From the IMG/VR virus record IMGVR_UViG_3300025120_010521: a stretch of 64,000 bases of DNA; one strand, given 5' to 3'. The translations under genes and the position numbers were made by a program. Origin of the DNA: a virus. Lineage: Duplodnaviria; Caudoviricetes. Of this stretch, positions 1 through 64,000 are shown in pieces. Positions within the stretch are counted from its first letter, which is position 1. The number at the start of each line of letters is the position of its first letter. Under the pieces are notes generated by a model. That model saw only the letters and a program-made list of their open reading frames with translations, was not told the DNA's origin and ran no database searches.

Positions 1-1716
1 TGTTGTTCTTTCTTTAACAGTAATAGTTGACCAGTTAACTGAGTCAGTATCTCTATGATCACCATAATATAATATGCTAGGTGATATATAATAGTTATCT
101 TTAGCATAAGTTACACCAGATTTCCAAGTAGTATGAGGTCTACGTTTTAACCAAGTACCTGATGAATCTTGTGCTGATGTTAGTGCTACATTGTTCACAA
201 AGCTAAAATTACCAACATAGTAAGTAAAGTCAATGTCTGCACCCTTCATATTAGATGTTCCATTACTATCATTATTATATGTTGAATTAGAGTATGTTAT
301 CATGTCTTTGATATCTGTTGAATAAAAAGCAATATCAAAATTATAAGATTTATCTTTACGATTATATCCTATTTCATTACTAACAGATTGTTCTGCTTTA
401 AGATTTACGTTACCTGTGTAACCATAGTTATCTGCACCATATAGTTCATACAGTGTTGGTGCTTTATATCCTGTTGATTGGCTTATACGAAAACCATTAT
501 ATGCCGCTCCAATTGAATATGTTGATTGACCATTTGCAATAGAATGCTCGTCATGTCTTAAACCACCTGATACAATTAGATTGTTTGTAAATGAATAATC
601 AAAGTTATGATATATCCCTGTTACTGATGCTGACTTATCAACTGTAGAATTATAGCTACCTGTATTATTAAAGTCTACATCAAATCCAGTTACATCTACA
701 CCTGTTTTAGTTGATACTTGGTCTGAACTTGTTACCCAATCTAAAGATCCATGTGTTGCAACAGAATCATAATTGTCTATTTCTGTTCCATTTACGTATT
801 GTCTATCCCATATAGTATGATCAAAAACTGTTTTTATCTTTCCATACTTTACATCAGTTGACGTCTGCATTTGTCCAAAGTAAAACTTTGTTTCATTTGT
901 ATAATCCAAATCATCTGCACCTGAGGCATCAATATCTGCGTTGGTTGTATTTGTTACTCCTGTAAATTTAATCTTTGTATCATCAAGAGTTATAACATGC
1001 CCAACATTAAATCCTAATACATCATATCCATCTGGTTCTGTACCCTGTGGATAAACTGATATCCCGTCTGACTGTTCTGTATATATTCCAAAGGTAAAAA
1101 AATCTTTACCATATGTATAAGCCATAGTGTTTGTGTCATGTGACCCTTGCGATATGGAAAATTCATTTTGTTTGTAATCAGATGTTTGTATATCAACAAC
1201 ACCACCAACTGCATTTGGTCCGTAGTTAGTACTCATTGGTCCTGTGTATAAATGTAAACCATCTGCAAAATGTATGTTAATGTTGTTTAAATCTGTAGCA
1301 CCATTTGTTGTTGAGTAGTCTGTAATTGCTGACCCGTTAATTGTTACAAGTGTGTGATTTGAATTTGTTCCTCTTGTAAATAACGATGTCTGTTGTCCTG
1401 CTGGTCCTGATCTAACTGCATTAAAACTTGGTGCGTCTTCTAATGCTTCTGATAATATGCTAGACCCTTCTTTCTTTTCATCGTCTAACCAAATAAACGA
1501 ATCTGTGTATATTCTATCTGCTTTTTGAGATGCTGTCATTGTATGAAATATTGGTATGTTTATTACCAATGAATCACATACAATTGTTTCATCCATCATT
1601 TCTTCCCAATAACATTCATTCTCTCCTGCTTTTGCAGGTTTAATTAAAAATGCTACAAATAATATTGCTAATACTATTATTCCTCTTCCGATGTTTCTTT
1701 TGCCTTCACTATTCAT
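1..1716 (-). CDS. TonB-dependent outer-membrane receptor, BtuB (cobalamin)-like; 3' end runs off the window
   Basis: Not in the ORF track (no stop in window). Manual translation from ATG 1716: MNSEGKRNIGRGIIVLAILFVAFLIKPAKA (signal peptide), then plug motif SGPAGQQTSLFTRGTNSNHTLVTINGSAITD...YGPNAVGGVVDI, followed by Tyr/Asn/Thr-rich beta-barrel-type sequence. Confidence 0.85.
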   Translation of the reverse strand, partial: MNSEGKRNIGRGIIVLAILFVAFLIKPAKAGENECYWEEMMDETIVCDSLVINIPIFHTMTASQKADRIYTDSFIWLDDEKKEGSSILSEALEDAPSFNAVRSGPAGQQTSLFTRGTNSNHTLVTINGSAITDYSTTNGATDLNNINIHFADGLHLYTGPMSTNYGPNAVGGVVDIQTSDYKQNEFSISQGSHDTNTMAYTYGKDFFTFGIYTEQSDGISVYPQGTEPDGYDVLGFNVGHVITLDDTKIKFTGVTNTTNADIDASGADDLDYTNETKFYFGQMQTSTDVKYGKIKTVFDHTIWDRQYVNGTEIDNYDSVATHGSLDWVTSSDQVSTKTGVDVTGFDVDFNNTGSYNSTVDKSASVTGIYHNFDYSFTNNLIVSGGLRHDEHSIANGQSTYSIGAAYNGFRISQSTGYKAPTLYELYGADNYGYTGNVNLKAEQSVSNEIGYNRKDKSYNFDIAFYSTDIKDMITYSNSTYNNDSNGTSNMKGADIDFTYYVGNFSFVNNVALTSAQDSSGTWLKRRPHTTWKSGVTYAKDNYYISPSILYYGDHRDTDSVNWSTITVKERTT

Positions 1717-2242
1717 AGAGACCTTTCCTGTTAACTACCATTAAGTAGATGTTGTGTAAAGGTCGAGATAATGCTATAGTCAGTGACACCATTAAGGCAG
1801 TATAAACAACTGTGCCTAACAGTGTATTTTGGAAAAATGGTATTGCCATTGTGTAACACATTATTAATCCTTCTAATGTGTTAGGATAGTAGTCCCACAT
1901 AATCCATACTGCAAAATTTGTTACTACAAAAAATAACACTGATGATCCTATTGTCATTATTGCTAATGGTATGTATTTGCCAAACTGCATAGCCCATCTG
2001 CTAATAACTGTGGACATTGCTATTGATCCATAAACCCAAAGCATATAAGGATGAAACCCTATAAACACATCTCCAATAAACATTGCCATTAATGGTACTG
2101 CTATTGCTATCCAACGATCGTTAACGATGTATGGTGCAAATATAGCCGCGGCCAATATTGGTGTAAAGTTTGGTGGATGTGGTATGAGTCTACCTATGGC
2201 GAGAATGCCAGAAATATATAAAAATGACAGTATAATCTTCAT
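1709..2242 (-). CDS. DUF6580-like membrane protein (putative vitamin transporter substrate component)
   Basis: RLIPHPPNFTPILAAAIF motif, ~5 hydrophobic segments, FFVVTNFAVW and AIPFFQNTL motifs; overlaps the receptor start. Confidence 0.75.
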   Translation of the reverse strand: MKIILSFLYISGILAIGRLIPHPPNFTPILAAAIFAPYIVNDRWIAIAVPLMAMFIGDVFIGFHPYMLWVYGSIAMSTVISRWAMQFGKYIPLAIMTIGSSVLFFVVTNFAVWIMWDYYPNTLEGLIMCYTMAIPFFQNTLLGTVVYTALMVSLTIALSRPLHNIYLMVVNRKGLYE

Positions 2243-2321
2243 AATAGTATTACCCCAACCTCTATTGTTAAATACGGTAAATTGTAATACTATTTATAAC
2301 ATACTTTCCAATATCTGTCAA
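2243..2321 (-). promoter_or_regulatory. Sigma70 promoter (TTGACA-N17-TATAAA) overlapping a TATAAATA box, followed by a leader hairpin covering the RBS
   Basis: tgtcaa 2316-2321, tttata 2293-2298; perfect 11-bp inverted repeat at 2243-2253 and 2284-2294. Confidence 0.7.
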
Positions 2322-2335
2322 TATGCTAAATCTAA

Positions 2336-2674
2336 CTAATTTTTTTTTCTAAAAGCGGAATTAAACATTCTATGCACGTTTTGATGAACAGCATTTTCTA
2401 GTGATTCCATATCTATATAAATTTCCATATTTACTATGTCGTGATAGCTTTCTGCAACTTTGTCCCAATCAACTTGGCCATGTACAGGAATAGTATTATA
2501 GATATCATCACTAGTCATTAGGCTTGTTGAACCATCTCTATGAAATAGTTTAATTTTATCAACAAAATTTGCTGGAATTTTTTTTGGATGTATCTCATGC
2601 ATGATACGATCAAATTCTTTGTGATCTCTATCATTTCGAGAAGGTATAAATTTTCTGTTTGAGTCTTGTGTCAT
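2336..2674 (-). CDS. hypothetical protein
   Basis: 112-aa ORF in the co-directional gene run. Confidence 0.6.
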   Translation of the reverse strand: MTQDSNRKFIPSRNDRDHKEFDRIMHEIHPKKIPANFVDKIKLFHRDGSTSLMTSDDIYNTIPVHGQVDWDKVAESYHDIVNMEIYIDMESLENAVHQNVHRMFNSAFRKKN

Positions 2675-2676
2675 AA

Positions 2677-2717
2677 AAAACCTGCCTATGTACTAGTATT
2701 TATCATAGACAGGTTTT
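2677..2717 (-). promoter_or_regulatory. 14-bp hairpin with a TAAATA late promoter in its loop and the RBS in its 3' arm
   Basis: Minus strand AAAACCTGTCTATG-ATAAATACTAGTA-CATAGGCAGGTTTT-TT-ATG. Confidence 0.75.
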
Positions 2718-2724
2718 AGTAAAC

Positions 2725-3351
2725 TTATGAAGTCGTTTCTGCGGTAGCTTCTTTTTTAGGTCTACCTCTTGGTCTTTTTGGTTCAGCAAAAATAGGCTCT
2801 TTGCCTAATTTTCTCTGTATACCAGGTGAAACTGATTCAGCTTCTTCACGTTTTCTCATTGCGTCAGCTTCCATTAATTCTGCTTGAATTAATAAATTTC
2901 TTGCAATACCATCTTCGTTAGTTTCATCTAGTGGCTTTGCCATTTCGCCTGCTTTAGTTGATGAATCTGGTGTTTGCGGAATTGCTGGATCTGTTTTTGT
3001 TTCAGAAACCATTTTTTGGTATGCATTAAACTCTTTCAAAGGAAGTGTATCTGTAGTTGTCGGTAACAATGTTACTGTGTCTACTGGAATTCTTCTTAAG
3101 AAACCTTTTTCATGCAAAGTTGTTAGTATGTTTTTACCATCCCAAAACAACTTTCTGCCTAGCACTTCGTATAATTTATTAGATGCTTGAGCTTCTGGTG
3201 ATTCAACCGCCTGCATTAAACCATCGTGATATCTTTGTTCTAATGCATTGATGTCAACCACAAGACAGTTGTCTTGATCTTCTGGTATCGATGGAAATAC
3301 AACTACAACACGTCTGTTGGTTGAGTCCACTCTACCTGTATGTTTTATCAT
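2725..3351 (-). CDS. hypothetical phage protein
   Basis: 208-aa ORF, SD present, basic KRPRGRPKK tail. Confidence 0.65.
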   Translation of the reverse strand: MIKHTGRVDSTNRRVVVVFPSIPEDQDNCLVVDINALEQRYHDGLMQAVESPEAQASNKLYEVLGRKLFWDGKNILTTLHEKGFLRRIPVDTVTLLPTTTDTLPLKEFNAYQKMVSETKTDPAIPQTPDSSTKAGEMAKPLDETNEDGIARNLLIQAELMEADAMRKREEAESVSPGIQRKLGKEPIFAEPKRPRGRPKKEATAETTS

Positions 3352-3374
3352 TATTTTTCTCCTAATTGCAATTA

Positions 3375-3701
3375 TTATTTTTGTTCAGGTTGTTCCTGAT
3401 TAGGTTGTGCATCGCCAATTTTACCTTCGTCAATTGCTCCGCCTTCAGCTTCAGTTTTGCTTTTAGCATCTGCTTGAGCTTTCTGCTGATCTGCGACATG
3501 CTGTAAAAACTTTGTAAGTTTATCAGCTATACCACCAACGTTGGTAAGTTCATTGGCTCTGAACGCACCTCTTGAACTTGCTACGTCAATAACATTCAAC
3601 AAAGCCTGTAAGTCAGCAATTGACAATTGTGGTGCCTCTGCCGCTGGTGCTTGTTGTACTGCTTCTTGAGTAGATTCTTTTTGTGCTTGTTCTTCAGCCA
3701 T
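3375..3701 (-). CDS. hypothetical acidic/helical protein
   Basis: 108-aa ORF with GGAG SD. Confidence 0.65.
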   Translation of the reverse strand: MAEEQAQKESTQEAVQQAPAAEAPQLSIADLQALLNVIDVASSRGAFRANELTNVGGIADKLTKFLQHVADQQKAQADAKSKTEAEGGAIDEGKIGDAQPNQEQPEQK

Positions 3702-3767
3702 TTTCTTCTCCTTAATATTAAGTTTGTTTATTATAGTATACTTTAATATTTATCGTCAACCTTTTTT

Positions 3768-4313
3768 TTAGGCGACTTTAATTAAATTATCATCCCATTT
3801 TAAATAGGATTTCCAACTATGATGAGGAATTATCAAAGGAAACTGCGATCTTTTTCCTGCTAGTTCCCAATAATCTGGCCTATAAGGCATTTGTTTTGGC
3901 CTAATATTTTGACTGCCTTTTTCAACATTACAAGTCATACATGATGTTACTATGTTTTCCCAATGCGAATGTCCACCTGCTGATCTTGGTACAACATGAT
4001 CTAATGTAAGGTCTTTCCAGTTTTTATCGTCATACTCACATCCGCAATATTGGCAAGTAAACAAATCTCTTAGATAAACATTGTTTCTTGAAAATCTAGG
4101 ATGCCTAGCTAAATTTAAATATTCTTTTGCTATTAATACACTTGGTACGTGCATTTCAGTTGAAGGGCTGTGAATTATCCAATCATCATAATGTTCTAAA
4201 ACTTTAAATTTATCTAGCCATATGAATTTGATTGAGAGATGCCAATTTACTGCACTAATGGGCAATAAACTTAACGGAGATCCGTCTGCATTTAAGATTA
4301 ATGTATCACTCAT
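3768..4313 (-). CDS. HNH endonuclease (McrA-like)
   Basis: RDLFTCQYCG, TLDHVVPRSAGG, NIVTSCMTCNVEKG. Confidence 0.9.
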   Translation of the reverse strand: MSDTLILNADGSPLSLLPISAVNWHLSIKFIWLDKFKVLEHYDDWIIHSPSTEMHVPSVLIAKEYLNLARHPRFSRNNVYLRDLFTCQYCGCEYDDKNWKDLTLDHVVPRSAGGHSHWENIVTSCMTCNVEKGSQNIRPKQMPYRPDYWELAGKRSQFPLIIPHHSWKSYLKWDDNLIKVA

Positions 4314-4397
4314 TGTTATATTTGTTTATATTTAGTTTTAATTCTTATTAATATAAAGTATCATGTTATGGTTTGTCAACCGGGGTTAAATACTTAT

Positions 4398-4898
4398 ATG
4401 GCACGTTTATTATTCTTAATCATTGCGTTATTTACATTTTTAAGTGTATCTGCTAAAGCAGAGCAACCAGATCTTGCAGATAACAAAGATTATCAATCAT
4501 TAGCTGGAGACTTTAGAATGTATTCAGTATGTCAATCAATACATCAAAACCTTGCTATGTTTATTGCTATAAATTATGGTGTTGGTTCAAATTTAAATTT
4601 TCCTGAAGATTGGAAAAATCAACAAAGATCTTTAATTAATAATATTGTTATACAAGAAGAAACATTTGGCAACAAACTTATTGTAACAATACAAAAATTG
4701 CATGAAGAATTTGGTATGCCATTACAAGGTTTACAAAATCAAAAAGCAAGAAATCAATCACAAACAACGCAATCAATTATATTTACAGTTGCAGGATCAA
4801 TTAACGATCCAGATAAAGTAACATTGACTATTAAAAATATGCTAAATGAATCTGTTAAATGTAGAGCATATAAGTCTGCTTATAATTACGAGAGGTAA
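4398..4898 (+). CDS. hypothetical secreted protein (start moved from 4368 to 4398)
   Basis: MARLLFLIIALFTFLSVSAKA signal peptide; TAAATA at 4387-4392 lies 5 nt before the ATG. Confidence 0.6.
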   Translation: MARLLFLIIALFTFLSVSAKAEQPDLADNKDYQSLAGDFRMYSVCQSIHQNLAMFIAINYGVGSNLNFPEDWKNQQRSLINNIVIQEETFGNKLIVTIQKLHEEFGMPLQGLQNQKARNQSQTTQSIIFTVAGSINDPDKVTLTIKNMLNESVKCRAYKSAYNYER

Positions 4899-4900
4899 AC

Positions 4901-5113
4901 ATGAAGAATCCGTTTACCGACCATCCACATAGTGTCGATGAAAGCTACATTACCCATATGGGTCATTCTTTGTCTTATAGTATAAAATTTTTATGGTTGT
5001 CGTTTATGACTCTTGTACATGCTTTTGTTCCTTTTATTTTTACTAATTCAAGTAGTAAAATGGTTAAGAAAATTAATGAACACCTAGATGATAGGTTAAC
5101 TAAAAATAACTAA
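4901..5113 (+). CDS. small membrane protein, DUF6356-like
   Basis: HPHSVDESYITHM...LVHAFVPFIF pattern. Confidence 0.6.
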   Translation: MKNPFTDHPHSVDESYITHMGHSLSYSIKFLWLSFMTLVHAFVPFIFTNSSSKMVKKINEHLDDRLTKNN

Positions 5114-5224
5114 TAGAGATAAAAGTCCAAACCAACATATCCCTGTAATCAAAGCAATTTTAACTGTACCTTTAATTCCAAAAGCCCAAAGGAAGATTGC
5201 AAGGAAAAATAAAAACCAAAACAT
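5096..5224 (-). CDS. small hydrophobic protein, 42 aa (not in ORF track)
   Basis: MFWFLFFLAIFLWAFGIKGTVKIALITGICWFGLLSLLVIFS; TAATG coupling to the upstream stop. Confidence 0.45.
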   Translation of the reverse strand: MFWFLFFLAIFLWAFGIKGTVKIALITGICWFGLLSLLVIFS

Positions 5225-6447
5225 TATATATTTTCGTAATGTGTTGTTATTCCAAATGGTGCTTCAAGGTCTTTATCATGATTTGAATGTATCACCCAAA
5301 GTGTATCACAATAATTTTCATCACCCCAAGATCCCCAAGGATAACCATCTGTGAATACAATTAGCTTTTTAGGTTGTACCCCTTCTTCTTTCATCCAAGA
5401 CCAATTAGCTTCAAATTCTGTACCACCAAAGCCACCTGGCTTGTAATCTGTAATATCTCTATCTGGTGTAAACACTTCTGGATTATGAACTTCTGTATCA
5501 AAACTCCATACATGAACTTTGTAATCTTGGAATGAATCCATAATACCTTTTACTTCACCTAAGAAAATATTTAATTGTTTTTCACTAATTGACCCTGATG
5601 TATCAATAGCAACACATACGTCAACTGCTGGCTCTGGTTGTAAGCCAGGAAGTATAGCATTTACTGTCCAACCCTTACGTGAAGGTCTCATAAATGAATA
5701 GTCTGATTTTACAACTGATGTTATATGTTGATCTAATAAAGAACGCCAATCCATTTTAGGCTCAGTCATATTTTTAATTAAACGTTCAACACCTTTAGGT
5801 ACATTACCTGCTCCAGCCGCCTGTGCCGCCTGTAATACTGCATTTTTAATTTCATCTTTTAACTTGTCTTTATCTGCTTTAGACATAGCAGGCATCTTGC
5901 CTTTGCCATCTTTGCCATCACCATCTTTACCTTGTCCTTGACCTTTATCACCTTCGCCATCTAGGTGCATATCAAGAGTAACTTTGATTTCAACTTGATT
6001 CTTTTTTAGTTCAGTGTATATTTCATCTGAGTTTTTATCGTAATACTTTGAATCATGTAATCCTTCTTTAGGCATTTTGCCTAACCCTTCACGAACTAAC
6101 TGACCATTAATTACATAGTCTGTTGCCATATTCCAAATTTGAGGTTGTCTACCTTCTCTACGTTCCATATGATCATATACACAATGCATTACTTCATGCC
6201 CAATAAGGAAATCAAGTTCTTCTGAACTTAATGGCGAAATAAATTCTCTATTGTAAAATAAATGCATTCCATCAGTGGCCGCAGTAGGACACCAATCATC
6301 AGCATTTTTAAGTTTTAATCTTGTTGCAAGATTACCAAAGAACGGATGTTTTAATAAAAGACGTACTCTACTTTGAACTATTCTTTCACGTATTTCGTGA
6401 TCTTCTTGAATATTAATCTTTTTCTTTATTGCAGTTTTTGTTGCCAT
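5224..6447 (-). CDS. Metallopeptidase-like + vWA domain protein (DUF2201-type MoxR partner)
   Basis: HEVMH (HExxH), DTSGS MIDAS motif, FTDGY. Confidence 0.85.
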   Translation of the reverse strand: MATKTAIKKKINIQEDHEIRERIVQSRVRLLLKHPFFGNLATRLKLKNADDWCPTAATDGMHLFYNREFISPLSSEELDFLIGHEVMHCVYDHMERREGRQPQIWNMATDYVINGQLVREGLGKMPKEGLHDSKYYDKNSDEIYTELKKNQVEIKVTLDMHLDGEGDKGQGQGKDGDGKDGKGKMPAMSKADKDKLKDEIKNAVLQAAQAAGAGNVPKGVERLIKNMTEPKMDWRSLLDQHITSVVKSDYSFMRPSRKGWTVNAILPGLQPEPAVDVCVAIDTSGSISEKQLNIFLGEVKGIMDSFQDYKVHVWSFDTEVHNPEVFTPDRDITDYKPGGFGGTEFEANWSWMKEEGVQPKKLIVFTDGYPWGSWGDENYCDTLWVIHSNHDKDLEAPFGITTHYENI

Positions 6448-6474
6448 TTGTTTCTCTCTCCTTATTATGTATAT

Positions 6475-6543
6475 ATAATAGCACGATATAGAGATCTGTC
6501 AACCATTATCTACATAAAAAAACCTAATAAAATCAATGGTTTA
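6475..6543 (-). promoter_or_regulatory. Sigma70 promoter with an upstream IHF-consensus site
   Basis: TTGACA-N16-TATTAT with TGn extension; A-tract + AATCAAtggtTTA (WATCAANNNNTTR) at 6516-6543. Confidence 0.7.
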
Positions 6544-6861
6544 TTACGAACTAAAATAATAATTTGCTAGACCTAGTACTAATAATGTCACTAAAATAAC
6601 ATTTAAAACTAATAATGCTCTATCATGCCAAAGATATCCAACCCATGCCCAGCCTAGTGTTCCAAATAATCCAAACCACATATCAATATGTGGAATCGTT
6701 CCAACACTTCTTGCCACTGTAGCAATTAAGATAAGAACAACTGATACCCATTTGACATACCAAGACAAGTCGCCTTTGGGAGTAACTTTTTTAAACACCC
6801 TAGATGAGTTTAATAGTTTGATCTTATCGTCAAGTTTTTCTTTAATTGGTTCTATTGTCAT
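6544..6861 (-). CDS. small membrane protein, DUF6552-like
   Basis: WYVKWVSVVLIL...GWAWVGYLWHDRALLVLN, 3 TM segments. Confidence 0.6.
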   Translation of the reverse strand: MTIEPIKEKLDDKIKLLNSSRVFKKVTPKGDLSWYVKWVSVVLILIATVARSVGTIPHIDMWFGLFGTLGWAWVGYLWHDRALLVLNVILVTLLVLGLANYYFSS

Positions 6862-7042
6862 ATTCTTTCTTTGTTATCATTTCTAATACTACTGCATCCA
6901 TTTTAGCACATTTGTATAATATGTCAACCGATTCCATTAAATTGGCATACGTTCTTTCCCACCAATAATGGGTAGAAGACAATTCTCCTCTTGTCACGAT
7001 TACCTTGTAATACACATCACTCATGATGCTATTTTCTCCCAT
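6842..7042 (-). CDS. hypothetical protein
   Basis: Short ORF overlapping its neighbours in the operon. Confidence 0.45.
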   Translation of the reverse strand: MGENSIMSDVYYKVIVTRGELSSTHYWWERTYANLMESVDILYKCAKMDAVVLEMITKKEYDNRTN

Positions 7043-7251
7043 GCTAAAAAACCTTTAACAATATCTTTGTCCTTGGCCTTTTTAAATGCAAAATAACTGC
7101 CACCTGCTATGTAATACCAACCTGTAGCATGTCGCCTAACAGTTTTTTTAAGTTCTTCCTGTATATTATTATCTAATAAAGGAAGATCAATAACATGATA
7201 TTCACCTTTGTAATTCATGAATTCTTTTTGTGTTAGTTTTCTAGACTTCAT
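7021..7251 (-). CDS. hypothetical protein
   Basis: Short ORF overlapping its neighbours. Confidence 0.5.
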   Translation of the reverse strand: MKSRKLTQKEFMNYKGEYHVIDLPLLDNNIQEELKKTVRRHATGWYYIAGGSYFAFKKAKDKDIVKGFLAWEKIAS

Positions 7252-7621
7252 TGATTGCTTTCTCTATCTTTTTGTAGTAGTCGTCAAATATTTCTGCTTC
7301 TTTGCTGTTTAGATATGCTACAGATCCAAAGCACGGATATCCATTTATACCAGTTGGAAACTGATCTTTCATGTAAGAATAAAACATGCATGGTCTATCC
7401 TGATGCATACCTTGACCCATATCTGGTGACATCAACATTAGTGGCATGAACACTGAAGCTATGTCTTGAGGATTTTGTATTTGAAAACTAGTAAACACTT
7501 CTCCACGATATACTTGTTGTGCTAGTTCTTTTAGAAATTCATTTGATTTTAAAGGACGTTTCTTACGACTTTTTTTATTAACTTTGTATTCTTTTATATC
7601 TTCTTTTTTTATTTCAAGCAT
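7241..7621 (-). CDS. hypothetical protein
   Basis: 126-aa ORF. Confidence 0.6.
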   Translation of the reverse strand: MLEIKKEDIKEYKVNKKSRKKRPLKSNEFLKELAQQVYRGEVFTSFQIQNPQDIASVFMPLMLMSPDMGQGMHQDRPCMFYSYMKDQFPTGINGYPCFGSVAYLNSKEAEIFDDYYKKIEKAINEV

Positions 7622-8612
7622 ATTCTTTCTTATTTTTGTATACTCCTTTTAATGCACAGCTTTTAATACATCTTGGTAGATGATTATCATGTGATGCATA
7701 CCATCTTTCTCTTAAAGATGTATAAAAATTATTCTGTAATATTTCACTAATTGTATTTTTTGTAAGATTATTAAAGTCTTTATCATTTGACATTACTACA
7801 TCTTTATATGATTTTTTAGATTGATCATACAAATAACAACAAGGCCACATAGTCATATCTGCACCTATATAAACTTCTGGTTCATCATAATGCTGGCATG
7901 TAATTGTTTTTACAATATCATTTATTGTTTTTACACTTTTTTCTTTTATTACTTTTTGTAATTTTGATAAATCGTTATGTGGTAATTTTGTTGATGTAGT
8001 TAATTGTATTTCCTTAGTCATTTTTTTAGTTTTATGAACTTTTTTTGCTAGAACATTACGTCCACTTGTTCTTTTAATAAATCTAAAACCAAATTCGTTT
8101 GCTAACTGTTTTGCTTTTTCATATTCATGTTCGTTATGAGCAAACGGAATAAACACCCATGCTCCATTTCCTCCAGCTTGTGAAAATGCTTTCATATTTC
8201 TTACAAGGATATCCCATTTAACATTTACTCGGTATATATGATTTGTGTCTTCAAATCCATCAACACTAAAATCAACTTTTAAATTTTTAACTTTAGCAAG
8301 TTTACTCCACCATTCAGGATTGTTATATCCTCCATTGGTACTAATAATAACATTACCACCTTTTTCACCCAACCATTGCGATATTTCTAAACATTGTGGG
8401 TGAACAATTGGATCTCCTAATACTCCACATAATTTAAATTCTTTATTTTTAACTGACTTTTCTGTTTGAAAAAGATGCATGATATTTTTTAATGATATTT
8501 CTGAATTTCCTCTTAATGACATTCCCATTTCTGTTCTAGCACATAACGGGCATTGTGCATTACAATTAGCACTAATTTCTAATTCATATTTTTTAATATC
8601 AGCTTCTATCAT
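7614..8612 (-). CDS. radical SAM / SPASM-twitch protein
   Basis: CNAQCPLC (CxxxCxxC); C-terminal C...WPCC...CIKSC. Confidence 0.9.
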   Translation of the reverse strand: MIEADIKKYELEISANCNAQCPLCARTEMGMSLRGNSEISLKNIMHLFQTEKSVKNKEFKLCGVLGDPIVHPQCLEISQWLGEKGGNVIISTNGGYNNPEWWSKLAKVKNLKVDFSVDGFEDTNHIYRVNVKWDILVRNMKAFSQAGGNGAWVFIPFAHNEHEYEKAKQLANEFGFRFIKRTSGRNVLAKKVHKTKKMTKEIQLTTSTKLPHNDLSKLQKVIKEKSVKTINDIVKTITCQHYDEPEVYIGADMTMWPCCYLYDQSKKSYKDVVMSNDKDFNNLTKNTISEILQNNFYTSLRERWYASHDNHLPRCIKSCALKGVYKNKKEYA

Positions 8613-8857
8613 TATATGTGTTTATCCGTTGTATCATGAAAGCACTCTGGTGGTTGTGTATATTCCGGAGACAATGTAGAATCATATTCATACCTTGTGT
8701 TACAATATAAACAAACCTTATAATCTAAATTTCCCATAGTCAAATATACGTGAGGATGATCATCTGGTGGTGTTGCTCCAATGCATACAAACCCTTTGAC
8801 TCCAATCTTTATTGTCTTAACGCCTATATCGTTTTTATATGCTGGTGTTACTGCCAT
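8612..8857 (-). CDS. zf-CHCC zinc-finger protein
   Basis: C...DHPHVYL...CLYC ligand pattern. Confidence 0.8.
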   Translation of the reverse strand: MAVTPAYKNDIGVKTIKIGVKGFVCIGATPPDDHPHVYLTMGNLDYKVCLYCNTRYEYDSTLSPEYTQPPECFHDTTDKHI

Positions 8858-8858
8858 C

Positions 8859-9044
8859 TTAATGTATAGTCCTACTATTCTTTAGTATTCCTAAATGACT
8901 CATGTTTTCAAATAACTGTTCTTTTTTAGATGTCCAAAAATTAAATGCCCATGAACCTTTAGCTGAATTTTCAATTGCCTTATCGCAATTACTTAACAGT
9001 CTATTGTACATTTTTTCTAAATCTTGTTTAGTTGTTATGATCAT
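8859..9044 (-). CDS. hypothetical protein
   Basis: 61-aa ORF in operon. Confidence 0.5.
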   Translation of the reverse strand: MIITTKQDLEKMYNRLLSNCDKAIENSAKGSWAFNFWTSKKEQLFENMSHLGILKNSRTIH

Positions 9045-9510
9045 TTTTTACCTTACTTTCTTCTTTCCTTAGGTTATTAGCGAATGATGAACCTGATACT
9101 CCTGTTTGTTTTGATTTATTCTTCATTAACTTACTAACAGTAATTCTATAATACTTTTCTGCTTTTCTTAATGCCGTAGCAACAACAGGATCTATTTCTG
9201 TACTGAACAATTCAGTATATTTCCATATACCTTTTTTTTCATGTTCTAAAAAATATGATTTTAAACCAATGTCGTGTAATTCTTGTGTATAACATTGTAT
9301 CTTATATAATTCATTGTTATGCATTATATTAAAAATAAATGCATTGCTATCTATATATTTTTTATAATAGTCAGTTTTAGCTAAAATTTCTTTTTCACTT
9401 TTAGTAATTTGTCTATCTTCTTGAGTATATAAAAAATGTTCAACACTTTCCCATTTTACTTCTGGGTTTTTTAAACTTGTTAATTTAAATATAAAAATTT
9501 TGTTTTGCAT
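9028..9510 (-). CDS. hypothetical protein
   Basis: 160-aa ORF; TAAGTA 5 nt upstream of ATG. Confidence 0.55.
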   Translation of the reverse strand: MQNKIFIFKLTSLKNPEVKWESVEHFLYTQEDRQITKSEKEILAKTDYYKKYIDSNAFIFNIMHNNELYKIQCYTQELHDIGLKSYFLEHEKKGIWKYTELFSTEIDPVVATALRKAEKYYRITVSKLMKNKSKQTGVSGSSFANNLRKEESKVKNDHNN

Positions 9511-9532
9511 AATAGTACTTATCAGTTAGTAC

Positions 9533-9581
9533 GGGGAACCGATCTACTTTTAAGAGCAGAGAGAGGCAGATCTAGTTCCCC
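9533..9581 (-). other. GC-rich stem-loop with an 18-nt CU-rich loop, downstream of moxR
   Basis: GGGGAAC-U-A-GAUCUGC [CUCUCUCUGCUCUUAAAA] GUAGAUC-G-GUUCCCC; G.U pairs fit the minus strand. Confidence 0.7.
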
Positions 9582-9591
9582 TAACGGCGTT

Positions 9592-10683
9592 CTAAACGTC
9601 TACGATTAGTTTGCCGTATCTCTTATAAAACTCCTTAAAGCTCTTTAGCTCTTTAGGGGAAAACGGTAGTTGGTGATTCTTAAGTGCAATTCTGGCACCA
9701 AGTACTACCATTTCAGTTTCAAAATTGTCCATCATATATTGTAAGAAACAATCTGCCATTTTGTGCCAAGGCGACATTTTTTTATTTTTTTGTGCCTTTT
9801 CACATTCGTCTTTTAATTCATAACACAATGAAGTAATTAATGAATACATTGCACTTACTTCTTTTGTATCAAGACTTTTAACTTTACCATTTAAAATATC
9901 AGTTGGATTAGGTAACTTACCTGCCACTTCTCTGTGAGCATTAAATTTAACTGCAAGACCTTCTCCTACTGCACCAGCAATAATATCTGTAAGTTGTGAA
10001 CCTTGTAAGTCATTATCTTCAAGCATATCACTTACAAATGACCAACTTCTTGGTGTAGCAAATGCTCTTGATGAACTTCTTGGATCAAAGTCATACAAAT
10101 CATTTTTAGCAAATGTTAAGTAACCAACTACATCTGCATGGATGTCATGTTTGGTTGCCCAATCTTGCCAGTCTTCGAAGTTAACTGCCATTTCAATATG
10201 CAACATTCTATTAGCAAGTGGACTAGGCATTCTATAAGTAACACCTCTATCACTTTCTCTGTTACCAGCCGCCACAATTGATACTCCTTCCGGCAATTTA
10301 TAAGTACCAATTCTTCTATTAAGAATTAACTGATACGCCGCCGCCTGTACACTTTGTGGTGCCGCATTAATTTCATCTAAGAACAAGATGTCTGTTGCTT
10401 TTGGATCACTTGGAAGATCAACTGGTGGTGCCCAATCCATTTTATTTTCTTTAGAATTAAAATATGGAATACCACGTAAGTCAGTTGGTTCTAGAAGAAG
10501 CAATCTAAGATCGATTACACTTCTATTAGTGTTCTTACCAATTTGATCAATAATTTCTGATTTACCAATGCCTGGAGGACCCCATAGCATAACTGGTCTT
10601 TGTTTTTTAATACAAGCAAGAACCTCTGTCATTACGTCACCGGGTCTTACTGTTCTAGTGTCTGTAGTTGTTGTTTTTACCAT
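9592..10683 (-). CDS. MoxR-family AAA+ ATPase
   Basis: Walker A GPPGIGKS, Walker B LFLDEIN, AAGNR, PLANR. Confidence 0.9.
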   Translation of the reverse strand: MVKTTTTDTRTVRPGDVMTEVLACIKKQRPVMLWGPPGIGKSEIIDQIGKNTNRSVIDLRLLLLEPTDLRGIPYFNSKENKMDWAPPVDLPSDPKATDILFLDEINAAPQSVQAAAYQLILNRRIGTYKLPEGVSIVAAGNRESDRGVTYRMPSPLANRMLHIEMAVNFEDWQDWATKHDIHADVVGYLTFAKNDLYDFDPRSSSRAFATPRSWSFVSDMLEDNDLQGSQLTDIIAGAVGEGLAVKFNAHREVAGKLPNPTDILNGKVKSLDTKEVSAMYSLITSLCYELKDECEKAQKNKKMSPWHKMADCFLQYMMDNFETEMVVLGARIALKNHQLPFSPKELKSFKEFYKRYGKLIVDV

Positions 10684-10717
10684 TTTTTCTCTCTCTGTTT
10701 AAATGTTTATTAAGTAT

Positions 10718-10797
10718 ATAATAGCATCGTATAGGTATCTGTCAACCAGAAAAATGCATATTATTGGATAAAAAAATCCAATAATATCAACGGTTTA
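10718..10797 (-). promoter_or_regulatory. Sigma70 promoter with upstream IHF-consensus site; near-copy of the 6475-6543 element
   Basis: TTGACA-N16-TATTAT; A-tract + TATCAAcggtTTA at 10770-10797. Confidence 0.7.
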
Positions 10798-10813
10798 AAA
10801 AAAAAGTTAAAAT

Positions 10814-11194
10814 TTATTCAAAATCTGGTGAATAATCTTGGTTGTTTACAGTACAATTTCTTGACCAAAGTTCAACATCTCCATCAATTAACTTGAGGTC
10901 TACTGCATCTTTTTCATTGAATACAACAATTTTCTTATTATCTATATAATAAGGAAGAAGCATCTCCTTCTCAAGATTATGGATATGGATTGCTTTTACA
11001 CTAAATGGCTGTTTTGTTTTTATTATGTATGAAGGAAAGTATTGTTCTACTATCTGTACACCAATTTTAGTTAACCGTAGAGAATAATCACTTAACCTAC
11101 TTACAAACATGTTAAGTATCTGTGCTTCTGTTATGCCTTTAGATTTGACATAATCGACAACAATGCGTTTATTGTGATTGATACGGCTTGACAT
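10814..11194 (-). CDS. hypothetical protein
   Basis: 126-aa ORF. Confidence 0.6.
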   Translation of the reverse strand: MSSRINHNKRIVVDYVKSKGITEAQILNMFVSRLSDYSLRLTKIGVQIVEQYFPSYIIKTKQPFSVKAIHIHNLEKEMLLPYYIDNKKIVVFNEKDAVDLKLIDGDVELWSRNCTVNNQDYSPDFE

Positions 11195-11474
11195 CCAATT
11201 TCTTTCCAGCTGTTAAAACATGCACTGAAAAGTCATTGGTTTTGAAAAGTGCATTTAATTTTTCTGCTAAATTAATTGCGTGTCCCGAATTTGAAAATGA
11301 TACTTTTTTGTATTTTGGTCCTGGATAGTTTACTAACGTATTCAAAGACCTAAGGTTCACTGGAGCATCTTTGTAGAAAACTGCATAGATGGCTTCTGCT
11401 TTAAGAACTTGTTCGCTCTTATAGTTTTTAGGGTTAGTGAATTCTAACAATATATCTGGTTTTGGTCTACTCAT
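11169..11474 (-). CDS. hypothetical phage protein
   Basis: 101-aa ORF with GGAG SD and upstream TAAATA. Confidence 0.65.
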   Translation of the reverse strand: MSRPKPDILLEFTNPKNYKSEQVLKAEAIYAVFYKDAPVNLRSLNTLVNYPGPKYKKVSFSNSGHAINLAEKLNALFKTNDFSVHVLTAGKKLDVKPYQSQ

Positions 11475-11519
11475 AATTGCTCCGTTATATACATATATTT
11501 ATCTCAGTTTAAGTAAAAT

Positions 11520-13505
11520 CTACATGTAACTTACTAAAACTTTAGCCGTTCCTGTTGTAGCAGAGGCAATGTTCAAGTAAGCATTAATAGTAGCGTCAGA
11601 ACCGGTAGTATATTGGTATGCTGGCTGTATAGCATAGGTACCTGTTGACGTTAAATCTATTTCGTCATTAGTTACAAGTCTATCGGCATCACCTGTATCA
11701 CCTACAGTTAGTGTTGCATTAGCATCATCAAATGCTACTGTAACTTCTATAGATACAAGTGTAATTCTTGAACCATCGGAAACTGTGCCAACTGCGGTTG
11801 TACCTGAACCGCCACCTTGTGTAATTGTTGCTGATAGTGTATTTGCATCTGTGTTTGCAGAATCTTCGTCTGCTAATAAGTTCCATGCACTACCATTGTA
11901 AACAAAGAATGCATACTCACCGTTGCCTGAGTTAATAACATAAACAGTATCACCAGTTGTGGCTGATAGAGCATTTCTTGCCGTGATGTCTGCAACCACA
12001 GTAGTACCACCGCCACCGCCACCTGCAACAATACCTTGTTCTACTGTTACTGCTAATGGATGTCTTCCATTGTGTACAGAGTATACACCTAATGATGCTA
12101 ATGGTGTACCAGTTGTTTCATCTAATAATATTTCTCCACCATCTGCTCTTGTTAATTTTATATAGTTACCTGATGATGCACTAGTTGATAATGCCCAACC
12201 TGATCCTGAACTTGGTCCAGCAACATTTGAACCGTTACCGTCAACAGTTACGTTTACAATAGTAATTGTACCACCTGTTGAGTTTGTTAATACAACGTTC
12301 GATCCGTTTAATGATGCTGTAATATTTGTAGGACTTGCCGCATTAACGTCTGCTACAATGTCTGCACCAATACCAACTGCAATACCATAAGCGGCTTGAC
12401 CTGCTGTTGTAGTTGAGAATGTTACTGACGTTCCGTTAATTGTAATAACACCACCTGGATATATACCAACTAGTCCGTATGCTAGACTTTCTGTTGCTGT
12501 AGTTGCCGTCGACGGAGAAGGTGAACTTGATGCTGTTACCCCATGCGTTGATGTACTGCCATTGATGTCTGCTATTGTCTGTGTCAGTGTTGTGCTTGTT
12601 AGTGTGACTGCTGTTTCATTAATTTCTAGTACGTCATTCGCTGTTACTGTTGGATCTACCACTGTACCTGTTACTGATGATGCAATAGAATCTGCTATCT
12701 TTAAAAACTGTATTTTGCCTGATGTTGAAGTAGTTGTTAAACCACCTGCTGTTGAATTATCTGTGTAAAGAAAATCTCCAACTGATCCAGGTATTGCAGG
12801 ATTGAAATCAATAATTCTTGTGTTTGGTCTTAACATAAATTGATTTGGACCTGGTCCTGGGTTGGTTACTGTGCCAATTGTTTTTGCCGCTGTTGATGAC
12901 GTTGTTTTAGCGAAACCTGAACCTGTGATTGATATAACATCTCCTGAACTAAAACCATGTGATGCTTGATCTAATACATAGTGCATCTGTGGGTTTAAAT
13001 ATTGAAATCTTGAGTTAATGTTTTGATAAAATGTTTGTGATGTAATTGAAGCCGGTACTGGATCTATCATTGGGTGTCCGTTTTCATTTAATTGAAAACA
13101 CACTGCCGACCCTACTGCAAATACACCAGTACCTGATGGTGATCTAAATGTGTTATATCTCAACCAATCTTCTACTACACAAACTACAGAAGTTGTTGTT
13201 TTGGATGTTATAGAAACAATTCTACAGCACACACCAGTTGTTGCACCAGATATCCAATCACCTACTTGGACATCTAAACCATTGTATTGAAAATCTTTTC
13301 TTGTTAAGTGAGATCCGTGGTCTTGTGCTGTAACTGTTGCTGTTACTGTCCATCTATAATATTTTGGGTTACTACCGCCTGAATACCATTTATCACCTTG
13401 TCCATCATTGTGTGGCCACTGTGTATCATTGGCAATGTTTGTTATGTTAAGACTTAAAACTTTTGCTGGTTTGTTTACGTCAATAAAGTTAGTTTTGTAG
13501 GCCAT
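11520..13505 (-). CDS. virion structural protein (tail/baseplate-associated, putative)
   Basis: 661 aa, Thr/Gly/Ser-rich beta-type composition, translationally adjacent to the fibre gene. Confidence 0.6.
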   Translation of the reverse strand: MAYKTNFIDVNKPAKVLSLNITNIANDTQWPHNDGQGDKWYSGGSNPKYYRWTVTATVTAQDHGSHLTRKDFQYNGLDVQVGDWISGATTGVCCRIVSITSKTTTSVVCVVEDWLRYNTFRSPSGTGVFAVGSAVCFQLNENGHPMIDPVPASITSQTFYQNINSRFQYLNPQMHYVLDQASHGFSSGDVISITGSGFAKTTSSTAAKTIGTVTNPGPGPNQFMLRPNTRIIDFNPAIPGSVGDFLYTDNSTAGGLTTTSTSGKIQFLKIADSIASSVTGTVVDPTVTANDVLEINETAVTLTSTTLTQTIADINGSTSTHGVTASSSPSPSTATTATESLAYGLVGIYPGGVITINGTSVTFSTTTAGQAAYGIAVGIGADIVADVNAASPTNITASLNGSNVVLTNSTGGTITIVNVTVDGNGSNVAGPSSGSGWALSTSASSGNYIKLTRADGGEILLDETTGTPLASLGVYSVHNGRHPLAVTVEQGIVAGGGGGGTTVVADITARNALSATTGDTVYVINSGNGEYAFFVYNGSAWNLLADEDSANTDANTLSATITQGGGSGTTAVGTVSDGSRITLVSIEVTVAFDDANATLTVGDTGDADRLVTNDEIDLTSTGTYAIQPAYQYTTGSDATINAYLNIASATTGTAKVLVSYM

Positions 13506-13508
13506 CTA

Positions 13509-16500
13509 TTAGCCTCCCATTACCACTTGTACCCATGCATGAGTGACTGTACCAAACGATCTTGATGCTCCTGAGTCACCTTCTGACGCTTTGATTTTTA
13601 TTGAACCAAATGATCCAAATGCTGTTGGTGATCCTGATGATCCTCCGCCTGGTATTTCTCTCAATGTAATGTCTTTGTTTAGAGGCATCATTGTGTATTT
13701 GTTTGATGCATACACATAACCATATAGTGTAAGACTTGCTGGTGGATAACTGTAACCTGTAAAGTTAATTGTTATGTCACCACCTGATGCTGAATCAATT
13801 GATACACTTGATATACCTGATGATGTATCTGTTATACTTGATAATGTACCATTTGTTGCATAATTAATTTTAAACATTTCAACTGCTGTTGAACCACCGC
13901 CACCTGATATAGTTGTAAAAGATAATTGTCCTGAACCATTTGTTACAAGTGCCTGTCCTGATGTACCATCTGTGATAGCCGCCGGTGATGCTGTAGCAAA
14001 CACTGGTAAGTGTCCTGAAGCATCTGGTAAGTTGATTGTTCTGTCTGCTGTTGGATCAACTGCTTGAAGTTTTGTTTCGTTGTTGTCTGCTGTTGAACCT
14101 TCAAAAGCAATACTTGTAATACTGTTAATGTCTGATGCTAAACTTAATGTAACATTGTTTGCGGCAATGCCTGCATTAATTTGTCCAGTAGTTCCTAAGA
14201 ACGTTAGTGTTTCTGTAGCAGTGTTGAATGTGTGTGTACCAGTGTTACCTGCAAGGCCGAATGTTCCGCCTCCGCCACCATCTGTTTTCCATTTAAATGA
14301 AGTTGATGAATGATCGTAGTATAGTATCTTGCCATCATCACCTCCAGCTACTGCGTCAACATCACTTAATGTTGTTAAGCCTGCCGCCGCTATTCTGGCA
14401 TCTGCTCTTGCGTTCGTGTAGTATAAGTTAGAACCTTCTGCTACATCACCTGTGTCTTTTGCCGCTAGTCTTGTGTCAAATGCTGAGTTGTCAAATAACG
14501 TTGTGTTACCTGCAAGTGCTGTTGTAGAACTTGTACCTAATTGTAATGAGTCTGTAATTCCGTAACCTGCTATTGTACTTGGCTTGCCTGTTAGTGAAGC
14601 AAATGATTGTGCTGGTACTGATGTTAAGTAACCTGCACTTGCATGATTGCCCCAACCATATGCTGTATCCCAATTACTTGAGTTTGATGTTGATGAATCA
14701 ACATAAGCCTTGATTGATTGTTGCGTTGCTACTTTTGTATTTGAATCAGACGCCATATTGTCTTCATCTAGTGTTGCCGCTGTAATTCTAGCATCTGCTC
14801 TTACGTCAGTATAGTATAGGTTTGTGCCTTCACTTAAATTTGTTGTTGTTGATGAAGTTTCATCTAATAACTTGATCCAGTTACCACCGTGTGCAAAATA
14901 ACCTTTGCCTGTGCCGTGTACGTGTGCAAACATACCGTGATATGTTGAAGCATTTGGTAATGCGGCCTCATTTGAATATGGTGCCGTCCATTTTAAGTAA
15001 TCGTTATCTGAACCATCTATTTTAACGTTTGCAGAAAGTATAACATCACCTGTACCATGTGTTGCTAGTGTAATGTTACCATTTGATGCTGTTGTTGAAA
15101 TTGATAATGCACCTGCCGCCGACACACTTGGTGAAGCACCTGCTGTTGTTACTGACCCTACTGTTAATGCATCTGTTGTTTTGTTGTAAGTAAAGCCACC
15201 ATCAGCACCCATTACACCACTGTCATTAAACTGTACGTATGTATCTGAACCAGCCGCCGAAGCCGCCGTTACTGTTACGTTCTCCCATTTAGATGTTCCT
15301 GTGTTGTATTTCAAGAACTGGTTGTTTTGAAGTGATGCTATCGTAACATCATTCATTTCACTTAATTCGTTTTCACTTGCTACCTGTGAGTCAACGTATG
15401 CTTTAACTGATTGCTGTGATGGAAGTCTAGTAGCACTGTCTGATGCCATGTTGTCTTCATCAATCAATGCATTTGTAATTCTTGCATCTGCTCTTGCATC
15501 TGTGTAGTATAAGTTAGTACCTTCTGATAGGTTAGTTGTTGATTTAGTTGCTAATCTTGTATCAAATGCCGAGTTTGCTCTAGCATCTGTATAGTAAAGA
15601 TTTGAACCTTCAGTTAGGTTGGCTGTTGTTTTAGTTGCCAATCTGTTATCAAAATCTGTGTTTGTGTAGCCTGCGTTAGTAACCCAAGCATAGTCCGAAC
15701 CATTCCAACTCAATACATATCCTGATGTTGGATTTGATTGATTTAGATGTGCATCAATTGACGCATTAAGGTCTGTGATTCCGTAACCAGATATCGTAGT
15801 TGGCTTGCCTGTTAGTGAAGCAAATGATTGAGCTGGTACTGAAGTCAAGTAACCCGCACTTGCGTGGTTGCCCCAACCGTATGCTGTGTCCCAATTCGTA
15901 ACTTTTGCACCTGTTACACCTGCGTTAGTAATTCTTGCGTCTGCTCTTGCATTAGTAAAGTATAAGTTTGAACCTTCTGCTACATCACCTGTGTCTTTAC
16001 TTGCTAATCTTGTGTCAAATGCTGAGTTGTCAAATAATGTTGGTTTGCCAGTTAAGTCGGCATAAGCACCACTGAATGAATCTGTAATTCCATAACCTGC
16101 TATCGTAGTTGGTTTACTTGTTAAACTAGCAAAAACTCCGTCAAACAATGCTGTATTACCTGCAAGTGCTGTTGTGGCACTTGTACCTATTTGTAATGAA
16201 TCTGTAATTCCATAACCTGCTATCGTAGTTGGTTTACCTGTTAGTGAAGCAAATGACTGAGCTGGTACACTTGTTAAGTATCCTGCACTTGCATGGTTAC
16301 CCCAACCATATGCTGTAATAAATTGTCCTAGGTTTGTATCAGTTAATACATTCGTACCCATATCAATTGTGTTACCATTAGCATCTAATGTTCCACCAAG
16401 TTGTGGAGTAGTATCATTAACTATATCTGTAATACCACCTGTACCATTTGCCACCCAAGCATAGTCTGAACCGTTCCAAGAAAGAACGTAACCACTTGTT

Positions 16501-18473
16501 GGACCACTTTGGTTTAGGTGTGCATCAACATCACTGTTAGTATAAGAACTTCCTGATGCATCTACTTTCCATTTAAATGAAGTTGATGAATGATCATAGT
16601 ATAAAACTTTTCCATCGTCGCCTGCCAATACTGCATCAACGTTTGATAAATCTGTTAGTGATGCCGCTTGTACTCTAGCATCTGCTCTTGCGTTTGTATA
16701 ATATAAATTTGTTGCTTCTGGAATATCTGCTGTTGATACTTGGTTTGCACCTGTACCAAAATCAATATGCGTGTCATTAATTGAGTCTGCCGCAATTGAT
16801 GTTAAGTAACCTGCACTTGCATGATTACCCCAACCATATGCTGTGTTCCAGTTTGCTGAACCTAATGCTAAAACTCTTGCGTTTACTCTTGCATCAGTAT
16901 AGTAAAGGTTTGACCCTTCTGTTAAATTTGTTGTAGACTTACTTGCTAGTCTTGTATCAAAATCTGAATCAGTATAACCTGCGTTAGTTACCCAAGCATA
17001 ATCTGATCCATTCCAACTTAATACATATCCTGAAGTTGGATTTGATTGATTTAAATGTGTGTCTACATCTGAGTTCGTATAACCTGCTGGCATATTTGTA
17101 AGTGCTGAACCATCCACTGCTGGTAGTTTAGCTGAACCATCTAGTTGTACAATTTTACCTGCACTTGTACCAACGTCAACGTTTAATGTTGCTGAACCCG
17201 ATGTTGCACCGCCTGTTAAACCTGTGCCGGCAACAACTGCTGTAATATCTCCTGCACCTGTGCTTGATGGTGCCCATCTACTGTTTCCAGAATCCCATGC
17301 AAGTACTTCTCCATTGTTTGGAGCCGCTGTGTGTACATTTGATAAATCACTTATCTGTGCCGCACCAATACGTGCATCTGCTCTTGCATTTGTATAATAT
17401 AAATTTGTACCCTCTGATACATCTGAAGTTGACTTGCCTGATAGTCTTGTATCAAATGTAGTATTAAAATCTGCTGTTGCTAGTTTTGTTGCAATTGAAT
17501 TTGTTATTGTTGTTGAAAAGTTTGCATCATCACCTAGCGCCGCCGCTAATTCGTTTAATGTATCTAATGTGCCTGGAGCTGAATCAACAAGTGCATCAAT
17601 TTTTGCCTGTGCTCTTGCATCTGCTCTTGCATCTGTATAATATAAATTTGTACCTTCAGCAACGTCTGTTGTAGTTAAAGTATCAAACTCTATTGCGTTT
17701 GCACCTGAATTAACTTTTAAATATTTTCCTGCGTCACCTGTAAAGTTACCTGGAGTATCTGATAGACCAACGAAAGTAGATGAACCACCTCCACCGCCAC
17801 CTGAGTCAACACCAATTTCCCAATTAGTTGTTGATGAGTTATATTTTAAAACTGAACCGTTTACTGCACCTGCTACATCTACGTCACCTATGTTTGCAAT
17901 TGAATCAATTGATCCTGCCACTGAAGCTCTACCATAAAAATTATCTGCATAAATGTTTAACCATTTGTATGAGTTAGAACCTAATGAGTATGTACTGTCT
18001 GTGTCTGGTAATTGGTGTGCATTATTTTTTAATGTATTTGCATCAACTTCTGCTTTTGAATAAACTGATAAATTTGTTCTTGCTGTTGCTAAATTTGTAA
18101 CTGATGCTAAATTGTCTGATTTTCTTAAAAAGTCTGAAGCCGCTACACCACCTAATTTACCTGCGTCAACATTGGCATTAAGTTGTAGTGTTAAATCGTT
18201 TGAATTTGATATAACAGTTATACCTGAATCTACATTTCCTATTATTGATTTTAACTGTAGGTTATCACTTGATTTACTTGTGAATAAACCAGAACCTGTA
18301 CCTAAATTTAGTGCTGTTGTATCATTTGATGCTGTAATAGTAATATTGTTACTATCAGCTGTTAGTGTTACATTTGTACCTGCAACAAGTGATTTAAATT
18401 GTAGATCATCACCTACTTTTTGTGCAAAAATCCCTTGTCCTGTACCTAAGTTTGACGCTGTGTTATCAGACAT
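13509..18473 (-). CDS. long tail-fibre-like protein with modular internal repeats
   Basis: 1654 aa, Gly/Thr/Ala/Ser-rich; late promoter TAAATA and SD upstream. Confidence 0.75.
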   Translation of the reverse strand: MSDNTASNLGTGQGIFAQKVGDDLQFKSLVAGTNVTLTADSNNITITASNDTTALNLGTGSGLFTSKSSDNLQLKSIIGNVDSGITVISNSNDLTLQLNANVDAGKLGGVAASDFLRKSDNLASVTNLATARTNLSVYSKAEVDANTLKNNAHQLPDTDSTYSLGSNSYKWLNIYADNFYGRASVAGSIDSIANIGDVDVAGAVNGSVLKYNSSTTNWEIGVDSGGGGGGSSTFVGLSDTPGNFTGDAGKYLKVNSGANAIEFDTLTTTDVAEGTNLYYTDARADARAQAKIDALVDSAPGTLDTLNELAAALGDDANFSTTITNSIATKLATADFNTTFDTRLSGKSTSDVSEGTNLYYTNARADARIGAAQISDLSNVHTAAPNNGEVLAWDSGNSRWAPSSTGAGDITAVVAGTGLTGGATSGSATLNVDVGTSAGKIVQLDGSAKLPAVDGSALTNMPAGYTNSDVDTHLNQSNPTSGYVLSWNGSDYAWVTNAGYTDSDFDTRLASKSTTNLTEGSNLYYTDARVNARVLALGSANWNTAYGWGNHASAGYLTSIAADSINDTHIDFGTGANQVSTADIPEATNLYYTNARADARVQAASLTDLSNVDAVLAGDDGKVLYYDHSSTSFKWKVDASGSSYTNSDVDAHLNQSGPTSGYVLSWNGSDYAWVANGTGGITDIVNDTTPQLGGTLDANGNTIDMGTNVLTDTNLGQFITAYGWGNHASAGYLTSVPAQSFASLTGKPTTIAGYGITDSLQIGTSATTALAGNTALFDGVFASLTSKPTTIAGYGITDSFSGAYADLTGKPTLFDNSAFDTRLASKDTGDVAEGSNLYFTNARADARITNAGVTGAKVTNWDTAYGWGNHASAGYLTSVPAQSFASLTGKPTTISGYGITDLNASIDAHLNQSNPTSGYVLSWNGSDYAWVTNAGYTNTDFDNRLATKTTANLTEGSNLYYTDARANSAFDTRLATKSTTNLSEGTNLYYTDARADARITNALIDEDNMASDSATRLPSQQSVKAYVDSQVASENELSEMNDVTIASLQNNQFLKYNTGTSKWENVTVTAASAAGSDTYVQFNDSGVMGADGGFTYNKTTDALTVGSVTTAGASPSVSAAGALSISTTASNGNITLATHGTGDVILSANVKIDGSDNDYLKWTAPYSNEAALPNASTYHGMFAHVHGTGKGYFAHGGNWIKLLDETSSTTTNLSEGTNLYYTDVRADARITAATLDEDNMASDSNTKVATQQSIKAYVDSSTSNSSNWDTAYGWGNHASAGYLTSVPAQSFASLTGKPSTIAGYGITDSLQLGTSSTTALAGNTTLFDNSAFDTRLAAKDTGDVAEGSNLYYTNARADARIAAAGLTTLSDVDAVAGGDDGKILYYDHSSTSFKWKTDGGGGGTFGLAGNTGTHTFNTATETLTFLGTTGQINAGIAANNVTLSLASDINSITSIAFEGSTADNNETKLQAVDPTADRTINLPDASGHLPVFATASPAAITDGTSGQALVTNGSGQLSFTTISGGGGSTAVEMFKINYATNGTLSSITDTSSGISSVSIDSASGGDITINFTGYSYPPASLTLYGYVYASNKYTMMPLNKDITLREIPGGGSSGSPTAFGSFGSIKIKASEGDSGASRSFGTVTHAWVQVVMGG
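14281..17670 (-). repeat. dispersed coding repeats inside the fibre gene
   Basis: 9x ExxNLY(Y/F)T(D/N)xR; 4x TAYGWGNHASAGYLTS; 4x KP(T/S)TI(A/S)GYGITD; 3x HLNQSxPTSGYVLSWNGSDYAWV; 2x DEDNMASDS..QQSxKAYVD; 2x GDDGKxLYYDHSSTSFKWK. Confidence 0.9.
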
Positions 18474-18529
18474 AATTCTCCATACCTTTACAAATATTTG
18501 TATTATATGTATTTATTATCAAACTGGAA

Positions 18530-18907
18530 TTAATGGTTCAAAAGAATTGAAGCAACTGCGCCTGCTGTAGCATTAAAAACTAATGCTTTAATATATACAT
18601 AGTTTCCAGTAAATGTGTATGCTGTAGTGCCTGTGTAAGTAGTAAACGACTGTAGGTTAGCACCATTTAGTGGTATTCTAAACCAATCATCAGCTGTTGG
18701 TGTTGTAGCTAATGTGGCTTCTAGAGCTAATGATCCCGTAAATACGTTACCTTTAAATGCGACTGTATGTAATCCGTCTGTAAATCCGTAATATGAATCT
18801 GCTGGAATGTTTGCTGATGTTATACTTGTTCCTGTATAACTCCATGGCAATGAAATTGAATTTCCTGCACTATCTTTTGCTAACATTTGTATACTGGTTC
18901 TTGACAT
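18530..18907 (-). CDS. hypothetical late (probably structural) protein
   Basis: 125 aa; TAAATA 5 nt before ATG. Confidence 0.6.
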   Translation of the reverse strand: MSRTSIQMLAKDSAGNSISLPWSYTGTSITSANIPADSYYGFTDGLHTVAFKGNVFTGSLALEATLATTPTADDWFRIPLNGANLQSFTTYTGTTAYTFTGNYVYIKALVFNATAGAVASILLNH

Positions 18908-18923
18908 ACTGTTATTTATCGTT

Positions 18924-20777
18924 TTAACCGAAAGTTACACCGCTGTTAACAACAACACCGCCTGATAGTGTCATTTGAATTGAAGCATCATTAATTGTTA
19001 ATGTATATGCTCTGTCTTCATAGTCGAACCCGTTAGTTGATCTAACTGTAAAGTTATATGATCCGCTTGATGAAGGATCTGGTGTGCCAGATAAAATACC
19101 TGAAGAACTTAATGTTATTCCGCTTGGTATAGTTCCAGTCTCTATTGAATGTGTTACTGTGTGCAATTGTTCCGATGCTGAATTTCTAAAAGTAGAAGAT
19201 ATGTCATAACTTTGATTTGTACCTTCATTTAAACTTCCTAAAGATCCTGCACCAGTATTCCAAGTAATTGTGTAATCTTGATAAGGTTGATAAGCTCTAT
19301 TTAGATTTGATAGTGCATATCCACTAATTGCATTGTCAATATCACCATTACCTTGAATAAATGTTTTTGCTGAAATTTGATTGTCTTTTGTTGATACTGC
19401 CCCAAACGTACTTGAATCTGTATCAAAGTAACAAGCAACTAATCCTGCTACCTGTGGCGATGCCATCGACGTTCCTTGTAATTTATTTAGATAAAATCCT
19501 GTTGCACCAATTTGTTGTGCTGAACCAGAATTTATATATGCACTAATAATTCTTGTACCAGGGGCCCATACTGTTAATGGTTCTCCGTAGTTTGAAAATG
19601 ATGCTTTTGCAAGATTGGTGTCATGTGCCATAACACTTATATCGTGTCTTGTTGATGTTCCTGATTCTATCCAAGCATTTGATGGCGACTGTCCATTATT
19701 AGTTGCTTGAAAATAAATTGTATTTCCATAACTACCGCTTGGAGGTGCACCAGGTGTTCCTGTTCTTGAACCCGTACCATGTACATTTGGATCATGTGCT
19801 GATGCATCTTCTTTGTAAATTTTTTCATTAGTTCCATAGCCCAAGTCATTGCCTGAATCAAAGAAATACCAATAACCTGAATTCCAACCTGACTCTGTTG
19901 AATCATAAACTCTCTCATTGTCATTACCTGCTGATGAAACTGTTACTATTCCTGCGTTGTGCATATTTTTAACAAGTGTATCATAAGAGCTTGATCTTGC
20001 CATATGATATTGACTGCTAGGAATATTACTTGCGTCCCATGATGCAGGATTAATAAAATGTGAAGGATGGTTTGGTGGATAGTAAGTTGACGTTGCCCAA
20101 CTCATGTTTACCACTGTTGGTTTACCTGTGCCTTTTGAATTATGCCAAGTAGTAATGTACCCCATTGAACTTGCTGAGTATCCATAACTAACACTGCCTA
20201 AATTTGTAGTGAAAGGATAAATTTGTGCATCTCTGGCCCACCCTTGTGTTCTACCTGCTACTGTGCCTGCAACGTGTGTTCCGTGTCCGTTTGAGTCTGT
20301 ATAAAAATTAGCACCTTGTGATCCGCCCCAACTGATTTGATTTATTCTTGATGATGAGTTAGACGACAAGTCATTGAATTCTGGATGTCCTACAACAATA
20401 CCTGTATCCATGATAACACAATCAACATTCGCACCTGTTTGTGAATATGTAAAGTTAGTTGATAGTGTTGTACTGTTTTGGGTCATTTGTGCAAGTCCCC
20501 AATTATGATATGATGTGTTTACTGTTGATGTTGTGTTTGGATTTATAGTTGCTGATGCATCAACATCAAATTTTAATTTCTTTTCGTAATCCTCACTGTT
20601 TGCACCTGCTACTTTTTCTGAATTTAACCATTTGTCAAACTGTGCTCTATCAGTCATTTCTGCCCAAATAATTTCAGGAATAGAAGCATCTGTGATAGTT
20701 ATACCATCAGCTTCTAATTCAATAATTAGCTGGTCTTTTGTAATAATATCTAAGTTAGGTACAATTAGTGCTTTCAT
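18924..20777 (-). CDS. subtilisin-like S8 serine protease with C-terminal Ig-like domain
   Basis: Catalytic triad DTGI / HGTHVAGT / GTSMASP; C-terminal GTIPSGITLSSSGILSGTP...GSYNFTVR. Confidence 0.9.
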   Translation of the reverse strand: MKALIVPNLDIITKDQLIIELEADGITITDASIPEIIWAEMTDRAQFDKWLNSEKVAGANSEDYEKKLKFDVDASATINPNTTSTVNTSYHNWGLAQMTQNSTTLSTNFTYSQTGANVDCVIMDTGIVVGHPEFNDLSSNSSSRINQISWGGSQGANFYTDSNGHGTHVAGTVAGRTQGWARDAQIYPFTTNLGSVSYGYSASSMGYITTWHNSKGTGKPTVVNMSWATSTYYPPNHPSHFINPASWDASNIPSSQYHMARSSSYDTLVKNMHNAGIVTVSSAGNDNERVYDSTESGWNSGYWYFFDSGNDLGYGTNEKIYKEDASAHDPNVHGTGSRTGTPGAPPSGSYGNTIYFQATNNGQSPSNAWIESGTSTRHDISVMAHDTNLAKASFSNYGEPLTVWAPGTRIISAYINSGSAQQIGATGFYLNKLQGTSMASPQVAGLVACYFDTDSSTFGAVSTKDNQISAKTFIQGNGDIDNAISGYALSNLNRAYQPYQDYTITWNTGAGSLGSLNEGTNQSYDISSTFRNSASEQLHTVTHSIETGTIPSGITLSSSGILSGTPDPSSSGSYNFTVRSTNGFDYEDRAYTLTINDASIQMTLSGGVVVNSGVTFG

Positions 20778-20786
20778 ATGTTTATC

Positions 20787-20842
20787 CTAGTATATGGCAC
20801 CTTAAAACTGGACTAAGACGCCATTATATACTAGTATTTATA
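20787..20842 (-). promoter_or_regulatory. TATAAATA late promoter followed by a leader hairpin overlapping the AGGA RBS
   Basis: tatttata 20835-20842; arms CTAGTAT(ATA)ATGGC / GCCATATACTAG. Confidence 0.65.
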
Positions 20843-20844
20843 AA

Positions 20845-21000
20845 CTATATTCCTTGCATACGATCATCTTTAGATAACAAGTTTTTTTTGGCTTTTGGCC
20901 TAGCAACAGAGTCTTGTGAGCGTTTTCGTAAAATTGCTTTAGCACTGATTTTGCGTTTTAGATCTGCTAAGGGTTTCTTTAAATCCCATTTAAAGTTCAT
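20845..21000 (-). CDS. small Lys/Arg-rich protein, 51 aa (not in ORF track)
   Basis: MNFKWDLKKPLADLKRKISAKAILRKRSQDSVARPKAKKNLLSKDDRMQGI; strong SD AAGGAGGG. Confidence 0.8.
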   Translation of the reverse strand: MNFKWDLKKPLADLKRKISAKAILRKRSQDSVARPKAKKNLLSKDDRMQGI

Positions 21001-21028
21001 ATCACCCTCCTTATGTTAAAAGTTAGGT

Positions 21029-21073
21029 GCGTTCCTTCGCTTATGCTACTTCCGTCCCATTGGGATGAACGAT
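21029..21073 (-). ncRNA. glnA RNA motif (glutamine-I riboswitch)
   Basis: AUCGUUC-A-UCCC(AAU)GGGA-CGGAAGUA-GC(AUAA)GC-GAAG-GAACGC: P1, P2, the GGAAGUA/GAAG E-loop and a short P3 match the known consensus. Confidence 0.85.
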
Positions 21074-21081
21074 TGTACTAG

Positions 21082-21089
21082 TATTTATA
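21082..21089 (-). promoter_or_regulatory. T4-type late promoter TATAAATA upstream of the riboswitch
   Basis: Exact octamer, 8 nt before the aptamer. Confidence 0.7.
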
Positions 21090-22092
21090 TACATAAAGTT
21101 TCAAATTGTAGCATTAATCTATTTTCATTACCTATTCCACCATCGCCTTGTAATTTGAATGGTTTTGCCATATGGTATCTTTTGTTGTCCCAACTAATTA
21201 ATGTTCCTGGTTGACCAAAATATAAGATTTTATTTAATGATAACCCACTTAATTTTTCTATTGGAAATTGTTGTTTAAATCTACCTATTATGTTTGGGTT
21301 TGTTATAGGCTTCATCATCTCCATATAGTCCTTATGGGGGAAAGGTTTGTTAGTTAATCCTCTTACATATTCACCAAATCTTTCAAATAAGCCATTGTCA
21401 TCTTTACACCAAGTTATGCAAGGTCTTTTCATTTCATCGAGATTATCAACATTATTAACTATATCATAATATGTACTATATGGAAACCATTGGTCAAATA
21501 TAATTGTAGCTTTGTCTGGTTGTGCATCTAAGTTTACTAACCCTTGATGTGCATATTTAAAATATTCTACAGGATCATATTCTTGTTTTAAATATTTTGG
21601 ATGATGTTTTGGTCTTGGTGATTTATTTTTTAATTTTTGAAAGATGTCTTGACCATCACAATGAATTTTTAATGATGACCCAAAATTGTGAAATGCAACA
21701 TCAACAACCTTAGCAGGTCTGCCTATTTCTTCAAATCTTTTTTCCATTATACTAATAGTATCTTTTAGCCAGTTGTTATATTTTTGTATAAATTCAAATC
21801 CATCATCTTTGTGCCAAAAATCTAACTGTACTCTTTTTTCTTTACTATGTTTTTCTTTATTTCTAATAGCTGAAACAATTTGACTCCATACTACATCCGG
21901 TGTTCCTTTTCTACTAAAATTTGCTTCTTCTATTCTCATGTATGACTTATCATGGTCAAATTTTTCAATTTTGTTTAATACATCATTATACAATTTCCAA
22001 TATCCATCAGTGACAAATTTTAATTCTGATTCATTAAAAAAATTTGGATACTGCAAAGAGTCATATAGATTTTCATTATAAAATTTATTCAT
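21085..22092 (-). CDS. hypothetical protein, possible 2OG-Fe(II) oxygenase fold
   Basis: LKIHCD (HxD), distal WDNKRYHMA His and NRLML Arg in the typical order. Confidence 0.45.
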   Translation of the reverse strand: MNKFYNENLYDSLQYPNFFNESELKFVTDGYWKLYNDVLNKIEKFDHDKSYMRIEEANFSRKGTPDVVWSQIVSAIRNKEKHSKEKRVQLDFWHKDDGFEFIQKYNNWLKDTISIMEKRFEEIGRPAKVVDVAFHNFGSSLKIHCDGQDIFQKLKNKSPRPKHHPKYLKQEYDPVEYFKYAHQGLVNLDAQPDKATIIFDQWFPYSTYYDIVNNVDNLDEMKRPCITWCKDDNGLFERFGEYVRGLTNKPFPHKDYMEMMKPITNPNIIGRFKQQFPIEKLSGLSLNKILYFGQPGTLISWDNKRYHMAKPFKLQGDGGIGNENRLMLQFETLCI

Positions 22093-23026
22093 TACAGTCC
22101 TTAACAGTTATATTTGGAAAAGGCTTATCTTCTAATCCAGATGTATTTTCTAATACATTAATTTTAAATTCTATTTTACTAGAACTTATTTCTTGTAAAT
22201 TTACTATCCTTTGATAATAACTATGAGAGCCAGTAAATGGTCTATTAGGATGATTTGTCATTACATAATCTTTATCTAAAGTAGCATTAAAATATAACAT
22301 TGCGTTATCGTTAATTGATGGCTTTGTTTTAAAATCAACCACAGATTTAATATATGCGTTATCATATAAATCTAAATCATCAATAGTTTTAAATTTAAAT
22401 AAGGTATGATCAGACTCTGATTGAGAAAGTTTATAATAGAACTCCGTAGTATCGTCGCCACCTACAAAGTAGGCTGTATCTAATAAATCATTTGGTAATA
22501 ATGATTTTAATATTTCTAACTTAACTGGTGCCTGAACACAGAAATCTAGATCTTTTTGTTTAGGTACTATATAATTGCCATATGCTTTTAATTCAAATTG
22601 TTCAGGTATTTGTTTTGGAACATTATATCTTTTAACAAAATCTAAAAAATCGTACAACATTCTACTTTCAAAAAGATGATCACCAATACATTCAGAAATG
22701 ATTAGATCCACTTTTAAATTAGATTTTTCTTTTAAAAAGGATTGGCTTGTTCCTACATATACTTCTATAATATCTTGCATGTTGTTTATTTTTATATTGT
22801 GTTTAAGCTGTTCTGCTACAATTAGATCTTCTTCAATTGCGTAAACTTTTTTTGCACCAAAATGTGCGGCAATTATTCCAAGTACTCCAGTTCCTGCACC
22901 AAAGTCAATAACCGTATCTCCTTTGGTAACTTTGTTTTCAATTGCTTTAAAATATAAAGACATTCTGTAACTGTCGTTAACCATAATGTCGTGTGATATA
23001 GAATTTATATACTTGCCTTTAAACAT
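22085..23026 (-). CDS. class I SAM methyltransferase, PRMT-like
   Basis: HDIMVNDSYR..Y.KAI, VIDFGAGTGVL, VYAIE, VDLIISECIGDHLFES double-E loop. Confidence 0.75.
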   Translation of the reverse strand: MFKGKYINSISHDIMVNDSYRMSLYFKAIENKVTKGDTVIDFGAGTGVLGIIAAHFGAKKVYAIEEDLIVAEQLKHNIKINNMQDIIEVYVGTSQSFLKEKSNLKVDLIISECIGDHLFESRMLYDFLDFVKRYNVPKQIPEQFELKAYGNYIVPKQKDLDFCVQAPVKLEILKSLLPNDLLDTAYFVGGDDTTEFYYKLSQSESDHTLFKFKTIDDLDLYDNAYIKSVVDFKTKPSINDNAMLYFNATLDKDYVMTNHPNRPFTGSHSYYQRIVNLQEISSSKIEFKINVLENTSGLEDKPFPNITVKDCNE

Positions 23027-23071
23027 TGTTTCTCTCTTTTAATAATATATATAACTATTTATTTTGGCCAT

Positions 23072-23101
23072 AAAAAAAGGGCGAGTAAAACCCGCCCTTT
23101 T
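23072..23101 (-). terminator. Rho-independent terminator
   Basis: AAAAGGGCGGG-TTTTA-CTCGCCC followed by a U7 tract. Confidence 0.85.
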
Positions 23102-23134
23102 AAGTATCTTGTATTCTAGCTAATCAATTAATGA

Positions 23135-23443
23135 TTATGCTTTTGTTTGATCGAAGTCTGCTAATATAGTTGAAGCCGCACCTGTTACGCCTAATGCGTT
23201 TGATGAGTCAGCTACGTATGTAATTGTGCTTTGTAAAGCAAATTGCACGTTATCAGCTTGATCGTCTGAAGTATAACCATCTACAGCCGCTACTGTGTGA
23301 CCTTCTGTTTTAAGAGATTGGATCAAAGTAGTTAATTCTGCACGAGTGATGTTTGTTTTCGCTACGTTAATGATTTGAGTTCTTGGACCTAGACCATTAC
23401 CGTTATCACCTGTTGGTTTACCTGAAGTTGGACCGAATGACAT
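23135..23443 (-). CDS. small late protein (putatively structural)
   Basis: Own TAAATA promoter, structured leader, AAGGAG SD and own terminator. Confidence 0.65.
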   Translation of the reverse strand: MSFGPTSGKPTGDNGNGLGPRTQIINVAKTNITRAELTTLIQSLKTEGHTVAAVDGYTSDDQADNVQFALQSTITYVADSSNALGVTGAASTILADFDQTKA

Positions 23444-23570
23444 AATATTGTCTCCTTAAATTTTTTAAAACTGCAATATGACCCATATTGTTCATATCGC
23501 AATCGTTACAGTTTTATTTATGCTTGAGAGGCCTATATTATGTGATAATATATAGATTTCTATTTATATT

Positions 23571-24023
23571 TTAAATTAGACTTTGAAAAGTACCCTGTTT
23601 ATTAATTGTAAGTACTTGTTTTCGGTTATCGGCATTGTCTTTATATGATATATGAACCCAGCCACTACGTGGGTCCTTGCCATTATAAAATTCAAGTATT
23701 AGCTGATCGAAGTCTAAATTGTTTTTGATCCATTCTGCTAAATCTCTATTGCTGAGAGTTGGTACTTCTATATCTGCCGCTTCTCCAAAACAATGCTGTG
23801 ATTTTTTGGAACCACCAATTGCTGTGTTTAATTTTTTACATCTATAACCTGAATTAATTACTGTAGGACCAAACTTATCTCTAACAGGCTGTAATATTTC
23901 TTCTGCAAGTGTTTGCATTTTAGAAACAATATCAGGATCTTTTGGTAAGTTATCAATACCTTTACGTAATGCTGTTTGACTTTTGCAAAGTTCTGCTAGT
24001 GAAAAATTATTAGTGAGTTGCAT
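23571..24023 (-). CDS. Peptidase M15A (endolysin-like)
   Basis: NSGYRC, SQH..GEAAD, WVHISY. Confidence 0.9.
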   Translation of the reverse strand: MQLTNNFSLAELCKSQTALRKGIDNLPKDPDIVSKMQTLAEEILQPVRDKFGPTVINSGYRCKKLNTAIGGSKKSQHCFGEAADIEVPTLSNRDLAEWIKNNLDFDQLILEFYNGKDPRSGWVHISYKDNADNRKQVLTINKQGTFQSLI

Positions 24024-24456
24024 GATTATCTTTTCCTTCTACCATGTCTCCGTATGTTTTGTAACCTGTTTTTACACTTTCATCTTTTGGATAATATATT
24101 TCACAACCATTTTCACCATCTTCAGATACTTCAATTCTTACATCACGTTTAACATACTTTTGCTTAATTTCTTTATATAAATCATCTGCCATCATTTCAC
24201 ATGACTTATAATCAAGTTCAAGTGTTTTTTCTGCATATAGTTTTTCAAGCCATCTTTTAAACTGTATAAATTCAATATCTCTATCATCATGGAATACTTC
24301 AATAGCGACTTTAAAATGAAATATATGTCTATGTGGATATCCTAAAAAACTAACATCATATTCATCACCTGTTGCAAGTTTAGGGTCATCTAATGCCGCC
24401 GGATACTTATGTATTCCTTCTTTTCTAAATGTTACCCAAATTAGTTTTTTCATCAA
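24010..24456 (-). CDS. queD: QueD-like 6-carboxy-tetrahydropterin synthase (T-fold)
   Basis: EGIHKYP, HRH, DRDIEF, SCEMMA, EVSEDGENG; FolE/QueE/TGT in the same window. Confidence 0.75.
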   Translation of the reverse strand: MMKKLIWVTFRKEGIHKYPAALDDPKLATGDEYDVSFLGYPHRHIFHFKVAIEVFHDDRDIEFIQFKRWLEKLYAEKTLELDYKSCEMMADDLYKEIKQKYVKRDVRIEVSEDGENGCEIYYPKDESVKTGYKTYGDMVEGKDNHATH

Positions 24457-24653
24457 TCTATCTCCGTTCTAACTATGTGTTTCCTTAATGCTCTAACAAG
24501 CTCTTCAATTTTATCAATACAGCCAATTAAATCTCTATCTGTTATATACTTAGATTTTTCTTTTAGCTTGTCATATTCTTTTAATGGTATTGTTACCATT
24601 GACTGCTCGTTTTCATAAGTTTTATCATGATCGTAATCATCTACACTTGTCAT
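24453..24653 (-). CDS. hypothetical protein
   Basis: 66-aa ORF with GGAGG SD. Confidence 0.6.
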   Translation of the reverse strand: MTSVDDYDHDKTYENEQSMVTIPLKEYDKLKEKSKYITDRDLIGCIDKIEELVRALRKHIVRTEID

Positions 24654-24829
24654 AAACCTCCGTTGTTATTATTTTTTAACTTATCTTTTGCTATTAGTTT
24701 TTCTTTTTTTAGATTCACTAATTCTTCTTTGGTTAACCAATCTCTAGCATGTTGTCTTAATTTTTCTGCTTCGTTTACTTTTTTCTTTAAGTTTTTATGT
24801 TCTTGCTTTAGTTCTTTTGCTGTTACCAT
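24650..24829 (-). CDS. small coiled-coil protein, DUF465/YdcH-like, 59 aa (not in ORF track)
   Basis: MVTAKELKQEHKNLKKKVNEAEKLRQ...LKKEKLIAKDKL; AAGGAG SD. Confidence 0.6.
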   Translation of the reverse strand: MVTAKELKQEHKNLKKKVNEAEKLRQHARDWLTKEELVNLKKEKLIAKDKLKNNNNGGL

Positions 24830-25031
24830 TTGTACTCCTTATAAAGTCTTTTGCTGTTGGTTCTAACTTTTTTAACCTAAAACTTAATGCTTTTTTATCG
24901 CCTTTGCTTGTAACAATAACAGGCTGTCCATGTAAATCTTTTTTAATATCTTTAATTTTTGCACTGACATTTTTAAATCTACCAAGCTCAATGCTGTCAC
25001 CAACTTTCAATGTTATTGTTGTTGATTTCAT
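24795..25031 (-). CDS. hypothetical protein
   Basis: 78-aa ORF in operon. Confidence 0.5.
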   Translation of the reverse strand: MKSTTITLKVGDSIELGRFKNVSAKIKDIKKDLHGQPVIVTSKGDKKALSFRLKKLEPTAKDFIRSTNGNSKRTKART

Positions 25032-25549
25032 ACTGGCTTATCCTTTTTATATTCTTCCCAACCTGTATAGTTATTTGGAACTTTAATTGTTTCTATAGTA
25101 GTAGACCATACTCCATTATTTGTTGCTTCAAAATCTTCATCATCAAGTTTAATATTGATTGTTCCTTTAATTTTATCAATGTTAGGAACTACAATTGCAT
25201 AAGTTAAACTAAATCTTGCATGTGAAAGAAACTGTTTTATTTGATTTGGAACTGTTACAGGATCAACATCGACTGTTACATGTAGCTTTGCATTTAAACA
25301 TTCTTTAATAAGATCAAACATAGGATCTGTCCATTGTTTTTTCCAGTTTTTAAATGAATGATTGGCTCCAAAATAAATTTGTTCTATATCATGTTTAATG
25401 ACTTTGTTAACAAAATTTACTGGTGTTTCTTTTGGAACCCCAACTACAAAATATGTGTTCATTCCATAGCAAGGAGTTCTTTCAACTTCTATGCCAACAA
25501 AGTCAGTGACATTCTCTTTGATCTCTTGATTATCGTATTCTCGCTTCAT
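25028..25549 (-). CDS. hypothetical protein between queD and the TGT-like gene
   Basis: FVGIEVERTP, IYFGANHSF, KLDDEDFEATNNGVW; own sigma70 promoter. Confidence 0.65.
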   Translation of the reverse strand: MKREYDNQEIKENVTDFVGIEVERTPCYGMNTYFVVGVPKETPVNFVNKVIKHDIEQIYFGANHSFKNWKKQWTDPMFDLIKECLNAKLHVTVDVDPVTVPNQIKQFLSHARFSLTYAIVVPNIDKIKGTINIKLDDEDFEATNNGVWSTTIETIKVPNNYTGWEEYKKDKPV

Positions 25550-25584
25550 TGTACAATAATAACATACATACAGATTTTGTCAAT

Positions 25585-25989
25585 CTATATGTCGCCTTCT
25601 TTTCTATTTTCACTTTTGGCCACATTAAATTCACCTTCTGGATATCTGGCCATTAGCTTTTCTTTATTCATACTAATTACTTTGTTAGGATCAACACCAA
25701 GTGCCATACACCCTTGTGTCCAATACCACATAACATCACCAAGTTCTTTAATCATGTGTGTTTTAGTTTCTTCTGTTAGTGGCTTTCCTTGAAACACTAG
25801 TTTTTTTACAATTTCTGTAAACTCTCCTGATTCTGCTGATAATCCCATTGCCGCTGTTAGTAATCTTGGAACATCTTTATTTCCTAAATCATCTAACCTT
25901 TGTCTAAATGCTGTTGAATCTTTAGATTCGTTGCTGGTAACTTTATCCACAAACTGTGAATATTCTTTTAAATCAATCTCTGACATCAT
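25585..25989 (-). CDS. MazG-like nucleoside triphosphate pyrophosphohydrolase
   Basis: GLSAESGEFTEIVKK...KELGDVMWY...NKEKLMARY. Confidence 0.85.
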   Translation of the reverse strand: MMSEIDLKEYSQFVDKVTSNESKDSTAFRQRLDDLGNKDVPRLLTAAMGLSAESGEFTEIVKKLVFQGKPLTEETKTHMIKELGDVMWYWTQGCMALGVDPNKVISMNKEKLMARYPEGEFNVAKSENRKEGDI

Positions 25990-26206
25990 CTTCCTCCATT
26001 TGCTCTTCTACTTTGTCTACAAGTTCTTTTACGTCCTGTTGCCATAAAATTCTATCTTGTGGTATTGCTTTAATTAATTCTTTAACTGTTTTTTTTAGTT
26101 CGTTGTACTTGTACTTCATATTGGCTGATTCATTTTTATATTCATTTGCCATATATTCCGCTGTGTATCTCATTTGTGCTTCTTTGTTTTGCCAATCTGA
26201 TGACAT
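25973..26206 (-). CDS. hypothetical coiled-coil protein
   Basis: 77-aa ORF coupled to the TGT-like gene. Confidence 0.55.
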   Translation of the reverse strand: MSSDWQNKEAQMRYTAEYMANEYKNESANMKYKYNELKKTVKELIKAIPQDRILWQQDVKELVDKVEEQMEEDDVRD

Positions 26207-27732
26207 TATACAGTTTCTAACACCTTTTCCAACTCTTCTAATTTTACATCATTTGGATCACCTAGATCGCCATCACCCATTGAGCTTTGTGTATCAACAT
26301 CAAATAGATTAGTGAAGTTGTTACCAGATTGTCCAGTCCATCTCACACCTCTTATGTCATGTAAGAATGCTTGGTTGTCTTCTAACATCTGCATAGGAGT
26401 TTCTGACTTGAAGAAATCTTCAATGAAAGCATTAAAGTAAAGTACATTTCTAGGACACCAGTCACTAAATTCTGCTGATGTTTCTTTTTGTTTTACTTTA
26501 CGCCAGTGTCTGTAATCTGGCTTGTGTATAGATGATTCAATATCAGTAATTTGATTTGCTTTTTGTACAATCTTAATATGTTGATTAACATTATGACCCA
26601 TCATCAATGCATAAGCAAATGAATCCCAAGATGTTTTACCTTCTTTGCCTACCTTGTTTAAATCACCAGGCCCATACCAACAAATATCACCAATAGTAAG
26701 CCTTCTGCCAATCTCCGACTCCCATGGAAACGGTATAGTAGAAAGTTTTAATGCTTTACTATCAGTTGCTTTGTCCATAATATATGACCATCGCTTGTTA
26801 GTATGAACCGGTGAAGTATATACCAAACCATGTGCTGTTGCCACAAACGCACTTGCACTATCATAAGATACTGTCAGGTTTGGATTTACATGCTTTCTTA
26901 GTTGCCTTTGAATTGACGTTAAGAAACAAGCCCAATCTAATTTACTTGTACCAAGAAAGTGTATCCAATCTCTGTTATCAAGTAATTTAGAATCACGTAA
27001 TATAATTAGGCGTCGGAGAGCCATTGTCATATCACACATATTGTTTCCGCCAAATGCCCAACCTTCAAATGGAAAATGCTTCACAGCATCATACCATACG
27101 TCTCCAGTTGGAATATCAAAGCCTTGAAGCACGTTCAGAAACTTTGTTTGTCCAAGTCTATGTTTTAAAAAATATTCATTGTTATGTACTGTACCTGAAA
27201 TACAATCACCATACGATTTCAATCCTGTCTTAGGGCTGTGTGTGGCATCACTTGCCCAACTAGGAATATCTAACACCATTGACCAATCTGCTGTAAGTTC
27301 TAACCAATGTAGAATCTTATTACGCATTGTGTTTGCAGATTTGCCTTTGAAGTTTTCCCAATCAAATTTTAGTATGCCTTTACCAATTTGATATCCACCA
27401 CTGTCACCTACAATAATAGTATCTTTTTTATTTCTTGTGTGAAACATTGATTCGTTCACAATAGATTTTTCAACATCTAGATGAGCGTGGCCGGCTGAGT
27501 ATAAGCCATATTTGTAATTGAAGTAACCTTTTTCTTTGTTAAGATAGTTTAGTCCTTCAATACCATTTTCAAATCCTTTTGGGATTCTATCATCTGGCAC
27601 AAACTGTTTGTCAGTTCCGCCTGTTTGTTGTTGCTTACTTACATAAGTTTGATAAAAGCCACTAACTGCTGGTAAAAACACAGCATAGTCTTTGTGGCTG
27701 GCTGTTAGATCTTCTCCGTATGGTTTTGACAC
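26206..27732 (-). CDS. tRNA-guanine transglycosylase-fold protein (DpdA-like deazaguanine insertase)
   Basis: DSGGYQ, LDIP, NVLQG, GWAFGG, IHFLG, SYDSAS, GHN in TGT order; next to the clamp and PolB. Confidence 0.8.
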   Translation of the reverse strand: MSKPYGEDLTASHKDYAVFLPAVSGFYQTYVSKQQQTGGTDKQFVPDDRIPKGFENGIEGLNYLNKEKGYFNYKYGLYSAGHAHLDVEKSIVNESMFHTRNKKDTIIVGDSGGYQIGKGILKFDWENFKGKSANTMRNKILHWLELTADWSMVLDIPSWASDATHSPKTGLKSYGDCISGTVHNNEYFLKHRLGQTKFLNVLQGFDIPTGDVWYDAVKHFPFEGWAFGGNNMCDMTMALRRLIILRDSKLLDNRDWIHFLGTSKLDWACFLTSIQRQLRKHVNPNLTVSYDSASAFVATAHGLVYTSPVHTNKRWSYIMDKATDSKALKLSTIPFPWESEIGRRLTIGDICWYGPGDLNKVGKEGKTSWDSFAYALMMGHNVNQHIKIVQKANQITDIESSIHKPDYRHWRKVKQKETSAEFSDWCPRNVLYFNAFIEDFFKSETPMQMLEDNQAFLHDIRGVRWTGQSGNNFTNLFDVDTQSSMGDGDLGDPNDVKLEELEKVLETV

Positions 27733-28475
27733 TATTGACTCCTAGCAGGTAGGATATAGTCATAAGTTGCTGTGCCAGAATCAATTGATATCTGCATAGC
27801 ACCTTGATCACTAAATGACATACTTGCTTGTGAAGTATCACTTAATTTCAAAATACTCAATACCTGTGCTAGTGGCCAAGCCCAACCTTTAGTTAGTTTG
27901 CCTTGCACATTTTGAGCAAATGGAATTTCAACTCTGTCATTTGCGCCATCTCCAATATAAAACTTTAGTGTATCACCATCTGTTTTTGCAACAAATGTTG
28001 GCTCAAAGCCACCCATAATACCATTAAAGTAAGTCAAGTCTTTAATATTTTGTTGTGTTGGCTGTACTGTAATATCCCATTCAACACCTTTAAACTTGAT
28101 TGTTTTTAATTGTTCTTCAATTAAAGAACTTACCATGAATCTATAGTTTGCAGTATAACCACCTGGCGATGTAAATTTTAGCTCTTCTGCTGTTTCTACA
28201 CCATCTCTTGTGTTTGTCATAACTTCGATGTTTGCACCATCTTTGCCATATGCTTCATAGTTTAAGTAGCCTGATAGTACACCAAGTCTACCCATTCCAA
28301 TTAATCCTGGAACGTTGTCTAATTTATCTTTTAATTTACCTTTTAGAACTACTGTTCTATCATCATCCATTGCTTCAATACTTGTGCCTTCATCTGTGCT
28401 TTCAAGTTTTACTGCTTGAATAAAGCCCAACGAATGAGTATGTTTTACAATGTCTAGTAATACATCTTTTAACAT
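27732..28475 (-). CDS. sliding clamp (processivity factor)
   Basis: 247 aa, position beside PolB, clamp-like pattern; RFC-type loader in the window. Confidence 0.7.
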   Translation of the reverse strand: MLKDVLLDIVKHTHSLGFIQAVKLESTDEGTSIEAMDDDRTVVLKGKLKDKLDNVPGLIGMGRLGVLSGYLNYEAYGKDGANIEVMTNTRDGVETAEELKFTSPGGYTANYRFMVSSLIEEQLKTIKFKGVEWDITVQPTQQNIKDLTYFNGIMGGFEPTFVAKTDGDTLKFYIGDGANDRVEIPFAQNVQGKLTKGWAWPLAQVLSILKLSDTSQASMSFSDQGAMQISIDSGTATYDYILPARSQ

Positions 28476-28527
28476 ATTTTTTTACCTCCGACGTTTGTTA
28501 TTTTTACTAATATAACACTTATTTAGG

Positions 28528-29301
28528 TTATCTGTCAACAACTTTATTTGTATAATCCACTGCAATTTTAATATCAATCCATTCAGTTGGTTTTAACGTT
28601 GTTTTCCACCCTAGTTTCTTTAATTCTGAATTATCTGCTGTATTATCGTCAGCTTCTGCATCTTGGCCTTCTTGTATAGGAACATCATATCCTGCATGTT
28701 TTACTATATCAGATACTTTATATCCTTGGCCAGTTCCAACTTCGTAAGTTGTATTTCTATTTTCAGTTCCTTGTTCAACAAATATCATTATTGCTGAAAC
28801 AACATCTTCTACATAAATTAAATCTCGTATGTGTTCTGTAGCAAATTTAACTGTGCCATTGCGTATTCTTGACATTAGCATTGTATCTCTGGCTCCGTCA
28901 CCAAATACTGTTGTAAATCTTAGACCAACTTGCCCAGGATGTGCTACTGCCTCCATTGCTTTTTTGCTTGTGCCATATGGTGACTTCCACCATGCATGTA
29001 CACAAGATGAAGATGCATATACAACAGGAATATTATTTTTATGACATAGGTCAAATATGTTTTTACTATATTCTACATTAGTTGTCCAGTATAATTCTGG
29101 TTCTTTTAAACTACGTCTTACATCTGCTATTGCGGCCAAATGTACGACAAAGTCAATATCTGCTGGTATAGTAGCAGGAGAAAGGTCTTTGATATCTTTC
29201 CCGTGTGCTCTATCCCATTCAATAACTTCATGTCGACCAGCTAGTCGTTGGACTAGATGTTTTCCAATAAATCCTGTACTACCTGTTACAATTATTTTCA
29301 T
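28528..29301 (-). CDS. NAD-dependent nucleotide-sugar epimerase/dehydratase
   Basis: TGSTGFIG, HLAA, ASSS, YGTSK. Confidence 0.9.
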   Translation of the reverse strand: MKIIVTGSTGFIGKHLVQRLAGRHEVIEWDRAHGKDIKDLSPATIPADIDFVVHLAAIADVRRSLKEPELYWTTNVEYSKNIFDLCHKNNIPVVYASSSCVHAWWKSPYGTSKKAMEAVAHPGQVGLRFTTVFGDGARDTMLMSRIRNGTVKFATEHIRDLIYVEDVVSAIMIFVEQGTENRNTTYEVGTGQGYKVSDIVKHAGYDVPIQEGQDAEADDNTADNSELKKLGWKTTLKPTEWIDIKIAVDYTNKVVDR

Positions 29302-32012
29302 GCTGACTCAAATAAACTTTCAAATACTGATGATGTTTTTGTTGATTCTAAATCCCAACCTAATTCACTCATTAAGTTACTAACTTTTTGATCAATAATA
29401 GATTGTTCCATACCATCATGATCAAAAGGAAGTTCTTTAAACCATTTTGGAATATTTAACTCATCAATTGGATATGCAATAGATGTAAAGTTCATTGGAT
29501 TTGCTTTTAATTTACACACAATAACCTTTTGTCCATCCATAATTGGCAATGAATATAAATCTTTATATGCACTACGCATTGAATTCCAATTAATACTTGC
29601 TCTTACATGTCCTGGCATTACTGGTTTTTTAATTTTGCCATTTGCACCACCATTAGCCATACGTGATGTAGCACGTTTATATTTTTCAATATCTTGCACA
29701 TATTTGGTTAAGTTGTTTACACGTTTTGGAGTGCCTTTTTCCCAACCAGGTCTGTCTGCAAACTTACGTTTGAATTCTTGTATTGCTGTTAATATTTCTT
29801 TTTTATCAACACCTGTTAAAACTTGTAACAATATGTCTGATAAAAAGTTTTGTACAAAATCAGGAGTATCAGATCTTTTTAAATCAAGCCCCATTGCTTT
29901 TAGTTTACCTGGCTTGTCAACATCTTGCCTATTACCTTCTAAATCATATATTAATGCCGCATATCTTTTCTTTGTGATAAACAATCCTTTTGATGCAACC
30001 ATTTCTCTACCACCTTTAATAATTTCACCATTCTCACGTGGCACATTTGTTGCTTTCATCATAAATGGTGGAAATGATTTGTTTACTTCATCTGCTATGC
30101 TATCATATAATTCAATAACACTTTCTTTAGTCCACGGCAATGCACCACTTTTAACATCTTCTTTAACCATTGGATATGCTGAGAAATAAACAGAGTCTGT
30201 ATCACCATATATAATTGATTTACCTACATGATCATACTCACCTGTCATTATTTGATTTGTGATTGCACCCATGTGTTTTGTGATTGTTCTACCTGTGAGT
30301 GTAACTGACTGACCTATTCTCTGATCAAAAAATCTACATCCAGGATTTAGTATTGCACCGTATAAACTATTCAAGTTAATCTTTTTAACAAGTTGTCTTT
30401 TATCCCAAAACTCTATTTGTTCTTTATCACCACTTGCAATAGCTTCACGCATTTTGCCTTGTAATACTTTTCTTTCTGCAAACCATGTTTCTAACAATCC
30501 AGGAATAACTGCTTTGGTAGTTGTATCAAATATTGTACCATTTGCTGACAAACACCAACCTTGATTTTGATGGAATACAATTGCATATACTTCTGCTCCA
30601 CTCATTTGTTCTGTAGTTCCATCTTCAAAGTCAACAATAATTTCTACTCCGCGATCTTTTTCCATAACTGCTGTGTACTCAATTGTACCAAACATTCCTT
30701 CCCATGCATCTGCGGCAGACTTTTTTTCTTTATAAATTTTGTCATTAATATATTTTTCTGTATGTGTTGGTCTTAACTGTCCAACTATAGTTTCTGGACC
30801 CATATTCAAACATCTAATTACACTAGGATATAGTGAATTAATATCAATTGATGCAATCCAATCATGCAAACCTTTTTTAGGTTTTGCTACATAGGCTCCA
30901 ACTGCCGCACCAGATGAGTGAGGCTCTCTATATGGTCTATTTGGAATAATAAGTCCACGTTTATGTGCTTCATTTACAATTGCTTGTTCTGTTTGTGCAA
31001 CTGCACCCATCGTTGTTTGTAGTAACACAGTATTAGAGTGTGCTAACACATTTGCTAAATCAATAAATTTTAATTTGTCATCAAGTTTTGATAGTAGTGC
31101 AACGTCTTGTCTTGAATAAGCAATAAATTTTTCAAAGTCTTCATTGTAAAGTTGATCAAGTGTTCCTTCATATGGAACTTTCTTTTCATTAACTTCATAC
31201 TCACCAATTGCATCAAGTCTATATGAGTGCATTTCATGATATGTGTATTTCCTATATAATTCCAAATAATCTAAATGTACACGGCCAAAGAAATCAAATG
31301 TTTGTTGTTCATTACCAAACTTTGTAAACATTCTTTCACGTGGATATAAGTCCCACAAACTAAAACGTCTAACATCATCTTTGCTCAATACCATTTCAGT
31401 TCTGTTTACAATGTATGGAATATCAAAACCTTCACTATTCCATCCGCTTAATATATCTGCATCTTCAATTAAATGTAAGAATGTGTTTAGTAATTGAGCT
31501 TCCGTTTCACACAATACAGTATTGTCAAACTTTTTAGCAATTGAATCTGCCATTTCAAATGGCATGTCTTTTGGAGCAAGACATAGTGTAATTAAACTAT
31601 CTAACCAATTAAGATGTACACTGATTGCTGTAATACGTTGATGCGGATCATTTGGTCTTGCAAATCCACGATTCTTATCAAAGTCTACCTCAATATCAAA
31701 TAGTGCTACATGTAGGTTTGGTGCTTCTTTTTCAATATAATTTTCTTCTAAGCATCTAAAAACAGGATTGAGATCTGCTTCATACAATCGCTGACCTTCA
31801 TATAGTTTCTTTTCTCGTTGAAATGATTTATTGTTTAGTGTTTCGAACTTACTTAATGGGCGATTATGTATTGATGTGTGTTGCCCATCTTTATCTTCAT
31901 AATAGAATCTATATGTTGTTGGAAAAGTTTTGTATATTCTTTTTCCATCAATACGTTCTACTATATTGATTTGATCTTTATCTCTATTTAAATATGCGTC
32001 TACGTAACTCAT
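29298..32012 (-). CDS. family B DNA polymerase, unsplit
   Basis: Exo motifs DIE, NSEGFD, YSRQD; pol motifs DINSLYP, KINLNSLYG, YGDTDS, KKRYA. Confidence 0.97.
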   Translation of the reverse strand: MSYVDAYLNRDKDQINIVERIDGKRIYKTFPTTYRFYYEDKDGQHTSIHNRPLSKFETLNNKSFQREKKLYEGQRLYEADLNPVFRCLEENYIEKEAPNLHVALFDIEVDFDKNRGFARPNDPHQRITAISVHLNWLDSLITLCLAPKDMPFEMADSIAKKFDNTVLCETEAQLLNTFLHLIEDADILSGWNSEGFDIPYIVNRTEMVLSKDDVRRFSLWDLYPRERMFTKFGNEQQTFDFFGRVHLDYLELYRKYTYHEMHSYRLDAIGEYEVNEKKVPYEGTLDQLYNEDFEKFIAYSRQDVALLSKLDDKLKFIDLANVLAHSNTVLLQTTMGAVAQTEQAIVNEAHKRGLIIPNRPYREPHSSGAAVGAYVAKPKKGLHDWIASIDINSLYPSVIRCLNMGPETIVGQLRPTHTEKYINDKIYKEKKSAADAWEGMFGTIEYTAVMEKDRGVEIIVDFEDGTTEQMSGAEVYAIVFHQNQGWCLSANGTIFDTTTKAVIPGLLETWFAERKVLQGKMREAIASGDKEQIEFWDKRQLVKKINLNSLYGAILNPGCRFFDQRIGQSVTLTGRTITKHMGAITNQIMTGEYDHVGKSIIYGDTDSVYFSAYPMVKEDVKSGALPWTKESVIELYDSIADEVNKSFPPFMMKATNVPRENGEIIKGGREMVASKGLFITKKRYAALIYDLEGNRQDVDKPGKLKAMGLDLKRSDTPDFVQNFLSDILLQVLTGVDKKEILTAIQEFKRKFADRPGWEKGTPKRVNNLTKYVQDIEKYKRATSRMANGGANGKIKKPVMPGHVRASINWNSMRSAYKDLYSLPIMDGQKVIVCKLKANPMNFTSIAYPIDELNIPKWFKELPFDHDGMEQSIIDQKVSNLMSELGWDLESTKTSSVFESLFESA

Positions 32013-33037
32013 TCAACATACACCTGGCCAAATTTATTGCTAATAAAAGTTTGCCATTTAACATCTTCTTGTTTAACAAAACCCTCACCTGTAAGCTCAT
32101 CCCTACAGTATGATACTATATTAGCACAAACTCCAGATGCTGTCGACCTCTGAATTGCACTCATACCATCTTTTCCAAAAATATTTTTCTGGTATGACTT
32201 TTCTAATAGTTTTCCGTTCTTCATTCCAATTACTTTAATCAACATAACTACAACATCTTCTGTAGTATATGGAACTGTTTGATCAAATAAGTCACCTATT
32301 TTATCTTTGTTACTTTTTAGGTTTAAATCCTGTAATAAGAAGTTCATTTTATCTCTATGACCAGGATATCTAATTGTTTTATAGCTTAATGTGTTTACTT
32401 TTCCATCAAACGTTTCACACATTGTTGCTACGCCACCTGATGTGTTAAATGCTTCATATCTTCTGCCATCGATATAAATTCTTTCGACTCCATCTAACGG
32501 TGGTATTTTTAATTTTTTGCCGTCTGCAATTACATCACATAAATTACAATACTCGTTTATCAACCCATTTGTTGACCAGGTTAAGTAATAGCTCATTTCG
32601 TTTGAAGGATAACGTGGTAATGCACCAACCCTCATTTGTACATCATGTGCTTCATCAAAATCTTTAATTAAGTTACTTCCAATAATATTAACTGCACCAG
32701 GAGCCAATCCACATTGGGGCATCATAAAAGTTTTAGTATCTAAATCTTTAATATAGTCAGTTACTTCAACGTCTTCTGTTAAATCAAAGTATGCTACACC
32801 TAATTTTGAGGCCACATTAGCAATACCTTTATTTAAATAGTAAGGGGCCGCAGAACATACTACATCTTTATTTTTTAAAAAATGTTCTAATTGTGTTTCA
32901 TTAGATGCATCTAACGAAACAACTCCATTACTTGCTATTGAATCTCCTATTACAACATTATAATTTTCTGATCGTAGTAAACTGGCGATAACTCGGCCAA
33001 TCTTTCCATTTCCTATAACTGCTACATTATTTTTCAT
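32009..33037 (-). CDS. saccharopine/lysine dehydrogenase family oxidoreductase
   Basis: VIGNGKIG, YFDLTED, CGLAPG, YKTIRYPGH. Confidence 0.85.
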   Translation of the reverse strand: MKNNVAVIGNGKIGRVIASLLRSENYNVVIGDSIASNGVVSLDASNETQLEHFLKNKDVVCSAAPYYLNKGIANVASKLGVAYFDLTEDVEVTDYIKDLDTKTFMMPQCGLAPGAVNIIGSNLIKDFDEAHDVQMRVGALPRYPSNEMSYYLTWSTNGLINEYCNLCDVIADGKKLKIPPLDGVERIYIDGRRYEAFNTSGGVATMCETFDGKVNTLSYKTIRYPGHRDKMNFLLQDLNLKSNKDKIGDLFDQTVPYTTEDVVVMLIKVIGMKNGKLLEKSYQKNIFGKDGMSAIQRSTASGVCANIVSYCRDELTGEGFVKQEDVKWQTFISNKFGQVYVE

Positions 33038-33040
33038 ATA

Positions 33041-33442
33041 CTATTTTTTCTTTTTAACCTTTTTAGTTTTCTTTCTTATACCATATGCTTCAGCTAACTT
33101 TAATGGTTCCATTCCATCTATAGAAATTACTTTATCAAAAGTAACATCTTCCCATTTTCCATCTACATTTGATCTTGAATGAAATGTTGTGCTACCATTA
33201 TTATTATCAATACTATGTATTGTGAAGTCACCAGTTTTATCTACTGTACCGCTTCCACCAAAAGCAACTGCTGAGTACCAAGCACTTATTTCTGTGTCTG
33301 CTTTAATTATATTTCGAGTAATTAACTCTCGTCCGAGTGCTTTATCCATATTTTTCTCTTTCTTTTTTCTTGTTGTTTTGCTGTACTGTATCCAATTAAA
33401 AATGACACTGCTATTACAGTACAAATAGCGAATAAATGCCAA
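33041..33442 (-). CDS. hypothetical protein
   Basis: ORF in operon; the true start may be internal. Confidence 0.5.
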   Translation of the reverse strand: MAFIRYLYCNSSVIFNWIQYSKTTRKKKEKNMDKALGRELITRNIIKADTEISAWYSAVAFGGSGTVDKTGDFTIHSIDNNNGSTTFHSRSNVDGKWEDVTFDKVISIDGMEPLKLAEAYGIRKKTKKVKKKK

Positions 33443-33451
33443 ATAACAAAA

Positions 33452-34063
33452 TTACTCATTTACTATCTCCTTAAATTGATCTAACGTAACTGCTGATTCA
33501 ATTTTTATTATATGATGATTTAGTGCAAGTTTACATAACATTACATCATCGTGGTCAGTTAAATATAATACAGGATTACACCAATAAGTTCTCCATCTTT
33601 CTTTTTCTTTTAGTAGAGAATTTAATGACGATCCAAATCTATATCGTGATGGATCTTTTTCTGTAAAAAAATTAAGAAACCAATCAATTGATTTTTCCAT
33701 GTTAGTATGTGCACCAAATGTCATTTTATACGAATACCTATTCCAAAACAATCTGTTTCTTGTAATACAATCTTTGTTGTCCATTAAATATTCATAATGT
33801 TTTTTATTATAAGGCTCGTATACTTCTTTTACCCATTTACCATGATTATTAATAATATATTCTAAATCTTTACGTTTTTTAAAAAACATTTGTATTGTTC
33901 TTGCATGACGCATTTGATAATTTTCTTTGTTTTGTGTTTTTAACCACTCAATCATTTTTCGCATATCTTCATAATAAAAGTCCAGATCAAATCCTTCACT
34001 TACTAATACTGCTTTGTAAGGAAATTTACTATAAAATAATTTTGTTGTTGTTTCAAATTGCAT
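33452..34063 (-). CDS. hypothetical protein
   Basis: 203-aa ORF. Confidence 0.6.
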   Translation of the reverse strand: MQFETTTKLFYSKFPYKAVLVSEGFDLDFYYEDMRKMIEWLKTQNKENYQMRHARTIQMFFKKRKDLEYIINNHGKWVKEVYEPYNKKHYEYLMDNKDCITRNRLFWNRYSYKMTFGAHTNMEKSIDWFLNFFTEKDPSRYRFGSSLNSLLKEKERWRTYWCNPVLYLTDHDDVMLCKLALNHHIIKIESAVTLDQFKEIVNE

Positions 34064-36291
34064 TATTGTTTGTATTCAAGTTCTAGTTTATCGTTGACTG
34101 CTTTAACAATTACTGTACCACCATTAATTAACTTACCAAATAGTATTTCTTTTGATAATGGACGTTTGACATTTTGATCAAATATTCTTTGCATTGGTCT
34201 TGCACCCATTGACGGATCAAAACCTTTATCAGCAATCCATCGTGACGCTGTGTCATCAAGCACTACAATAACTTTTTTGTCTTTTAACATTTCGTTTGTT
34301 TCATCTTTAACTTTATTAACAATTTTTAAAATATTATCTTTTGATAACTTGTTAAATTGTATTGTTGCATCAAGTCTGTTTCTAAACTCAGGTGCAAAGA
34401 AGTCTTTTACGTAATCATCAGTTGCATTAACTGAATCAGGACGACCAATACCCATTGGTGGTTTTTCACTTGCTTGAGCACCTAAGTTAGAAGTTAAACA
34501 CAAAATGACTTTGTTAAACATCACCGTTTTACCTGTCGATGATGTTAGTTTACCGTCATCCATTACTTGTAACAATACTTGTAATACTTCTGGTGCTGAT
34601 TTTTCAACCTCATCAAGTAGTAGTACACAGTTTGGATTATCTTCAACGTCATTAATTAGCTGTCCTGAGCCAATTGATCCTTCTGCATATCCTACATAAC
34701 CTGGAGGAGCACCAATTAATTTTGATACTGAATGTCTTTCTTGATATTCTGACATATCATATTTTAATAGTTTAATTCCTAATGAGTCTGCTAGTTGTCT
34801 ACAAACTTCTGTTTTACCAACACCTGTTGGACCTACAAACAAGTATGATCCAATTGGTTTATTAAATGGTCTTAACCCTGCTTTTGCAATCATAATAGAA
34901 TCAACTATTTTTTCAATTGCTTCATTTTGTCCATATACTTTTGTTTTAACTTTACCTTCTAAACCAGCATAGTTATCAGTTTGTTTTTCATCAATAACAT
35001 CCATAGGAACGTTTGAAATTTTGCTTACTTGTTGTTGTATCATATGCTTTGTAACTGATGGTGCCTGTGCCAATTTTGCTTTTGCACCTGCGGCATCAAT
35101 AACGTCAATTGCTTTATCTGGTAAAAATTTATTGTGTATAAATCTATCTGCAAGATCAACTGCTAAATCAACACATCCATCATCATATTTTGCTTGATGA
35201 AACTTTTCATAGTATGTAAGAATACCATTTAAAATTAATTTTGCATCTGTTTTACTTGGTTCACCTAAGTCTAATCTTTGGAAACGTCTCATTAATGCAC
35301 GATCTTTTTCAAAGTTTTCTCTGTATTCTTCAATTGTTGTTGTACCAATACACAATAGTTTACCTTTTGCAAGTATTGGTTTTAATAATGTACCAAAATC
35401 CATGTTTGATTGTCCGGCACTACCTGCACCCATTATCATATGTACTTCGTCAATGAATAGTATTACATCTTTTTGTTTTTGTAATTTATCTAATACTACT
35501 TTTGCACGTTCTTCAAAGTCACCTCTAAATTTTGTGCCTGCCACTAATGAAGCAACGTCTAATGAGTAAACTATTTTATCTTTAATTGCATCAGGAACTT
35601 GTTTATCTACAATTTTTTTTGCGATACCTTCTGCAATTGCTGTTTTACCAACACCAGGTTCACCAACAACAATACAATTATTCTTTTTACGTCTTGCAAG
35701 AATATGCACAATGTCATCTAGTTCTGGTTCTCTACCAATTAGTGAATCAATTTTTCCATCTTTAGCTTCTTTGTTTAAGTCAGTACAGTAATCTTCAAAT
35801 CTAATTCCACCACCTGGCTCACCGCCCTGTTGTCTTTCTTGTAAACCAACGTCTTCACCGTATCTTTCTTTTGTTAATTGTTCGATGATTGCTTGTCTTG
35901 TAATATTGTTTTTCTTTAAAAAGTATAACGCATGACTATTCTTTTCACTTAATAAACTTACGAAGATGTCTTTAATAGTTAACTTTTTTCTTCCAGAGAA
36001 TATAACTTGGGTCACTGCTCTATTAAACACTCTTTCTAAAGCAGATGTTTTGCGTGGTGCATCTGATGATTCTACAACAATATCTTTTAATCTAGTATCA
36101 AGATATTCTGAACAGTCAACCATAACTTGTTCAATATCGCCTTTAACATCTACAATTAAAGACTGTATTTCTTTTTCATCGGATAATGCTAACAAAAGAT
36201 GCTCGAGCACCACATATTCGTGGTTACGTTCCGAGGCATACTCCATTGCTTTATCTAGTACGGATTCTATCGGATCGTATTCTTCAGCCAT
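34063..36291 (-). CDS. clpA: ClpA-type AAA+ chaperone/unfoldase
   Basis: Clp N-domain, two Walker A motifs (GEPGVGKT, GPTGVGKT), GAPPGYVG, MGARPM; no ClpB middle domain. Confidence 0.9.
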   Translation of the reverse strand: MAEEYDPIESVLDKAMEYASERNHEYVVLEHLLLALSDEKEIQSLIVDVKGDIEQVMVDCSEYLDTRLKDIVVESSDAPRKTSALERVFNRAVTQVIFSGRKKLTIKDIFVSLLSEKNSHALYFLKKNNITRQAIIEQLTKERYGEDVGLQERQQGGEPGGGIRFEDYCTDLNKEAKDGKIDSLIGREPELDDIVHILARRKKNNCIVVGEPGVGKTAIAEGIAKKIVDKQVPDAIKDKIVYSLDVASLVAGTKFRGDFEERAKVVLDKLQKQKDVILFIDEVHMIMGAGSAGQSNMDFGTLLKPILAKGKLLCIGTTTIEEYRENFEKDRALMRRFQRLDLGEPSKTDAKLILNGILTYYEKFHQAKYDDGCVDLAVDLADRFIHNKFLPDKAIDVIDAAGAKAKLAQAPSVTKHMIQQQVSKISNVPMDVIDEKQTDNYAGLEGKVKTKVYGQNEAIEKIVDSIMIAKAGLRPFNKPIGSYLFVGPTGVGKTEVCRQLADSLGIKLLKYDMSEYQERHSVSKLIGAPPGYVGYAEGSIGSGQLINDVEDNPNCVLLLDEVEKSAPEVLQVLLQVMDDGKLTSSTGKTVMFNKVILCLTSNLGAQASEKPPMGIGRPDSVNATDDYVKDFFAPEFRNRLDATIQFNKLSKDNILKIVNKVKDETNEMLKDKKVIVVLDDTASRWIADKGFDPSMGARPMQRIFDQNVKRPLSKEILFGKLINGGTVIVKAVNDKLELEYKQ

Positions 36292-36772
36292 TTTGTTTTA
36301 ACCTTTTATTTCGTTTTTTCATTGCCATGCCAAGTTTAAGTTTAGAAACCAACGTATCAAATGTTACTCCATTTAAGTGATCAGTTTCATGTTGAAAGAC
36401 TCTACTCATCATTCCGTCGAGTTTTTCATTAACTTTCTCTCCATTAGTATTTACATATTCTACAACAACATTAAGTGGACGTAGAACTTTTAAAAATAAT
36501 CCTGGAAAACTTAAACATCCTTCTGTAATTAAACCTTGCTCACTACCTGTTTCAACAATCTTAGGGTTAGCTATTAGTTTATAACGTGTTTTATCTCCCA
36601 TGATGAAAAAACTTTTATCTAAACCAACTTGTGGTGCCGCTAGTCCTACCCCATTATTATTTGACATAATTGTATGCATTTGCTCTGCTAATTTTACTAC
36701 ATTATCCATGTCTTCGTCAACACTTATTGTAGGTTTCTTTAATATATCTGCTGGTGCATAAACGAGATCCAT
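36284..36772 (-). CDS. def: peptide deformylase
   Basis: GVGLAAPQ, EGCLS, HETDH. Confidence 0.95.
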   Translation of the reverse strand: MDLVYAPADILKKPTISVDEDMDNVVKLAEQMHTIMSNNNGVGLAAPQVGLDKSFFIMGDKTRYKLIANPKIVETGSEQGLITEGCLSFPGLFLKVLRPLNVVVEYVNTNGEKVNEKLDGMMSRVFQHETDHLNGVTFDTLVSKLKLGMAMKKRNKRLKQNG

Positions 36773-37656
36773 TAATTTTCTCCTTTAATTTTTTTAAGTA
36801 ATTCTTTTTGTTCATCTGTTAATGTTTTAGGTATTTTATAATTTAGCTTTATATATAAGTTTCCTGCTGTACCACTAGTTAATACCATTCCTTTACCTTT
36901 AACTCTAATCACATCTTCTGGTTGTGTTAATGGTGGAACAATAACTGATATGACTGTGTTGAAATGTTGCACATCTACTTTTGTTCCTAACAATGCATCA
37001 AATATATCAATATCTAAATTAGTATATAAATTATTTTCTTTTTTTGTAAAGTTTTTATGACCTGCAATACTCAATACAACATATAAATTGCCAGGACGTA
37101 GATCACTATATTGTTTAGAACCAAGACCACTAAATTTAATTTGTGTTCCTGTATCACAAGATTTTGGTATTTCTATTTTAACATTTTGGTTTGTTCCGTC
37201 TGGTGTTTTTACTACTACTTCTTTTGTATTACCATGATAAACATCTTCTAATGATACTGTTAAACTAATCCTAATGTCTTGATTACGTAATGGCTTATTT
37301 TGTCTTTGACTTTGCCTATATGATTGTTTTGGATTGCTACCAAAGAATTGATTAAACATAGATTGAAACCCACCAGGTCCTTCCATATCAATAATAATAT
37401 CATCAAATCCGCCACCACCAAAATTAAAAGAACCAGGACCTCCTTGGGCACCAAATCGTCTTTCCATGTCATATTGTTGACGTTGTTTTTGATCACTCAA
37501 AGTATTATTTGCTTCGTTAATTTTTTTAAAGTTAGTATCGTCGCCACCATTTATGTCAGGATGATATTGTTTAGCCAACTTTTTGTAGGCTCTTTTGATT
37601 TCATCTTGAGATGCTTGTTCTGATACACCTAGTGTTTTGTAATGATCCTGACTCAT
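36772..37656 (-). CDS. DnaJ-family (class B / CbpA-like) co-chaperone
   Basis: J-domain with HPD, G/F-rich linker, C-terminal domain, no Zn finger. Confidence 0.9.
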   Translation of the reverse strand: MSQDHYKTLGVSEQASQDEIKRAYKKLAKQYHPDINGGDDTNFKKINEANNTLSDQKQRQQYDMERRFGAQGGPGSFNFGGGGFDDIIIDMEGPGGFQSMFNQFFGSNPKQSYRQSQRQNKPLRNQDIRISLTVSLEDVYHGNTKEVVVKTPDGTNQNVKIEIPKSCDTGTQIKFSGLGSKQYSDLRPGNLYVVLSIAGHKNFTKKENNLYTNLDIDIFDALLGTKVDVQHFNTVISVIVPPLTQPEDVIRVKGKGMVLTSGTAGNLYIKLNYKIPKTLTDEQKELLKKIKGEN

Positions 37657-37693
37657 TGTTTAAGTATACAATAGATTAGTATAAAGTCAAGTA

Positions 37694-38173
37694 TTATTTA
37701 GACTTATTATCAACTTCTTCAGTTGATTCATATTCTTCGTAATACTTTTTATATTCTTCTAACAGTGTATTTGTTTCTTGAAGTTTTGCTCTAATCTGTG
37801 CGAAGTTTTTGGCCAAAAGTTCGTAATCCTTATCTGATAAACCAAACAATACAGGATCTAATCCTTGCTCTTTCATTTTAGCAAACACTTCATCTGCATT
37901 TTCACTGTGAATAATAATCCATTGTATTTGTTCAAGTTCTAATGGTGTTGGCAATGGATAATCTAACTGTTGTCTTGGTTCTTCAACTTGGAATATTTTT
38001 ATTTTCTTTTCTCCGCCAATTGAACAACCAGTTAATGCACAAATTATTAATACGAGAAACGCACCTTTAAGATAGGCTACCCACATCACGCCATAGTCAG
38101 ACATGTTAAATTTATTTTTAAACCATTCTATTTGTCTTTTGTGTAAATCAATAAGTTTATTCATATGGTACAT
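37694..38173 (-). CDS. putative o-spanin lipoprotein
   Basis: Lipobox ALTGC, Pro-rich region after the Cys; overlaps an upstream TM/coiled-coil gene. Confidence 0.6.
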   Translation of the reverse strand: MYHMNKLIDLHKRQIEWFKNKFNMSDYGVMWVAYLKGAFLVLIICALTGCSIGGEKKIKIFQVEEPRQQLDYPLPTPLELEQIQWIIIHSENADEVFAKMKEQGLDPVLFGLSDKDYELLAKNFAQIRAKLQETNTLLEEYKKYYEEYESTEEVDNKSK

Positions 38174-38630
38174 AAGAAGGATTTGCTAGTGCCGGACATT
38201 CTGGATTAATTTCCGACTTTTTAGTTGCCTTCAACTCCTGTTCAGTGTGTGGTGCACCTGACGCCAATTCTATACATCTTATAGCATTGTCAGATCCTTT
38301 ATTGAATATTCTTTCAACTGGTGCTGTTTTTTCAATTGCAAGTTTGCCCACGTCTCTTTTGCCTTTGTTGAATCTTTTGTCTAATTCATCTAAGTCTTTT
38401 TTAAGTGTGCTAATTAACTTGTTTAATTGTTTATTTGATTCTAGTATATCTTTAAAATCTTCTTTTTGTTTTTGTAATAATTCTTTTTGTGATTCTACAC
38501 TACGTTCTAATTCAATTTGATTTGCTTTTAATATAGCATTATCACTACGTAATTTCATTACATACATGCCGGCCCCTGCTATAGCTGAAATAATTAGTAC
38601 TGTAAAAATAACTTTAATGTAGCCAAACAT
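38157..38630 (-). CDS. putative i-spanin
   Basis: N-terminal TM, long coiled coil, C-terminal cysteines. Confidence 0.6.
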   Translation of the reverse strand: MFGYIKVIFTVLIISAIAGAGMYVMKLRSDNAILKANQIELERSVESQKELLQKQKEDFKDILESNKQLNKLISTLKKDLDELDKRFNKGKRDVGKLAIEKTAPVERIFNKGSDNAIRCIELASGAPHTEQELKATKKSEINPECPALANPSYVPYE

Positions 38631-38632
38631 GT

Positions 38633-39442
38633 TTAATCCTTTTTATGAACTGTATCACAGTTGTCAATATATTTAGTGTAGTCGCCAATTGAGTGATCTA
38701 CAAAACCATCACCAACTGTTTTATTAAAAATACTTGCTACACCATCTTTAAACATTCTCCAAAACTTTACTGCACCAATTCTTAAATCATGATTACGATC
38801 AATATAGCAAAAGTTACCAACATGTGTATAGTTCATTATTACCCACGGTACTCTTGTAACTAAATCTCTTTGATTTCTAAATCTCCACACTGGACATTTG
38901 ATTGTTTTTGTAAATGTTCTATTGCCAACCCTAGGTGACCCGTAAGTAAAACATCCTCTAGCAAACGTACCTAACCGTGAAGCCGCAACTGTTGCCGCCG
39001 CCGCACCCAATGAATGTCCTGTAGTGTAAACTTTTTTAGTTTTATTTGTTTTTAAGTTAGTACCATGTTCAAAAAATATTCTTTTAATGTCATCCCAAAT
39101 TTCATCAACATAGTTTGAAAATCCAGTGTGTACTTTACCACCTTCCCATGCTGACCTTTTCCAAAACTTCATATCAGAAAATATATCTTTCATTTCTTTT
39201 GGTTGTGTTCCTCTAAAAGCAATTATAAAAGTATCATCATTCCAAAGTATGTATGCTTGAGAACCGTTTCTATCTAAAAATTGATAATGATAATCATCAA
39301 TTATATTTTCTTTACGTAAAAAATGTGTAAATGACTTTGGTGTATAATATGCCGCACTACTTAATTTAGAAAAAAATACTGCTGTGTCTTTGTTAAATTT
39401 ATCAACAATAATATTAAGCGGCCCAGACATGAGTTGCTCCAT
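38633..39442 (-). CDS. lipase class 3 family
   Basis: IAFRGT, VHTGF, GHSLG, YGSPRVG, DLVTRVP, DH. Confidence 0.9.
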   Translation of the reverse strand: MEQLMSGPLNIIVDKFNKDTAVFFSKLSSAAYYTPKSFTHFLRKENIIDDYHYQFLDRNGSQAYILWNDDTFIIAFRGTQPKEMKDIFSDMKFWKRSAWEGGKVHTGFSNYVDEIWDDIKRIFFEHGTNLKTNKTKKVYTTGHSLGAAAATVAASRLGTFARGCFTYGSPRVGNRTFTKTIKCPVWRFRNQRDLVTRVPWVIMNYTHVGNFCYIDRNHDLRIGAVKFWRMFKDGVASIFNKTVGDGFVDHSIGDYTKYIDNCDTVHKKD

Positions 39443-39905
39443 TTTGTTTACCTACTCTAGCAATATGATTCATTCTTTTAATTACATCATTATAGTAGCC
39501 TTCACGTTTACCGCCACCAATCATTGTTGCTCCGCCACCGGACTTATCAATTGTTGTTGGTTCTTCTGGTGATGGTTTACCAATTGCTTTTTGTAGCCAT
39601 TGTGTAGTTTTTGCTATAAACTCATCAATTGGAAAAGGTGATGCATCTTCTAAGTCTGTTGGATACCCAAGTTCATCCATTACTTGTCTCATATTTGTAT
39701 TTGCAAGACTGAGATCTAGTTCAGGTTTGTAATCTGGATTTGGTTTTGGCTCTGCATCATACGGATAATCTGCTTTGTAAACATCAGGATGATATCTATC
39801 GCCCGAATCAACAGATGATCTCCAATAATTATCTTTTGGATCTTTGGCACCTGCTGAAAAACTCATACTCTCTTGTATTTGCTGAACTAGTTCTCTAAAT
39901 CTCAT
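39414..39905 (-). CDS. hypothetical protein
   Basis: 163-aa ORF. Confidence 0.6.
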   Translation of the reverse strand: MRFRELVQQIQESMSFSAGAKDPKDNYWRSSVDSGDRYHPDVYKADYPYDAEPKPNPDYKPELDLSLANTNMRQVMDELGYPTDLEDASPFPIDEFIAKTTQWLQKAIGKPSPEEPTTIDKSGGGATMIGGGKREGYYNDVIKRMNHIARVGKQNGATHVWAA

Positions 39906-39907
39906 TA

Positions 39908-40066
39908 TTAGCCTCTTGTAAAAAATTGATATGCACCAAAGGCAATCGCGGCATAAGCCGCAATGTTAATCCAACTACCTAAGAATAAGATAATTAAACC
40001 AACTGCTACTAAACCTAGTCCACCATGTGACGCTTTTTCTTTAAGTCTATCTGTTAACCAATTCAT
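39908..40066 (-). CDS. small two-TM membrane protein, 52 aa (not in ORF track)
   Basis: MNWLTDRLKEKASHGGLGLVAVGLIILFLGSWINIAAYAAIAFGAYQFFTRG; AAGGAG SD. Confidence 0.65.
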   Translation of the reverse strand: MNWLTDRLKEKASHGGLGLVAVGLIILFLGSWINIAAYAAIAFGAYQFFTRG

Positions 40067-40098
40067 GTTCATCTCCTTTTATTATATTATTATATGGC

Positions 40099-40341
40099 TT
40101 ATTTTTCTACCTTTGAAATCCTACTCTCAAGGTCAGCTAACTTTTTTGTTAAAGCTGGAAACTTCGCCATTCTTTTCTCCTCATCAGTGAGAAGTTTTAC
40201 GTTATACCTTTTTGCCGCCCAGTTGTATAGTGAATCTACCTTATTATAGAACCATACACCTAGCTTGGTATCTCGAAACCATGTTGCTGTTGCATTTCCA
40301 ATAATTGCTCCAGCCATTGCTTTTATAATCCAAAACCACAT
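40099..40341 (-). CDS. hypothetical protein with hydrophobic N-terminus
   Basis: 80-aa ORF. Confidence 0.55.
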   Translation of the reverse strand: MWFWIIKAMAGAIIGNATATWFRDTKLGVWFYNKVDSLYNWAAKRYNVKLLTDEEKRMAKFPALTKKLADLESRISKVEK

Positions 40342-40342
40342 A

Positions 40343-40561
40343 TCATTTATACCTATATACTATTCTTCCTTTTGTTAAATCATATTGTGAAACTTCAATG
40401 TCAACTTTATCATTTTCTAAAATTCGAATATGATTCTTTCTCATCTTTCCACTTAAATGACCTAACACTTCATGTTTATTTTCTAACGTTACTCGAAACA
40501 TTCCTCCAGGTAATACTGTTGATACTGTTCCGCTTAATTTTAAAATATCGTCTTTTGGCAT
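40343..40561 (-). CDS. infA: translation initiation factor IF-1
   Basis: [35 protein letters not shown]....[11 protein letters not shown]. Confidence 0.95.
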
Positions 40562-40986
40562 TAATTCTTTAGTGCTTGAGTAATCATCTTTTCTGATAAC
40601 ATGTGTGTTTTACCACCATAAAAATTTAATTGCCATTCTCGAACTGTTGTTACACTCTTAATGTCGTTGAGTATTTCTACTACACGATTTAAAGTTTCTG
40701 CATCTTTTTTTATTTCTACAAAAACCATGTAGTTCCCATCTTCATCTGGTCCTGGTGATACTTCTGTATCTGCAACACCAATATAACCTCGTTCAATAAA
40801 TCTTGCTAAATCTTGAGCTGGTTCATCATCTTTTGAATACAAGCCCATTACTAAAATATCTTTTGAATCACCTGTTTTAGGTTCAAATTGATCAATACTA
40901 ACTTTGTTTAAAACTAGATGTTCTAAGTCACCTGGTCTTAAACCTTCTTCAAGGCGTTTACTCGTTACTAGTGATTGTAGTTTCAT
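40561..40986 (-). CDS. hypothetical phage protein
   Basis: 141-aa ORF. Confidence 0.6.
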
Positions 40987-41443
40987 CTGTAATCCCCTCG
41001 TCTTTTGCTTGATTTTTTACTTCTGCATCTGCATCAGTTTCTAAATCAAAGTTATCTAATAATCGTTTTGGCATCTTAATAGATACCAACCATACTGGCA
41101 CTTCGTCTGCTTGTGGTTTTTTTGTTCCAGGTTTAAAATCACCTGGGGTTTTTACTCTACGTGGAGCCATGTAATAATCTTTTTTGTAATACACTTTACA
41201 GTCATATCCTAATAGACGTTGACCACCGGCTGGATCTGGCATCTGCTCTCTTGGGTACATTAATGTAATGTCTACCCAATATCTACCAACTTTAGGACCA
41301 TCTACAACTTCTCCTTCTAGCCAGTTTTTGTAAGTGTAAATGCCCATCTCGTCCATAGATTTTTCAAACTCTAACAATATGTCAAGTAAGCTAGTGTTTT
41401 GATGAACTGCGTAATGATTATCTAATATATCTTGTGTTTCCAT
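40958..41443 (-). CDS. hypothetical phage protein
   Basis: 161-aa ORF, TAAATA upstream. Confidence 0.65.
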   Translation of the reverse strand: METQDILDNHYAVHQNTSLLDILLEFEKSMDEMGIYTYKNWLEGEVVDGPKVGRYWVDITLMYPREQMPDPAGGQRLLGYDCKVYYKKDYYMAPRRVKTPGDFKPGTKKPQADEVPVWLVSIKMPKRLLDNFDLETDADAEVKNQAKDEGITDETTITSNE

Positions 41444-41454
41444 AACAATTGTAT

Positions 41455-41778
41455 TTATGCCTTATTCGTTGTTTTATACGTTTCCCACTTTGGTTGTCCA
41501 GTTAGAGAAGTATTATACCCTTTTTTGCCACATTCTCTATAACAGGTCTTTATAGCAAACGATTTGTTAAATTTATTCATAAAATTAGACGTTTCTACTT
41601 GATTTGGAGTGTTTTTTTCAATATTTAAATCGTTTATATCAGCATTATTCTTTATAGCCCACTCTTTAAGCTCGTCTTTTTGAACATATACGAAGCAACA
41701 AGGATAAAGATTACCATCAGCACTTAAAAAATGTGCCATATCTTTAAAGCATTTTGGATCTAAATCTTCTACTGCCAT
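41455..41778 (-). CDS. stand-alone SPASM/twitch-like domain
   Basis: C...ADGNLYPCC...CYRECG. Confidence 0.7.
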   Translation of the reverse strand: MAVEDLDPKCFKDMAHFLSADGNLYPCCFVYVQKDELKEWAIKNNADINDLNIEKNTPNQVETSNFMNKFNKSFAIKTCYRECGKKGYNTSLTGQPKWETYKTTNKA

Positions 41779-42401
41779 TGTATGTTACGTCTTTCTTGAT
41801 CATTTTCAAACCATTGTGTATTGTATTTTCTTAAACTTTTGTAAGTTTCAAACTGATCAAATCCAATATCTTTTGCTAGTGCTCTTGCTTCTTCCACTTG
41901 GTGCTCATTATAAGGAAAAACCAAATACTTCCATTTAAGGTGTGGTCTTCGATATTTAGGAACCGAGGTAATTGTATTAAGAGCCAGCATAATACTTTTC
42001 CAATCACTATTTTTTCTATATATATGATTAGTGTCTTCAAGTCCATCAATACTAAAAATAAATCTATGATAACGTGGATTCCAATTAAATGAAATAAACT
42101 CATTCCAAAATTTTTCATTTCGGTATGCACCATTTGTTTCAACTGAAAATCCTTTATTTTGAGAAATCATAAACTCCATTATTTGATTAAAGTTTGGGTG
42201 ATACAATGCATCTCCAAATGCTCCACAAAAGTTGTAACTCCAATAATTGCTATTTGATACAAATGATTTAAGGACATCAACTTTCATAAATCCAGTATTC
42301 CAGGTATTGTCTTTCCAATAAGTTCTTGGACAAGCTGGACATTTAATTGTACACTTTGTTGAAATTTCTACATCTATTGATATGTTTTTTAACTTGAACA
42401 T
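41769..42401 (-). CDS. radical SAM core domain
   Basis: CTIKCPAC, GAFGDAL, ETNG, FSIDG. Confidence 0.85.
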   Translation of the reverse strand: MFKLKNISIDVEISTKCTIKCPACPRTYWKDNTWNTGFMKVDVLKSFVSNSNYWSYNFCGAFGDALYHPNFNQIMEFMISQNKGFSVETNGAYRNEKFWNEFISFNWNPRYHRFIFSIDGLEDTNHIYRKNSDWKSIMLALNTITSVPKYRRPHLKWKYLVFPYNEHQVEEARALAKDIGFDQFETYKSLRKYNTQWFENDQERRNIQWQ

Positions 42402-42426
42402 ACAAGTATTTATTGGACATTATAGC

Positions 42427-42660
42427 TTAATTAAATGCAGATTCATCTAGTTTAACTAGCTTGTCATATCCACCAATACTCGATCCATCAATATAAATCT
42501 GAGGCATAGTTCTATGACCTTCACCAATTATAAACTCACGTGCTTCTGGTTGTTCTTCAATGTTAATTTCTTTAAATTCAACACCTTTATTTTTTAACCA
42601 ATTTTTTGCTTGTACACAATATCCACACATGTTTTTACTATATACTATTACTTCTTTCAT
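42427..42660 (-). CDS. glutaredoxin
   Basis: CGYC, TMPQIYI, IGGY. Confidence 0.9.
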   Translation of the reverse strand: MKEVIVYSKNMCGYCVQAKNWLKNKGVEFKEINIEEQPEAREFIIGEGHRTMPQIYIDGSSIGGYDKLVKLDESAFN

Positions 42661-42662
42661 TA

Positions 42663-43766
42663 TTATTTTCCTTCTTTAGCAAATTTAAATTCTTTTAGTT
42701 TCACATCAAAAGTTATAAACTTGCCATCTCTATAAACTTTAACTTTTAATGTATCGCCAATATCATTATACCATAATTGTTTAATAATGTCAAGTGATCC
42801 AATAACTTCTTCGCCACCTACTGAAACTATCACATCATCAGATTTTAATCCTGCTACAAAGGCCGCTCCGTCTTCTGGTGTTTTATCAACTTTAACAACT
42901 GAGCTTATTCCTTTATCTAATAATTCTTGTCTTTCTTCCAGTGTTTCAACTGCTTTCATATGTATGCCAATTGCTGGATATGTTACATATCCTTTTTCTA
43001 TAATTTGATCAACTGATCTTTTTGCTAAATCTGAAGGAACTGAAAATCCAACTCCTGAGAAAGATCCAGTTCTTGAAAATAATAATGTGTTTACTCCAAT
43101 AACTTCTCCACACATATTAAATAATGGACCTCCAGAGTTACCTTGATTAATAACTGTATCAGATTGATTATATGTAATCATAGGTTTTGTAGTATCTGGT
43201 CGTCTATCTTTATAACTTATAATTCCTTTTGTAACTGCCCACGGCATACTTAACCCGTGACCAATTGCGATAACATCTTCACCTATTTCTAATTTTTCAC
43301 TATCTCCCCATTTAACAAATTTTGTTGGACCTTCTGGATTAATTCTTATTACGGCAATATCAGCAATTTCATCTACACCTACTATTTCTGCTTCGCTATA
43401 TTCTAAAGGAGATTCCCAATAGTATATTCTTAGACTAGATGCATTTTTTACAACGTGTGCATTAGTAACAATGTATCCATTATCATTAATAAAAAAACCT
43501 GTTCCTACTCCTGCTGATGGTTGCGGAAGACTAGGCATTAATCCACCAAATTCGCTTTCTTCTCCAGTGTCTAAAGTTCTTTCCATATAAATGTATACAA
43601 CACTAGGAATAGTTTCTGCAACTATTTCAGGTGTTGTGTTATACATACAAGAGTTATATACAAATGTATTTGGATTATTGTCGTCATCATATGATGCTAG
43701 TGCATTAGTCGTAAATAATAATACCATTGCCATTAGTGCTGGTATTACATTAAAAATTTTATTCAT
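42663..43766 (-). CDS. HtrA/DegP-family periplasmic serine protease with one PDZ domain
   Basis: Signal peptide, TNAHV / DIAVI / GNSGGPL triad, PDZ. Confidence 0.92.
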   Translation of the reverse strand: MNKIFNVIPALMAMVLLFTTNALASYDDDNNPNTFVYNSCMYNTTPEIVAETIPSVVYIYMERTLDTGEESEFGGLMPSLPQPSAGVGTGFFINDNGYIVTNAHVVKNASSLRIYYWESPLEYSEAEIVGVDEIADIAVIRINPEGPTKFVKWGDSEKLEIGEDVIAIGHGLSMPWAVTKGIISYKDRRPDTTKPMITYNQSDTVINQGNSGGPLFNMCGEVIGVNTLLFSRTGSFSGVGFSVPSDLAKRSVDQIIEKGYVTYPAIGIHMKAVETLEERQELLDKGISSVVKVDKTPEDGAAFVAGLKSDDVIVSVGGEEVIGSLDIIKQLWYNDIGDTLKVKVYRDGKFITFDVKLKEFKFAKEGK

Positions 43767-43774
43767 GATATCTC

Positions 43775-43981
43775 CTAGAATGTTCCTGCGTCAACTGGCT
43801 GTCGATCATTTGATTCCACCGTTGGTACTTGAACAGTATTTTGCTCTTTTAATAGTAATTGGTTGAGCTCACACATTATCTCAATAGCTTCTTGCTGAGT
43901 CAACCGAATTTCTTTACTACCTGTTTTTTGTAAATGAATTATTCTGTTACAGAAATTCTTAATATTATCATACTGTGCCAT
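43775..43981 (-). CDS. hypothetical protein
   Basis: 68-aa ORF. Confidence 0.55.
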   Translation of the reverse strand: MAQYDNIKNFCNRIIHLQKTGSKEIRLTQQEAIEIMCELNQLLLKEQNTVQVPTVESNDRQPVDAGTF

Positions 43982-44483
43982 GTGTGTGCTTTCGTTCTCG
44001 CTTTTTATTATTTATGTTGATATTCATTTCCATTTCTGAGTGGAAAGGACCAACATACGAGATTGCACCTTCTAGCAAAGTGTTTAATTTAGGGTTAAAA
44101 GAGGGTACCCAGCCTTTTGAAAACTCAATACCATAATAGCCTGCACTGTATTTTACATTAGATTTAGGTGTTTTAGTGTATGTAGGAAGTAATTTATACT
44201 TTTCTACATTATAAGGTTGTACAGGAGTAGAATATCCATCAACATCAAAGTCACCTTGCACTGGTTGTTCTGCTAGTGATTTGCTATTAACTTTTAACGG
44301 ATCTTCTCCTAAAAATTCAATTACATTATTATAAGAGTCAAAATCTTTTCGATCTTTTTCTAACAATACTTGCCACATATTATTTGCATGTCTCATAGTG
44401 CCAATCTTTTGCTCATTGGCTTCTAAGATCCAAAACGAATCTTTAATTATTTGTTTGGCTTTCAACAATTTTGTATCCTGCAT
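43968..44483 (-). CDS. hypothetical phage protein
   Basis: 171-aa ORF. Confidence 0.6.
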   Translation of the reverse strand: MQDTKLLKAKQIIKDSFWILEANEQKIGTMRHANNMWQVLLEKDRKDFDSYNNVIEFLGEDPLKVNSKSLAEQPVQGDFDVDGYSTPVQPYNVEKYKLLPTYTKTPKSNVKYSAGYYGIEFSKGWVPSFNPKLNTLLEGAISYVGPFHSEMEMNININNKKRERKHTHGTV

Positions 44484-45435
44484 TTAAGTATTGTGCATGA
44501 TCAGTTGGCTGTTCAGCTAATTTTGTTAAGCCATACTTTGCACAAAACTTCATAAAACGTATTCCAACTTGATCAATATGTTTTGGATTCTGTGCTTTTA
44601 ATATTTCTGCAAATACTTTAGTTCTAATTTCTTCTGGTTGTTTAGTTAAATCAATTAACTTCTTATTTCTTTCATAGCATTCTTTTACTCTATGTTCTAC
44701 ACCATTATGGTCTGTCCAACGTTGTAACATCATGTTATTCCAAACAAATCCCTGATTATCTCTATCAGCAAATGCTTCTTCAAGTTTAGTTTTACGTACT
44801 TTTGGATATGCTGAAAAAACATTGTCTGTTGAGTCACCTCTCATACATTTTTCAAACAATAACCACTCTGGATTAGGTGGTAACTTTGTTTCACCTGTTT
44901 TTTTATCTATAATAGGACGATCTTTTTCATCATAAAAACCATTTGCTGTAACAATTTGATTTGCTACTCCGTTATATAAAGAGATGTTTTGATTTATTAA
45001 CTGATAAAAATCTGAGTCTGATGATATAATAATGTGCTTATCATTTGGATGTGCTTGTGTCCATAACGCAATTAAATCGTCTGCTTCTGATGTTGGTTCA
45101 CGCAATACAGAACAGTTTGTATTTTCTTTTACAAATGTACAAAAATGATCAAATGCTTCCCACCAAAAATCATCTTCTTCTTTTTCACGTTCAGTTCTTT
45201 TGTCAAGTACAACTGCACGATTCTTTTTATATGGTTCGTAAAAATCTTTACGCCAACTACGTCCTTCTAAACAGAATACAACGTGTGATCCTGAAAACAT
45301 TGTGTTGGCTTTTTTAAGTGAATTAAAAAGAATGTGAAATGCCAAACTGATCTTTGTATCTAGGTCAGTTCCTCTACTAGAAACATGTCTAGCCCTAAAA
45401 AATGTGTTTGCTGTATCTACTAATATATATGTCAC
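44443..45435 (-). CDS. 5'-3' exonuclease / T4 RNase H-like (FEN family)
   Basis: LVDTAN, WRK..Y..YK..R, EADD, SSDSD, GDSTDN. Confidence 0.9.
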   Translation of the reverse strand: MTYILVDTANTFFRARHVSSRGTDLDTKISLAFHILFNSLKKANTMFSGSHVVFCLEGRSWRKDFYEPYKKNRAVVLDKRTEREKEEDDFWWEAFDHFCTFVKENTNCSVLREPTSEADDLIALWTQAHPNDKHIIISSDSDFYQLINQNISLYNGVANQIVTANGFYDEKDRPIIDKKTGETKLPPNPEWLLFEKCMRGDSTDNVFSAYPKVRKTKLEEAFADRDNQGFVWNNMMLQRWTDHNGVEHRVKECYERNKKLIDLTKQPEEIRTKVFAEILKAQNPKHIDQVGIRFMKFCAKYGLTKLAEQPTDHAQYLNAGYKIVESQTNN

Positions 45436-45854
45436 GAATATTCTACTTTGCCATCTTTGAGTTCAGTTTTAGAAATTTTTTCTCTGTTTTCTTGTTGTGC
45501 TTTTAATTCTTCAAACACATCTTGGTCCATGGTTTCTAAAACAATGCCTCGGCAAAGATCATCAAACCATTTGTTAACAATTTCGTCATCTGTTACACCT
45601 GTGTAATTATTTTTAGATAACATATCAATAAATGATTGATTCCAGTCTAACTCAAAGTATCCTTTCTTTGGGTTCTCTGGATCAAAGTTCGTATTCAATA
45701 CAGTCACAAAAGGCTTGTTATCTATATCAGCAAGTTTCTTATCAAGTTCTGTACCTGATAATTCATGATGTGCTTTGGCACGTTCTTTGTCCTTGCCTTT
45801 TAGTAACCATCCTTTTGGATTTAAGTTAAATGGTATTTTATTTTTCTTTTTCAT
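45432..45854 (-). CDS. hypothetical protein
   Basis: 140-aa ORF. Confidence 0.6.
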   Translation of the reverse strand: MKKKNKIPFNLNPKGWLLKGKDKERAKAHHELSGTELDKKLADIDNKPFVTVLNTNFDPENPKKGYFELDWNQSFIDMLSKNNYTGVTDDEIVNKWFDDLCRGIVLETMDQDVFEELKAQQENREKISKTELKDGKVEYS

Positions 45855-45964
45855 TTTTTATTGTCTTTTCTATGGGAAATATAATTACATTATCAAATTT
45901 AAGCATTTCTATTCTCCATTTTAAGTATTCTATATAAGTCATTATAACATATTTAGCGGTAATG

Positions 45965-46333
45965 TCAAGTGGTCTTTTGAAGAAATCTTTCACTTAAATC
46001 TCTTAATTCATCGTGTGTAAATGAACTTTTCCAAGTATTTGCTTTGTGTGTTAATAGTTGAATATTGTCTACTGTATATCCTTTTGTTGGATCTATCCTA
46101 TCAATTGTACACGATTGTGGGTTACACCATTTATTTTGCCATTTTCCTCCTCCACGTACAAATTCTAAATCATCTCCAGTTATAGCACATTTCCAATTTT
46201 GTTTTTGGCCAATATTATATACATCAATTTTAGTTATTTCACTTGACCAAGATTTTTGGCCTCTGTTCTTAGCACGACTGATATTCTGTTGGATAAATTT
46301 TAATTTAGTACTATCCATATTAGCAATGTGCAA
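45965..46333 (-). CDS. HNH-like nuclease domain protein
   Basis: CAITG...TIDRIDPTKGYTVDNIQL...N..K. Confidence 0.65.
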   Translation of the reverse strand: MHIANMDSTKLKFIQQNISRAKNRGQKSWSSEITKIDVYNIGQKQNWKCAITGDDLEFVRGGGKWQNKWCNPQSCTIDRIDPTKGYTVDNIQLLTHKANTWKSSFTHDELRDLSERFLQKTT

Positions 46334-46940
46334 TAGGATCGTGTGTAAGATTAGACATCTGTTCTAATCTAGTTGTTGGATATTTGTCTCTGTTTTTAAG
46401 AAATTCTTCGTGATGTATCATTTTACCATTAACAAGGAATCCCCAATGATCACCTTCTGTTTTTTTACCCATAAAAAATATACTCCAACAAGGAATTTCA
46501 TTGCCATTTTCATCTTTGGCTAATTCTAAATAGTGTAAATCTTCTGCTTTTCTAAATCTTATACTGCCAGGACCCCTCCAAAATTTACCTTTAGGAGTAT
46601 GTTCCCAATATCCACCTTTTAATATTATAGCACCCCAATTCCAAGGATGACTATGTAGTATTGGTTCATCACCTAACATCACTTTGTGTAATGTAAAGTT
46701 AAAAGGAAAGTTTTTTCTATCTTTTAAAAACAAATAGTATCTCACAAGATACTCTCGTGTATTATCTCTGTTGTAAATAATTCTTTTTCTATCTTTAAAT
46801 AATGTTGATATCAATAACACTGCAAATACTCCCACACATGCAATAAACATAATTGTTGTTTTAAATACCTTGACAACTGTTTCTGCTACATCTACTTTTG
46901 AAACTATTTCTTCTGCTTTAAACCAAATATCTTTGATCAT
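46320..46940 (-). CDS. putative cupin-fold protein
   Basis: LHKV...LHSHPW...GGYWE...HYLEL His pattern. Confidence 0.5.
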   Translation of the reverse strand: MIKDIWFKAEEIVSKVDVAETVVKVFKTTIMFIACVGVFAVLLISTLFKDRKRIIYNRDNTREYLVRYYLFLKDRKNFPFNFTLHKVMLGDEPILHSHPWNWGAIILKGGYWEHTPKGKFWRGPGSIRFRKAEDLHYLELAKDENGNEIPCWSIFFMGKKTEGDHWGFLVNGKMIHHEEFLKNRDKYPTTRLEQMSNLTHDPIAHC

Positions 46941-47863
46941 GTTCCTATCGCATTACCAAAAAGATAAACGTGAACTCTCGCCGCGACATTGTAACCACGT
47001 TTGAAAGCCTTTTCGGCAACCTTTCCTGCACCTGCTGTTTGTTCTTCTTCTCTTGCACCTGTAGGCATAACCCATACTGGCCAATCAACACCTTGTGCTT
47101 TAAAAAGTTTAATTACTTCTTCCATTTCTTCCCACTCTCTATCATCAGGACCTACCACAAACTTTAATTGTCCTTTGCTAGAAAGTTTTCTATACTCTGC
47201 CACAATCTCAGGCTTGATTGCTTTTTCTCTTTTCTCACCGGATACTGTAAACAGTTTAGGACTACAACTAAAGAATATTTCTGTATCAATTCTGTTAACC
47301 CAATCAATAAATGGTTGTCTAAGTTTTTGTGTGCCATTAGTTTCAAATGTCATCGATCCAGGCAAGTTACCTTGTCTTTCAAGTTCTTCATATATGCCTA
47401 TGGTTGCTGTTTGTCCTGTAACCATTAATGGCTCTCCACCTGTGATACACAAATGTTGACTTTGTCCTGTTACTGGGTGTTTAAATAATCCTTGTGGATT
47501 ACTTTCATTCTTCATTATATCAACTATTTTGTTTGCCATCACAGTTGGTGTTTCTTGACCCATCAGCTCTTTAAACTTCTTAGCCCATGTGTAACTTGAA
47601 TCACAACCTTTGTCCCAAACAGGCAAGTCTTCAACTTTGTCTACACTAGATACATCAAAATTTTCAAATGGCAAATCATATGTGTCTGGGTTGGTTGGAT
47701 CTATTTGCCCAAACCCATTGCATTGCAAATTGCACAAGAAGAAACGTATCCATGCTGTTGGAACACCTGTGTAATGTCCTTCACCTTGAATACTGTGAAA
47801 TATTTCAGAATAATAGAACTTCTTTTCTACAGTTTTACCAAACTCATGTTGTGCTAATGCCAT
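46937..47863 (-). CDS. queE: QueE-like 7-carboxy-7-deazaguanine synthase (radical SAM)
   Basis: SEIFHSIQGEG..TG.P..W.RF, CNLQC...GCDS, ITGGEP, ETNG, SPKL. Confidence 0.85.
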   Translation of the reverse strand: MALAQHEFGKTVEKKFYYSEIFHSIQGEGHYTGVPTAWIRFFLCNLQCNGFGQIDPTNPDTYDLPFENFDVSSVDKVEDLPVWDKGCDSSYTWAKKFKELMGQETPTVMANKIVDIMKNESNPQGLFKHPVTGQSQHLCITGGEPLMVTGQTATIGIYEELERQGNLPGSMTFETNGTQKLRQPFIDWVNRIDTEIFFSCSPKLFTVSGEKREKAIKPEIVAEYRKLSSKGQLKFVVGPDDREWEEMEEVIKLFKAQGVDWPVWVMPTGAREEEQTAGAGKVAEKAFKRGYNVAARVHVYLFGNAIGT

Positions 47864-47911
47864 ATTATATACTCCATTATACTACCTATTATATAGTATT
47901 TAGGCAATATG

Positions 47912-48463
47912 TCAACCGCTATGTTCTTCTAGATATTCTAACATTTTTTCAGGTGTTGACTCAATATATGGATCATCGTCCTCTCCGTCATTGTTGATTC
48001 CTGGTTCTTGCCACCATTTTTCAACAATACCATCGTTGATTACTGCCATATATCTCCAACTACGCATTCCAAACCCTAAATGGTTTTTACCAACTAGCAT
48101 ACCCATAAAACGTGTAAAGTTAGCAGATCCATCTGGAATAACTTTTACGTTATTAATATGTTGCTGTCTTGCCCATGCGTTCATTACAAATGAATCATTT
48201 ACACTCATACAGTAAATTTCGTCAATTCCTAATAATCGAATAGTATCATAATTTTCTTCAAACCCTGGAAGTTGTTTCGAAGAACAGGTAGGTGTAAATG
48301 CACCAGGTAAGCTGAATAGTACTACTCTCTTATTTTTAAAATAATGGTCTGTAGTTTTATCTACCCAAACTCCGCCAATAGCACAACCACTGCCTTGTGT
48401 TTCTTCTTCATCGCCTTCTCTAGTTCTAAATGTTACTTTTGGTATTTTCAAGCCTTGTCTCAT
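47912..48463 (-). CDS. peroxiredoxin (Prx5-like); start moved to 48463
   Basis: LPGAFTPTCS, SVND.FVM.AW, RSWRY; AGGAG SD before MRQGLKIP. Confidence 0.9.
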   Translation of the reverse strand: MRQGLKIPKVTFRTREGDEEETQGSGCAIGGVWVDKTTDHYFKNKRVVLFSLPGAFTPTCSSKQLPGFEENYDTIRLLGIDEIYCMSVNDSFVMNAWARQQHINNVKVIPDGSANFTRFMGMLVGKNHLGFGMRSWRYMAVINDGIVEKWWQEPGINNDGEDDDPYIESTPEKMLEYLEEHSG

Positions 48464-48489
48464 GCTCCTCTCCTTTATTGTTTGACTAT

Positions 48490-49002
48490 CTATATAGCCC
48501 ACCACTCTTCCCATGGATATACTATCCATTGAGGATGGTCGATTTTATTGATGAACTTTGATACATAATCAACATCACCAAATTTGCTTGGTTCATTTTC
48601 AACCAATACTGCAAATCTTATATTGTCTTCCCAATTAATTTCTGACTTGTTGTTTTTAATAATTTTACCACTGTTATTCCAATCTTGTTTAATCCAAGAT
48701 AATGTTTCACCGGTATCGTTAATGTCGTCAACGATTAAAATCTTTTTACCATCAAGGGCATCTTGGGCCATCCACTTATTTGATTCTGGTTGAACAGCAT
48801 GATCTCGTAATTTAATTTCTAATGTATGCATTGGCACTTCAAAGTAATGACTTATCATTGTTGCAGGAATTAATCCACCTCGTGTTAATCCTACTATGTA
48901 GTCTGGTTTAAATCCATCACCGTCAACTGCAATTTGTTGGATAACATCTGATGTCATATCTTCAATGTCTTGCCAACTATAATAAATTTTTTTATCTGCC
49001 AT
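48490..49002 (-). CDS. type I (purine-type) phosphoribosyltransferase
   Basis: VGLTRGGLIP, LIVDDINDTGET, WIVYPWE. Confidence 0.9.
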   Translation of the reverse strand: MADKKIYYSWQDIEDMTSDVIQQIAVDGDGFKPDYIVGLTRGGLIPATMISHYFEVPMHTLEIKLRDHAVQPESNKWMAQDALDGKKILIVDDINDTGETLSWIKQDWNNSGKIIKNNKSEINWEDNIRFAVLVENEPSKFGDVDYVSKFINKIDHPQWIVYPWEEWWAI

Positions 49003-49405
49003 CTGTTACCCTTTTCCTTAAATCTGTAGTGCTGAATCTGTGATCTCTTGTATTAAAATACAGTTCAATACCACGTTGGTTACAAGCATCTTTGCCTGTA
49101 AAATCTTTTTCTTTATATTCTTTACCTAATATTCTAACATCAATTGGTAAAGTTTGCAAGATATCAATTACATCTTTTTCTGTTTGATAAGGAACTACTT
49201 CGTCTATATATTCAACTGCTTTTAATTGTAGATACCTTTCAAACATTGTTTGAATTGGTTTATTTTTAGTATCTGGCCTATCAATTGTTGGATCGCTTTG
49301 TAGACCAACAATTAAATAATCACATTGACCTTTTGCTTCACGCAACATAGAAATATGACCTGCATGTAACAAGTCAAATGTACTAAATGTTATTCCTACT
49401 TTCAT
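48992..49405 (-). CDS. cytidylyltransferase (TagD-like)
   Basis: TFDLLHAGH (HxGH), RDHRFSTT. Confidence 0.88.
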   Translation of the reverse strand: MKVGITFSTFDLLHAGHISMLREAKGQCDYLIVGLQSDPTIDRPDTKNKPIQTMFERYLQLKAVEYIDEVVPYQTEKDVIDILQTLPIDVRILGKEYKEKDFTGKDACNQRGIELYFNTRDHRFSTTDLRKRVTDGR

Positions 49406-50180
49406 CTTTTACCTTATTATTTTTTACTGCTTGATTTAAATGAAGCCAAAAATTATTATATTCTACTGCTTCTTTTATCACAGACAATCCAACTTCATTG
49501 TTGTTTGCTGTTGTAACTAATGCATTTGTATCTTTTGGAAAACAATGTCCGCCAAAACCTCTTTCATCAGTTATGTAACTGTGGCTTTCACCTATTCGCA
49601 TATCATCTGCTACACATTCTCTCACTTTGTCAAAATTAAGATTAAGTTTTGAACACAGATCATACATTTGATTAAAGAAAGAAACTTTTGTTGCTAAGAA
49701 ACTATTTCTAAAATATTTTGATAGAATTAATTCTTCAGCACTTGCTAATTTAAATTTTAAATTTTTATTGTTGTTTGAAAAAAGTTTACTCCAAAATTCC
49801 CAGTTATCTACACTAAAATACATTGTTGTTTGTTTGTTAAAGTCTTCTATGGCTGTTTTTGCTCTCAAAAACTCTGGACTAAACGTTATGCCTTTGTTAG
49901 GATACTTTTGTTTAAGTTGTTGCCAACCTTCTAAACTAATTGTGCTTTTAATTAATATTGGCTTATCATTTGATTCATCAATGCAATCAAATACATTTTG
50001 CATATCACAAGCACCATCTTGTCTTTGTGGGGTTGATACACAAATTATTAATGCATCGTAATCTGCATCTTTAATAGTTTTATTATTGTATGCTGGATCA
50101 ACTATTGTTATTGAGTGCTCTGATAATGCTTGTTCAATTGCTTTACCAACGTACCCATATCCTGCTATAATTATTTTCAT
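49383..50180 (-). CDS. UDP-glucose/GDP-mannose dehydrogenase family; start moved to 50180
   Basis: GYGYVG, PEFLR, KYFRNSFLATK, GFGGHCFPKD. Confidence 0.88.
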   Translation of the reverse strand: MKIIIAGYGYVGKAIEQALSEHSITIVDPAYNNKTIKDADYDALIICVSTPQRQDGACDMQNVFDCIDESNDKPILIKSTISLEGWQQLKQKYPNKGITFSPEFLRAKTAIEDFNKQTTMYFSVDNWEFWSKLFSNNNKNLKFKLASAEELILSKYFRNSFLATKVSFFNQMYDLCSKLNLNFDKVRECVADDMRIGESHSYITDERGFGGHCFPKDTNALVTTANNNEVGLSVIKEAVEYNNFWLHLNQAVKNNKVKDESRNNI

Positions 50181-50464
50181 CACAATATAAACAATTGTAC
50201 TAGTGCTATTGCATTCATTATTGTAAACCAACCACATAGTATTATAACAAATGCCGCTTTACGTATAACTGCACTAATTACTCCTAATGCTGATCCAACA
50301 AAATACATTGGTATAAACAATTTAGTTGCAGGATCTAAAATTGTAAATGTTAATATTGCACTTGCTGTAATTAACAAAATTGCTTCAACCATTTCACACC
50401 AAAATGCAAGTGGTGAAAAAGTATAACTATCTTTTATAAATTTTTTAACTTTTATCATATCCAT
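50180..50464 (-). CDS. small membrane protein
   Basis: 3 hydrophobic segments. Confidence 0.6.
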   Translation of the reverse strand: MDMIKVKKFIKDSYTFSPLAFWCEMVEAILLITASAILTFTILDPATKLFIPMYFVGSALGVISAVIRKAAFVIILCGWFTIMNAIALVQLFIL

Positions 50465-50739
50465 GTCAACTTAAATAGTGTATCAATTTTCTTATCAAAT
50501 ATTTGTACAGTGATGTGTCCTGTAAGATCATCTGTTAAATCATTATGCGAATATTTCTTAAAACTGTATTTCTTTGCTGGCACACTATTATTTTTAAACC
50601 AATTAGTATACTTTTCTAATTTATTTGCTATTTGCATATCTTCCCAAACTTCATAATCAACACTATCAATAGGATGAAAAGTAAATAAGATGTGTTCACT
50701 ACGGTATGTTTTCCTTGCTGTATTAATCATTATACTCAA
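50455..50739 (-). CDS. hypothetical protein
   Basis: 94-aa ORF. Confidence 0.55.
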   Translation of the reverse strand: MSIMINTARKTYRSEHILFTFHPIDSVDYEVWEDMQIANKLEKYTNWFKNNSVPAKKYSFKKYSHNDLTDDLTGHITVQIFDKKIDTLFKLTWI

Positions 50740-50741
50740 CT

Positions 50742-51428
50742 CTACCTTGGAGCAAATTCTTGTTGTAATTTAATATTGTCCATAAACTCTTTTTTAGTTC
50801 CTTCAATATTTTTAAAATCACCTCTTAACACTGTGGTTTGTGTTAAACTACTGTGTGCTTTAATACCTCTGTTTTCACAGCAACCATGTGTTGCTTGTAC
50901 ATACACACCAACGTGTTCACTGCCTGTTTGCTTTTGAATTGCGTTAGCAATCATAACATTAAGTTCTTCTTGTAGTGTTCCACGTTTTGCACACCATTGT
51001 GCAATTCTTGTGTACTTGCTTAAACCTAATAGTTTAGGACCAGCAATGATACCAATGTATGCTACACCAGACACTGGCTGGTGATGATGTGAACAAACAC
51101 TTTTAAGTTCACTTCTTACAACAAGCATACCTTCATATCCATTTTCAATGTAGTTAGGAAATGCACTTGGATTAGGCATGTCTTCATATCTGCCACTCAT
51201 GATTTCGTTGATGTACATTTTTGCCATACGCCTTGCAGTATCTTTGCTGTTAGGATCTGTTTCAGTATCTATTAGTAAACTTTGTAGTACATTTTCAAAA
51301 GCAGGAACTGCCTCATCAATTAGTTGTTGTTTTTCACCTGGCTCAATATATTTAGAGATATTATCATTAGCCCAGTATCTTGTGTTGTTATCTTTTAGTC
51401 TCTGTAGAATTTTATCTTTTATTTTCAT
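50742..51428 (-). CDS. folE: GTP cyclohydrolase I; likely start 51428
   Basis: TARRMAKMY, CSHHHQP, GLSK..RI, RGTLQE, HGC...RG. Confidence 0.95.
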   Translation of the reverse strand: MKIKDKILQRLKDNNTRYWANDNISKYIEPGEKQQLIDEAVPAFENVLQSLLIDTETDPNSKDTARRMAKMYINEIMSGRYEDMPNPSAFPNYIENGYEGMLVVRSELKSVCSHHHQPVSGVAYIGIIAGPKLLGLSKYTRIAQWCAKRGTLQEELNVMIANAIQKQTGSEHVGVYVQATHGCCENRGIKAHSSLTQTTVLRGDFKNIEGTKKEFMDNIKLQQEFAPR

Positions 51429-51434
51429 TACCAT

Positions 51435-51461
51435 TCTCCGATGTTAAGGCAGTGGATTGCC
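51435..51461 (-). promoter_or_regulatory. candidate compact H-type pseudoknot / riboswitch in the folE leader
   Basis: GGCA-AUCCAC-UGCC-UUAACAU-CGGAGA; loop UCC can pair with the SD GGA. Confidence 0.45.
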
Positions 51462-51511
51462 GTTAATATTTCTTATTATAACAATTTTGTTTTGAAAATG
51501 CAAGTATTTTT

Positions 51512-51844
51512 TTAATGGTAAGAATAGTTAGCCATTGGATAGTAAATCCCATTATGATTCATTCCAAGTCTATCTTCATAGTCATCACTAATATCTGCTA
51601 TTTCAAAATATTGTCTTTTATGATGATATTCAGGTTCATGGCCAAATAATTCTAATATTTCTGCCATACTAACGTAACGTACACCTTTTTTTATTTTTTC
51701 TTTAAAGTATGTCGATAGAGAATCCATTACCTCTTGCTCTTGCCAATCAATTACGTCTGGTAATTTCATTCCGGAATCAATCTCAAACTGTAAGTGAGAT
51801 TTTCCTATTTTTTTCTTTGGTTTCTTTATTTTCTTGTTTGCCAT
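51512..51844 (-). CDS. hypothetical protein
   Basis: 110-aa ORF overlapping the glycosyltransferase end. Confidence 0.55.
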   Translation of the reverse strand: MANKKIKKPKKKIGKSHLQFEIDSGMKLPDVIDWQEQEVMDSLSTYFKEKIKKGVRYVSMAEILELFGHEPEYHHKRQYFEIADISDDYEDRLGMNHNGIYYPMANYSYH

Positions 51845-52907
51845 AATTACTAATAGTATTTACTAAATTATTTGCAGAGAAATACGTATCAGTTAATTTT
51901 TGCTCTAAATCTTTTAATTTTGGCAACTTATTATCATAATTCTGCATATCATTTTTAATCATATCAACTAGCTTATATTTGTGTATTTCATAACTGGCAT
52001 AAGAACTAGTCCAAGTTGGATCATATTTCCAAATATCATCATACATTTCCGTATAACTTAATCTATCAGGAACTAATGGCATTGCACCAACTAGTATTCC
52101 TTCGTATGGTGATATACCTAATGTTTCTTGTGTATTTGCTGAGAACACCATTTTTGCTTCTCCAAGTAAAGTATGATATTCATCTTTAGTTAATTGTTCA
52201 TCTTGACACACAATAAATTCATACTGTGGTAAATGTTTTGCTAGGTCTCTAAATATTTGTGGTTGTTTTTCAGGAGCAATTCTATGTGGAAATAAAATTA
52301 AATCACGTTTTTTCATTCCATTATATTTTTTAAGAGTATCTTTCATATACTCCATTGGCCATCCACTTTGTATAATTTTATCATTTACACTACGGACTTT
52401 ATGTGATTTGCCAAATAATCTTACGTGAAATTCTGTTGCAAAATAGTTGTGGTCAAAACATTCAAACATTGATCTTTCTGCATGTCTTACCCATGGAGCA
52501 TCTCCAATCAATCTACCTAAAAAGTCTGCTGGATCATATGAGCCGGCATGCCATAGACCATGTGTGATAACTTTGATTCCAAGTAGTTCAGACATATACT
52601 TAACATTAATAATACCAGGATGCCAAGCATCAGTAAAAATAATATGGTCGCCATCTTTAACTTCGCCTTCAGTAAAGGCTCGTGATAGTTTTTCCATTTG
52701 TGTTGATTTATAAATATTTGTTCCACCAAAGTTTAAAAAAGCACCTGGTGTTGTTGCAGGTGGAATATCGTCAGCACCGTCAATAACTCTAACTAAAAAT
52801 CCTTCATCATTTAATAATTTAGGAACGTGTGTTTTCCACTGACAAGTATATCTTGTTTCTACTGATTCTAAATCTACTATCCAAACTTTTTGTATATCTA
52901 TTTTCAT
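51783..52907 (-). CDS. GT-B glycosyltransferase (GT4-like, resembling the QTMAN/GTDC1-DUF3524 group)
   Basis: FPHRIAPEKQP, ETLGISPYE (EX7E), GAMPLVPDRLSYTEM. Confidence 0.8.
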   Translation of the reverse strand: MKIDIQKVWIVDLESVETRYTCQWKTHVPKLLNDEGFLVRVIDGADDIPPATTPGAFLNFGGTNIYKSTQMEKLSRAFTEGEVKDGDHIIFTDAWHPGIINVKYMSELLGIKVITHGLWHAGSYDPADFLGRLIGDAPWVRHAERSMFECFDHNYFATEFHVRLFGKSHKVRSVNDKIIQSGWPMEYMKDTLKKYNGMKKRDLILFPHRIAPEKQPQIFRDLAKHLPQYEFIVCQDEQLTKDEYHTLLGEAKMVFSANTQETLGISPYEGILVGAMPLVPDRLSYTEMYDDIWKYDPTWTSSYASYEIHKYKLVDMIKNDMQNYDNKLPKLKDLEQKLTDTYFSANNLVNTISNYGKQENKETKEKNRKISLTV

Positions 52908-52940
52908 TATTTGTTTATTATATACGATTTATTAAAAATG

Positions 52941-53279
52941 TCAATCTTTTTTAGGAGTAACATCTTTAACAACTTGCATGAATTGTTGGTATTGCTGTGG
53001 ATAATGTTTATTAACATGATCTAACATTCCTTGGACTGTTACATCATCACCGCCTGTACTATCTTTTAAAACTTTCCAGTTATCATAATCAATTATAACT
53101 GTTGATGAATCCCAATGCTTTGGTCTTAACTTATCAACAAAGTAAACATACTCTTGCACTCTCCATTTTCCTTCTGTGCCAAAGTTTTTCATTGATGTAT
53201 TAGCCCCTGGGGCCGGCATGTATGTGTGTTGGAATACTATAAAGTGACCTTTTTTAGTGCTCATATAGTTATTTACCAC
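52941..53279 (-). CDS. hypothetical protein
   Basis: 112-aa ORF. Confidence 0.55.
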   Translation of the reverse strand: MVNNYMSTKKGHFIVFQHTYMPAPGANTSMKNFGTEGKWRVQEYVYFVDKLRPKHWDSSTVIIDYDNWKVLKDSTGGDDVTVQGMLDHVNKHYPQQYQQFMQVVKDVTPKKD

Positions 53280-54195
53280 GAATCATTTCTAGTTCTACCA
53301 TTGTAGCCGCTAGATTGATTTCTGGGTCAACAACCACTGCATGATTAACAATACCTTCACGTATTGCCAACAATGCTCTGTTTTGTTTTTCTTCTGTGTC
53401 ACCAAACCATTCAAGATTTTCATACATTTTACGATAAATTTTTTCATATGAATTAGAATCTGCATTTTCAACAATGTACTTTCTTGCTTTCTCAATGTCA
53501 CCGTTTTGGAACATAGCAACATAAGTAATCTCCATATTGCCTTCTGTAAGATCACCATCTTGTGGTTTTTCTAATTTATTAGTTTGTGAATTCATTTGGC
53601 AAGTGTTAATACACTTTCTTAAATCTGGATAGTTTGCTTTAACATAGATATCAAGTGTATCCATATCAAATTCAACTTTTTCATTTGTAAGTATTTCGCC
53701 AACTCTTACTGCAAACATAGTTTGATCTAAACTTTTAATATGAAATCCTTGACAACGTGAATGTATTGCTGGAATAACTCTACGTTCATAATTACAAGTT
53801 AATAAAAATCTACAAGTTGATGCAAACGACTCCATTAGTCCACGCAATATTGCTTGACCGTTTTGTGTAATATAATCTGCTTCATCTAATAAAACATATT
53901 TAAAATCACCAAACGGCATTGTTTGAGCGAAGTTTGTAATTTTTTCACGCATAACATCTACTGAGTTTTCATTAGATGCATTTATTTCTAATACATCACC
54001 TTTATCAACTTCTAATTCATGTAACAATAATTTTGCAAGTGTAGTCTTACCTGTACCCGGATCACCACTAAACAATAGATGCGGAATAGCTTTAGAGTCT
54101 ATCCAACTTTGAACTTGTCGTTCTTGTTGCTCGTCTCTAAATACGTATTCTTTTACTTTTTTAGGTCTGTATTGTTCTACCCAAAGTTGTTTCAT
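53269..54195 (-). CDS. clamp loader AAA+ subunit (RFC small / gp44-like)
   Basis: WVEQYRP, GDPGTGKT, EINAS, LDEAD, STC, SRC. Confidence 0.92.
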   Translation of the reverse strand: MKQLWVEQYRPKKVKEYVFRDEQQERQVQSWIDSKAIPHLLFSGDPGTGKTTLAKLLLHELEVDKGDVLEINASNENSVDVMREKITNFAQTMPFGDFKYVLLDEADYITQNGQAILRGLMESFASTCRFLLTCNYERRVIPAIHSRCQGFHIKSLDQTMFAVRVGEILTNEKVEFDMDTLDIYVKANYPDLRKCINTCQMNSQTNKLEKPQDGDLTEGNMEITYVAMFQNGDIEKARKYIVENADSNSYEKIYRKMYENLEWFGDTEEKQNRALLAIREGIVNHAVVVDPEINLAATMVELEMIRGK

Positions 54196-54362
54196 TTTTT
54201 ATTCCCGCCAAATAAGTTTTTTACTGTTTCAATTGGTTTTTGCAGATGGTTATATACTGCCCATATTCTTTCAATATGCCCATCAAGTTTATTGTTGAGT
54301 TCATGAATTTGTTTCTTAATATCTGCAACATCTTTTTTTATTTTTTTTATATCATCTGACAT
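54192..54362 (-). CDS. small coiled-coil protein, 56 aa (not in ORF track)
   Basis: MSDDIKKIKKDVADIKKQIHELNNKLDGHIERIWAVY...; ATGA-coupled to the clamp loader. Confidence 0.55.
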   Translation of the reverse strand: MSDDIKKIKKDVADIKKQIHELNNKLDGHIERIWAVYNHLQKPIETVKNLFGGNKK

Positions 54363-54403
54363 TATGCTTTATTATAGTATAAATTGTATATTTTGTCAAA
54401 TGT

Positions 54404-54760
54404 TTAAAATGTAGCAACGCCGCCGTCCTGAAGATCATCTGGTTTGTCATTAGATTTACCAAGAATGCCTTTTGGGTCAGCAACACGAAGATCAAACTCT
54501 TCTCCATCATCTTCAACTTGCACGCCTTTTGTCCAACGACCATGTTCCATTAATACATAATCACCAGGTTGTACCCAATCAATTTCAGGACCAACAGCAT
54601 ATACTTCTGCCCAACGTGGTCTAATTCCATGTCCGCCATCTGAAATTTTATCTGCAGATGGAAGTATAATTCCACCTTTGGATTTCCGCATACCTTGATC
54701 AATACTTTTAACCAAGATTTTATTTCTCAAAGGACGTATTTTACCTTTTGTTACGTGCAT
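54404..54760 (-). CDS. groES: GroES-like co-chaperonin
   Basis: IRPLRNKILV, KSKGGIILP, AVGP. Confidence 0.88.
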   Translation of the reverse strand: MHVTKGKIRPLRNKILVKSIDQGMRKSKGGIILPSADKISDGGHGIRPRWAEVYAVGPEIDWVQPGDYVLMEHGRWTKGVQVEDDGEEFDLRVADPKGILGKSNDKPDDLQDGGVATF

Positions 54761-54763
54761 ATT

Positions 54764-55135
54764 TTACTCTTCTGTTTCTTGTACTAATTCAATATCACCA
54801 TTTGGCAATTCAACTTCTTTCATTTTTGGTTGTTTTGCTTTTGGCTTTGCTGTCTTTTGTGTTTTTGGTTTTTCAGTTACAGGTTGTTCCATTGTTTTTG
54901 TTGCTGAAACATCAACTGCATCTTTAATACTTACAGTTTTTACAGCCGCTTTAGGATTATTTTGATAGTATGCTTGAGCTTGTTCAGTTTTTGTTTTTAC
55001 AACATTACCTTTAGTGTCTAATTGATCACCTCTAGCATTAACTTTCATGTTACCTACTGCTACTGCTTCTTCATTTGTTAATACAAGACTCGACATATCA
55101 ATTGCCTGTCCTCTATTTGATTTTTTAATTGACAT
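54764..55135 (-). CDS. hypothetical protein
   Basis: 123-aa ORF. Confidence 0.6.
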   Translation of the reverse strand: MSIKKSNRGQAIDMSSLVLTNEEAVAVGNMKVNARGDQLDTKGNVVKTKTEQAQAYYQNNPKAAVKTVSIKDAVDVSATKTMEQPVTEKPKTQKTAKPKAKQPKMKEVELPNGDIELVQETEE

Positions 55136-55154
55136 AAGTTATACTCCTATATAA

Positions 55155-55694
55155 TTATTTATCTTTCAAAAAGTCAGTAATATTTAGACCATATTTGATA
55201 GAATTTACTTTGTGTACCCCTAATAGATACAATATGTATGATGATACAGATGATCCTCTACCTACTCCCCATACAATTTTATTTTCTCTCATTGTGTCGA
55301 TTAAATATACTAAAAATCTTAATACATCTAGTATAGCAAATTTTTTGTATAAAATCAATTCTTCTTCAACTCTTATTTTTTCATTTGTGTCTTTAGCTAA
55401 ATTTCTAACATGTTCTTCAATATCCATATTTTTATAATTACTTGGCATGTACCAATCTGATTGTAATGCACGATCATAATCTTCAACTGGAATATCTATA
55501 TCAGTTAATTTTTTGATAGCTGGCCACTCTAATGATAAATCTTCTATAATAGAATTATACTTTTCAACTCTATCATCATTAACTCTAACCTTATCAATAT
55601 CATAACCTTGATATACCAATTCAATTAAATCATTGCAATTTACGATTGGTTCACCATATTGATTTGTGTTTGTAATACGACCTACTTCTGACAT
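55155..55694 (-). CDS. DnaE (Pol III alpha)-like fragment
   Basis: RVEEELILY, GVGRGSSVSSYILYLLGVHKVN.IKYGL resembles DnaE GPGRGSAAGSLV.Y.LGIT.DP. Confidence 0.7.
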   Translation of the reverse strand: MSEVGRITNTNQYGEPIVNCNDLIELVYQGYDIDKVRVNDDRVEKYNSIIEDLSLEWPAIKKLTDIDIPVEDYDRALQSDWYMPSNYKNMDIEEHVRNLAKDTNEKIRVEEELILYKKFAILDVLRFLVYLIDTMRENKIVWGVGRGSSVSSYILYLLGVHKVNSIKYGLNITDFLKDK

Positions 55695-55735
55695 AGTTGT
55701 ATAATATATTAAAATGTATTGATTGTCAAGATCTT

Positions 55736-56107
55736 TTAAGCTTCGCTAACTCGCTGATTCCACTTTTGTGTTAAGTTGCTTACCCAGTTTGTTTTAACTG
55801 CTTGTACACAGGCACCATATGTACATCCTGCTTTTTTGTATTTTTTGTACAATTTTTCTGCTTCTAGTATAATGCTTTGTTTTTCTAAATGTTTAGCATA
55901 TTGATCTTTAGACTTTTGATCTCTACGTCCGGCCAATTCTCTATAAAAGTTTTCATGTGCTGTCATGCTTCTAATTGTTTGCATATCAACAAATATAAAC
56001 TTACGTCTATCTCTTTTTATTGCATTTGTGATTTTTCGGCTTGGTCGTCCAGTCGTTCCACCATTGGAAGTTTTTTTTACTCCAGAACCTGAATTGCCTT
56101 TTGCCAT
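55736..56107 (-). CDS. hypothetical basic protein
   Basis: 123 aa; TAAATA 6 nt before ATG. Confidence 0.6.
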   Translation of the reverse strand: MAKGNSGSGVKKTSNGGTTGRPSRKITNAIKRDRRKFIFVDMQTIRSMTAHENFYRELAGRRDQKSKDQYAKHLEKQSIILEAEKLYKKYKKAGCTYGACVQAVKTNWVSNLTQKWNQRVSEA

Positions 56108-56132
56108 ATAATATATTTATGATATGTGTTAA

Positions 56133-56399
56133 TTAATCACCTATTGTGAAAGGTTTTTCGTCAAATCTTTCTAAATCTTGTTCTTTAGTTTGACGATCTC
56201 GCAATTCTTGTGTAAGAAATGCTAGTTGACGTTGCATCTGTTTGTGTGCTTCTGTATATCCACCACGTCTACCAACTTGATTAATTTTATTTTGAATTGA
56301 GTTAATCAACTTCATTAGTTGATCGTTATCTAAATCTGGTTGTTCAAAAACATTTTTAGGCACCAAAACTCTCCCCACATCCGCATGATGATGTTGCAT
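56133..56399 (-). CDS. hypothetical protein
   Basis: ORF in operon. Confidence 0.5.
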   Translation of the reverse strand: MQHHHADVGRVLVPKNVFEQPDLDNDQLMKLINSIQNKINQVGRRGGYTEAHKQMQRQLAFLTQELRDRQTKEQDLERFDEKPFTIGD

Positions 56400-56676
56400 T
56401 TGGATTTACAACATTTAAATATGATCCACCTAATTCTTCAACATAGTCAATTGTACAACCAAGTATGTACATTTCAGCAACTTTATCTATTAATAATGCT
56501 TTGCCTTCATTTAGTTCAAATTTAATTGTATCTTCAGCTTCTTCATCTGCGAAGTTCCATTCATACTTAAAACCTGCACATCCACCGCCTTTAACAGAAA
56601 AACGCACATATGGTTTATCTTTGCTTAATGCTGTGTTAGTTAAATATGATTTTGCTGTATCTGTTATGTTAATCAT
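56356..56676 (-). CDS. A-type Fe-S carrier (IscA/ErpA/HesB)
   Basis: GGGCAG, SCGCGESF. Confidence 0.92.
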   Translation of the reverse strand: MINITDTAKSYLTNTALSKDKPYVRFSVKGGGCAGFKYEWNFADEEAEDTIKFELNEGKALLIDKVAEMYILGCTIDYVEELGGSYLNVVNPNATSSCGCGESFGA

Positions 56677-57199
56677 TTGTAGTATTTATCTGTTTTTGCG
56701 ATCTAAGTCGTCTACGTTTTTTAGCTTGTTTTGATGTGCTTAACAGCCTATCATAGTTATCAAGTTGTCTTTGGTTTTCATTAAACCATGTTACATATTC
56801 AATTGCTCTTGTTTTTGCCGCTGGATTGTAAATTATATTTGTATAATAAGGATGATAAAGACTATCATTTTCATCTTGCATATATTTGATATAAATTTCA
56901 CCATCAATAACTGTAAAGTGTTTATCTTTTTTTATATAATAATCATTACCGCTTGGATAGTTGCGAACCTTAATGTGGTTTGGTGGTATTCTATCAATCC
57001 AATGCATTCGTGGAAACCAAGAACGTTTACCGTTCCAAGATACACACTCTGGTCTATCTTGTGTTACTTCCCATGCCATTACATAACAAGGATCGTTATC
57101 AATTTTACCTTGAGCTACAACTAGCTCGTCACCAAAGTTATTCTTGCGACCTGATCGCCACACAGTTTTTTCAATAGTGTAATTTTCAGGTCGCGACAT
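56669..57199 (-). CDS. hypothetical protein
   Basis: 176-aa ORF. Confidence 0.6.
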   Translation of the reverse strand: MSRPENYTIEKTVWRSGRKNNFGDELVVAQGKIDNDPCYVMAWEVTQDRPECVSWNGKRSWFPRMHWIDRIPPNHIKVRNYPSGNDYYIKKDKHFTVIDGEIYIKYMQDENDSLYHPYYTNIIYNPAAKTRAIEYVTWFNENQRQLDNYDRLLSTSKQAKKRRRLRSQKQINTTND

Positions 57200-57208
57200 T
57201 TTGAATCC

Positions 57209-57400
57209 TTAGGCACTCGCAGTTTCGGTAGTTTTTGCTTCTTGTATTTCTTTTCTTCTTACTTTTGCAAGTTTTGTGATTTCAGATAAGGCTTTTCTAG
57301 CTCTTGTGCCTGCCGCCTTATTACCTTTTTCAGAAAACTTATCATTGTTGTCTTTGTATTCTTCAAACAATGTTAATAATTGTTGACTTGTAGTACTCAT
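57209..57400 (-). CDS. histone H1-like (Hc1-type) small basic protein
   Basis: KFSEKGNKAAGTRARKALSEITKLAKVRRKEIQ. Confidence 0.75.
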   Translation of the reverse strand: MSTTSQQLLTLFEEYKDNNDKFSEKGNKAAGTRARKALSEITKLAKVRRKEIQEAKTTETASA

Positions 57401-57461
57401 AATTATTTCTCCTTAACTTTGTTATTTTAATATATTTTCTTGTCAAAGTCAATTAAATTCA

Positions 57462-57673
57462 CTAAACCCCAATCAAGGTGGCCAAAAGTGAGCAAAAAAT
57501 TTGTCCCACTCAATTAGGGTTCCGTTATTATATTTCTACCAGATGGTAACGTATATACAACGCGATATAATTCATCCTCATTCAAGAGATCTTACCCCTC
57601 AAGATTCATGGTTTATACCAAACCCAAAAAACCAACGATAGCTTGAACCTCAAGTTTCTATGGTTTCTCACTA
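57462..57673 (-). ncRNA. candidate ~210-nt structured non-coding RNA
   Basis: Gap without a long ORF; at least 6 stems with G.U pairs favouring the minus strand; starts just after TATAAATA. Confidence 0.6.
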
Positions 57674-57677
57674 TATG

Positions 57678-57685
57678 TATTTATA
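57678..57685 (-). promoter_or_regulatory. T4-type late promoter TATAAATA
   Basis: Exact octamer with no protein gene within ~270 nt downstream. Confidence 0.7.
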
Positions 57686-57705
57686 TATTAAAACTACTGA
57701 TAATA

Positions 57706-57912
57706 TTATAATGTAATTGGATCAATTGGCATTATTGTTGAAATTGCATTTTTATATACTAATTGAGTATGTTGCTCACGTTGTAGATACAATGTGCTCT
57801 CATCCATTGCCGTTATGACGCCACTCAATTTAATACCGTTAATTAAAAAAACAGTAACTTGAGATTTTGCATCTAATAATTTTTTTATAAATTTGTCTTC
57901 TTGTTCATGCAT
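57706..57912 (-). CDS. hfq: Hfq (Sm-fold RNA chaperone), divergent
   Basis: VTVFLINGIKLSG (Sm1), QLVYKNAIST (Sm2). Confidence 0.93.
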   Translation of the reverse strand: MHEQEDKFIKKLLDAKSQVTVFLINGIKLSGVITAMDESTLYLQREQHTQLVYKNAISTIMPIDPITL

Positions 57913-57945
57913 GATAATTAATAACCTTCATAAGTATTTATCCAG

Positions 57946-58158
57946 TTATTTATTATCTTTAGAGTTTTTAACCAATTTCATCATCATTAGGTATTGTTGA
58001 TACGATTCTTCGACTGCTGGGTATCTCCTACGCATATATTGTTCATGTTTTGCTCGTTGATCTAGTTTAAACTGTTTACGTTTTAATGTATACAGATCTT
58101 GTTCGAGTTGTTTTATTTTATGCGTTTGTAAGTACTCGTCAGGAGCCATTTGTGTCAA
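57946..58158 (-). CDS. hypothetical protein
   Basis: 70-aa ORF. Confidence 0.55.
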   Translation of the reverse strand: MTQMAPDEYLQTHKIKQLEQDLYTLKRKQFKLDQRAKHEQYMRRRYPAVEESYQQYLMMMKLVKNSKDNK

Positions 58159-59635
58159 TCCACTTATTCAACAATTTAATACCCCATCCTGTAGCACCAC
58201 CACTTGCTGTCATTGACCCTTTATCATTCCAAGTAACTCCTGCTATATCAATGTGTGTCCAAGGAACATCATTTACAAACCTCTGTAAAAATTGTGCCGC
58301 TGTTGTTGAACTTGCTTCGCCGCCTTTACCAACATTATGCATGTCAGCAATTGTTGAATCAACGTATTTGTCGTATCTTTCTCCAATTGGATCGCATGGT
58401 AAACGCCATACTTTTTCATCTACTTTATGTCCTGCATCAATAAGTTGATTGCTTAAATCATCATTGTTTGAAAATATGCCAGCAAGTTGATCACCAAGTG
58501 CAATTGAAATTGCTCCGGTTAATGTTGCTAGATTAATCATTGTTTTTGGCTTATATGTTTTTTGTGTGTACCATAAACAGTCTGCTAGAACTACTCTACC
58601 CTCAGCATCTGTATTATCAATTTCAATAGTTTGCCCACTCATTGAGTTGATTACATCTCCAGGCTTATATGCATTACTAGACACCATATTTTCTACTAGC
58701 CCAATAACACCAACTGCGTTAATAGGTAGGTTACGTTTTGCAATACTGATCATTGTACCAACAACCACTGCTGAACCACCCATATCATATTTCATGTCTT
58801 TCAAGCCTCTAGATGGTTTAATTGAATATCCACCAGTATCAAATGTAACTCCTTTACCAACAAAGGCCCTAGGTGCATCACCTTTTTTGCCTTTCATCCA
58901 TTCCATTACAACCATTTTAGATTCTCTAGCACTACCTTGGCCAACTGCCAATAGTGCTTCAGCACCCATTTCTTTTAGTTCTTTTTCACCATATACTTTT
59001 ACTTTGAGTCCTAGTGCTTCTAATCCTTTAACACGTTCAGCATAAGATTCAGGATACAGTACATTTGAAGGCTCTGAAATTAAATCTTTTGCAAATGCTG
59101 TGCCTTCAATTACTGCGTCTTTGTGTGCATACTCTTCTTTTACTTTTTTTAAGTCAGCACCTTCTTGACATATATCAACTTCAAATAATGTTTCTTCTTT
59201 GTCTTTTTTAGTAAAGTATTTGTCAAACTTATATTCTTTTAACTGCATACCAAAAGCAACATTAGTAGATGATGGTAGTACTTCTTTGTCAACAAATGCA
59301 AGTACACGACCTTGTGTGCCACGTTCTTTTAATTTACTATAAATTGCTCCACCTACTTTTTCTAATTTAGCATCATCTAATTTAACAGGATCTCCTACAC
59401 TAACAAACAATGCATCATGGCAAGGCAAGTTGTTAGATGTAATAAAAAAACTATCTAAAAATTTACCTTTAAAATTATTGTGTGTAATTGTTTCGCTTAA
59501 TAATCCATCAGTGCCTTCATCTAGTATTGATGATGAATGAGATAATTGTACTGCATCGTCTTTTGTATAAAGTAAATGTACTTCGCAAGTACTTTCGCCA
59601 CTTGATTCTATATCGTTAATAAAATCTATTTTCAT
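58139..59635 (-). CDS. pepA: leucyl aminopeptidase (M17)
   Basis: GKGVTFDTGG, MKYDMGG, NTDAEGR, ATLTGA. Confidence 0.95.
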   Translation of the reverse strand: MKIDFINDIESSGESTCEVHLLYTKDDAVQLSHSSSILDEGTDGLLSETITHNNFKGKFLDSFFITSNNLPCHDALFVSVGDPVKLDDAKLEKVGGAIYSKLKERGTQGRVLAFVDKEVLPSSTNVAFGMQLKEYKFDKYFTKKDKEETLFEVDICQEGADLKKVKEEYAHKDAVIEGTAFAKDLISEPSNVLYPESYAERVKGLEALGLKVKVYGEKELKEMGAEALLAVGQGSARESKMVVMEWMKGKKGDAPRAFVGKGVTFDTGGYSIKPSRGLKDMKYDMGGSAVVVGTMISIAKRNLPINAVGVIGLVENMVSSNAYKPGDVINSMSGQTIEIDNTDAEGRVVLADCLWYTQKTYKPKTMINLATLTGAISIALGDQLAGIFSNNDDLSNQLIDAGHKVDEKVWRLPCDPIGERYDKYVDSTIADMHNVGKGGEASSTTAAQFLQRFVNDVPWTHIDIAGVTWNDKGSMTASGGATGWGIKLLNKWIDTNGS

Positions 59636-59859
59636 TTGACCTCCATGTCTTTAGTAAGAACTAAAGGTTTTTCTGAAAACATTTCTGAATATACTTTTAG
59701 ATCTTCTTGTTCTTTTTGTTCTCGCTGATCAAATATTTCTATTTGAATTGCTTGTTTAATATCATATGCAAGTTGTGGCCATTTGACTACAAAGTTATGA
59801 ACAAACTCATCTCGTTGTTTTTGATTCATTCTTGCAATTTGTTCTACTACATCAGTCAT
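59632..59859 (-). CDS. hypothetical protein
   Basis: 75-aa ORF. Confidence 0.55.
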   Translation of the reverse strand: MTDVVEQIARMNQKQRDEFVHNFVVKWPQLAYDIKQAIQIEIFDQREQKEQEDLKVYSEMFSEKPLVLTKDMEVK

Positions 59860-60191
59860 GCAACATTTTCTTCCTTAGGCATTTCATACATTGGAAATTC
59901 TGCCTTACCACGTTTAGGTTCGTGCATACCTACTGCCCAACCATTTTCTAATTCAACCCAGTACTTTACGGTCTTTTCTGGACCAGGCCATCCATAATTA
60001 CCAGCATTACGATCTTTAATTTTTACGTCGCTAAACTGTCTGGCAGGAATATCTTTTTTCTTATATTTTGCCATCTTCCACCACCATTGAAAATCTAAAC
60101 CAAGTGTAGTTTCATTTTCAAGTTCTTTTGATATTCCATATTGTTCTGATGCATACAGTCCTAATGGATCGTTTTTGTCTATTTTAGGCAT
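59856..60191 (-). CDS. hypothetical protein
   Basis: 111-aa ORF. Confidence 0.55.
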   Translation of the reverse strand: MPKIDKNDPLGLYASEQYGISKELENETTLGLDFQWWWKMAKYKKKDIPARQFSDVKIKDRNAGNYGWPGPEKTVKYWVELENGWAVGMHEPKRGKAEFPMYEMPKEENVA

Positions 60192-60372
60192 TATATTCTC
60201 CTTTGTAGTTTATTTTTTGTTTAGTTTGTTTATTCCATATATAATGATATGGAAATGCTTTTGGCCTTTTGTCTTTTAAACTAGCCATGGCGTGTTGGGC
60301 ATCTACTTCTGTTTCAAATTTCCAACACAATACGTCATCATGTATTCTTGGTGTGTACCAAATTTCATACAT
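60184..60372 (-). CDS. hypothetical protein
   Basis: 62-aa ORF. Confidence 0.5.
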   Translation of the reverse strand: MYEIWYTPRIHDDVLCWKFETEVDAQHAMASLKDKRPKAFPYHYIWNKQTKQKINYKGEYNA

Positions 60373-60713
60373 TATTTTTTCTCTTCTTCTGTTAAGCTAC
60401 TTAAAAAGTCTGGCTTTGTTTCCAAGCAATAAACTTTTAATGTTTCTTCTTTAAGTATTCTTGTGGCTTTACAATCCTTGCCTGTGATTGACGAAACAAT
60501 GTGATCAGTTGTTGTTTTCTTTCCTTCAACTGCCAATGCTGTATCAACACCTGCTTTTACTATTGTAACCGTTTTGTATGTTTGGTAAGAACTTGATGCT
60601 GTTGCTGTTGCTCCGCCACCAACTAAAAAGCTAGGGGCCGCACATCCTTGTAATAATACAAGTATAGATATCCACAACAACATTAAAAATAGTACTGGTC
60701 TTGGACTCATCAT
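60372..60713 (-). CDS. putative lipoprotein
   Basis: Hydrophobic N-terminus and LLQGC lipobox. Confidence 0.65.
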   Translation of the reverse strand: MMSPRPVLFLMLLWISILVLLQGCAAPSFLVGGGATATASSSYQTYKTVTIVKAGVDTALAVEGKKTTTDHIVSSITGKDCKATRILKEETLKVYCLETKPDFLSSLTEEEKK

Positions 60714-61135
60714 ACTTTTCTACCTGCTGTTTTTAAATCTTCTTTTGCTACTACCATATATGGACCTTTATTATAAGCTGGAACAATAGAGTATTGTTTA
60801 CTAACTTCAAGTCTTTCTTTGGTTTCTTTCCAACTACGTGTACCACCTCTAGTAATTCTATTGCTCAACTTAGGTTGTGGTAATGTTTGCCTAGTCATTG
60901 GTTCTGTAGTAGTTGGGTTACCTAAACTCATTTTCTGTTGTGGTTGTTTTATAGGTTTCCATTTACCTTGAACATAATCAACATACTCTTCAAAAGTCAT
61001 TTTTGACAGTTTCATTTTTGCTAAGAACTTATTATGTTTGCGAAAGCCGTCCATATACGTATGTAACGGTTTTGGCTTTTTTTTGCGCCTTGTCGTATTT
61101 AGGGTAGTAAGCCCTTGTTCTAAGTGCATTGTCAT
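60710..61135 (-). CDS. hypothetical basic phage protein
   Basis: 141 aa, own sigma70 promoter. Confidence 0.6.
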   Translation of the reverse strand: MTMHLEQGLTTLNTTRRKKKPKPLHTYMDGFRKHNKFLAKMKLSKMTFEEYVDYVQGKWKPIKQPQQKMSLGNPTTTEPMTRQTLPQPKLSNRITRGGTRSWKETKERLEVSKQYSIVPAYNKGPYMVVAKEDLKTAGRKV

Positions 61136-61141
61136 AGTATT

Positions 61142-61222
61142 AATATAGCATCAATTAGCAGATTGTCAAGTAAAAGATTAGTCTTTTTTGAAACAATAAG
61201 TCATTGAAATTATTGACTTTTT
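61142..61222 (-). promoter_or_regulatory. Sigma70 promoter with an inverted IHF-like site upstream
   Basis: TTGACA-N16-TATATT; 61197-61222 reads AAAAAgtcAATAAttTCAAtgacTTA on the minus strand. Confidence 0.6.
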
Positions 61223-62238
61223 ATTTTTTTATTTTTTTCTTCTATTTGTTGCTCTGCTACAATGAATGGAGGTTTGCGTAATTTAGAGCTATGATTTAAC
61301 AAAGATAACGTTCTAGTAAAGATTTTATCAAGTTCTTTTTCTAATGATTTTTTATTATCTTCTAAATGTTTTGCAATCATAATTACACCACCTACACCAG
61401 CAACATACTCAGGAATATAAAGTACTCGCTTACTATGTAAATTATAACCTGCTTTATTACTTGCTAGTTGTCCTTCAGATACTCCTACAATGTTTAAAGC
61501 GGACGTTTCGATAGTAACACTTTTATCTAAGTAATCTACTCCATTGCAAAGTACATAAACATCAGACGGAACTTTGTGTGCTTCAGATGTACTACATGTT
61601 CCAAAATATGCATTAGCATATAATTGATTAATGTTTTCTTTATTATCATCACATACTGTAAGATTAGCTTTGTTTTTATCAATTAGTTTGGAAACTTCTT
61701 TTCCAACACTATCTAATCCTTTAACAACAACATGCTTATGTTGTAGAGACTTACTACTACTGTGAAACTGCTGAAGTGCCCTAATAGAATAAAATACTCC
61801 TTTAGCCTGAGCTTTAGAGTATGCTTCATGCTCAACATCAACTAATTGAGGTAAACTTTCTTTTAAGTAATAGTAAAATTCATACTCTAGTTCTTGACCA
61901 ATATATAAATTAATTTCATCTTTATACTGATTTGAAACAAAGTCTACAAACTTATTAATAGCCGATACTTTATTTTTATATGATTCTGTATTAATTGTAA
62001 TTACTCCAGGAGAGTAATTAATGCCAGCATACTTAAACTTTTTATCTATAGATTTAGCATACTTTATTGTATTATCAAATTGTTGATTTTTTGATGTGAA
62101 TGACTCGAATTTAATTTCTACTAAAGGTTTTTTATCGTTATCATTAGAAATTGCAATTACTGACTCAAATCCGCATTCATCATCGCTAACGTGTGATACT
62201 GAGAATTTTTCGTATCCAATTGGATCGATTTTAATCAT
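61210..62238 (-). CDS. Glu/Leu/Phe/Val dehydrogenase homolog with degenerate active site
   Basis: Colinear similarity (SDDECGFESVIAI, AKGVFYSIRA, HVVVKGLDSVG, DVYVLC, YIPEYVAGVGGVI), but GGGK, AEDVG and ANN are missing. Confidence 0.7.
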   Translation of the reverse strand: MIKIDPIGYEKFSVSHVSDDECGFESVIAISNDNDKKPLVEIKFESFTSKNQQFDNTIKYAKSIDKKFKYAGINYSPGVITINTESYKNKVSAINKFVDFVSNQYKDEINLYIGQELEYEFYYYLKESLPQLVDVEHEAYSKAQAKGVFYSIRALQQFHSSSKSLQHKHVVVKGLDSVGKEVSKLIDKNKANLTVCDDNKENINQLYANAYFGTCSTSEAHKVPSDVYVLCNGVDYLDKSVTIETSALNIVGVSEGQLASNKAGYNLHSKRVLYIPEYVAGVGGVIMIAKHLEDNKKSLEKELDKIFTRTLSLLNHSSKLRKPPFIVAEQQIEEKNKKIKSQ

Positions 62239-62253
62239 TTTATTTGTCTCCGC

Positions 62254-62970
62254 TTATTTCTTCTCGGGTTGACTAACTGTCTGCTGTGCTTTTGTTAATT
62301 CTTCAAATTCTTTGTCTGTTACTTTTTTAATAACAAATACTAAATTTTTTTCTTTGAATGTTTTATCATCTTCACCTTTTGGATTACCATTAATAAGTTC
62401 AATTGAAAAATCTGTTGCTACTTGAATTTGAAATTTATGTCTTAAAAACAATGACGCCCATTGTTTTGCTCCCATTACCGAATAATGATTAGCCATATAT
62501 TCAATAGGTCTAAAATTATCTGGTGCAGGCATTTCAATGTATGCTTTTCCACCAGTCTTTAATACTCTACGAAATTCACCAAGTGTAAAATATGGGAAAG
62601 GTGAATGTTCTAAGCAATGTCTAACAAAAAGGAAATCAAAAGATTCATCTGCAAAAGTCATAAAAGACTGATCCATATTTTCACATTCAAAGCCTCTGTC
62701 TTTAGTTGCTTTTACATCTTCATTACTCATTGTGATGCCTTTAATATTTGTAAACCCTGCTTCTTTAAATTTTTCCATAGCATAACCTTGACCACAACCA
62801 ATATCAAGTATCGCTTGGTCTTTGTTATCGCCTAGTTGATTTTTTTCTAAGTCAGGAACTATCTGATCAATCATTTTTGTGTGCATAGCACTATCTGGTT
62901 CTGAATATACTTCACTAGATACCTTGTTTAAAAAATTTGTTATTTTTTGTAATTTATCTGTTATTTCCAT
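62254..62970 (-). CDS. class I SAM-dependent methyltransferase
   Basis: ILDIGCGQG, FDFLFVRHCLEHS, RVLKTGG. Confidence 0.88.
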   Translation of the reverse strand: MEITDKLQKITNFLNKVSSEVYSEPDSAMHTKMIDQIVPDLEKNQLGDNKDQAILDIGCGQGYAMEKFKEAGFTNIKGITMSNEDVKATKDRGFECENMDQSFMTFADESFDFLFVRHCLEHSPFPYFTLGEFRRVLKTGGKAYIEMPAPDNFRPIEYMANHYSVMGAKQWASLFLRHKFQIQVATDFSIELINGNPKGEDDKTFKEKNLVFVIKKVTDKEFEELTKAQQTVSQPEKK

Positions 62971-62992
62971 TTTTATTCTTTCTTGTGTTATT

Positions 62993-63067
62993 TGGAGCGG
63001 GTAAAGGGGTTCGAACCCTTGACCTATTCGTTGGCAACGAATCGCTCTACCACTGAGCTACACCCGC
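62993..63067 (-). tRNA. tRNA-Gly (GCC), CCA encoded
   Basis: GCGGGTG TA GCTC AGTGGTA GAGC G ATTCG TTGCCAA CGAAT AGGTC AAGGG TTCGAAC CCCTT TACCCGC T CCA; own TTGACA-N17-TATTAT promoter. Confidence 0.97.
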
Positions 63068-63121
63068 CTAACATCATAATAATATAATACTTGTTTTCAT
63101 TAATTATGTCAACACCTATTA

Positions 63122-63517
63122 TTAATTTGCTAAAGGATTTGTTGCTTTTAATCTTACTTCTTCAATTTTAGAATCTTGTAATTCATTTACTTTTGATTGA
63201 ATTTCAATATCTTTTTGTGCTTCGGCCATTTCTGTCCATAGCTCTTCTACATCTGCCCAAAGTTCATTAATACCTTCGTCTGATTCAGAACTCATTTTAT
63301 CTTCAATTATTTTGATTCTATCAATTACTTCGACTCTGATGTTAGCAATTTTATCATTTACAGATGTAAGATCTACTGTTTGATTTACAATAAAATCTTT
63401 ATTTTCAATTGCTGATAGTCTTGTATTAAATTCACCCCATGCGTAGAATCCACCACCAATTGCACCTATTACACCAATAAGCGATGCATAAGTTGTTAGT
63501 TTATCAATTATTTTCAT
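63122..63517 (-). CDS. hypothetical membrane-anchored coiled-coil protein
   Basis: N-terminal TM (LIGVIGAIGGGFYAW), heptad region. Confidence 0.6.
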   Translation of the reverse strand: MKIIDKLTTYASLIGVIGAIGGGFYAWGEFNTRLSAIENKDFIVNQTVDLTSVNDKIANIRVEVIDRIKIIEDKMSSESDEGINELWADVEELWTEMAEAQKDIEIQSKVNELQDSKIEEVRLKATNPLAN

Positions 63518-64000
63518 TTCTAAGTACCTCTAATTCGGCTTGTAGCCTTGCTATATCGTTGTTTACTTTATTTACCTTTAGTTCGTGCTGTGCCACAGGA
63601 TCTGACTGTATATAAGAAGTTAATGTAACATCTTGGTATATTGACCTATTATATGCCATTAATATAGTATCTTCAGCATACCAATCTGGATTGTCTTGTA
63701 GTTTTCTTGTGTCATAAAACTGTTGGTTTGCGTATTCAGTTATGTCAGGTTGATCTTCAATCATACCTTGTAATGTTACAATTGATATAACTTTTAATTT
63801 CTGATCAAGTGTTTTTAATTTTGATTCTAATTTTTTAAGTACTTTTTCCACTTTGGCTTGAATTTCGCTAACTTCTGATTCTACACTATCGGTATCAACA
63901 CTTGCATCTGCACCATCTTGTTCATCAGTGGATGCTTCTTCGTTACCGTCTTCCACTGACTCTTCTTCATTACCAGTGGACTCTTCTTGTTCAGTTGTTT
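63504..64000 (-). CDS. acidic protein, 5'-truncated by the window edge
   Basis: Frame stays open to 64000 (TTEQEESTGNEEESVEDG...); the track start is an internal GTG. Confidence 0.65.
   Translation of the reverse strand, partial: TTEQEESTGNEEESVEDGNEEASTDEQDGADASVDTDSVESEVSEIQAKVEKVLKKLESKLKTLDQKLKVISIVTLQGMIEDQPDITEYANQQFYDTRKLQDNPDWYAEDTILMAYNRSIYQDVTLTSYIQSDPVAQHELKVNKVNNDIARLQAELEVLRNENN

Follow-up and report, generated by a model that had tools for sequence, protein, structure and literature searches.

Complete loss of GCWGC from a phage clade and its possible link to a context-limited guanine modification

The phage record IMGVR_UViG_3300025120_010521 (Caudoviricetes), of which we analysed a stretch of 64,000 bases (hereafter, the window), raises the question of why a five-base word should vanish from a genome. 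GCAGC and GCTGC (together, GCWGC) are both found 0 times on the two strands of the window, and GCSGC is found 64 times. A maximal-order Markov model predicts 59 copies of GCWGC, and 300 within-gene synonymous-codon shuffles gave 52.7 ± 3.4 copies, with a minimum of 42, which bears out the avoidance proposed in an earlier, sequence-only reading of this DNA. The total of GCNGC is nearly unchanged (63 observed vs 70), indicating that W has been swapped for S at the central base.

The swap is seen in Ala-Ala pairs. In the window, and using crude ORF calls, as throughout this work, the first codon of 60 such pairs is GCG in 50 cases, GCC in 10 and GCA or GCT in none, as against 811 GCA, 261 GCT, 72 GCC and 29 GCG among Ala codons that do not precede Ala. 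The sequence-only reading had traced about 50 pairs by eye, close to the 58–60 in our calls, and was right that all of them open with GCG or GCC and that single Ala codons are mostly GCA or GCT. We located its five examples where it had placed them and with the codons it gave:

5812–5832, minus strand: QAAQAAG, with GCG GCA and GCG GCT
10333–10347, minus strand: QAAAY, CAG GCG GCG GCG TAT
15249–15269, minus strand: TAASAAG, with GCG GCT twice
17532–17549, minus strand: LAAALG, with GCG GCG GCG
58292–58303, minus strand: TAAQ, with GCG GCA

Relatives of the window were retrieved with its T4-type DNA polymerase B (PolB) as a marker:

29298–32012, minus strand: T4-type DNA polymerase B (phrog_262, E = 4e-194)

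Five related contigs, 666 kb in total and one of them a complete 328-kb genome (about 271 expected), likewise have no GCWGC. Over the 730 kb of the six clade sequences, whose pairwise nucleotide identity goes down to 77%, the pooled expectation is 406 + 109 (0 vs 515), although these sequences are mutually related and their zero counts are thus non-independent; GCSGC is enriched 1.5–4 times. Among 525 Ala-Ala pairs of the clade, not one opens with GCA or GCT; the proportion is 80–86% in non-avoiding relatives, Pseudomonas phage PA5oct, HTVC008M and a Vibrio phage. The Ala-Ala frame carries around 90% of the expected GCWGC sites, but the other two frames, with 22.6 and 25.3 sites expected in the pooled clade, are also empty, as is the non-coding DNA of the complete relative (7–9 expected), and the sense strand lacks both GCAGC and GCTGC. 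The purge acts, therefore, on DNA, including non-coding DNA, and independently of frame and strand. It is also lineage-specific, with expected numbers of GCWGC in relatives L009, L011, L017, L061 and L070. It is the purge most widely common to the relatives; in general, the pattern of depletion differs among related phages, as the restriction repertoires of their hosts would.

GCWGC stands at the extreme of a broader pattern. It is purged from the clade regardless of its flanks, unlike around a dozen other palindromes, which are missing only where no G within or adjoining the site precedes A or G. These are GCGC, GCWWGC, AAGCTT, CTWAG, CATATG, CGCG, CTGCAG, CAGCTG, GTGCAC and others. In contexts without a G-purine step, observed/expected counts in the clade pool are 0/115 for GCGC, 0/90 for GCWWGC, 0/106 for AAGCTT, 0/142 for CTWAG, 0/57 for CATATG, 0/30 for CGCG, 0/27 for CTGCAG, 0/26 for CAGCTG and 0/23 for GTGCAC. 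With GA or GG steps, the same palindromes are close to expectation, and whole-sequence counts agree. In the clade, purges to about zero spare all palindromes that have GA or GG inside them; TCGA, which contains GA, is moderately depleted (O/E 0.67). The copies that survive in the window illustrate the pattern:

14582–14587: GCWWGC, as gGCTTGCc, with g/c flanks
15803–15808: GCWWGC, as gGCTTGCc
17537–17540: GCGC followed by C (GCGCc)
18558–18561: GCGC followed by C
27943–27946: GCGC followed by C
52546–52551: GCWWGC, as gGCATGCc
54652–54657: the sole CTGCAG, with A next to it, which places its last G in a GA step
55738–55743: the sole AAGCTT, with C next to it, giving a gA step on the opposite strand immediately beyond the site
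61085–61088: GCGC followed by C

A rule based only on GG/CC steps covers GCGC, GCWWGC and GTGCAC but fails for CTGCAG followed by A and for the non-depletion of GCGAGC, and was thus replaced by the rule of a G followed by a purine. When single ends of the sites were analysed, protection was apparent where the terminal G is followed by A (O/E 0.67–0.77), GC (1.25) or GT (0.83); the ratio was 0.36 with GA and 0.17 with GG after the G, and only 1 site of 310 expected was found with no G-purine step. In GCWGC, the Gs of both strands always precede C, and the word cannot therefore be shielded. In the clade pool, GCACGC/GCGTGC are found 0 times of 11 expected and GCGAGC/GCTCGC 13 times of 13.7, which hints that the six-base counterpart is a word of the GCNNGC type rather than of the GCWWGC type. 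A single enzyme reading GC-W(0–2)-GC was rejected as the source of these losses, because avoidance of GCGC and of GCWGC is separable in L019 and L025 and sensitivity to the flanks is not the same for the three words. Tracts free of GA and GG for more than about 360 bases do not occur in the window, in the complete relative (G001) or in PA5oct.

The dependence on G-purine steps could reflect a modification of guanine, and the window holds candidate genes for it:

25585–25989, minus strand: MazG-type nucleotide pyrophosphohydrolase, adjoining the following gene (PF03819, E = 2e-7)
26206–27732, minus strand: 508-aa protein of predicted TGT (DpdA-like) fold, candidate guanine-exchanging enzyme (fold search)
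46937–47863, minus strand: QueE-like radical-SAM enzyme of the preQ0 pathway (phrog_2076, E = 3e-54)
50742–51434, minus strand: GTP cyclohydrolase I (FolE), which opens the preQ0 pathway (PF01227, E = 2e-38)

The 508-aa protein has no sequence match in Pfam, including its TGT model, PHROG or PDB. Its AF2 model (pLDDT 84), however, retrieved only tRNA-guanine transglycosylases among the top 50 Foldseek hits (E of about 1e-8, probability 1.0), including that of Z. mobilis with probability 1.0; identity to TGT in the structural alignment is around 15%, and the alignment of the protein (A1) shows an invariant D-S-G-G-x-Q. By fold only, then, it is a candidate transglycosylase of the TGT superfamily. 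The QueE-like ORF has no Pfam match, QueD is clear in the complete relative but lies outside the window, and QueC gives weak matches. The suggestion of the sequence-only reading that the phage modifies its G thus finds support at the level of genes. A classical methylase was rejected as the shield, since a search of the complete relative for the PF00145 (Dcm-type) and PF01555 (N4/N6) families found no such methylase.

A cultured counterpart is found in PA5oct, a Pseudomonas jumbo phage (Wroclawvirus), whose gp168 is a homologue of the TGT-like protein with 41% identity and which shares with the clade the synteny of PolB, clamp-like, TGT-like, QueE-like and exonuclease genes. Modified G has been reported in its GA and GG motifs, and its DNA reportedly resists digestion at sites containing them. 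PA5oct also shows the conditional purge of CTGCAG (unshielded, 0/16; shielded, 72/74, observed/expected), GTGCAC and CAGCTG. Unlike the clade, it does not avoid GCWGC (257/255), GCGC or GCWWGC, its hosts being evidently without enzymes for these words. In DpdA systems, which combine a preQ0-pathway gene set with a protein of the TGT superfamily, as the clade may do, phage 7-deazaguanine protects DNA from restriction (PMC6884629). The motif is GA and GGC (/GGT) for the DpdA of CAjan, and sites with Gs in GC and GT contexts stay vulnerable to digestion of its DNA (PMC7544227); that of phage iggy is GA (PMC10484667). The target that we infer for the clade, a G followed by A or by GY, is close to these measured motifs. 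Modification was measured in the known phages and is predicted from sequence in the clade. The clade candidate also diverges widely from canonical TGT/DpdA, with around 15% identity and nothing matched in Pfam, and the target G apparently has to be preceded by a base other than G, a requirement not previously reported.

Selection against a restriction-type word, as the sequence-only reading had advanced, is the best-supported explanation for the loss of GCWGC, because the purge is total, synonymous, independent of frame and strand, variable among lineages and accompanied by that of other restriction-type palindromes, with restriction as the presumed agent. ApeKI cuts GCWGC, BbvI GCAGC, and Fnu4HI and Bsp6I GCNGC. 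Together with TseI, specific for GCWGC (PMC6329791), these are all enzymes whose recognition word matches or contains the purged word, and the traces left by GCNGC and GCWGC enzymes would be identical, because GCSGC is shielded by its GG step. We consider it probable that the purge results from host restriction on GCWGC together with a context-limited 7-deazaguanine modification that cannot cover this word. The source would be an uncultured marine giant T4-like phage whose hosts possess restriction endonucleases of the TseI/ApeKI (GCWGC), BbvI (GCAGC) or Fnu4HI/Bsp6I (GCNGC) types. Using FolE, QueD, QueE and QueC-like enzymes, the phage would make a 7-deazaguanine derivative, which the divergent TGT/DpdA-like protein would insert only in place of Gs before A or G (approximately H-G-A and H-G-G-Y). 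With all its Gs before C, no copy of GCWGC could be protected, leading to its total purge, and GCSGC, always with a GG step, would be a safe synonymous refuge for Ala-Ala; GCWGC would thus mark the main gap in the protection of the phage. One alternative of the sequence-only reading, a modification that fails to block the enzyme, came close and can be refined: the modification would reach only Gs before A or G, of which GCWGC has none.

The avoidance of short palindromes in virulent dsDNA phages was reportedly described by Sharp in 1986, by Karlin, by Rocha in 2001 and by Rusinov in 2018. It has also been surveyed in host genomes (PMC4687349). The clade resembles these classical cases in that words fall far under a codon-aware expectation through synonymous changes and do so variably among lineages. 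It differs in that the purge is absolute over 730 kb and that words are purged only in contexts without a G-purine step. Site avoidance and deazaguanine protection are each already known, and it is their apparent occurrence together in one genome that is useful.

A plain avoidance of restriction sites with no link to DNA modification, where the G-purine rule would reflect longer or odd true specificities or some other property of T4-like DNA, appears unlikely, although it is the strongest competitor. It gains from HTVC008M, which lacks TGT-like, TGT and FolE genes and nonetheless keeps GTATAC only if g/c-flanked (0/23 vs 14/12), and CTGCAG mainly with GG; therefore, the shielding that we ascribe to a G immediately beyond the site could be due to something else. 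Nevertheless, one context rule fits about a dozen different words, the motif deduced matches those measured for DpdA and the digestion data for PA5oct, and GA contexts shield only the carriers of the gene set, namely the clade and PA5oct. They give no protection in HTVC008M, Melnitz and P-SSM2, chosen as negative controls for lacking the TGT-like/preQ0 gene set, which heavily purge palindromes with GA or GG (observed/expected, GATC 82/323, TCGA 2/196, GAATTC 0/27, GGWCC 0/62).

We regard as improbable that the phage itself encodes a GCWGC nuclease, without a methylase, aimed at the DNA of hosts or competitors and harmless to its own genome for lack of sites. This would fit a purge that is absolute across the clade whatever the flank, unlike those of other words, and that is the most widely shared among relatives. 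However, related lineages retain GGCWGCC, as would be expected if the enzyme came from outside and were partly blocked, and the co-purged words differ between sub-lineages, as host repertoires would. Nor was a candidate nuclease found: the ORF at 5224–6447 is an HNH endonuclease by PHROG but a DUF2201 metallopeptidase/VWA protein by Pfam, and a search of the phage for Bsp6I-family nucleases gave no match, the control genomes being equally silent.

The other alternative of the sequence-only reading, erosion of a C5-methylated site by deamination of 5-methylcytosine, can be practically dismissed: although methylation is known to occur at GCWGC (m4C in Chloroflexi; PMC6329791, PMC8919816), the change is of W to S at the centre, the C-to-T products (GTWGC, GCWGT and complements) are near expectation and not enriched while GCSGC is, a C-to-T change in the Ala-Ala frame alters the protein so that erosion could not have emptied it, Dcm-type and N4/N6 methylases were not found in the complete relative, and a loss of 100% is beyond what decay alone gives. 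A translational codon-pair effect, by which ribosome or tRNA supply would disfavour GCA or GCT before an Ala codon, would suit the concentration of expected sites in the Ala-Ala frame but is equally negligible, since the other frames (48 expected) and non-coding DNA are empty, both GCAGC and GCTGC are missing from the sense strand, and relatives and PA5oct with similar codon usage take GCW-GCN freely.

A cognate GCWGC enzyme was not found in any candidate host. The scan of 185,579 species genomes with PolB yielded only one 552-bp MAG fragment, cultured marine phages showed no GCWGC avoidance in five phage-host pairs, with SAR11, OM43, Prochlorococcus, Synechococcus and Vibrio as hosts, and two metaepigenome studies reported methylation of GCWGC only in Chloroflexi, where it is documented as m4C (PMC6329791, PMC8919816).

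If host restriction and a partial modification acted together, the phage would purge exactly the words that the latter cannot cover, which yields a testable prediction of the modification motif. It is quite possible, and we propose it tentatively, that the missing and surviving words reveal both the motif of a divergent transglycosylase (approximately H-G-A and H-G-G-Y) and the restriction repertoire of uncultured marine hosts. The former would belong to a new, very divergent candidate clade of DNA guanine transglycosylases, the family of PA5oct gp168, unannotated and invisible to Pfam; the latter would comprise GCGC, GCNGC/GCWGC, GCNNGC, CTWAG, CATATG, AAGCTT, CGCG, CTGCAG, CAGCTG and GTGCAC. 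The purge list would then represent the specificities that matter in hosts of abundant ocean giant phages, and the enzyme would come from a TGT-fold family overlooked by current annotation, of which a therapeutic candidate, PA5oct, also has a member. If validated, conditional word avoidance could serve as a screen, from sequence only, for context-specific modification in uncultured viruses.

The purge of GCWGC also has a small cost at the protein level, with Ala-Ala pairs at 0.71–0.89 of expectation, compared to 1.10–1.29 in controls.

Direct counting bore out the avoidance of GCWGC that a sequence-only reading had proposed for the window, which holds 0 GCWGC and 64 GCSGC. A maximal-order Markov model predicts 59 copies, and 300 within-gene synonymous-codon shuffles, the comparison suggested by that reading, predict 52.7 ± 3.4 (minimum 42), a conservative expectation because the shuffles retain codon usage already shaped by avoidance. 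The total of GCNGC is hardly altered (63 vs. 70 expected), indicating that S replaced the central W. The codon choice described earlier was equally exact, down to its five examples: all 60 Ala-Ala pairs in the window start with GCG (50) or GCC (10), and GCA/GCT make up 92% of the Ala codons not followed by Ala. The Ala-Ala frame holds about 90% of the expected GCWGC sites; the other two frames contain none of the 48 expected in a pool of five clade sequences, and neither does the non-coding DNA of G001, a complete relative of the window (7–9 expected). Together with the lack of both GCAGC and GCTGC on the sense strand, this indicates that the effect acts on DNA and not on translation.

The window (33% G+C) has 90 of its 94 ORFs, as called crudely here and in its relatives, on the minus strand, and includes the following:
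29298–32012, minus strand, T4-type DNA polymerase (PolB), ca. 50% identical to those of cultured jumbo phages
5224–6447, minus strand, 'HNH endonuclease' in PHROGs (phrog_1314); DUF2201 metallopeptidase plus VWA-like domain in Pfam
9592–10683, MoxR-type ATPase, neighbour of the preceding ORF
22085–23026, minus strand, PrmA/TRM5-like methyltransferase
21085–22092, minus strand, the ORF that follows it, without family match
The PHROG label of the second ORF looks wrong, and the PrmA/TRM5-like enzyme probably methylates protein or RNA, not DNA. The closest cultured PolB matches, from Sinorhizobium phage Phosso and Agrobacterium phage Atu_ph07, reach only ca. 50% identity, and IMG/VR contains many marine relatives with a PolB 58–98% identical to that of the window; the value for G001 (328,149 bp, with terminal repeats) is 84%.

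GCWGC is also missing from G001 (0 in 328 kb vs. ca. 271 expected) and from four further contigs, G002–G005 (0 across 338 kb). Nucleotide identity to the window is as low as 77% within this GCWGC-free clade, which argues that the absence is maintained and not merely inherited. None of the 525 Ala-Ala pairs of the clade has GCA or GCT first, vs. 80–86% in non-avoiding relatives and cultured phages, and Ala-Ala frequency is 0.71–0.89 of the composition expectation, vs. 1.10–1.29 in controls. Among distant relatives the trait is variable: six (L009, L011, L017, L061, L070 and L071) contain the expected numbers, and many other lineages are strongly depleted. The GCWGC survivors of these depleted lineages are enriched in GGCWGCC (15/39 vs. 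11/527 in non-avoiders).

Codon shuffles of the clade's pooled coding sequence (622 kb, from members related to one another) revealed that other palindromes are purged conditionally. Copies were classed by a G-purine step (G with A or G as the next base, either strand) lying inside the site, just outside, or neither. Without such a step, observed/expected copies were 0/115 for GCGC, 0/90 for GCWWGC, 0/106 for AAGCTT, 0/142 for CTWAG, 0/57 for CATATG, 0/30 for CGCG, 0/27 for CTGCAG, 0/26 for CAGCTG, 0/23 for GTGCAC, 0/19 for CTTAAG and 1/11 for CACGTG. With a GA or GG step the purged words are near expectation (e.g., 231/295 and 156/183 for CTWAG; 164/149 and 136/134 for CATATG). No palindrome with internal GA/GG is at or near zero (O/E: GATC, 1.06; GANTC, 0.99; GGCC, 1.09; CCGG, 1.14; CCWGG, 0.98; GGWCC, 0.95), TCGA being moderately depleted (0.67) despite its GA. 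By direct count over all 730 kb, non-coding DNA included, ten words lack any fully unshielded copy, and the window alone gives the same pattern, all its survivors obeying the rule. GCWGC is the sole word purged even with a G-purine step just outside (0/406 and 0/109); it has no shielded copies because both Gs, on both strands, precede C, whereas every copy of GCSGC contains GG. Certain unshieldable words (TGCA, GTAC, ACGT, CTAG, GTATAC and GTTAAC) are not purged, a result to be expected of hosts without the corresponding enzymes.

G001, G004 and G005 contain no CATG flanked R..Y (without G-purine step), vs. 38–45 copies each in the window, G002 and G003, the latter two being its closest relatives. 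The presumed set of enemy enzymes thus differs between sub-lineages, a CATG-cutting one seemingly acting on only part of the clade. G001 is also depleted in ACATGT (0 vs. 62.5) and, ca. 7-fold, in CASTG (23 vs. 159); the window is depleted in neither.

As GCSGC is shielded, enzymes cutting GCNGC or GCWGC would leave identical footprints. The contrast between GCACGC/GCGTGC (0/11) and GCGAGC/GCTCGC (13/13.7) hints, not decisively, at a 6-base enemy enzyme of the GCNNGC type, and by analogy the 5-base enzyme may, equally short of decisive, be of the GCNGC type. A search of the genome collection identified no host for the window phage. In two metaepigenome studies (PMC6329791, PMC8919816), Chloroflexi are the only group with reported GCWGC methylation; m5C is poorly detected by SMRT sequencing. 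Self-avoidance, by site loss, of a phage-borne GCWGC nuclease is very improbable: no candidate gene was found, and the variable co-purges fit it less well than they fit host enzymes. A codon-pair effect was rejected, since GCWGC is lacking beyond the Ala-Ala frame, as was erosion by deamination, C-to-T products not being enriched and replacement affecting the central base.

We examined the context of the shield at sites where one end alone can be shielded. Sites with a terminal G are protected if A (O/E 0.67–0.77), GC (1.25) or GT (0.83) comes next; protection is poor for GGA (0.36) and GGG (0.17). Where another G precedes the flanking G, observed/expected copies were 0/26, and for sites without any G-purine step 1/310. 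From these small numbers, the target motif would approximate H-G-A and H-G-G-Y. GGT was added to the CAjan motifs in the conclusion of the iggy paper (PMC7544227, PMC10484667). Our literature search found no paper in which the conditional avoidance of words is connected with a deazaguanine motif. No long tract devoid of GA/GG on the template strand was found in the window, G001 or Pseudomonas phage PA5oct.

Candidate shield genes in the window are:
FolE (PF01227, E = 2e-38)
QueE-like radical-SAM enzyme (phrog_2076, E = 3e-54)
MazG domain protein
508-aa ORF, adjoining a clamp-like gene
Pfam, PHROG and PDB sequence searches with the 508-aa product gave no matches. However, its AlphaFold model (pLDDT 84, pTM 0.85) retrieved Zymomonas tRNA-guanine transglycosylase (TGT) structures as all top 50 Foldseek matches (E ca. 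1e-8, probability 1.0, ca. 400 aligned columns). D-S-G-G-x-Q, invariant across an alignment of 23 homologues, resembles the TGT active-site signature. PolB neighbours the TGT-like gene in all relatives examined. In G001, QueD (E = 1e-14) and weak QueC-like matches are present as well, at loci outside the window, and a search of this genome for Dcm-type or N4/N6 methylases gave none.

As negative controls we used HTVC008M, Melnitz, P-SSM2 and S-MbCM7, which have no TGT-like gene, canonical TGT or FolE. In the first three, analysed for palindromes, GA/GG-containing words are heavily purged (GATC, 82/323 and 24/373; TCGA, 2/196; GAATTC, 0/27; TCTAGA, 0/38; GGWCC, 0/62; CCGG, 0/52). GCWGC avoidance was found in none of the four, nor in a Vibrio jumbo phage. 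The pelagiphage HTVC008M keeps GTATAC only when g/c-flanked (0/23 vs. 14/12) and CTGCAG mainly with GG; since it lacks the gene set, another cause may underlie the protection seen with a G immediately beyond the site. The GA-containing 6-mers GAATTC, AGATCT, TCTAGA, TGATCA, TCATGA, TTCGAA and ATCGAT are all absent from this phage, as are GCGC, CCGG and CGCG from the first 100 kb of the Prochlorococcus phage P-SSM2.

PA5oct served as positive control, through one gene:
NC_071039.1, 222985–224607 (L119:5998–7620), gp168, annotated 'hypothetical'
Its product is 41% identical to the TGT-fold protein of the window, with the same synteny, QueE-like gene included, and may be the guanine transglycosylase responsible for the modified G reported in GA/GG motifs of PA5oct, whose preprint names QueE and PTPS genes only. 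The purge is also conditional here, with CTGCAG at 0/16 unshielded vs. 72/74 shielded, GTGCAC at 0/12.5 with two flanked copies, and CAGCTG at 1/12. PA5oct avoids neither GCGC nor GCWGC (257/255), indicating that GCWGC loss does not simply result from carrying the modification system.

Follow-up and report, generated by a model that had tools for sequence, protein, structure and literature searches.

A glutamine riboswitch ahead of a phage-only basic mini-protein gene in a T4-type marine phage, with a probable translational ON design

Which gene does a glutamine-sensing RNA control in the genome of a marine phage, and in which direction? The question is raised by one short locus in the window, by which we mean the whole 64,000-nucleotide stretch of viral DNA analyzed here (IMG/VR record IMGVR_UViG_3300025120_010521). 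An initial annotation, made from the letters alone, described a promoter box, a glutamine aptamer, a strong Shine-Dalgarno (SD) sequence and a Lys/Arg-rich open reading frame (ORF) of 51 residues, one after the other on the minus strand. This layout was borne out. From 5' to 3', the elements are:

21082-21089, minus strand: exact 8-mer TATAAATA, a T4-type late-promoter-like box 10 nt upstream of stem P1
21026-21073, minus strand: type 1 glutamine riboswitch aptamer (glnA RNA, RF01739), by covariance-model match and stem covariation
21003-21029, minus strand: expression platform, a two-part hairpin, by folding and by pairing kept in the leaders
21006-21012, minus strand: Shine-Dalgarno sequence AAGGAGG, 5 nt upstream of the start codon, with GGAG conserved in aligned leaders
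20845-21000, minus strand: 51-codon ORF for a basic mini-protein (ATG 21000-20998), by homologs and dN/dS
20829-20842, minus strand: second box with its 6-nt flank, an identical 14 nt, preceding a Peptidase_S8/He_PIG gene with its ATG at 20777

The box overlaps the TAA stop codon (21087-21085) of an upstream 335-aa ORF. The spacer between the aptamer and the SD is 13 nt, and the aptamer's 3' end lies 25 nt from the ATG. The second 14-nt box-plus-flank starts three bases past the stop codon of the 51-codon ORF and marks the 3' border of the unit. We found no intrinsic terminator near the unit, within it, or between the 51-codon ORF and the Peptidase_S8 gene; transcripts may run on into that gene, so that the unit is perhaps not fully independent. 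Just upstream of the unit (21085-23026, minus strand), the window carries two genes that its close relative, locus L025, does not have: a PrmA-like methyltransferase gene and the 335-aa ORF, which matched no family. Searched by megablast, the 4.2-kb region had no match among GenBank phages. In public sequencing runs, the DNA of the locus occurs in marine metagenomes of 14 studies, and none of the runs listed that contain it is an RNA dataset.

To establish the identity of the RNA, we scanned the whole window with Infernal, the check that had been proposed for it. Just two Rfam matches rose above threshold, one tRNA and the glutamine aptamer. The aptamer scored 56.9 bits against a gathering score of 35 bits for RF01739 (E 6.9e-10, for the whole window against 4227 families), spanned model positions 1-53 of 53 and matched all strongly conserved positions of the consensus. 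It had been described as complete and minimal at 45 nt; it is complete, covering the full model, but its length is 48 nt. Among 14 control genomes, RF01739 was found in Synechococcus only.

The aptamer consists of stem P1, in which 21071-21067 pair with 21034-21030, plus two small hairpins. We fitted 27 leaders, 24 of them distinct in sequence, to the model. Standard pairs occupy 90.9% of the alignment cells, compared to 80.9% after shuffling and 33-55% with the partners slid; nine pairs have changed on both sides across the 24 distinct homologous leaders, and none of 500 shuffles matched the observed structure values. All four pairs of the first hairpin have changed on both sides, and RNAalifold was concordant. 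P1 does not vary apart from a single compensatory change, C-G to U-A, in Pelagibacter phage Mosig, and the junction strings are invariant across 22 leaders. The element is thus a genuine type-1 glutamine aptamer by sequence and structure, and as such it would be expected to bind glutamine.

The ORF behind the aptamer is a real, conserved gene. Over 842 pairs drawn from 55 distinct 51-codon alleles, the median dN/dS was 0.14, with values below 1 in 99.8%. Variation is greatest at third codon positions, and of the five other frames, four average three to five stops. The ORF track had missed this gene, and its standing as a coding sequence is upheld by the dN/dS and by the 561 relatives that a back-translated scan recovered from IMG/VR. 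A perfect 8-bp hairpin also lies over codons 2-9 of the window ORF (20975-20998, minus strand); relatives do not conserve it, and we dropped it as a functional element.

From marine metagenomes, a word-indexed search returned 13 cluster representatives that are 67-88% identical and almost all of a length of exactly 51 residues. An HMMER profile search of 1.84 billion representative proteins returned 53 clusters, all of 31-125 residues, and no link to any larger or known family. Fourteen family members had no match in Pfam, DUF4278 included, even at E 10; the peptide matched nothing in PHROGs, NCBIfam, PADLOC or ESM Atlas features, and PDB sequences gave just one chance match (E 2). The suspected link to phages of SAR11 was confirmed by homologs in four cultured Pelagibacter phages (Mosig, with Mosig_00116, HTVC023P, HTVC103P and HTVC104P), where the gene is annotated as a hypothetical protein. 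The ORF had been taken for unannotated, but its homologs in Mosig, HTVC023P, HTVC103P and public protein catalogues already bear that name. In about 185,000 species genomes of cellular organisms we found two matches, one on a Thermoplasmatales MAG scaffold and one on a Flavobacterium SAG scaffold, both without an aptamer; we read both as phage DNA in the bins.

The peptide is rich in Lys and Arg, with a net charge of about +11. AlphaFold predicted a single helix (residues 3-30) followed by a flexible basic tail, with a pLDDT of 78. The 51 residues include no hydrophobic stretch and no Cys, and the model is that of a soluble amphipathic helix with a basic tail. The two-thirds toward the C-terminus are the best conserved, distant members differ in the N-terminal helix, and the family has invariant arginines.

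In T4, late promoters of the form TATAAATA are read by the gp55/gp33/gp45 system. An exact box upstream of the aptamer had been reported, and we found it at 21089-21082, with box and spacing conserved in the leaders: of 22 aligned leaders, 21 keep the TAAATA core unchanged 8-10 nt upstream of P1. Non-coding DNA makes up only 6.6% of the window, yet each of the five coding-strand copies of TATAAATA there falls at a gene boundary, four of them no more than 120 nt from a gene start. As in T4, then, the exact 8-mer stands at gene boundaries, on the coding strand, just before a transcribed element. Unlike in T4, the late-transcription proteins of this phage were not located within the window. A T4 gp33 homolog was among those not found within these 64 kb, and we therefore infer late-promoter use from the motif, its position and its conservation. 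With a T4-like start about six bases past the box, the aptamer would form the 5' end of the mRNA.

The window does encode a clamp loader, a T4-type DNA polymerase and T4-type replication proteins; its DNA polymerase is closest to those of the jumbo phages Phosso and Atu_ph07 (47-51% identity). Near-perfect sigma-70-type promoters (TTGACA-N17-TATAAT) stand before coding-strand genes at about 47904, 45957 and 28527 on the minus strand, and are probably early promoters, contrasting with the TATAAATA boxes. The window further contains several radical-SAM genes and a Lon-like ATP-dependent protease (34063-36291). A QueE-like radical SAM gene (46937-47863, minus strand) and a GTP cyclohydrolase gene (50742-51434, minus strand) suggest a 7-deazaguanine pathway.

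How would the aptamer act on the gene? The platform hairpin folds with -9.1 kcal/mol (z -4.0), and none of 200 shuffles folds as well. In its outer helix of 5 bp, CACCU (21029-21025) pairs with GGGUG (21007-21003), the first base being the conserved C just 3' of P1 (C21029). In its inner helix of 3 bp, CUU (21022-21020) pairs with the AAG of the SD (21012-21010). The two-part hairpin, which buries the SD, formed in all 23 distinct leaders, with a variable inner helix and a loop of 3 to 10 nt. The outer helix is invariant within the main peptide family; compensatory variants, CACUC/GAGUG and CACUU/AAGUG, occur in divergent members of the 51-aa family. As the sequestering helix of the main family is short (5+3 bp) and unvarying, its covariation comes from a few divergent lineages. 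The Methylophilales phage Melnitz has an outer helix of the CACU type and Mosig a CUCUU/AAGGAG hairpin. When we folded 123 viral aptamer tails crudely, 39 paired both the first C and the SD, so the SD-sequestering design is not universal. Another candidate, a pairing seen by eye between a strand of the window's first hairpin and the SD region, was rejected: it is not conserved, and the stem varies.

A precedent for this arrangement exists in cyanobacteria. For Synechocystis gifB, Klahn 2018 (PMC6212724) proposed that the ribosome-binding site is paired to the C after P1 together with adjacent bases, and that bound glutamine pulls this C into a long-range pair and so melts the helix; the same work showed induction by ammonium/glutamine, with a reporter whose expression increased upon ammonium. 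The platform described here has the arrangement proposed for gifB, and by this analogy we read the window element as a translational ON switch. Transcription from the TATAAATA-type promoter would start a few bases before P1 and place the aptamer at the 5' end of the mRNA. When glutamine is scarce, the five bases that begin with the conserved C after P1 would pair with the 3' part of the ribosome-binding region while a second short helix takes up its 5' part, so that the SD is buried and the 51-codon ORF stays untranslated. When L-glutamine binds, the conserved C would be drawn into the aptamer's long-range pair, the sequestering helix would open and the ORF would be translated. Such a switch would act on translation only, ON with glutamine, and its product, a phage-specific and strongly basic mini-protein, would be made only in nitrogen-replete infected cells. 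We put the probability of this main reading, in which a giant marine phage of T4 type carries a self-contained late-gene unit with glutamine-ON translation of the 51-codon ORF, at roughly 0.75.

We then asked how firmly the switch and the gene belong together. In Mosig and in 12 of 15 metagenome loci, Rfam places the aptamer 24-26 nt upstream of the start codon of the homologous ORF. A scripted search over 96 peptide starts found the aptamer core upstream of 47; roughly every second fetched locus is without an aptamer. The aptamer and the 51-codon ORF occur together in at least five unrelated neighbourhoods, with a changing gene after the ORF. T4-like phages have the pair directly after the genes for the prohead protease, the scaffold and gp23, with its own late-type promoter. 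In myophage contigs of 128-165 kb it lies between Hsp20-like and peroxiredoxin-like genes (named by eye from terminal sequence), elsewhere it adjoins a 2OG-Fe(II) oxygenase gene, and in Mosig it stands beside an Asp/Arg hydroxylase gene and tRNAs; the window adds a further setting.

One set of loci presents the switch as a clean insertion or deletion. Loci L052 and L046 differ from L032, L080 and L095 by a 73-nt indel that is exactly the aptamer plus the platform, while their flanks agree at about 90%. Where the aptamer is missing, the promoter box stands 8 nt from the ATG and there is no SD, which suggests a nearly leaderless mRNA. The switch is thus an optional regulatory cassette on a gene that is otherwise constitutive from the same promoter. 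A perfect TTGACA-N17-TATAAT promoter comes after the peptide stop codon here. In two other loci (L058 and L099), the roughly 40 nt upstream of the peptide start keep the platform tail and the SD but no aptamer, and look like remnants of aptamer deletion. Directly after the peptide gene, L001-L004 carry a manA RNA (RF01745, 59.3 bits) and a freshwater-2 RNA (RF02980, 73.3 bits) at 4217-4583; three structured RNAs there fall within 700 nt, downstream of genes for gp23, a cellulase-like protein and AdoMet decarboxylase.

What the peptide does is a separate question, and we weighed three specific roles, with the rest of the probability going to something else. The first, which we hold only tentatively and consider improbable as it stands, is a lysis or late factor: a cytoplasmic lysis accessory such as a holin modulator, with the riboswitch tying lysis timing to the host's nitrogen status. 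It comes from the podophage copies, which have no aptamer and are translationally coupled, with ATGA overlaps on both sides. Their neighbours are a GTA_holin_3TM holin gene on one side and, on the other, phrog_20984, whose product combines a coiled coil with an N-terminal membrane helix; one to four genes downstream comes an endolysin gene of the Amidase_2 or M15 type. In one lineage, the gene overlaps the stop codon of the holin gene (PF11351, E 1.3e-10), its own stop overlaps the start of the membrane-anchored coiled-coil protein, and an Amidase_2 endolysin follows downstream. More than 25 loci that lack the aptamer, arranged in several gene orders, have phrog_20984 next and an M15 or amidase endolysin nearby. 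The closest relative of the window, L025, has the order M15 endolysin, 102-aa ORF, switch-plus-peptide unit; the M15 endolysin lies 1 kb upstream of the unit there and 2.6 kb upstream in the window. On the other hand, the riboswitch-bearing myophage loci mostly have neighbours unrelated to lysis (gp23, and the proteins judged by eye to be Hsp20-like and peroxiredoxin-like), further small basic ORFs are present in the podophage region, and the peptide contains neither a membrane segment nor a signal peptide or lipobox. The association is one of gene neighbourhood. Complex prediction for the peptide with its cognate holin (locus L028) gave a score of 0.00, which is neither support nor counter-evidence. 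A broader version, in which phage glutamine riboswitches mark a class of nitrogen-gated micro-proteins and the 51-residue family, encoded between the holin and coiled-coil genes in abundant SAR11 podophages, is a cytoplasmic lysis-timing factor that ties myophage lysis to the glutamine pool, seems to us more doubtful still.

The window's Peptidase_M15_3 endolysin (23571-24023, minus strand) is 51-57% identical to those of HTVC023P and locus L008. A 131-aa window protein (63122-63517, minus strand), which combines an N-terminal membrane helix with a coiled coil, shares 33% identity with HTVC023P gp48, whose gene stands directly 3' of the peptide gene in that podophage. Directly after the podophage M15 endolysin is a conserved, extremely basic 46-aa ORF (HTVC023P gp50, L018 2491-2631; L008 5679-5819). 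We rejected this ORF as a spanin lipoprotein; it is another basic mini-protein.

The second role, which we regard as doubtful, is a nucleic-acid-binding or virion-packaged basic peptide, like the T4 internal proteins, made together with the head proteins. The net charge of about +11 and the predicted helix with a disordered basic tail would suit it, as would the T4-like loci in which the gene comes right after the prohead protease, scaffold and gp23 genes with a late-type promoter of its own. A capsid-targeting leader ending in hydrophobic-x-Glu was rejected, however: the protease site is inconsistent across the family, and the window copy has no Glu. The N-terminus is equally conserved in podophages, whose fetched loci have no T4-type prohead protease, and glutamine gating of a structural component has no obvious reason.

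The third role is the one that the initial annotation had favoured, in which the peptide tunes host glutamine synthetase (GS). By analogy with IF7/IF17, it would inactivate the host enzyme at high glutamine and spare ATP/glutamate for the phage. The regulatory logic and the RNA class are those of gifB/IF17, and the peptide is small, basic and Arg-rich, with invariant arginines. SAR11 is described in PMC3870248 as having no PII/NtrBC regulators, and host glnA is induced in pelagiphage infection (PMC12753301), which makes GS a plausible target. Beyond this analogy, the proposal found no support. IF17 and IF17-like proteins are defined by DUF4278 (Klahn 2018, PMC6212724); a riboswitch precedes the gene in the window and in about half of the fetched loci, but the peptide has neither DUF4278 nor another family match, no remote homolog appeared among 1.84 billion proteins, and every relative found belongs to its own phage family. 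The riboswitch is missing from half of the fetched loci, and the podophage copies sit in lysis cassettes, a setting that does not suggest a role in nitrogen assimilation. Being small and basic is not specific either, with at least seven unrelated peptide families after phage glutamine aptamers. Finally, the Melnitz host is said to lack glnA (Buchholz 2022, PMC9004378), yet Melnitz has an analogous switch-plus-peptide unit. We consider a GS inhibitor unlikely.

The weakest alternatives concern the switch itself: the aptamer might govern RNA upstream of it, or the Peptidase_S8 gene by read-through, or be an OFF switch. The first has a published basis. Buchholz 2022 (PMC9004378) reported glutamine riboswitches in Methylophilales phage Melnitz, Pelagibacter phage Mosig and pelagimyophage MAGs, and assigned the Melnitz aptamer to ssrA: its tmRNA was said to be "controlled by" the switch, and lysis through curli pores was speculated on. 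We re-examined the Melnitz locus (MZ577097.1, L016 1499-1668). By Rfam, the tmRNA ends at 1491; the aptamer follows at 1499-1547, then an SD and a basic 32-codon ORF (ATG 1571). In the GenBank record, the SsrA feature is stretched over the aptamer, and a 33-aa ORF is called on the opposite strand instead of the 32-codon ORF. Relatives of the 32-aa product recur after aptamers in viral contigs (for example, L146). Since the Melnitz aptamer comes after the end of the tmRNA and before the 32-codon ORF, the published tmRNA assignment is probably wrong.

Viral aptamers at large are likewise mostly followed by short ORFs. We surveyed 120 IMG/VR stretches matching the aptamer core, with 131 cores in all. 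An SD and a short ORF follow 125 of the 131 cores; these ORFs have a median of 37 residues (16-83) and a median net charge of +6, reaching at least +3 in 90%. They fall into at least seven unrelated families, and 11 of the 125 belong to the 51-aa family by profile. One family has YRG repeats that, by eye, we take to resemble the IF17/DUF4278 type.

A riboswitch acts on sequence 3' of it, and in Melnitz what lies 3' of the aptamer, itself 3' of the tmRNA, is an SD and a conserved 32-codon ORF, which argues against an upstream target. For the Peptidase_S8 gene, read-through is favoured by the lack of a terminator between it and the 51-codon ORF, but this gene has its own promoter box, and the aptamer stays with the 51-codon ORF in at least five unrelated neighbourhoods that differ in the next gene. 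The SD-sequestering design fits an ON switch. All three alternatives are very improbable, and the 51-codon ORF is retained as the probable target.

How does the unit compare to known systems? It resembles Synechocystis gifB in its RNA class (RF01739), in the proposed C/ribosome-binding site pairing with ON by glutamine, and in a small basic product. It differs in that the window product has no DUF4278 and no detectable homology to IF17 or IF7, in that the unit is phage-borne with a T4-type late-promoter-like box in place of a host nitrogen-regulated promoter, and in that the phages are those of heterotrophs (SAR11-type), not cyanobacteria. With the phages of Buchholz 2022 (PMC9004378) it shares the aptamer class and the ecology; Mosig has the aptamer-plus-51-codon unit, and the window aptamer and leader are 81% identical to those of Melnitz over 77 nt. 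That report described no downstream ORF, whereas here the target is a conserved small ORF. In the window and Mosig this ORF is of the 51-aa family; Melnitz has another one, unannotated and of 32 codons.

Glutamine-binding leaders directly before short conserved ORFs are also known from the glutamine-II class (RF01704). Weinberg 2010 (PMC2864571) described the downstream-peptide motif before conserved ORFs of 17-100 codons, of no known family, in marine picocyanobacteria, and these ORFs were later tied to DUF4278 (Klahn 2018, PMC6212724). That RNA, though, is a pseudoknot fold in cyanobacterial hosts, and the window element is of type 1 with unrelated peptides. Cyanophage papers list glnA RNAs with their targets unnamed, and Zaragoza-Solas et al. 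2020, using another tool, found none in pelagimyophages. Phage glutamine riboswitches are thus already published, and the RNA is one more member of an established class, in a context described before. The novelty lies in recognizing the gene under its control as a phage-only mini-protein family common to cultured SAR11 phages, and in the expression platform and the natural presence/absence polymorphism of the switch.

The surface ocean, in which nitrogen is often the limiting nutrient, is dominated by SAR11 and its phages. The gene that the glutamine switches of pelagiphages and giant phages face is now identified as a widespread, phage-only family, and the assignment of the Melnitz switch is probably to be revised from the tmRNA toward its 32-codon ORF. 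The family is present in culturable phage-host pairs (Mosig and HTVC023P on HTCC1062), and near-identical phages with and without the 73-nt switch provide a natural, built-in control. If the peptide is translated only at high glutamine, the unit would connect the course of infection directly, at the molecular level, to nutrient status. Should the lysis-timing reading be true as well, the moment of myophage lysis would be tied directly to the glutamine pool of the host.

Follow-up and report, generated by a model that had tools for sequence, protein, structure and literature searches.

A predicted DpdL-type 7-deazaguanine DNA-modification system in the replication module of a marine jumbo phage

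On balance, the window (the whole stretch of 64,000 nucleotides analysed here) appears to encode most of a DpdL-type 7-deazaguanine DNA-modification system, with the deazaguanine genes scattered over 29 kb through the replication module, all on the minus strand. That 7-deazaguanine modification of DNA is run from the replication module is the core idea, and it is well supported. A preliminary description of this DNA had arrived at the same general interpretation: the FolE, QueE and TGT-fold enzyme that it named are real, whereas its QueD call and its 7-carboxy-7-deazaguanine (CDG) endpoint did not hold, leaving one pathway step to be reassigned.

Results

24010..24456, minus strand: DpdL, QueD-like T-fold paralogue, predicted CDG decarboxylase yielding 7-deazaguanine (LxxxHRHxF motif and homology)
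25028..25549, minus strand: conserved 173-aa protein inside the module, function unassigned (homologues in ACP17 and L026)
25585..25989, minus strand: MazG-type nucleoside triphosphate pyrophosphohydrolase (PF03819, E 2e-7)
26206..27732, minus strand: TGT-fold, DpdA2-like DNA transglycosylase candidate, 508 aa (AF2 fold and profile matches)
26290..26328, minus strand: clamp-docking-like peptide, residues 469-481 of the DpdA-like protein, core NNFTNLFD (FxxLF[DE] word in a disordered tail)
27732..28475, minus strand: probable sliding clamp, gp45/PCNA-like, 247 aa (protein-language features, phrog_12062)
28528..29301, minus strand: SDR epimerase/dehydratase-family protein, between PolB and clamp (PF01370, E 2e-28)
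29298..32012, minus strand: family B DNA polymerase (PolB) with a clamp-type C-terminal tail, FESLFESA (PF00136, E 7e-38; PF03104, E 8e-20)
46937..47863, minus strand: divergent QueE-like radical SAM protein, CDG synthase (phrog_2076 'QueE-like', E 3e-54)
48490..49002, minus strand: type I phosphoribosyltransferase (PRT), xanthine/guanine-PRT-like (PF00156, E 2e-16)
48992..49405, minus strand: small nucleotidyltransferase, lineage-specific possible sugar-donor gene (PF01467, E 3e-14)
49383..50237, minus strand: NDP-sugar dehydrogenase-like protein, truncated, 284 aa (PF00984, E 3e-25)
50742..51434, minus strand: FolE, GTP cyclohydrolase I, first step (PF01227, E 2e-38, above cut-off)
51783..52907, minus strand: GT4-type (GT-B, retaining) glycosyltransferase (AF2 pLDDT 79, Foldseek, EX7E motif)

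Genes for making the base

The FolE assignment at 50742 is borne out by its Pfam match; NCBIfam FolE models give E 3e-39, under their equivalog cut-offs, and the protein is 33-70% identical to FolE from deazaguanine clusters in other phages. The QueE at 46937 likewise stands, as a divergent member with a long insert within the cluster-binding region and cysteines at 44, 48 and 87. It has no match in the Pfam scan and only weak, N-terminal NCBIfam QueE matches (E 4e-10); besides the PHROG match it reaches the PDB QueE 6nhl at E 1e-4, and it is 27-42% identical to the annotated QueE of PA5oct (gp162), 2.275.O, BUCT-ZZ01, X1 and ACP17.

What had been called QueD at 24010 is a different protein. 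It carries LGYPHRHIF at residues 38-46, fitting the LxxxHRHxF signature of DpdL, a QueD paralogue which in phage phiST is predicted to decarboxylate CDG to 7-deazaguanine (PMC10516641), and it is 58% identical to ACP17 gp125 and 34% to phiST CGPG_00067. A QueD identity is ruled out by this signature together with the absence of a PTPS match in the Pfam scan and of the CxxxHGH motif. Therefore, the expected base is 7-deazaguanine (dDG), and a pathway stopping at CDG does not follow. A canonical PTPS/QueD (E 4.5e-14) is present in a complete 328-kb relative with direct terminal repeats, in a position that corresponds to about 60 kb outside the window.

Neither QueC nor QueF occurs among the window ORFs scanned (18.5-64 kb), in agreement with the preliminary description, and six-frame searches of the 328-kb relative found no QueF and no canonical QueC, the best QueC match there being NadE; a PF01702 TGT is also absent from that genome. 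It does contain three divergent PP-loop paralogues with C-termini matching QueC at 18-25 bits, and because of these an amide or nitrile derivative is conceivable. In such a scenario CDG, or ADG/preQ0 made by the paralogues, would be inserted and then decorated, for example by glycosylation of the carboxyl or amide, which is the earlier description's version or a variant thereof. We regard this as quite unlikely: while a carboxyl or amide would be a more plausible handle for GT4, and the decarboxylase activity of DpdL is a prediction, co-expression of phiST or ACP17 DpdL with DpdA in E. coli having given no dDG (PMC10516641), the paralogues match only the last ~55 residues of QueC and are encoded with other tailoring enzymes at a distance of 50-100 kb, and DpdL is kept next to the transglycosylase in all lineages compared.

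The nearest described counterpart is the dDG route of phiST, comprising FolE, QueD, QueE, DpdL, DpdA3 and a MazG-like protein (PMC10516641), a route left off the list of dPreQ0, dPreQ1, dG+, dADG and dCDG systems beyond which the locus had been said to lie. The two have in common FolE, QueE, DpdL with LxxxHRHxF, a MazG-type gene, a transglycosylase of the TGT superfamily, the absence of canonical QueC and a location adjoining the polymerase. They differ in the transglycosylase, which has 508 aa here and 259 aa in phiST and matches DpdA3, the only subfamily with proven dDG, weakly (70%, 84 columns); in the dispersal of the genes, with QueD, as seen in the relative, lying farthest away; and in the presence here of GT4, PRT and the conserved 173-aa protein. 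The latter has no family match in Pfam, PHROG and NCBIfam scans; its homologues include ACP17 gp122 (E 3e-10), encoded immediately upstream of DpdA2, and, in L026, an ORF of 183 aa flanked by DpdL and the DpdA-like gene (E 2e-23).

A divergent transglycosylase beside the sliding clamp

The TGT-fold protein lacks a sequence match in Pfam, NCBIfam and PDB. Its AF2 model (pLDDT 75.7) retrieves exclusively TGTs among the Foldseek top 50 (E about 3e-6) and superposes on a TGT with VIA Z 17.7 and rmsd 5.3 over 303 aligned residues, confirming the TGT/DpdA-like enzyme described at 26206 beside the clamp and PolB. In hhalign comparisons it aligns with DpdA2 at 97.2% (E 4e-11) and with E. coli TGT at 81%, D110, D155 and D291 falling on D89, D143 and D264; judged by these profiles, it is nearer DpdA2 than tRNA TGT. 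The catalytic Asp triad is invariant or nearly so across 53 diverse homologues, just 2 of which reach a Pfam TGT match at E 0.007, and no clear TGT zinc site (CxCxxC...H) can be seen. With DpdA2 of nt-1, VH7D, ACP17 (gp123, tied to those of nt-1 and VH7D), X1 and BUCT-ZZ01 it shares the motif order DSGGxQ, D-x-P, QG, HxLG, SYDS; however, the likeness is at profile level, BLAST-level similarity being absent, and the protein is ~80-100 residues longer, with its clamp peptide internal, ahead of an acidic tail. The DpdA2 enzymes of nt-1 and VH7D insert preQ0 or preQ1 at low levels, and in ACP17, X1 and BUCT-ZZ01 DpdL, GT4 and QueE form one block with DpdA2. By tblastn the TGT-fold protein matches PA5oct-like phages, Vibrio phage 2.275.O and Phosso only; the 2.275.O homologue adjoins QueF, a YhhQ-like transporter, QueC and FolE.

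The TGT-fold gene directly follows the clamp-like gene, and the epimerase gene lies between the latter and PolB. The clamp-like protein has no match in a PDB sequence search; its protein-language features are closest to gp45 sliding-clamp and PCNA clusters (0.93-0.94), and its homologues lie directly upstream of the DpdA-like gene in PA5oct, 2.275.O, L025 and L026. Among the minus-strand ORFs of at least 80 aa in the window, FxxLF[DE] occurs within the last 45 residues of PolB, the DpdA-like protein and ClpB only. The peptide is conserved in the long subgroup of DpdA-like proteins and in PA5oct, L025 and L026, and across five lineages this polymerase-like FxxLF tail and the tail of PolB vary in step; in ACP17, DpdA2 ends in its own polymerase's type of tail (TLDELFE, against SLDDLFE in PolB). 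A complex model of the DpdA-like protein with the clamp scored 0.64, against 0.01 for the best of 3 controls, a mark that 51 of 78 solved complexes attain, as do 2 of 108 mismatched pairs, although, because peptide-clamp complexes have already been solved, this outcome may reflect likeness only. The interface is the FxxLF peptide, which lies in the clamp docking groove, under the interdomain loop and against the clamp C-terminus, with runs agreeing in at least 40% of contacts; the partner's pLDDT is only at least 46, so that its own fold is uncertain. The modelling thus suggests that the transglycosylase probably docks on the phage sliding clamp, in which case base exchange would follow the fork.

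Could the target be something other than DNA? tRNA enzymes are the best-known members of the fold family, and GT4 has a structural match (E 2e-7) to the pterin glucosyltransferase 5zes, so tRNA modification, or a glycosylated pterin or free deazapurine nucleoside made by FolE, the PTPS-like enzyme and GT4, might be envisaged. We consider such a target very improbable, given the proximity to DpdA2, the gene's position within the clamp-PolB block and the tail held in common with the polymerase; pterin synthesis involves neither QueE nor DpdL, and the DNA of PA5oct resists enzymes that cut G-containing sites, a pattern indicative of modified G (PMC12191111).

Phosphoribosyltransferase and MazG

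The best NCBIfam match of PRT is xanthine PRT (E 9e-15, below cut-off). Its homologues adjoin QueE in PA5oct (gp163) and BUCT-ZZ01, and one occurs in L025; ACP17, X1 and Phosso have none. The MazG protein weakly matches the MazG-like CGPG_00068 of phiST, which adjoins DpdL there.

TubE couples a base to PRPP in tubercidin biosynthesis, and on this model PRT could couple 7-deazaguanine or CDG to PRPP, with kinases and ribonucleotide reductase leading to a deaza-dGTP that PolB would incorporate; MazG would then destroy dGTP, and the TGT-fold protein would be accessory or serve proofreading. This pre-replicative route is unlikely in our view. In its favour are the conservation of PRT beside QueE, the MazG gene inside the module both here and in phiST, and the complete replacement in DpdL phages, more easily reached via the nucleotide pool; yet three of these phages do without PRT while every one has a DpdA-family gene, the published view is of post-replicative insertion, and a clamp-docking tail suits an enzyme working on DNA.

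Glycosyltransferase and sugar-nucleotide genes

The neighbours listed in the preliminary description (glycosyltransferase, dehydrogenase, cytidylyltransferase, epimerase, PRT and MazG) are all present, with the qualifications that the dehydrogenase is truncated and the nucleotidyltransferase matches an adenylyltransferase. As partners of the pathway, GT4 held up and PRT did so in part; the other three did not, judging by five other DpdL phages. The nucleotidyltransferase, best matched by heptose-1-phosphate adenylyltransferase (RfaE domain II; TIGR02199, E 2e-23, far below cut-off), has no clear homologue in them. The dehydrogenase-like protein (TIGR03026, E 2e-38, below cut-off), which lacks the C-terminal UDP-binding domain, has no homologue in five cultured DpdL phages and one adjoining FolE in L026. 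The epimerase, whose best NCBIfam match is ADP-glyceromanno-heptose 6-epimerase (E 5e-21, below cut-off), has no homologue in five other DpdL phages; PA5oct gp164 is likewise a short SDR-like protein.

GT4 is the sole "sugar" neighbour conserved with the deazaguanine genes across lineages. Its best Foldseek matches are glycogen synthase, BshA, LmbT and MshA (E 1e-9 to 1e-7), and its EX7E motif, ETLGISPYE at 261-269, is invariant in 30 homologues. Orthologues occur in PA5oct (gp167), ACP17 (gp124), X1, BUCT-ZZ01, Phosso, BCSR5, BUDD, L025 and L026, making it a conserved companion of DpdL/DpdA in at least six cultured phage lineages. Does it act on the base? A possible, though doubtful, reading is that the DNA carries plain dDG as in phiST, and that GT4 and the sugar-nucleotide genes have another target, for example a small molecule, a phage protein or glycans of the host envelope. 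Plain dDG is the only product measured for any DpdL phage, 7-deazaguanine offers no obvious hydroxyl as a GT4 acceptor, conservation of the module does not extend to the NDP-sugar genes, and the enzymes structurally closest to GT4 use small molecules or glycans, rather than DNA, as substrates. However, GT4 lies between or beside DpdA and DpdL in PA5oct, ACP17, Phosso, X1 and BUCT-ZZ01, DpdL is found in 18 of the 23 phage records bearing a GT4 homologue, mostly adjacent, and there is no GT4 homologue in phiST, in which plain dDG was measured. Since GT4 accompanies DpdL/DpdA and is absent from phiST, while the sugar-nucleotide genes are confined to particular lineages, a deazaguanine bearing a sugar, and with it the new hypermodified base proposed earlier, is possible but unproven.

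Discussion

This DNA comes from a marine jumbo phage that has not been cultured and of which PA5oct is a distant relative. In that phage, a Wroclawvirus, orthologues of the DpdA-like protein (41%), GT4 (44%), DpdL (61%) and QueE (37%) are accompanied by PRT, clamp and PolB, with gene order partly kept, but the module there is a single compact 5-kb block, and the window has NDP-sugar genes of its own. The published account of PA5oct names just QueE and PTPS, and not the transglycosylase, DpdL, GT4 or clamp tail (PMC12191111).

Our characterization is consistent with the following pathway, which we hold, as a whole, to be somewhat more probable than its negation. FolE would convert GTP to H2NTP, the canonical QueD encoded outside the window would make CPH4, the divergent QueE would produce CDG, and DpdL is predicted to strip its carboxyl group. 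The very divergent DpdA2-like transglycosylase would then swap guanine in DNA for 7-deazaguanine, held on the sliding clamp by its FxxLF peptide and probably tracking the fork. PRT would most likely salvage the excised guanine (guanine and PRPP to GMP), returning it to GTP, and MazG would trim the dNTP pool. What the analysis shows directly are folds, motifs, gene identities and co-occurrence, whereas the enzymatic steps, the DNA target, clamp binding, guanine salvage and glycosylation are all inferred.

Two precedents come from T4-like phages. The clamp clients of T4 and RB69 (gp43 polymerase, gp55 and gp33) bind gp45 via a C-terminal hydrophobic peptide, and the DpdA-like protein resembles them in its short hydrophobic FxxLF peptide, in common with the polymerase, and its flexible acidic tail; here, however, binding is predicted and the client would be a base-exchange enzyme rather than a polymerase or transcription factor. 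The T4 alpha- and beta-glucosyltransferases add sugar post-replicatively to 5-hydroxymethylcytosine in DNA. As in T4, a phage glycosyltransferase is genetically tied to a DNA base-replacement pathway, with donor sugars that appear to vary by lineage, whereas the enzyme here has a GT4 fold with EX7E and its base would be a purine analogue. GT4 belongs to the module and may glycosylate the base or the DNA, using donor sugars supplied by lineage-specific genes.

A DpdL-type gene set

Which base does the deazaguanine module of this phage produce? The preliminary description, in which a dispersed 7-deazaguanine pathway was seen to end at 7-carboxy-7-deazaguanine (CDG), was mostly right in its observation, and the system is a variant of the known DpdL-type deazaguanine system. 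The genes on which the argument turns are:

24010-24456, DpdL, a QueD paralogue
25028-25549, 173-aa protein of no assigned function
26206-27732 (-), DpdA-like protein with TGT fold (P0002), 508 aa
27732-28475, clamp-like protein, 247 aa
29298-32012, PolB
46937-47863, QueE-like protein
48490-49002, xanthine/guanine-phosphoribosyltransferase-like protein (PRT)
50742-51434, FolE
51783-52907, GT4 glycosyltransferase, 374 aa

The first of these had been taken for QueD. Its product has no match to the PTPS family (PF01242) in Pfam or NCBIfam and carries leucine in place of the catalytic cysteine of CxxxHGH, while its residues 38-46 (LGYPHRHIF) follow LxxxHRHxF, the pattern given by Hutinet, Cui and colleagues as the signature of DpdL (PMC10516641) and found also in the DpdL proteins of Cellulophaga phage phiST, ACP17, Xanthomonas phage X1 and Synechococcus phage BUCT-ZZ01. 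In blastp it matches phiST CGPG_00067 (E 9e-17, 34% identity) and ACP17 gp125 (E 4e-45, 58% identity), and its tblastn matches coincide exactly with these two genes. DpdL has been proposed as a CDG decarboxylase on the route to 2'-deoxy-7-deazaguanosine (dDG) in phiST (PMC10516641). Together with QueD in G001, a complete relative genome, the FolE, QueE, DpdL and DpdA genes of the window make up the published DpdL-type set without canonical QueC, with the caveat that G001 has three divergent QueC-like PP-loop paralogues. As the gene content equals this set, the predicted base is 7-deazaguanine and not CDG; the misnamed gene thus moves the predicted end-point of the pathway.

FolE is unambiguous by its Pfam family match. 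The QueE-like protein aligns over its whole length with a QueE-like PHROG (E 3e-54), and its homologues include the annotated QueE proteins from five other phage deazaguanine clusters. It has no match in Pfam, including PF04055, and its NCBIfam and PDB QueE matches, far below cut-offs, span the N-terminus (mainly residues 16-49). Candidate cluster cysteines lie at positions 44, 48 and 87, an unusual spacing: unlike in the aligned QueE forms, an insert of some 38 residues separates the second from the third.

The search for queC and queF beyond the window, which had been suggested as a check, was made in G001, where a six-frame family search found no canonical QueC, no QueF and no PF01702 TGT. 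It did find a single canonical PTPS/QueD (E 4.5e-14), well away from the module, in a segment of G001 (264000-282000; coordinates below are within this segment) where it is surrounded by:

2008-4077, EF-G
4840-5262, L11
9526-10797, ClpX
10794-11351, IF3
11683-12477, NAD synthase (NadE)

A QueC-like match near this QueD was rejected as NadE. The three other QueC matches are the paralogous PP-loop ATPases, with SGGxDS motifs and a C-terminal zinc ribbon to which their likeness to QueC (18-25 bits) is confined:

781-1677 (+) of locus L015, 298 aa
1495-2292 (-) of locus L016, 265 aa
1498-2214 (-) of locus L018, 238 aa

The paralogues could amidate a carboxylate such as CDG, and an amide or nitrile product made through them is a rival to 7-deazaguanine. 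They adjoin a radical SAM/SPASM enzyme and a carbamoyltransferase-like protein. A PAPS-reductase-family PP-loop protein (PF01507, E 1e-13) also lies directly after FolE in the DpdA2-DpdL cluster of X1 (1197-1730 of that locus), a candidate for another tailoring enzyme in a DpdL cluster.

Genomic setting and relatives

By its gene content (PolB, clamp loader, 5'-3' exonuclease, ClpB, DnaJ, deformylase, HtrA, Cpn10, M17 aminopeptidase) the window belongs to a very large phage, with almost all genes on the minus strand and a G+C content of about 32%. No near-identical DNA was found in the phage collection, and no exact 50-mer of the window was matched in IMG/VR; relatives came from protein search. 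By tblastn with P0002, the PA5oct-like Pseudomonas jumbo phages are the closest cultured ones, together with Vibrio phage 2.275.O and Sinorhizobium phage Phosso. IMG/VR includes contigs at 90-99% protein identity, one of them G001, complete at 328 kb with terminal repeats.

Host-like proteostasis genes are dense in the window (34063-37656, 42663-43766, 54404-54760, 56356-56676 and 58139-59635): ClpB, peptide deformylase, DnaJ, an HtrA-type protease with a PDZ domain and Cpn10, together with an IscA-like Fe-S assembly protein and an M17 leucyl aminopeptidase (E 1e-117). Two further proteins have no known role in replication, a saccharopine-dehydrogenase-like oxidoreductase immediately upstream of PolB (32009-33037) and a short radical SAM protein of 210 aa, closest to SPASM/twitch maturases (41769-42401). 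A fragment-sized protein of 179 aa (55155-55694) has as its sole match the NTPase domain of DnaE (PF07733, E 2e-10), and in Phosso a similar 'DnaE-like' gene of 191 aa lies two genes upstream of the clamp-like and DpdA-like genes.

A putative transglycosylase, probably a sister of DpdA2

The proposal that the gene at 26206-27732 encodes a TGT/DpdA-like enzyme is borne out by its AlphaFold model (pLDDT 75.7), which matches only tRNA-guanine transglycosylases: these make up all of the top 50 Foldseek matches (E about 3e-6), and comparison with TGT by VIA gives Z 17.7 and an rmsd of 5.3 Å over 303 aligned residues (model residues 13-435). The sequence itself has no match in Pfam, NCBIfam, PHROG or PDB sequence searches. 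PF01702 is not found in P0002 and reaches E 0.007 in 2 of 53 family members, a test of little power because the same model also misses genomes that carry DpdA2. These 53 diverse homologues were aligned from a profile search of 1.8 billion representatives, which retrieved 1,151 clusters at 50% identity. With hhalign, informative only with this diverse alignment and uninformative with a shallow one, D110 (GDSGGYQ), D155 (LDIP) and D291 (SYDS) fall on D89 (DSGGFQ), D143 and the nucleophile D264 of E. coli TGT. D110, S111, G113 and Q115 of the GDSGGYQ motif and D291 are among the invariant residues, and D155 is conserved in at least 90%. The zinc site of TGT (CxCxxC...H) is not evident in P0002, where conservation in the region is confined to C351 and H380 and the profile alignments end earlier.

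Among described families the best match is DpdA2 (hhalign 97.2%, E 4e-11, 186 columns), represented by the proteins of ACP17, nt-1, BUCT-ZZ01 and X1; the ACP17 member, gp123, is tied to the DpdA2 of nt-1 and VH7D. At BLAST level there is no match to the DpdA2 of nt-1, VH7D or ACP17, and the match to phiST DpdA3 is weak. In PA5oct and in two further loci, L025 and L026, the homologue occurs together with DpdL, QueE and FolE, and in Vibrio phage 2.275.O it adjoins QueF, a YhhQ-type transporter, QueC, an amidohydrolase and FolE. In our reading P0002 represents a clade that is sister to DpdA2 and would act on DNA. In a rival reading its targets are not DNA; for this stands the TGT-type fold, against it the profile match to DpdA2. 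As the clade is very abundant in aquatic metagenomes (more than 5,800 clusters at 90% identity and 1,151 at 50%) and carries no annotation, deazaguanine DNA may be widespread among marine jumbo phages.

A putative polymerase-like clamp-docking peptide

Just upstream of the DpdA-like gene, in a conserved position, lies the clamp-like gene, whose product has no Pfam or PDB sequence match and whose language-model features are at 0.93-0.94 to the gp45 and PCNA clusters. The disordered tail of P0002 contains NNFTNLFD, and the C-terminus of the window's PolB is FESLFESA; among minus-strand ORFs of at least 80 aa in the window, only PolB, P0002 and ClpB have an FxxLF-type word in their last 45 residues. 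The peptides of the DpdA-like protein and PolB co-vary, with NSFNSLFD and HFDSLFGW in PA5oct, FRALF and FDQLFSFD in L025, FAKFF and FNKLFDF in L026, and TLDELFE and SLDDLFE in ACP17. When the clamp was modelled together with residues 430-508 of P0002, the complex scored 0.64 and the best of three controls 0.01. Among solved complexes 51 of 78 attain the mark for this score, as do 2 of 108 mismatched pairs, but since peptide-clamp complexes have already been solved, a pass expresses likeness to a clamp-docking peptide and not binding. In the model P0002 residues 469-481 lie against the interdomain loop and C-terminus of the clamp (pLDDT 88), the peptide being seated at clamp residues 40-43, 124-131, 224-226 and 241-246. 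At least 40% of contacts recur between the runs; the partner pLDDT is at least 46, so that the fold of the partner is uncertain. In the literature we found no published link between DpdA and a sliding clamp.

A glycosyltransferase and other neighbours of the module

Blastp of all ORFs from the loci compared against the window shows that GT4 belongs genetically to the deazaguanine module. Its orthologues lie between the DpdA-like gene and DpdL in PA5oct (gp167), between DpdA2 and DpdL in ACP17 (gp124), and flank DpdA2 or DpdL in X1 and BUCT-ZZ01; in Phosso the homologue begins 21 bp past the end of the DpdL match, and 18 of the 23 phage records with a GT4 homologue also have DpdL. In BUCT-ZZ01, a T4-like cyanophage, two glycosyltransferase-like genes bracket DpdA2-DpdL (3665-5008 and 6656-7822 of its locus). 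The model (pLDDT 79) shows the two-Rossmann GT-B fold of a retaining GT4-type enzyme, and its top Foldseek matches in PDB and Swiss-Prot are all GT4/GT-B (E 1e-10 to 1e-7, TM 0.5-0.64). The EX7E motif is intact (ETLGISPYE; E261 and E269, both invariant in 30 homologues). No Pfam match to Glycos_transf_1 or Glyco_trans_1_4 was found at E 0.01, and the sole PHROG match is the glycosyltransferase phrog_4356 (E 0.0017). A likeness to the queuosine mannosyltransferase QTMAN/GTDC1 was looked for; the 50 best structural matches in PDB and the 30 best in Swiss-Prot do not include QTMAN, though absence from such a list does not in itself speak against the family.

Does GT4 then decorate the base? It is absent from phiST-like phages, where plain dDG is proven, and 7-deazaguanine offers it no obvious hydroxyl. 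Plain dDG as the product is less likely than not, at a level similar to that of a sugar-bearing product.

Of the sugar-related neighbours to which the preliminary description drew attention, GT4 is conserved with DpdL and PRT partly so. PRT homologues lie beside QueE in PA5oct and BUCT-ZZ01 and occur in L025, and are absent from ACP17, X1 and Phosso; in BUCT-ZZ01 a xanthine-guanine PRT sits between QueE and QueD. For the truncated NDP-sugar dehydrogenase, RfaE-II-like nucleotidyltransferase and HldD-like epimerase, five cultured DpdL phages yielded no homologue, and the three were rejected as conserved parts of the module. Different sugar-type genes occupy this place in other lineages: L025 has GFO/IDH/MocA, ADH and DegT-like genes, PA5oct a short SDR and BUCT-ZZ01 a second glycosyltransferase. 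Such lineage-varying genes would fit variable donor sugars; equally, they would fit chance neighbours in a one-strand genome. The 173-aa protein recurs in ACP17 and L026. A cupin/cysteine-dioxygenase-like gene (46320-46940; phrog_4786, E 4e-30), whose start overlaps the QueE stop by 4 bases, was considered as a hydroxylase making a sugar handle and rejected: its homologues, in 82 unrelated phage records, mostly of mycobacteriophages, show no tie to DpdL, and it is probably not part of the module.

A possible route and its significance

Most likely, GTP would be converted to CDG by FolE, QueD and QueE. DpdL would then decarboxylate CDG, and a clamp-docked transglycosylase would exchange the resulting 7-deazaguanine into DNA in the wake of the fork. 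The guanine set free would return to GMP through PRT, and MazG would act on the nucleotide pool. A rival use of PRT is a nucleotide-level route to the modified base. We regard it as conceivable, at rather less than even chances, that these phages, cultured PA5oct, ACP17, Phosso and X1 among them, have DNA with a sugar-bearing 7-deazaguanine, a clamp-tethered transglycosylase installing the base at the fork, the GT4 of the module then adding a sugar from lineage-specific donors, and PRT recycling the excised guanine. The DNA of PA5oct, which shares the module, resists several restriction enzymes in a pattern that suggests modified G, and the paper reporting this noted only QueE and a PTPS (PMC12191111). 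We found no published description of a glycosylated purine analogue in DNA, nor of the conserved extras of the module (GT4, PRT and the clamp-type tail).

Only recently has DNA containing 7-deazaguanine been recognised as an anti-restriction strategy. The most efficient version of it, the complete replacement of G through DpdL, has to our knowledge not yet been reconstituted. Three parts absent from the published scheme are suggested by this locus together with its relatives: GT4, a guanine-type PRT, and a polymerase-like clamp-docking peptide on the transglycosylase. Any of these could explain why DpdA and DpdL alone fail in E. coli, and all three are testable in the cultured phages PA5oct, ACP17, Phosso and X1. 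If such DNA is common in marine jumbo phages, it bears on restriction, on nanopore base-calling and on bias in metagenomic libraries.
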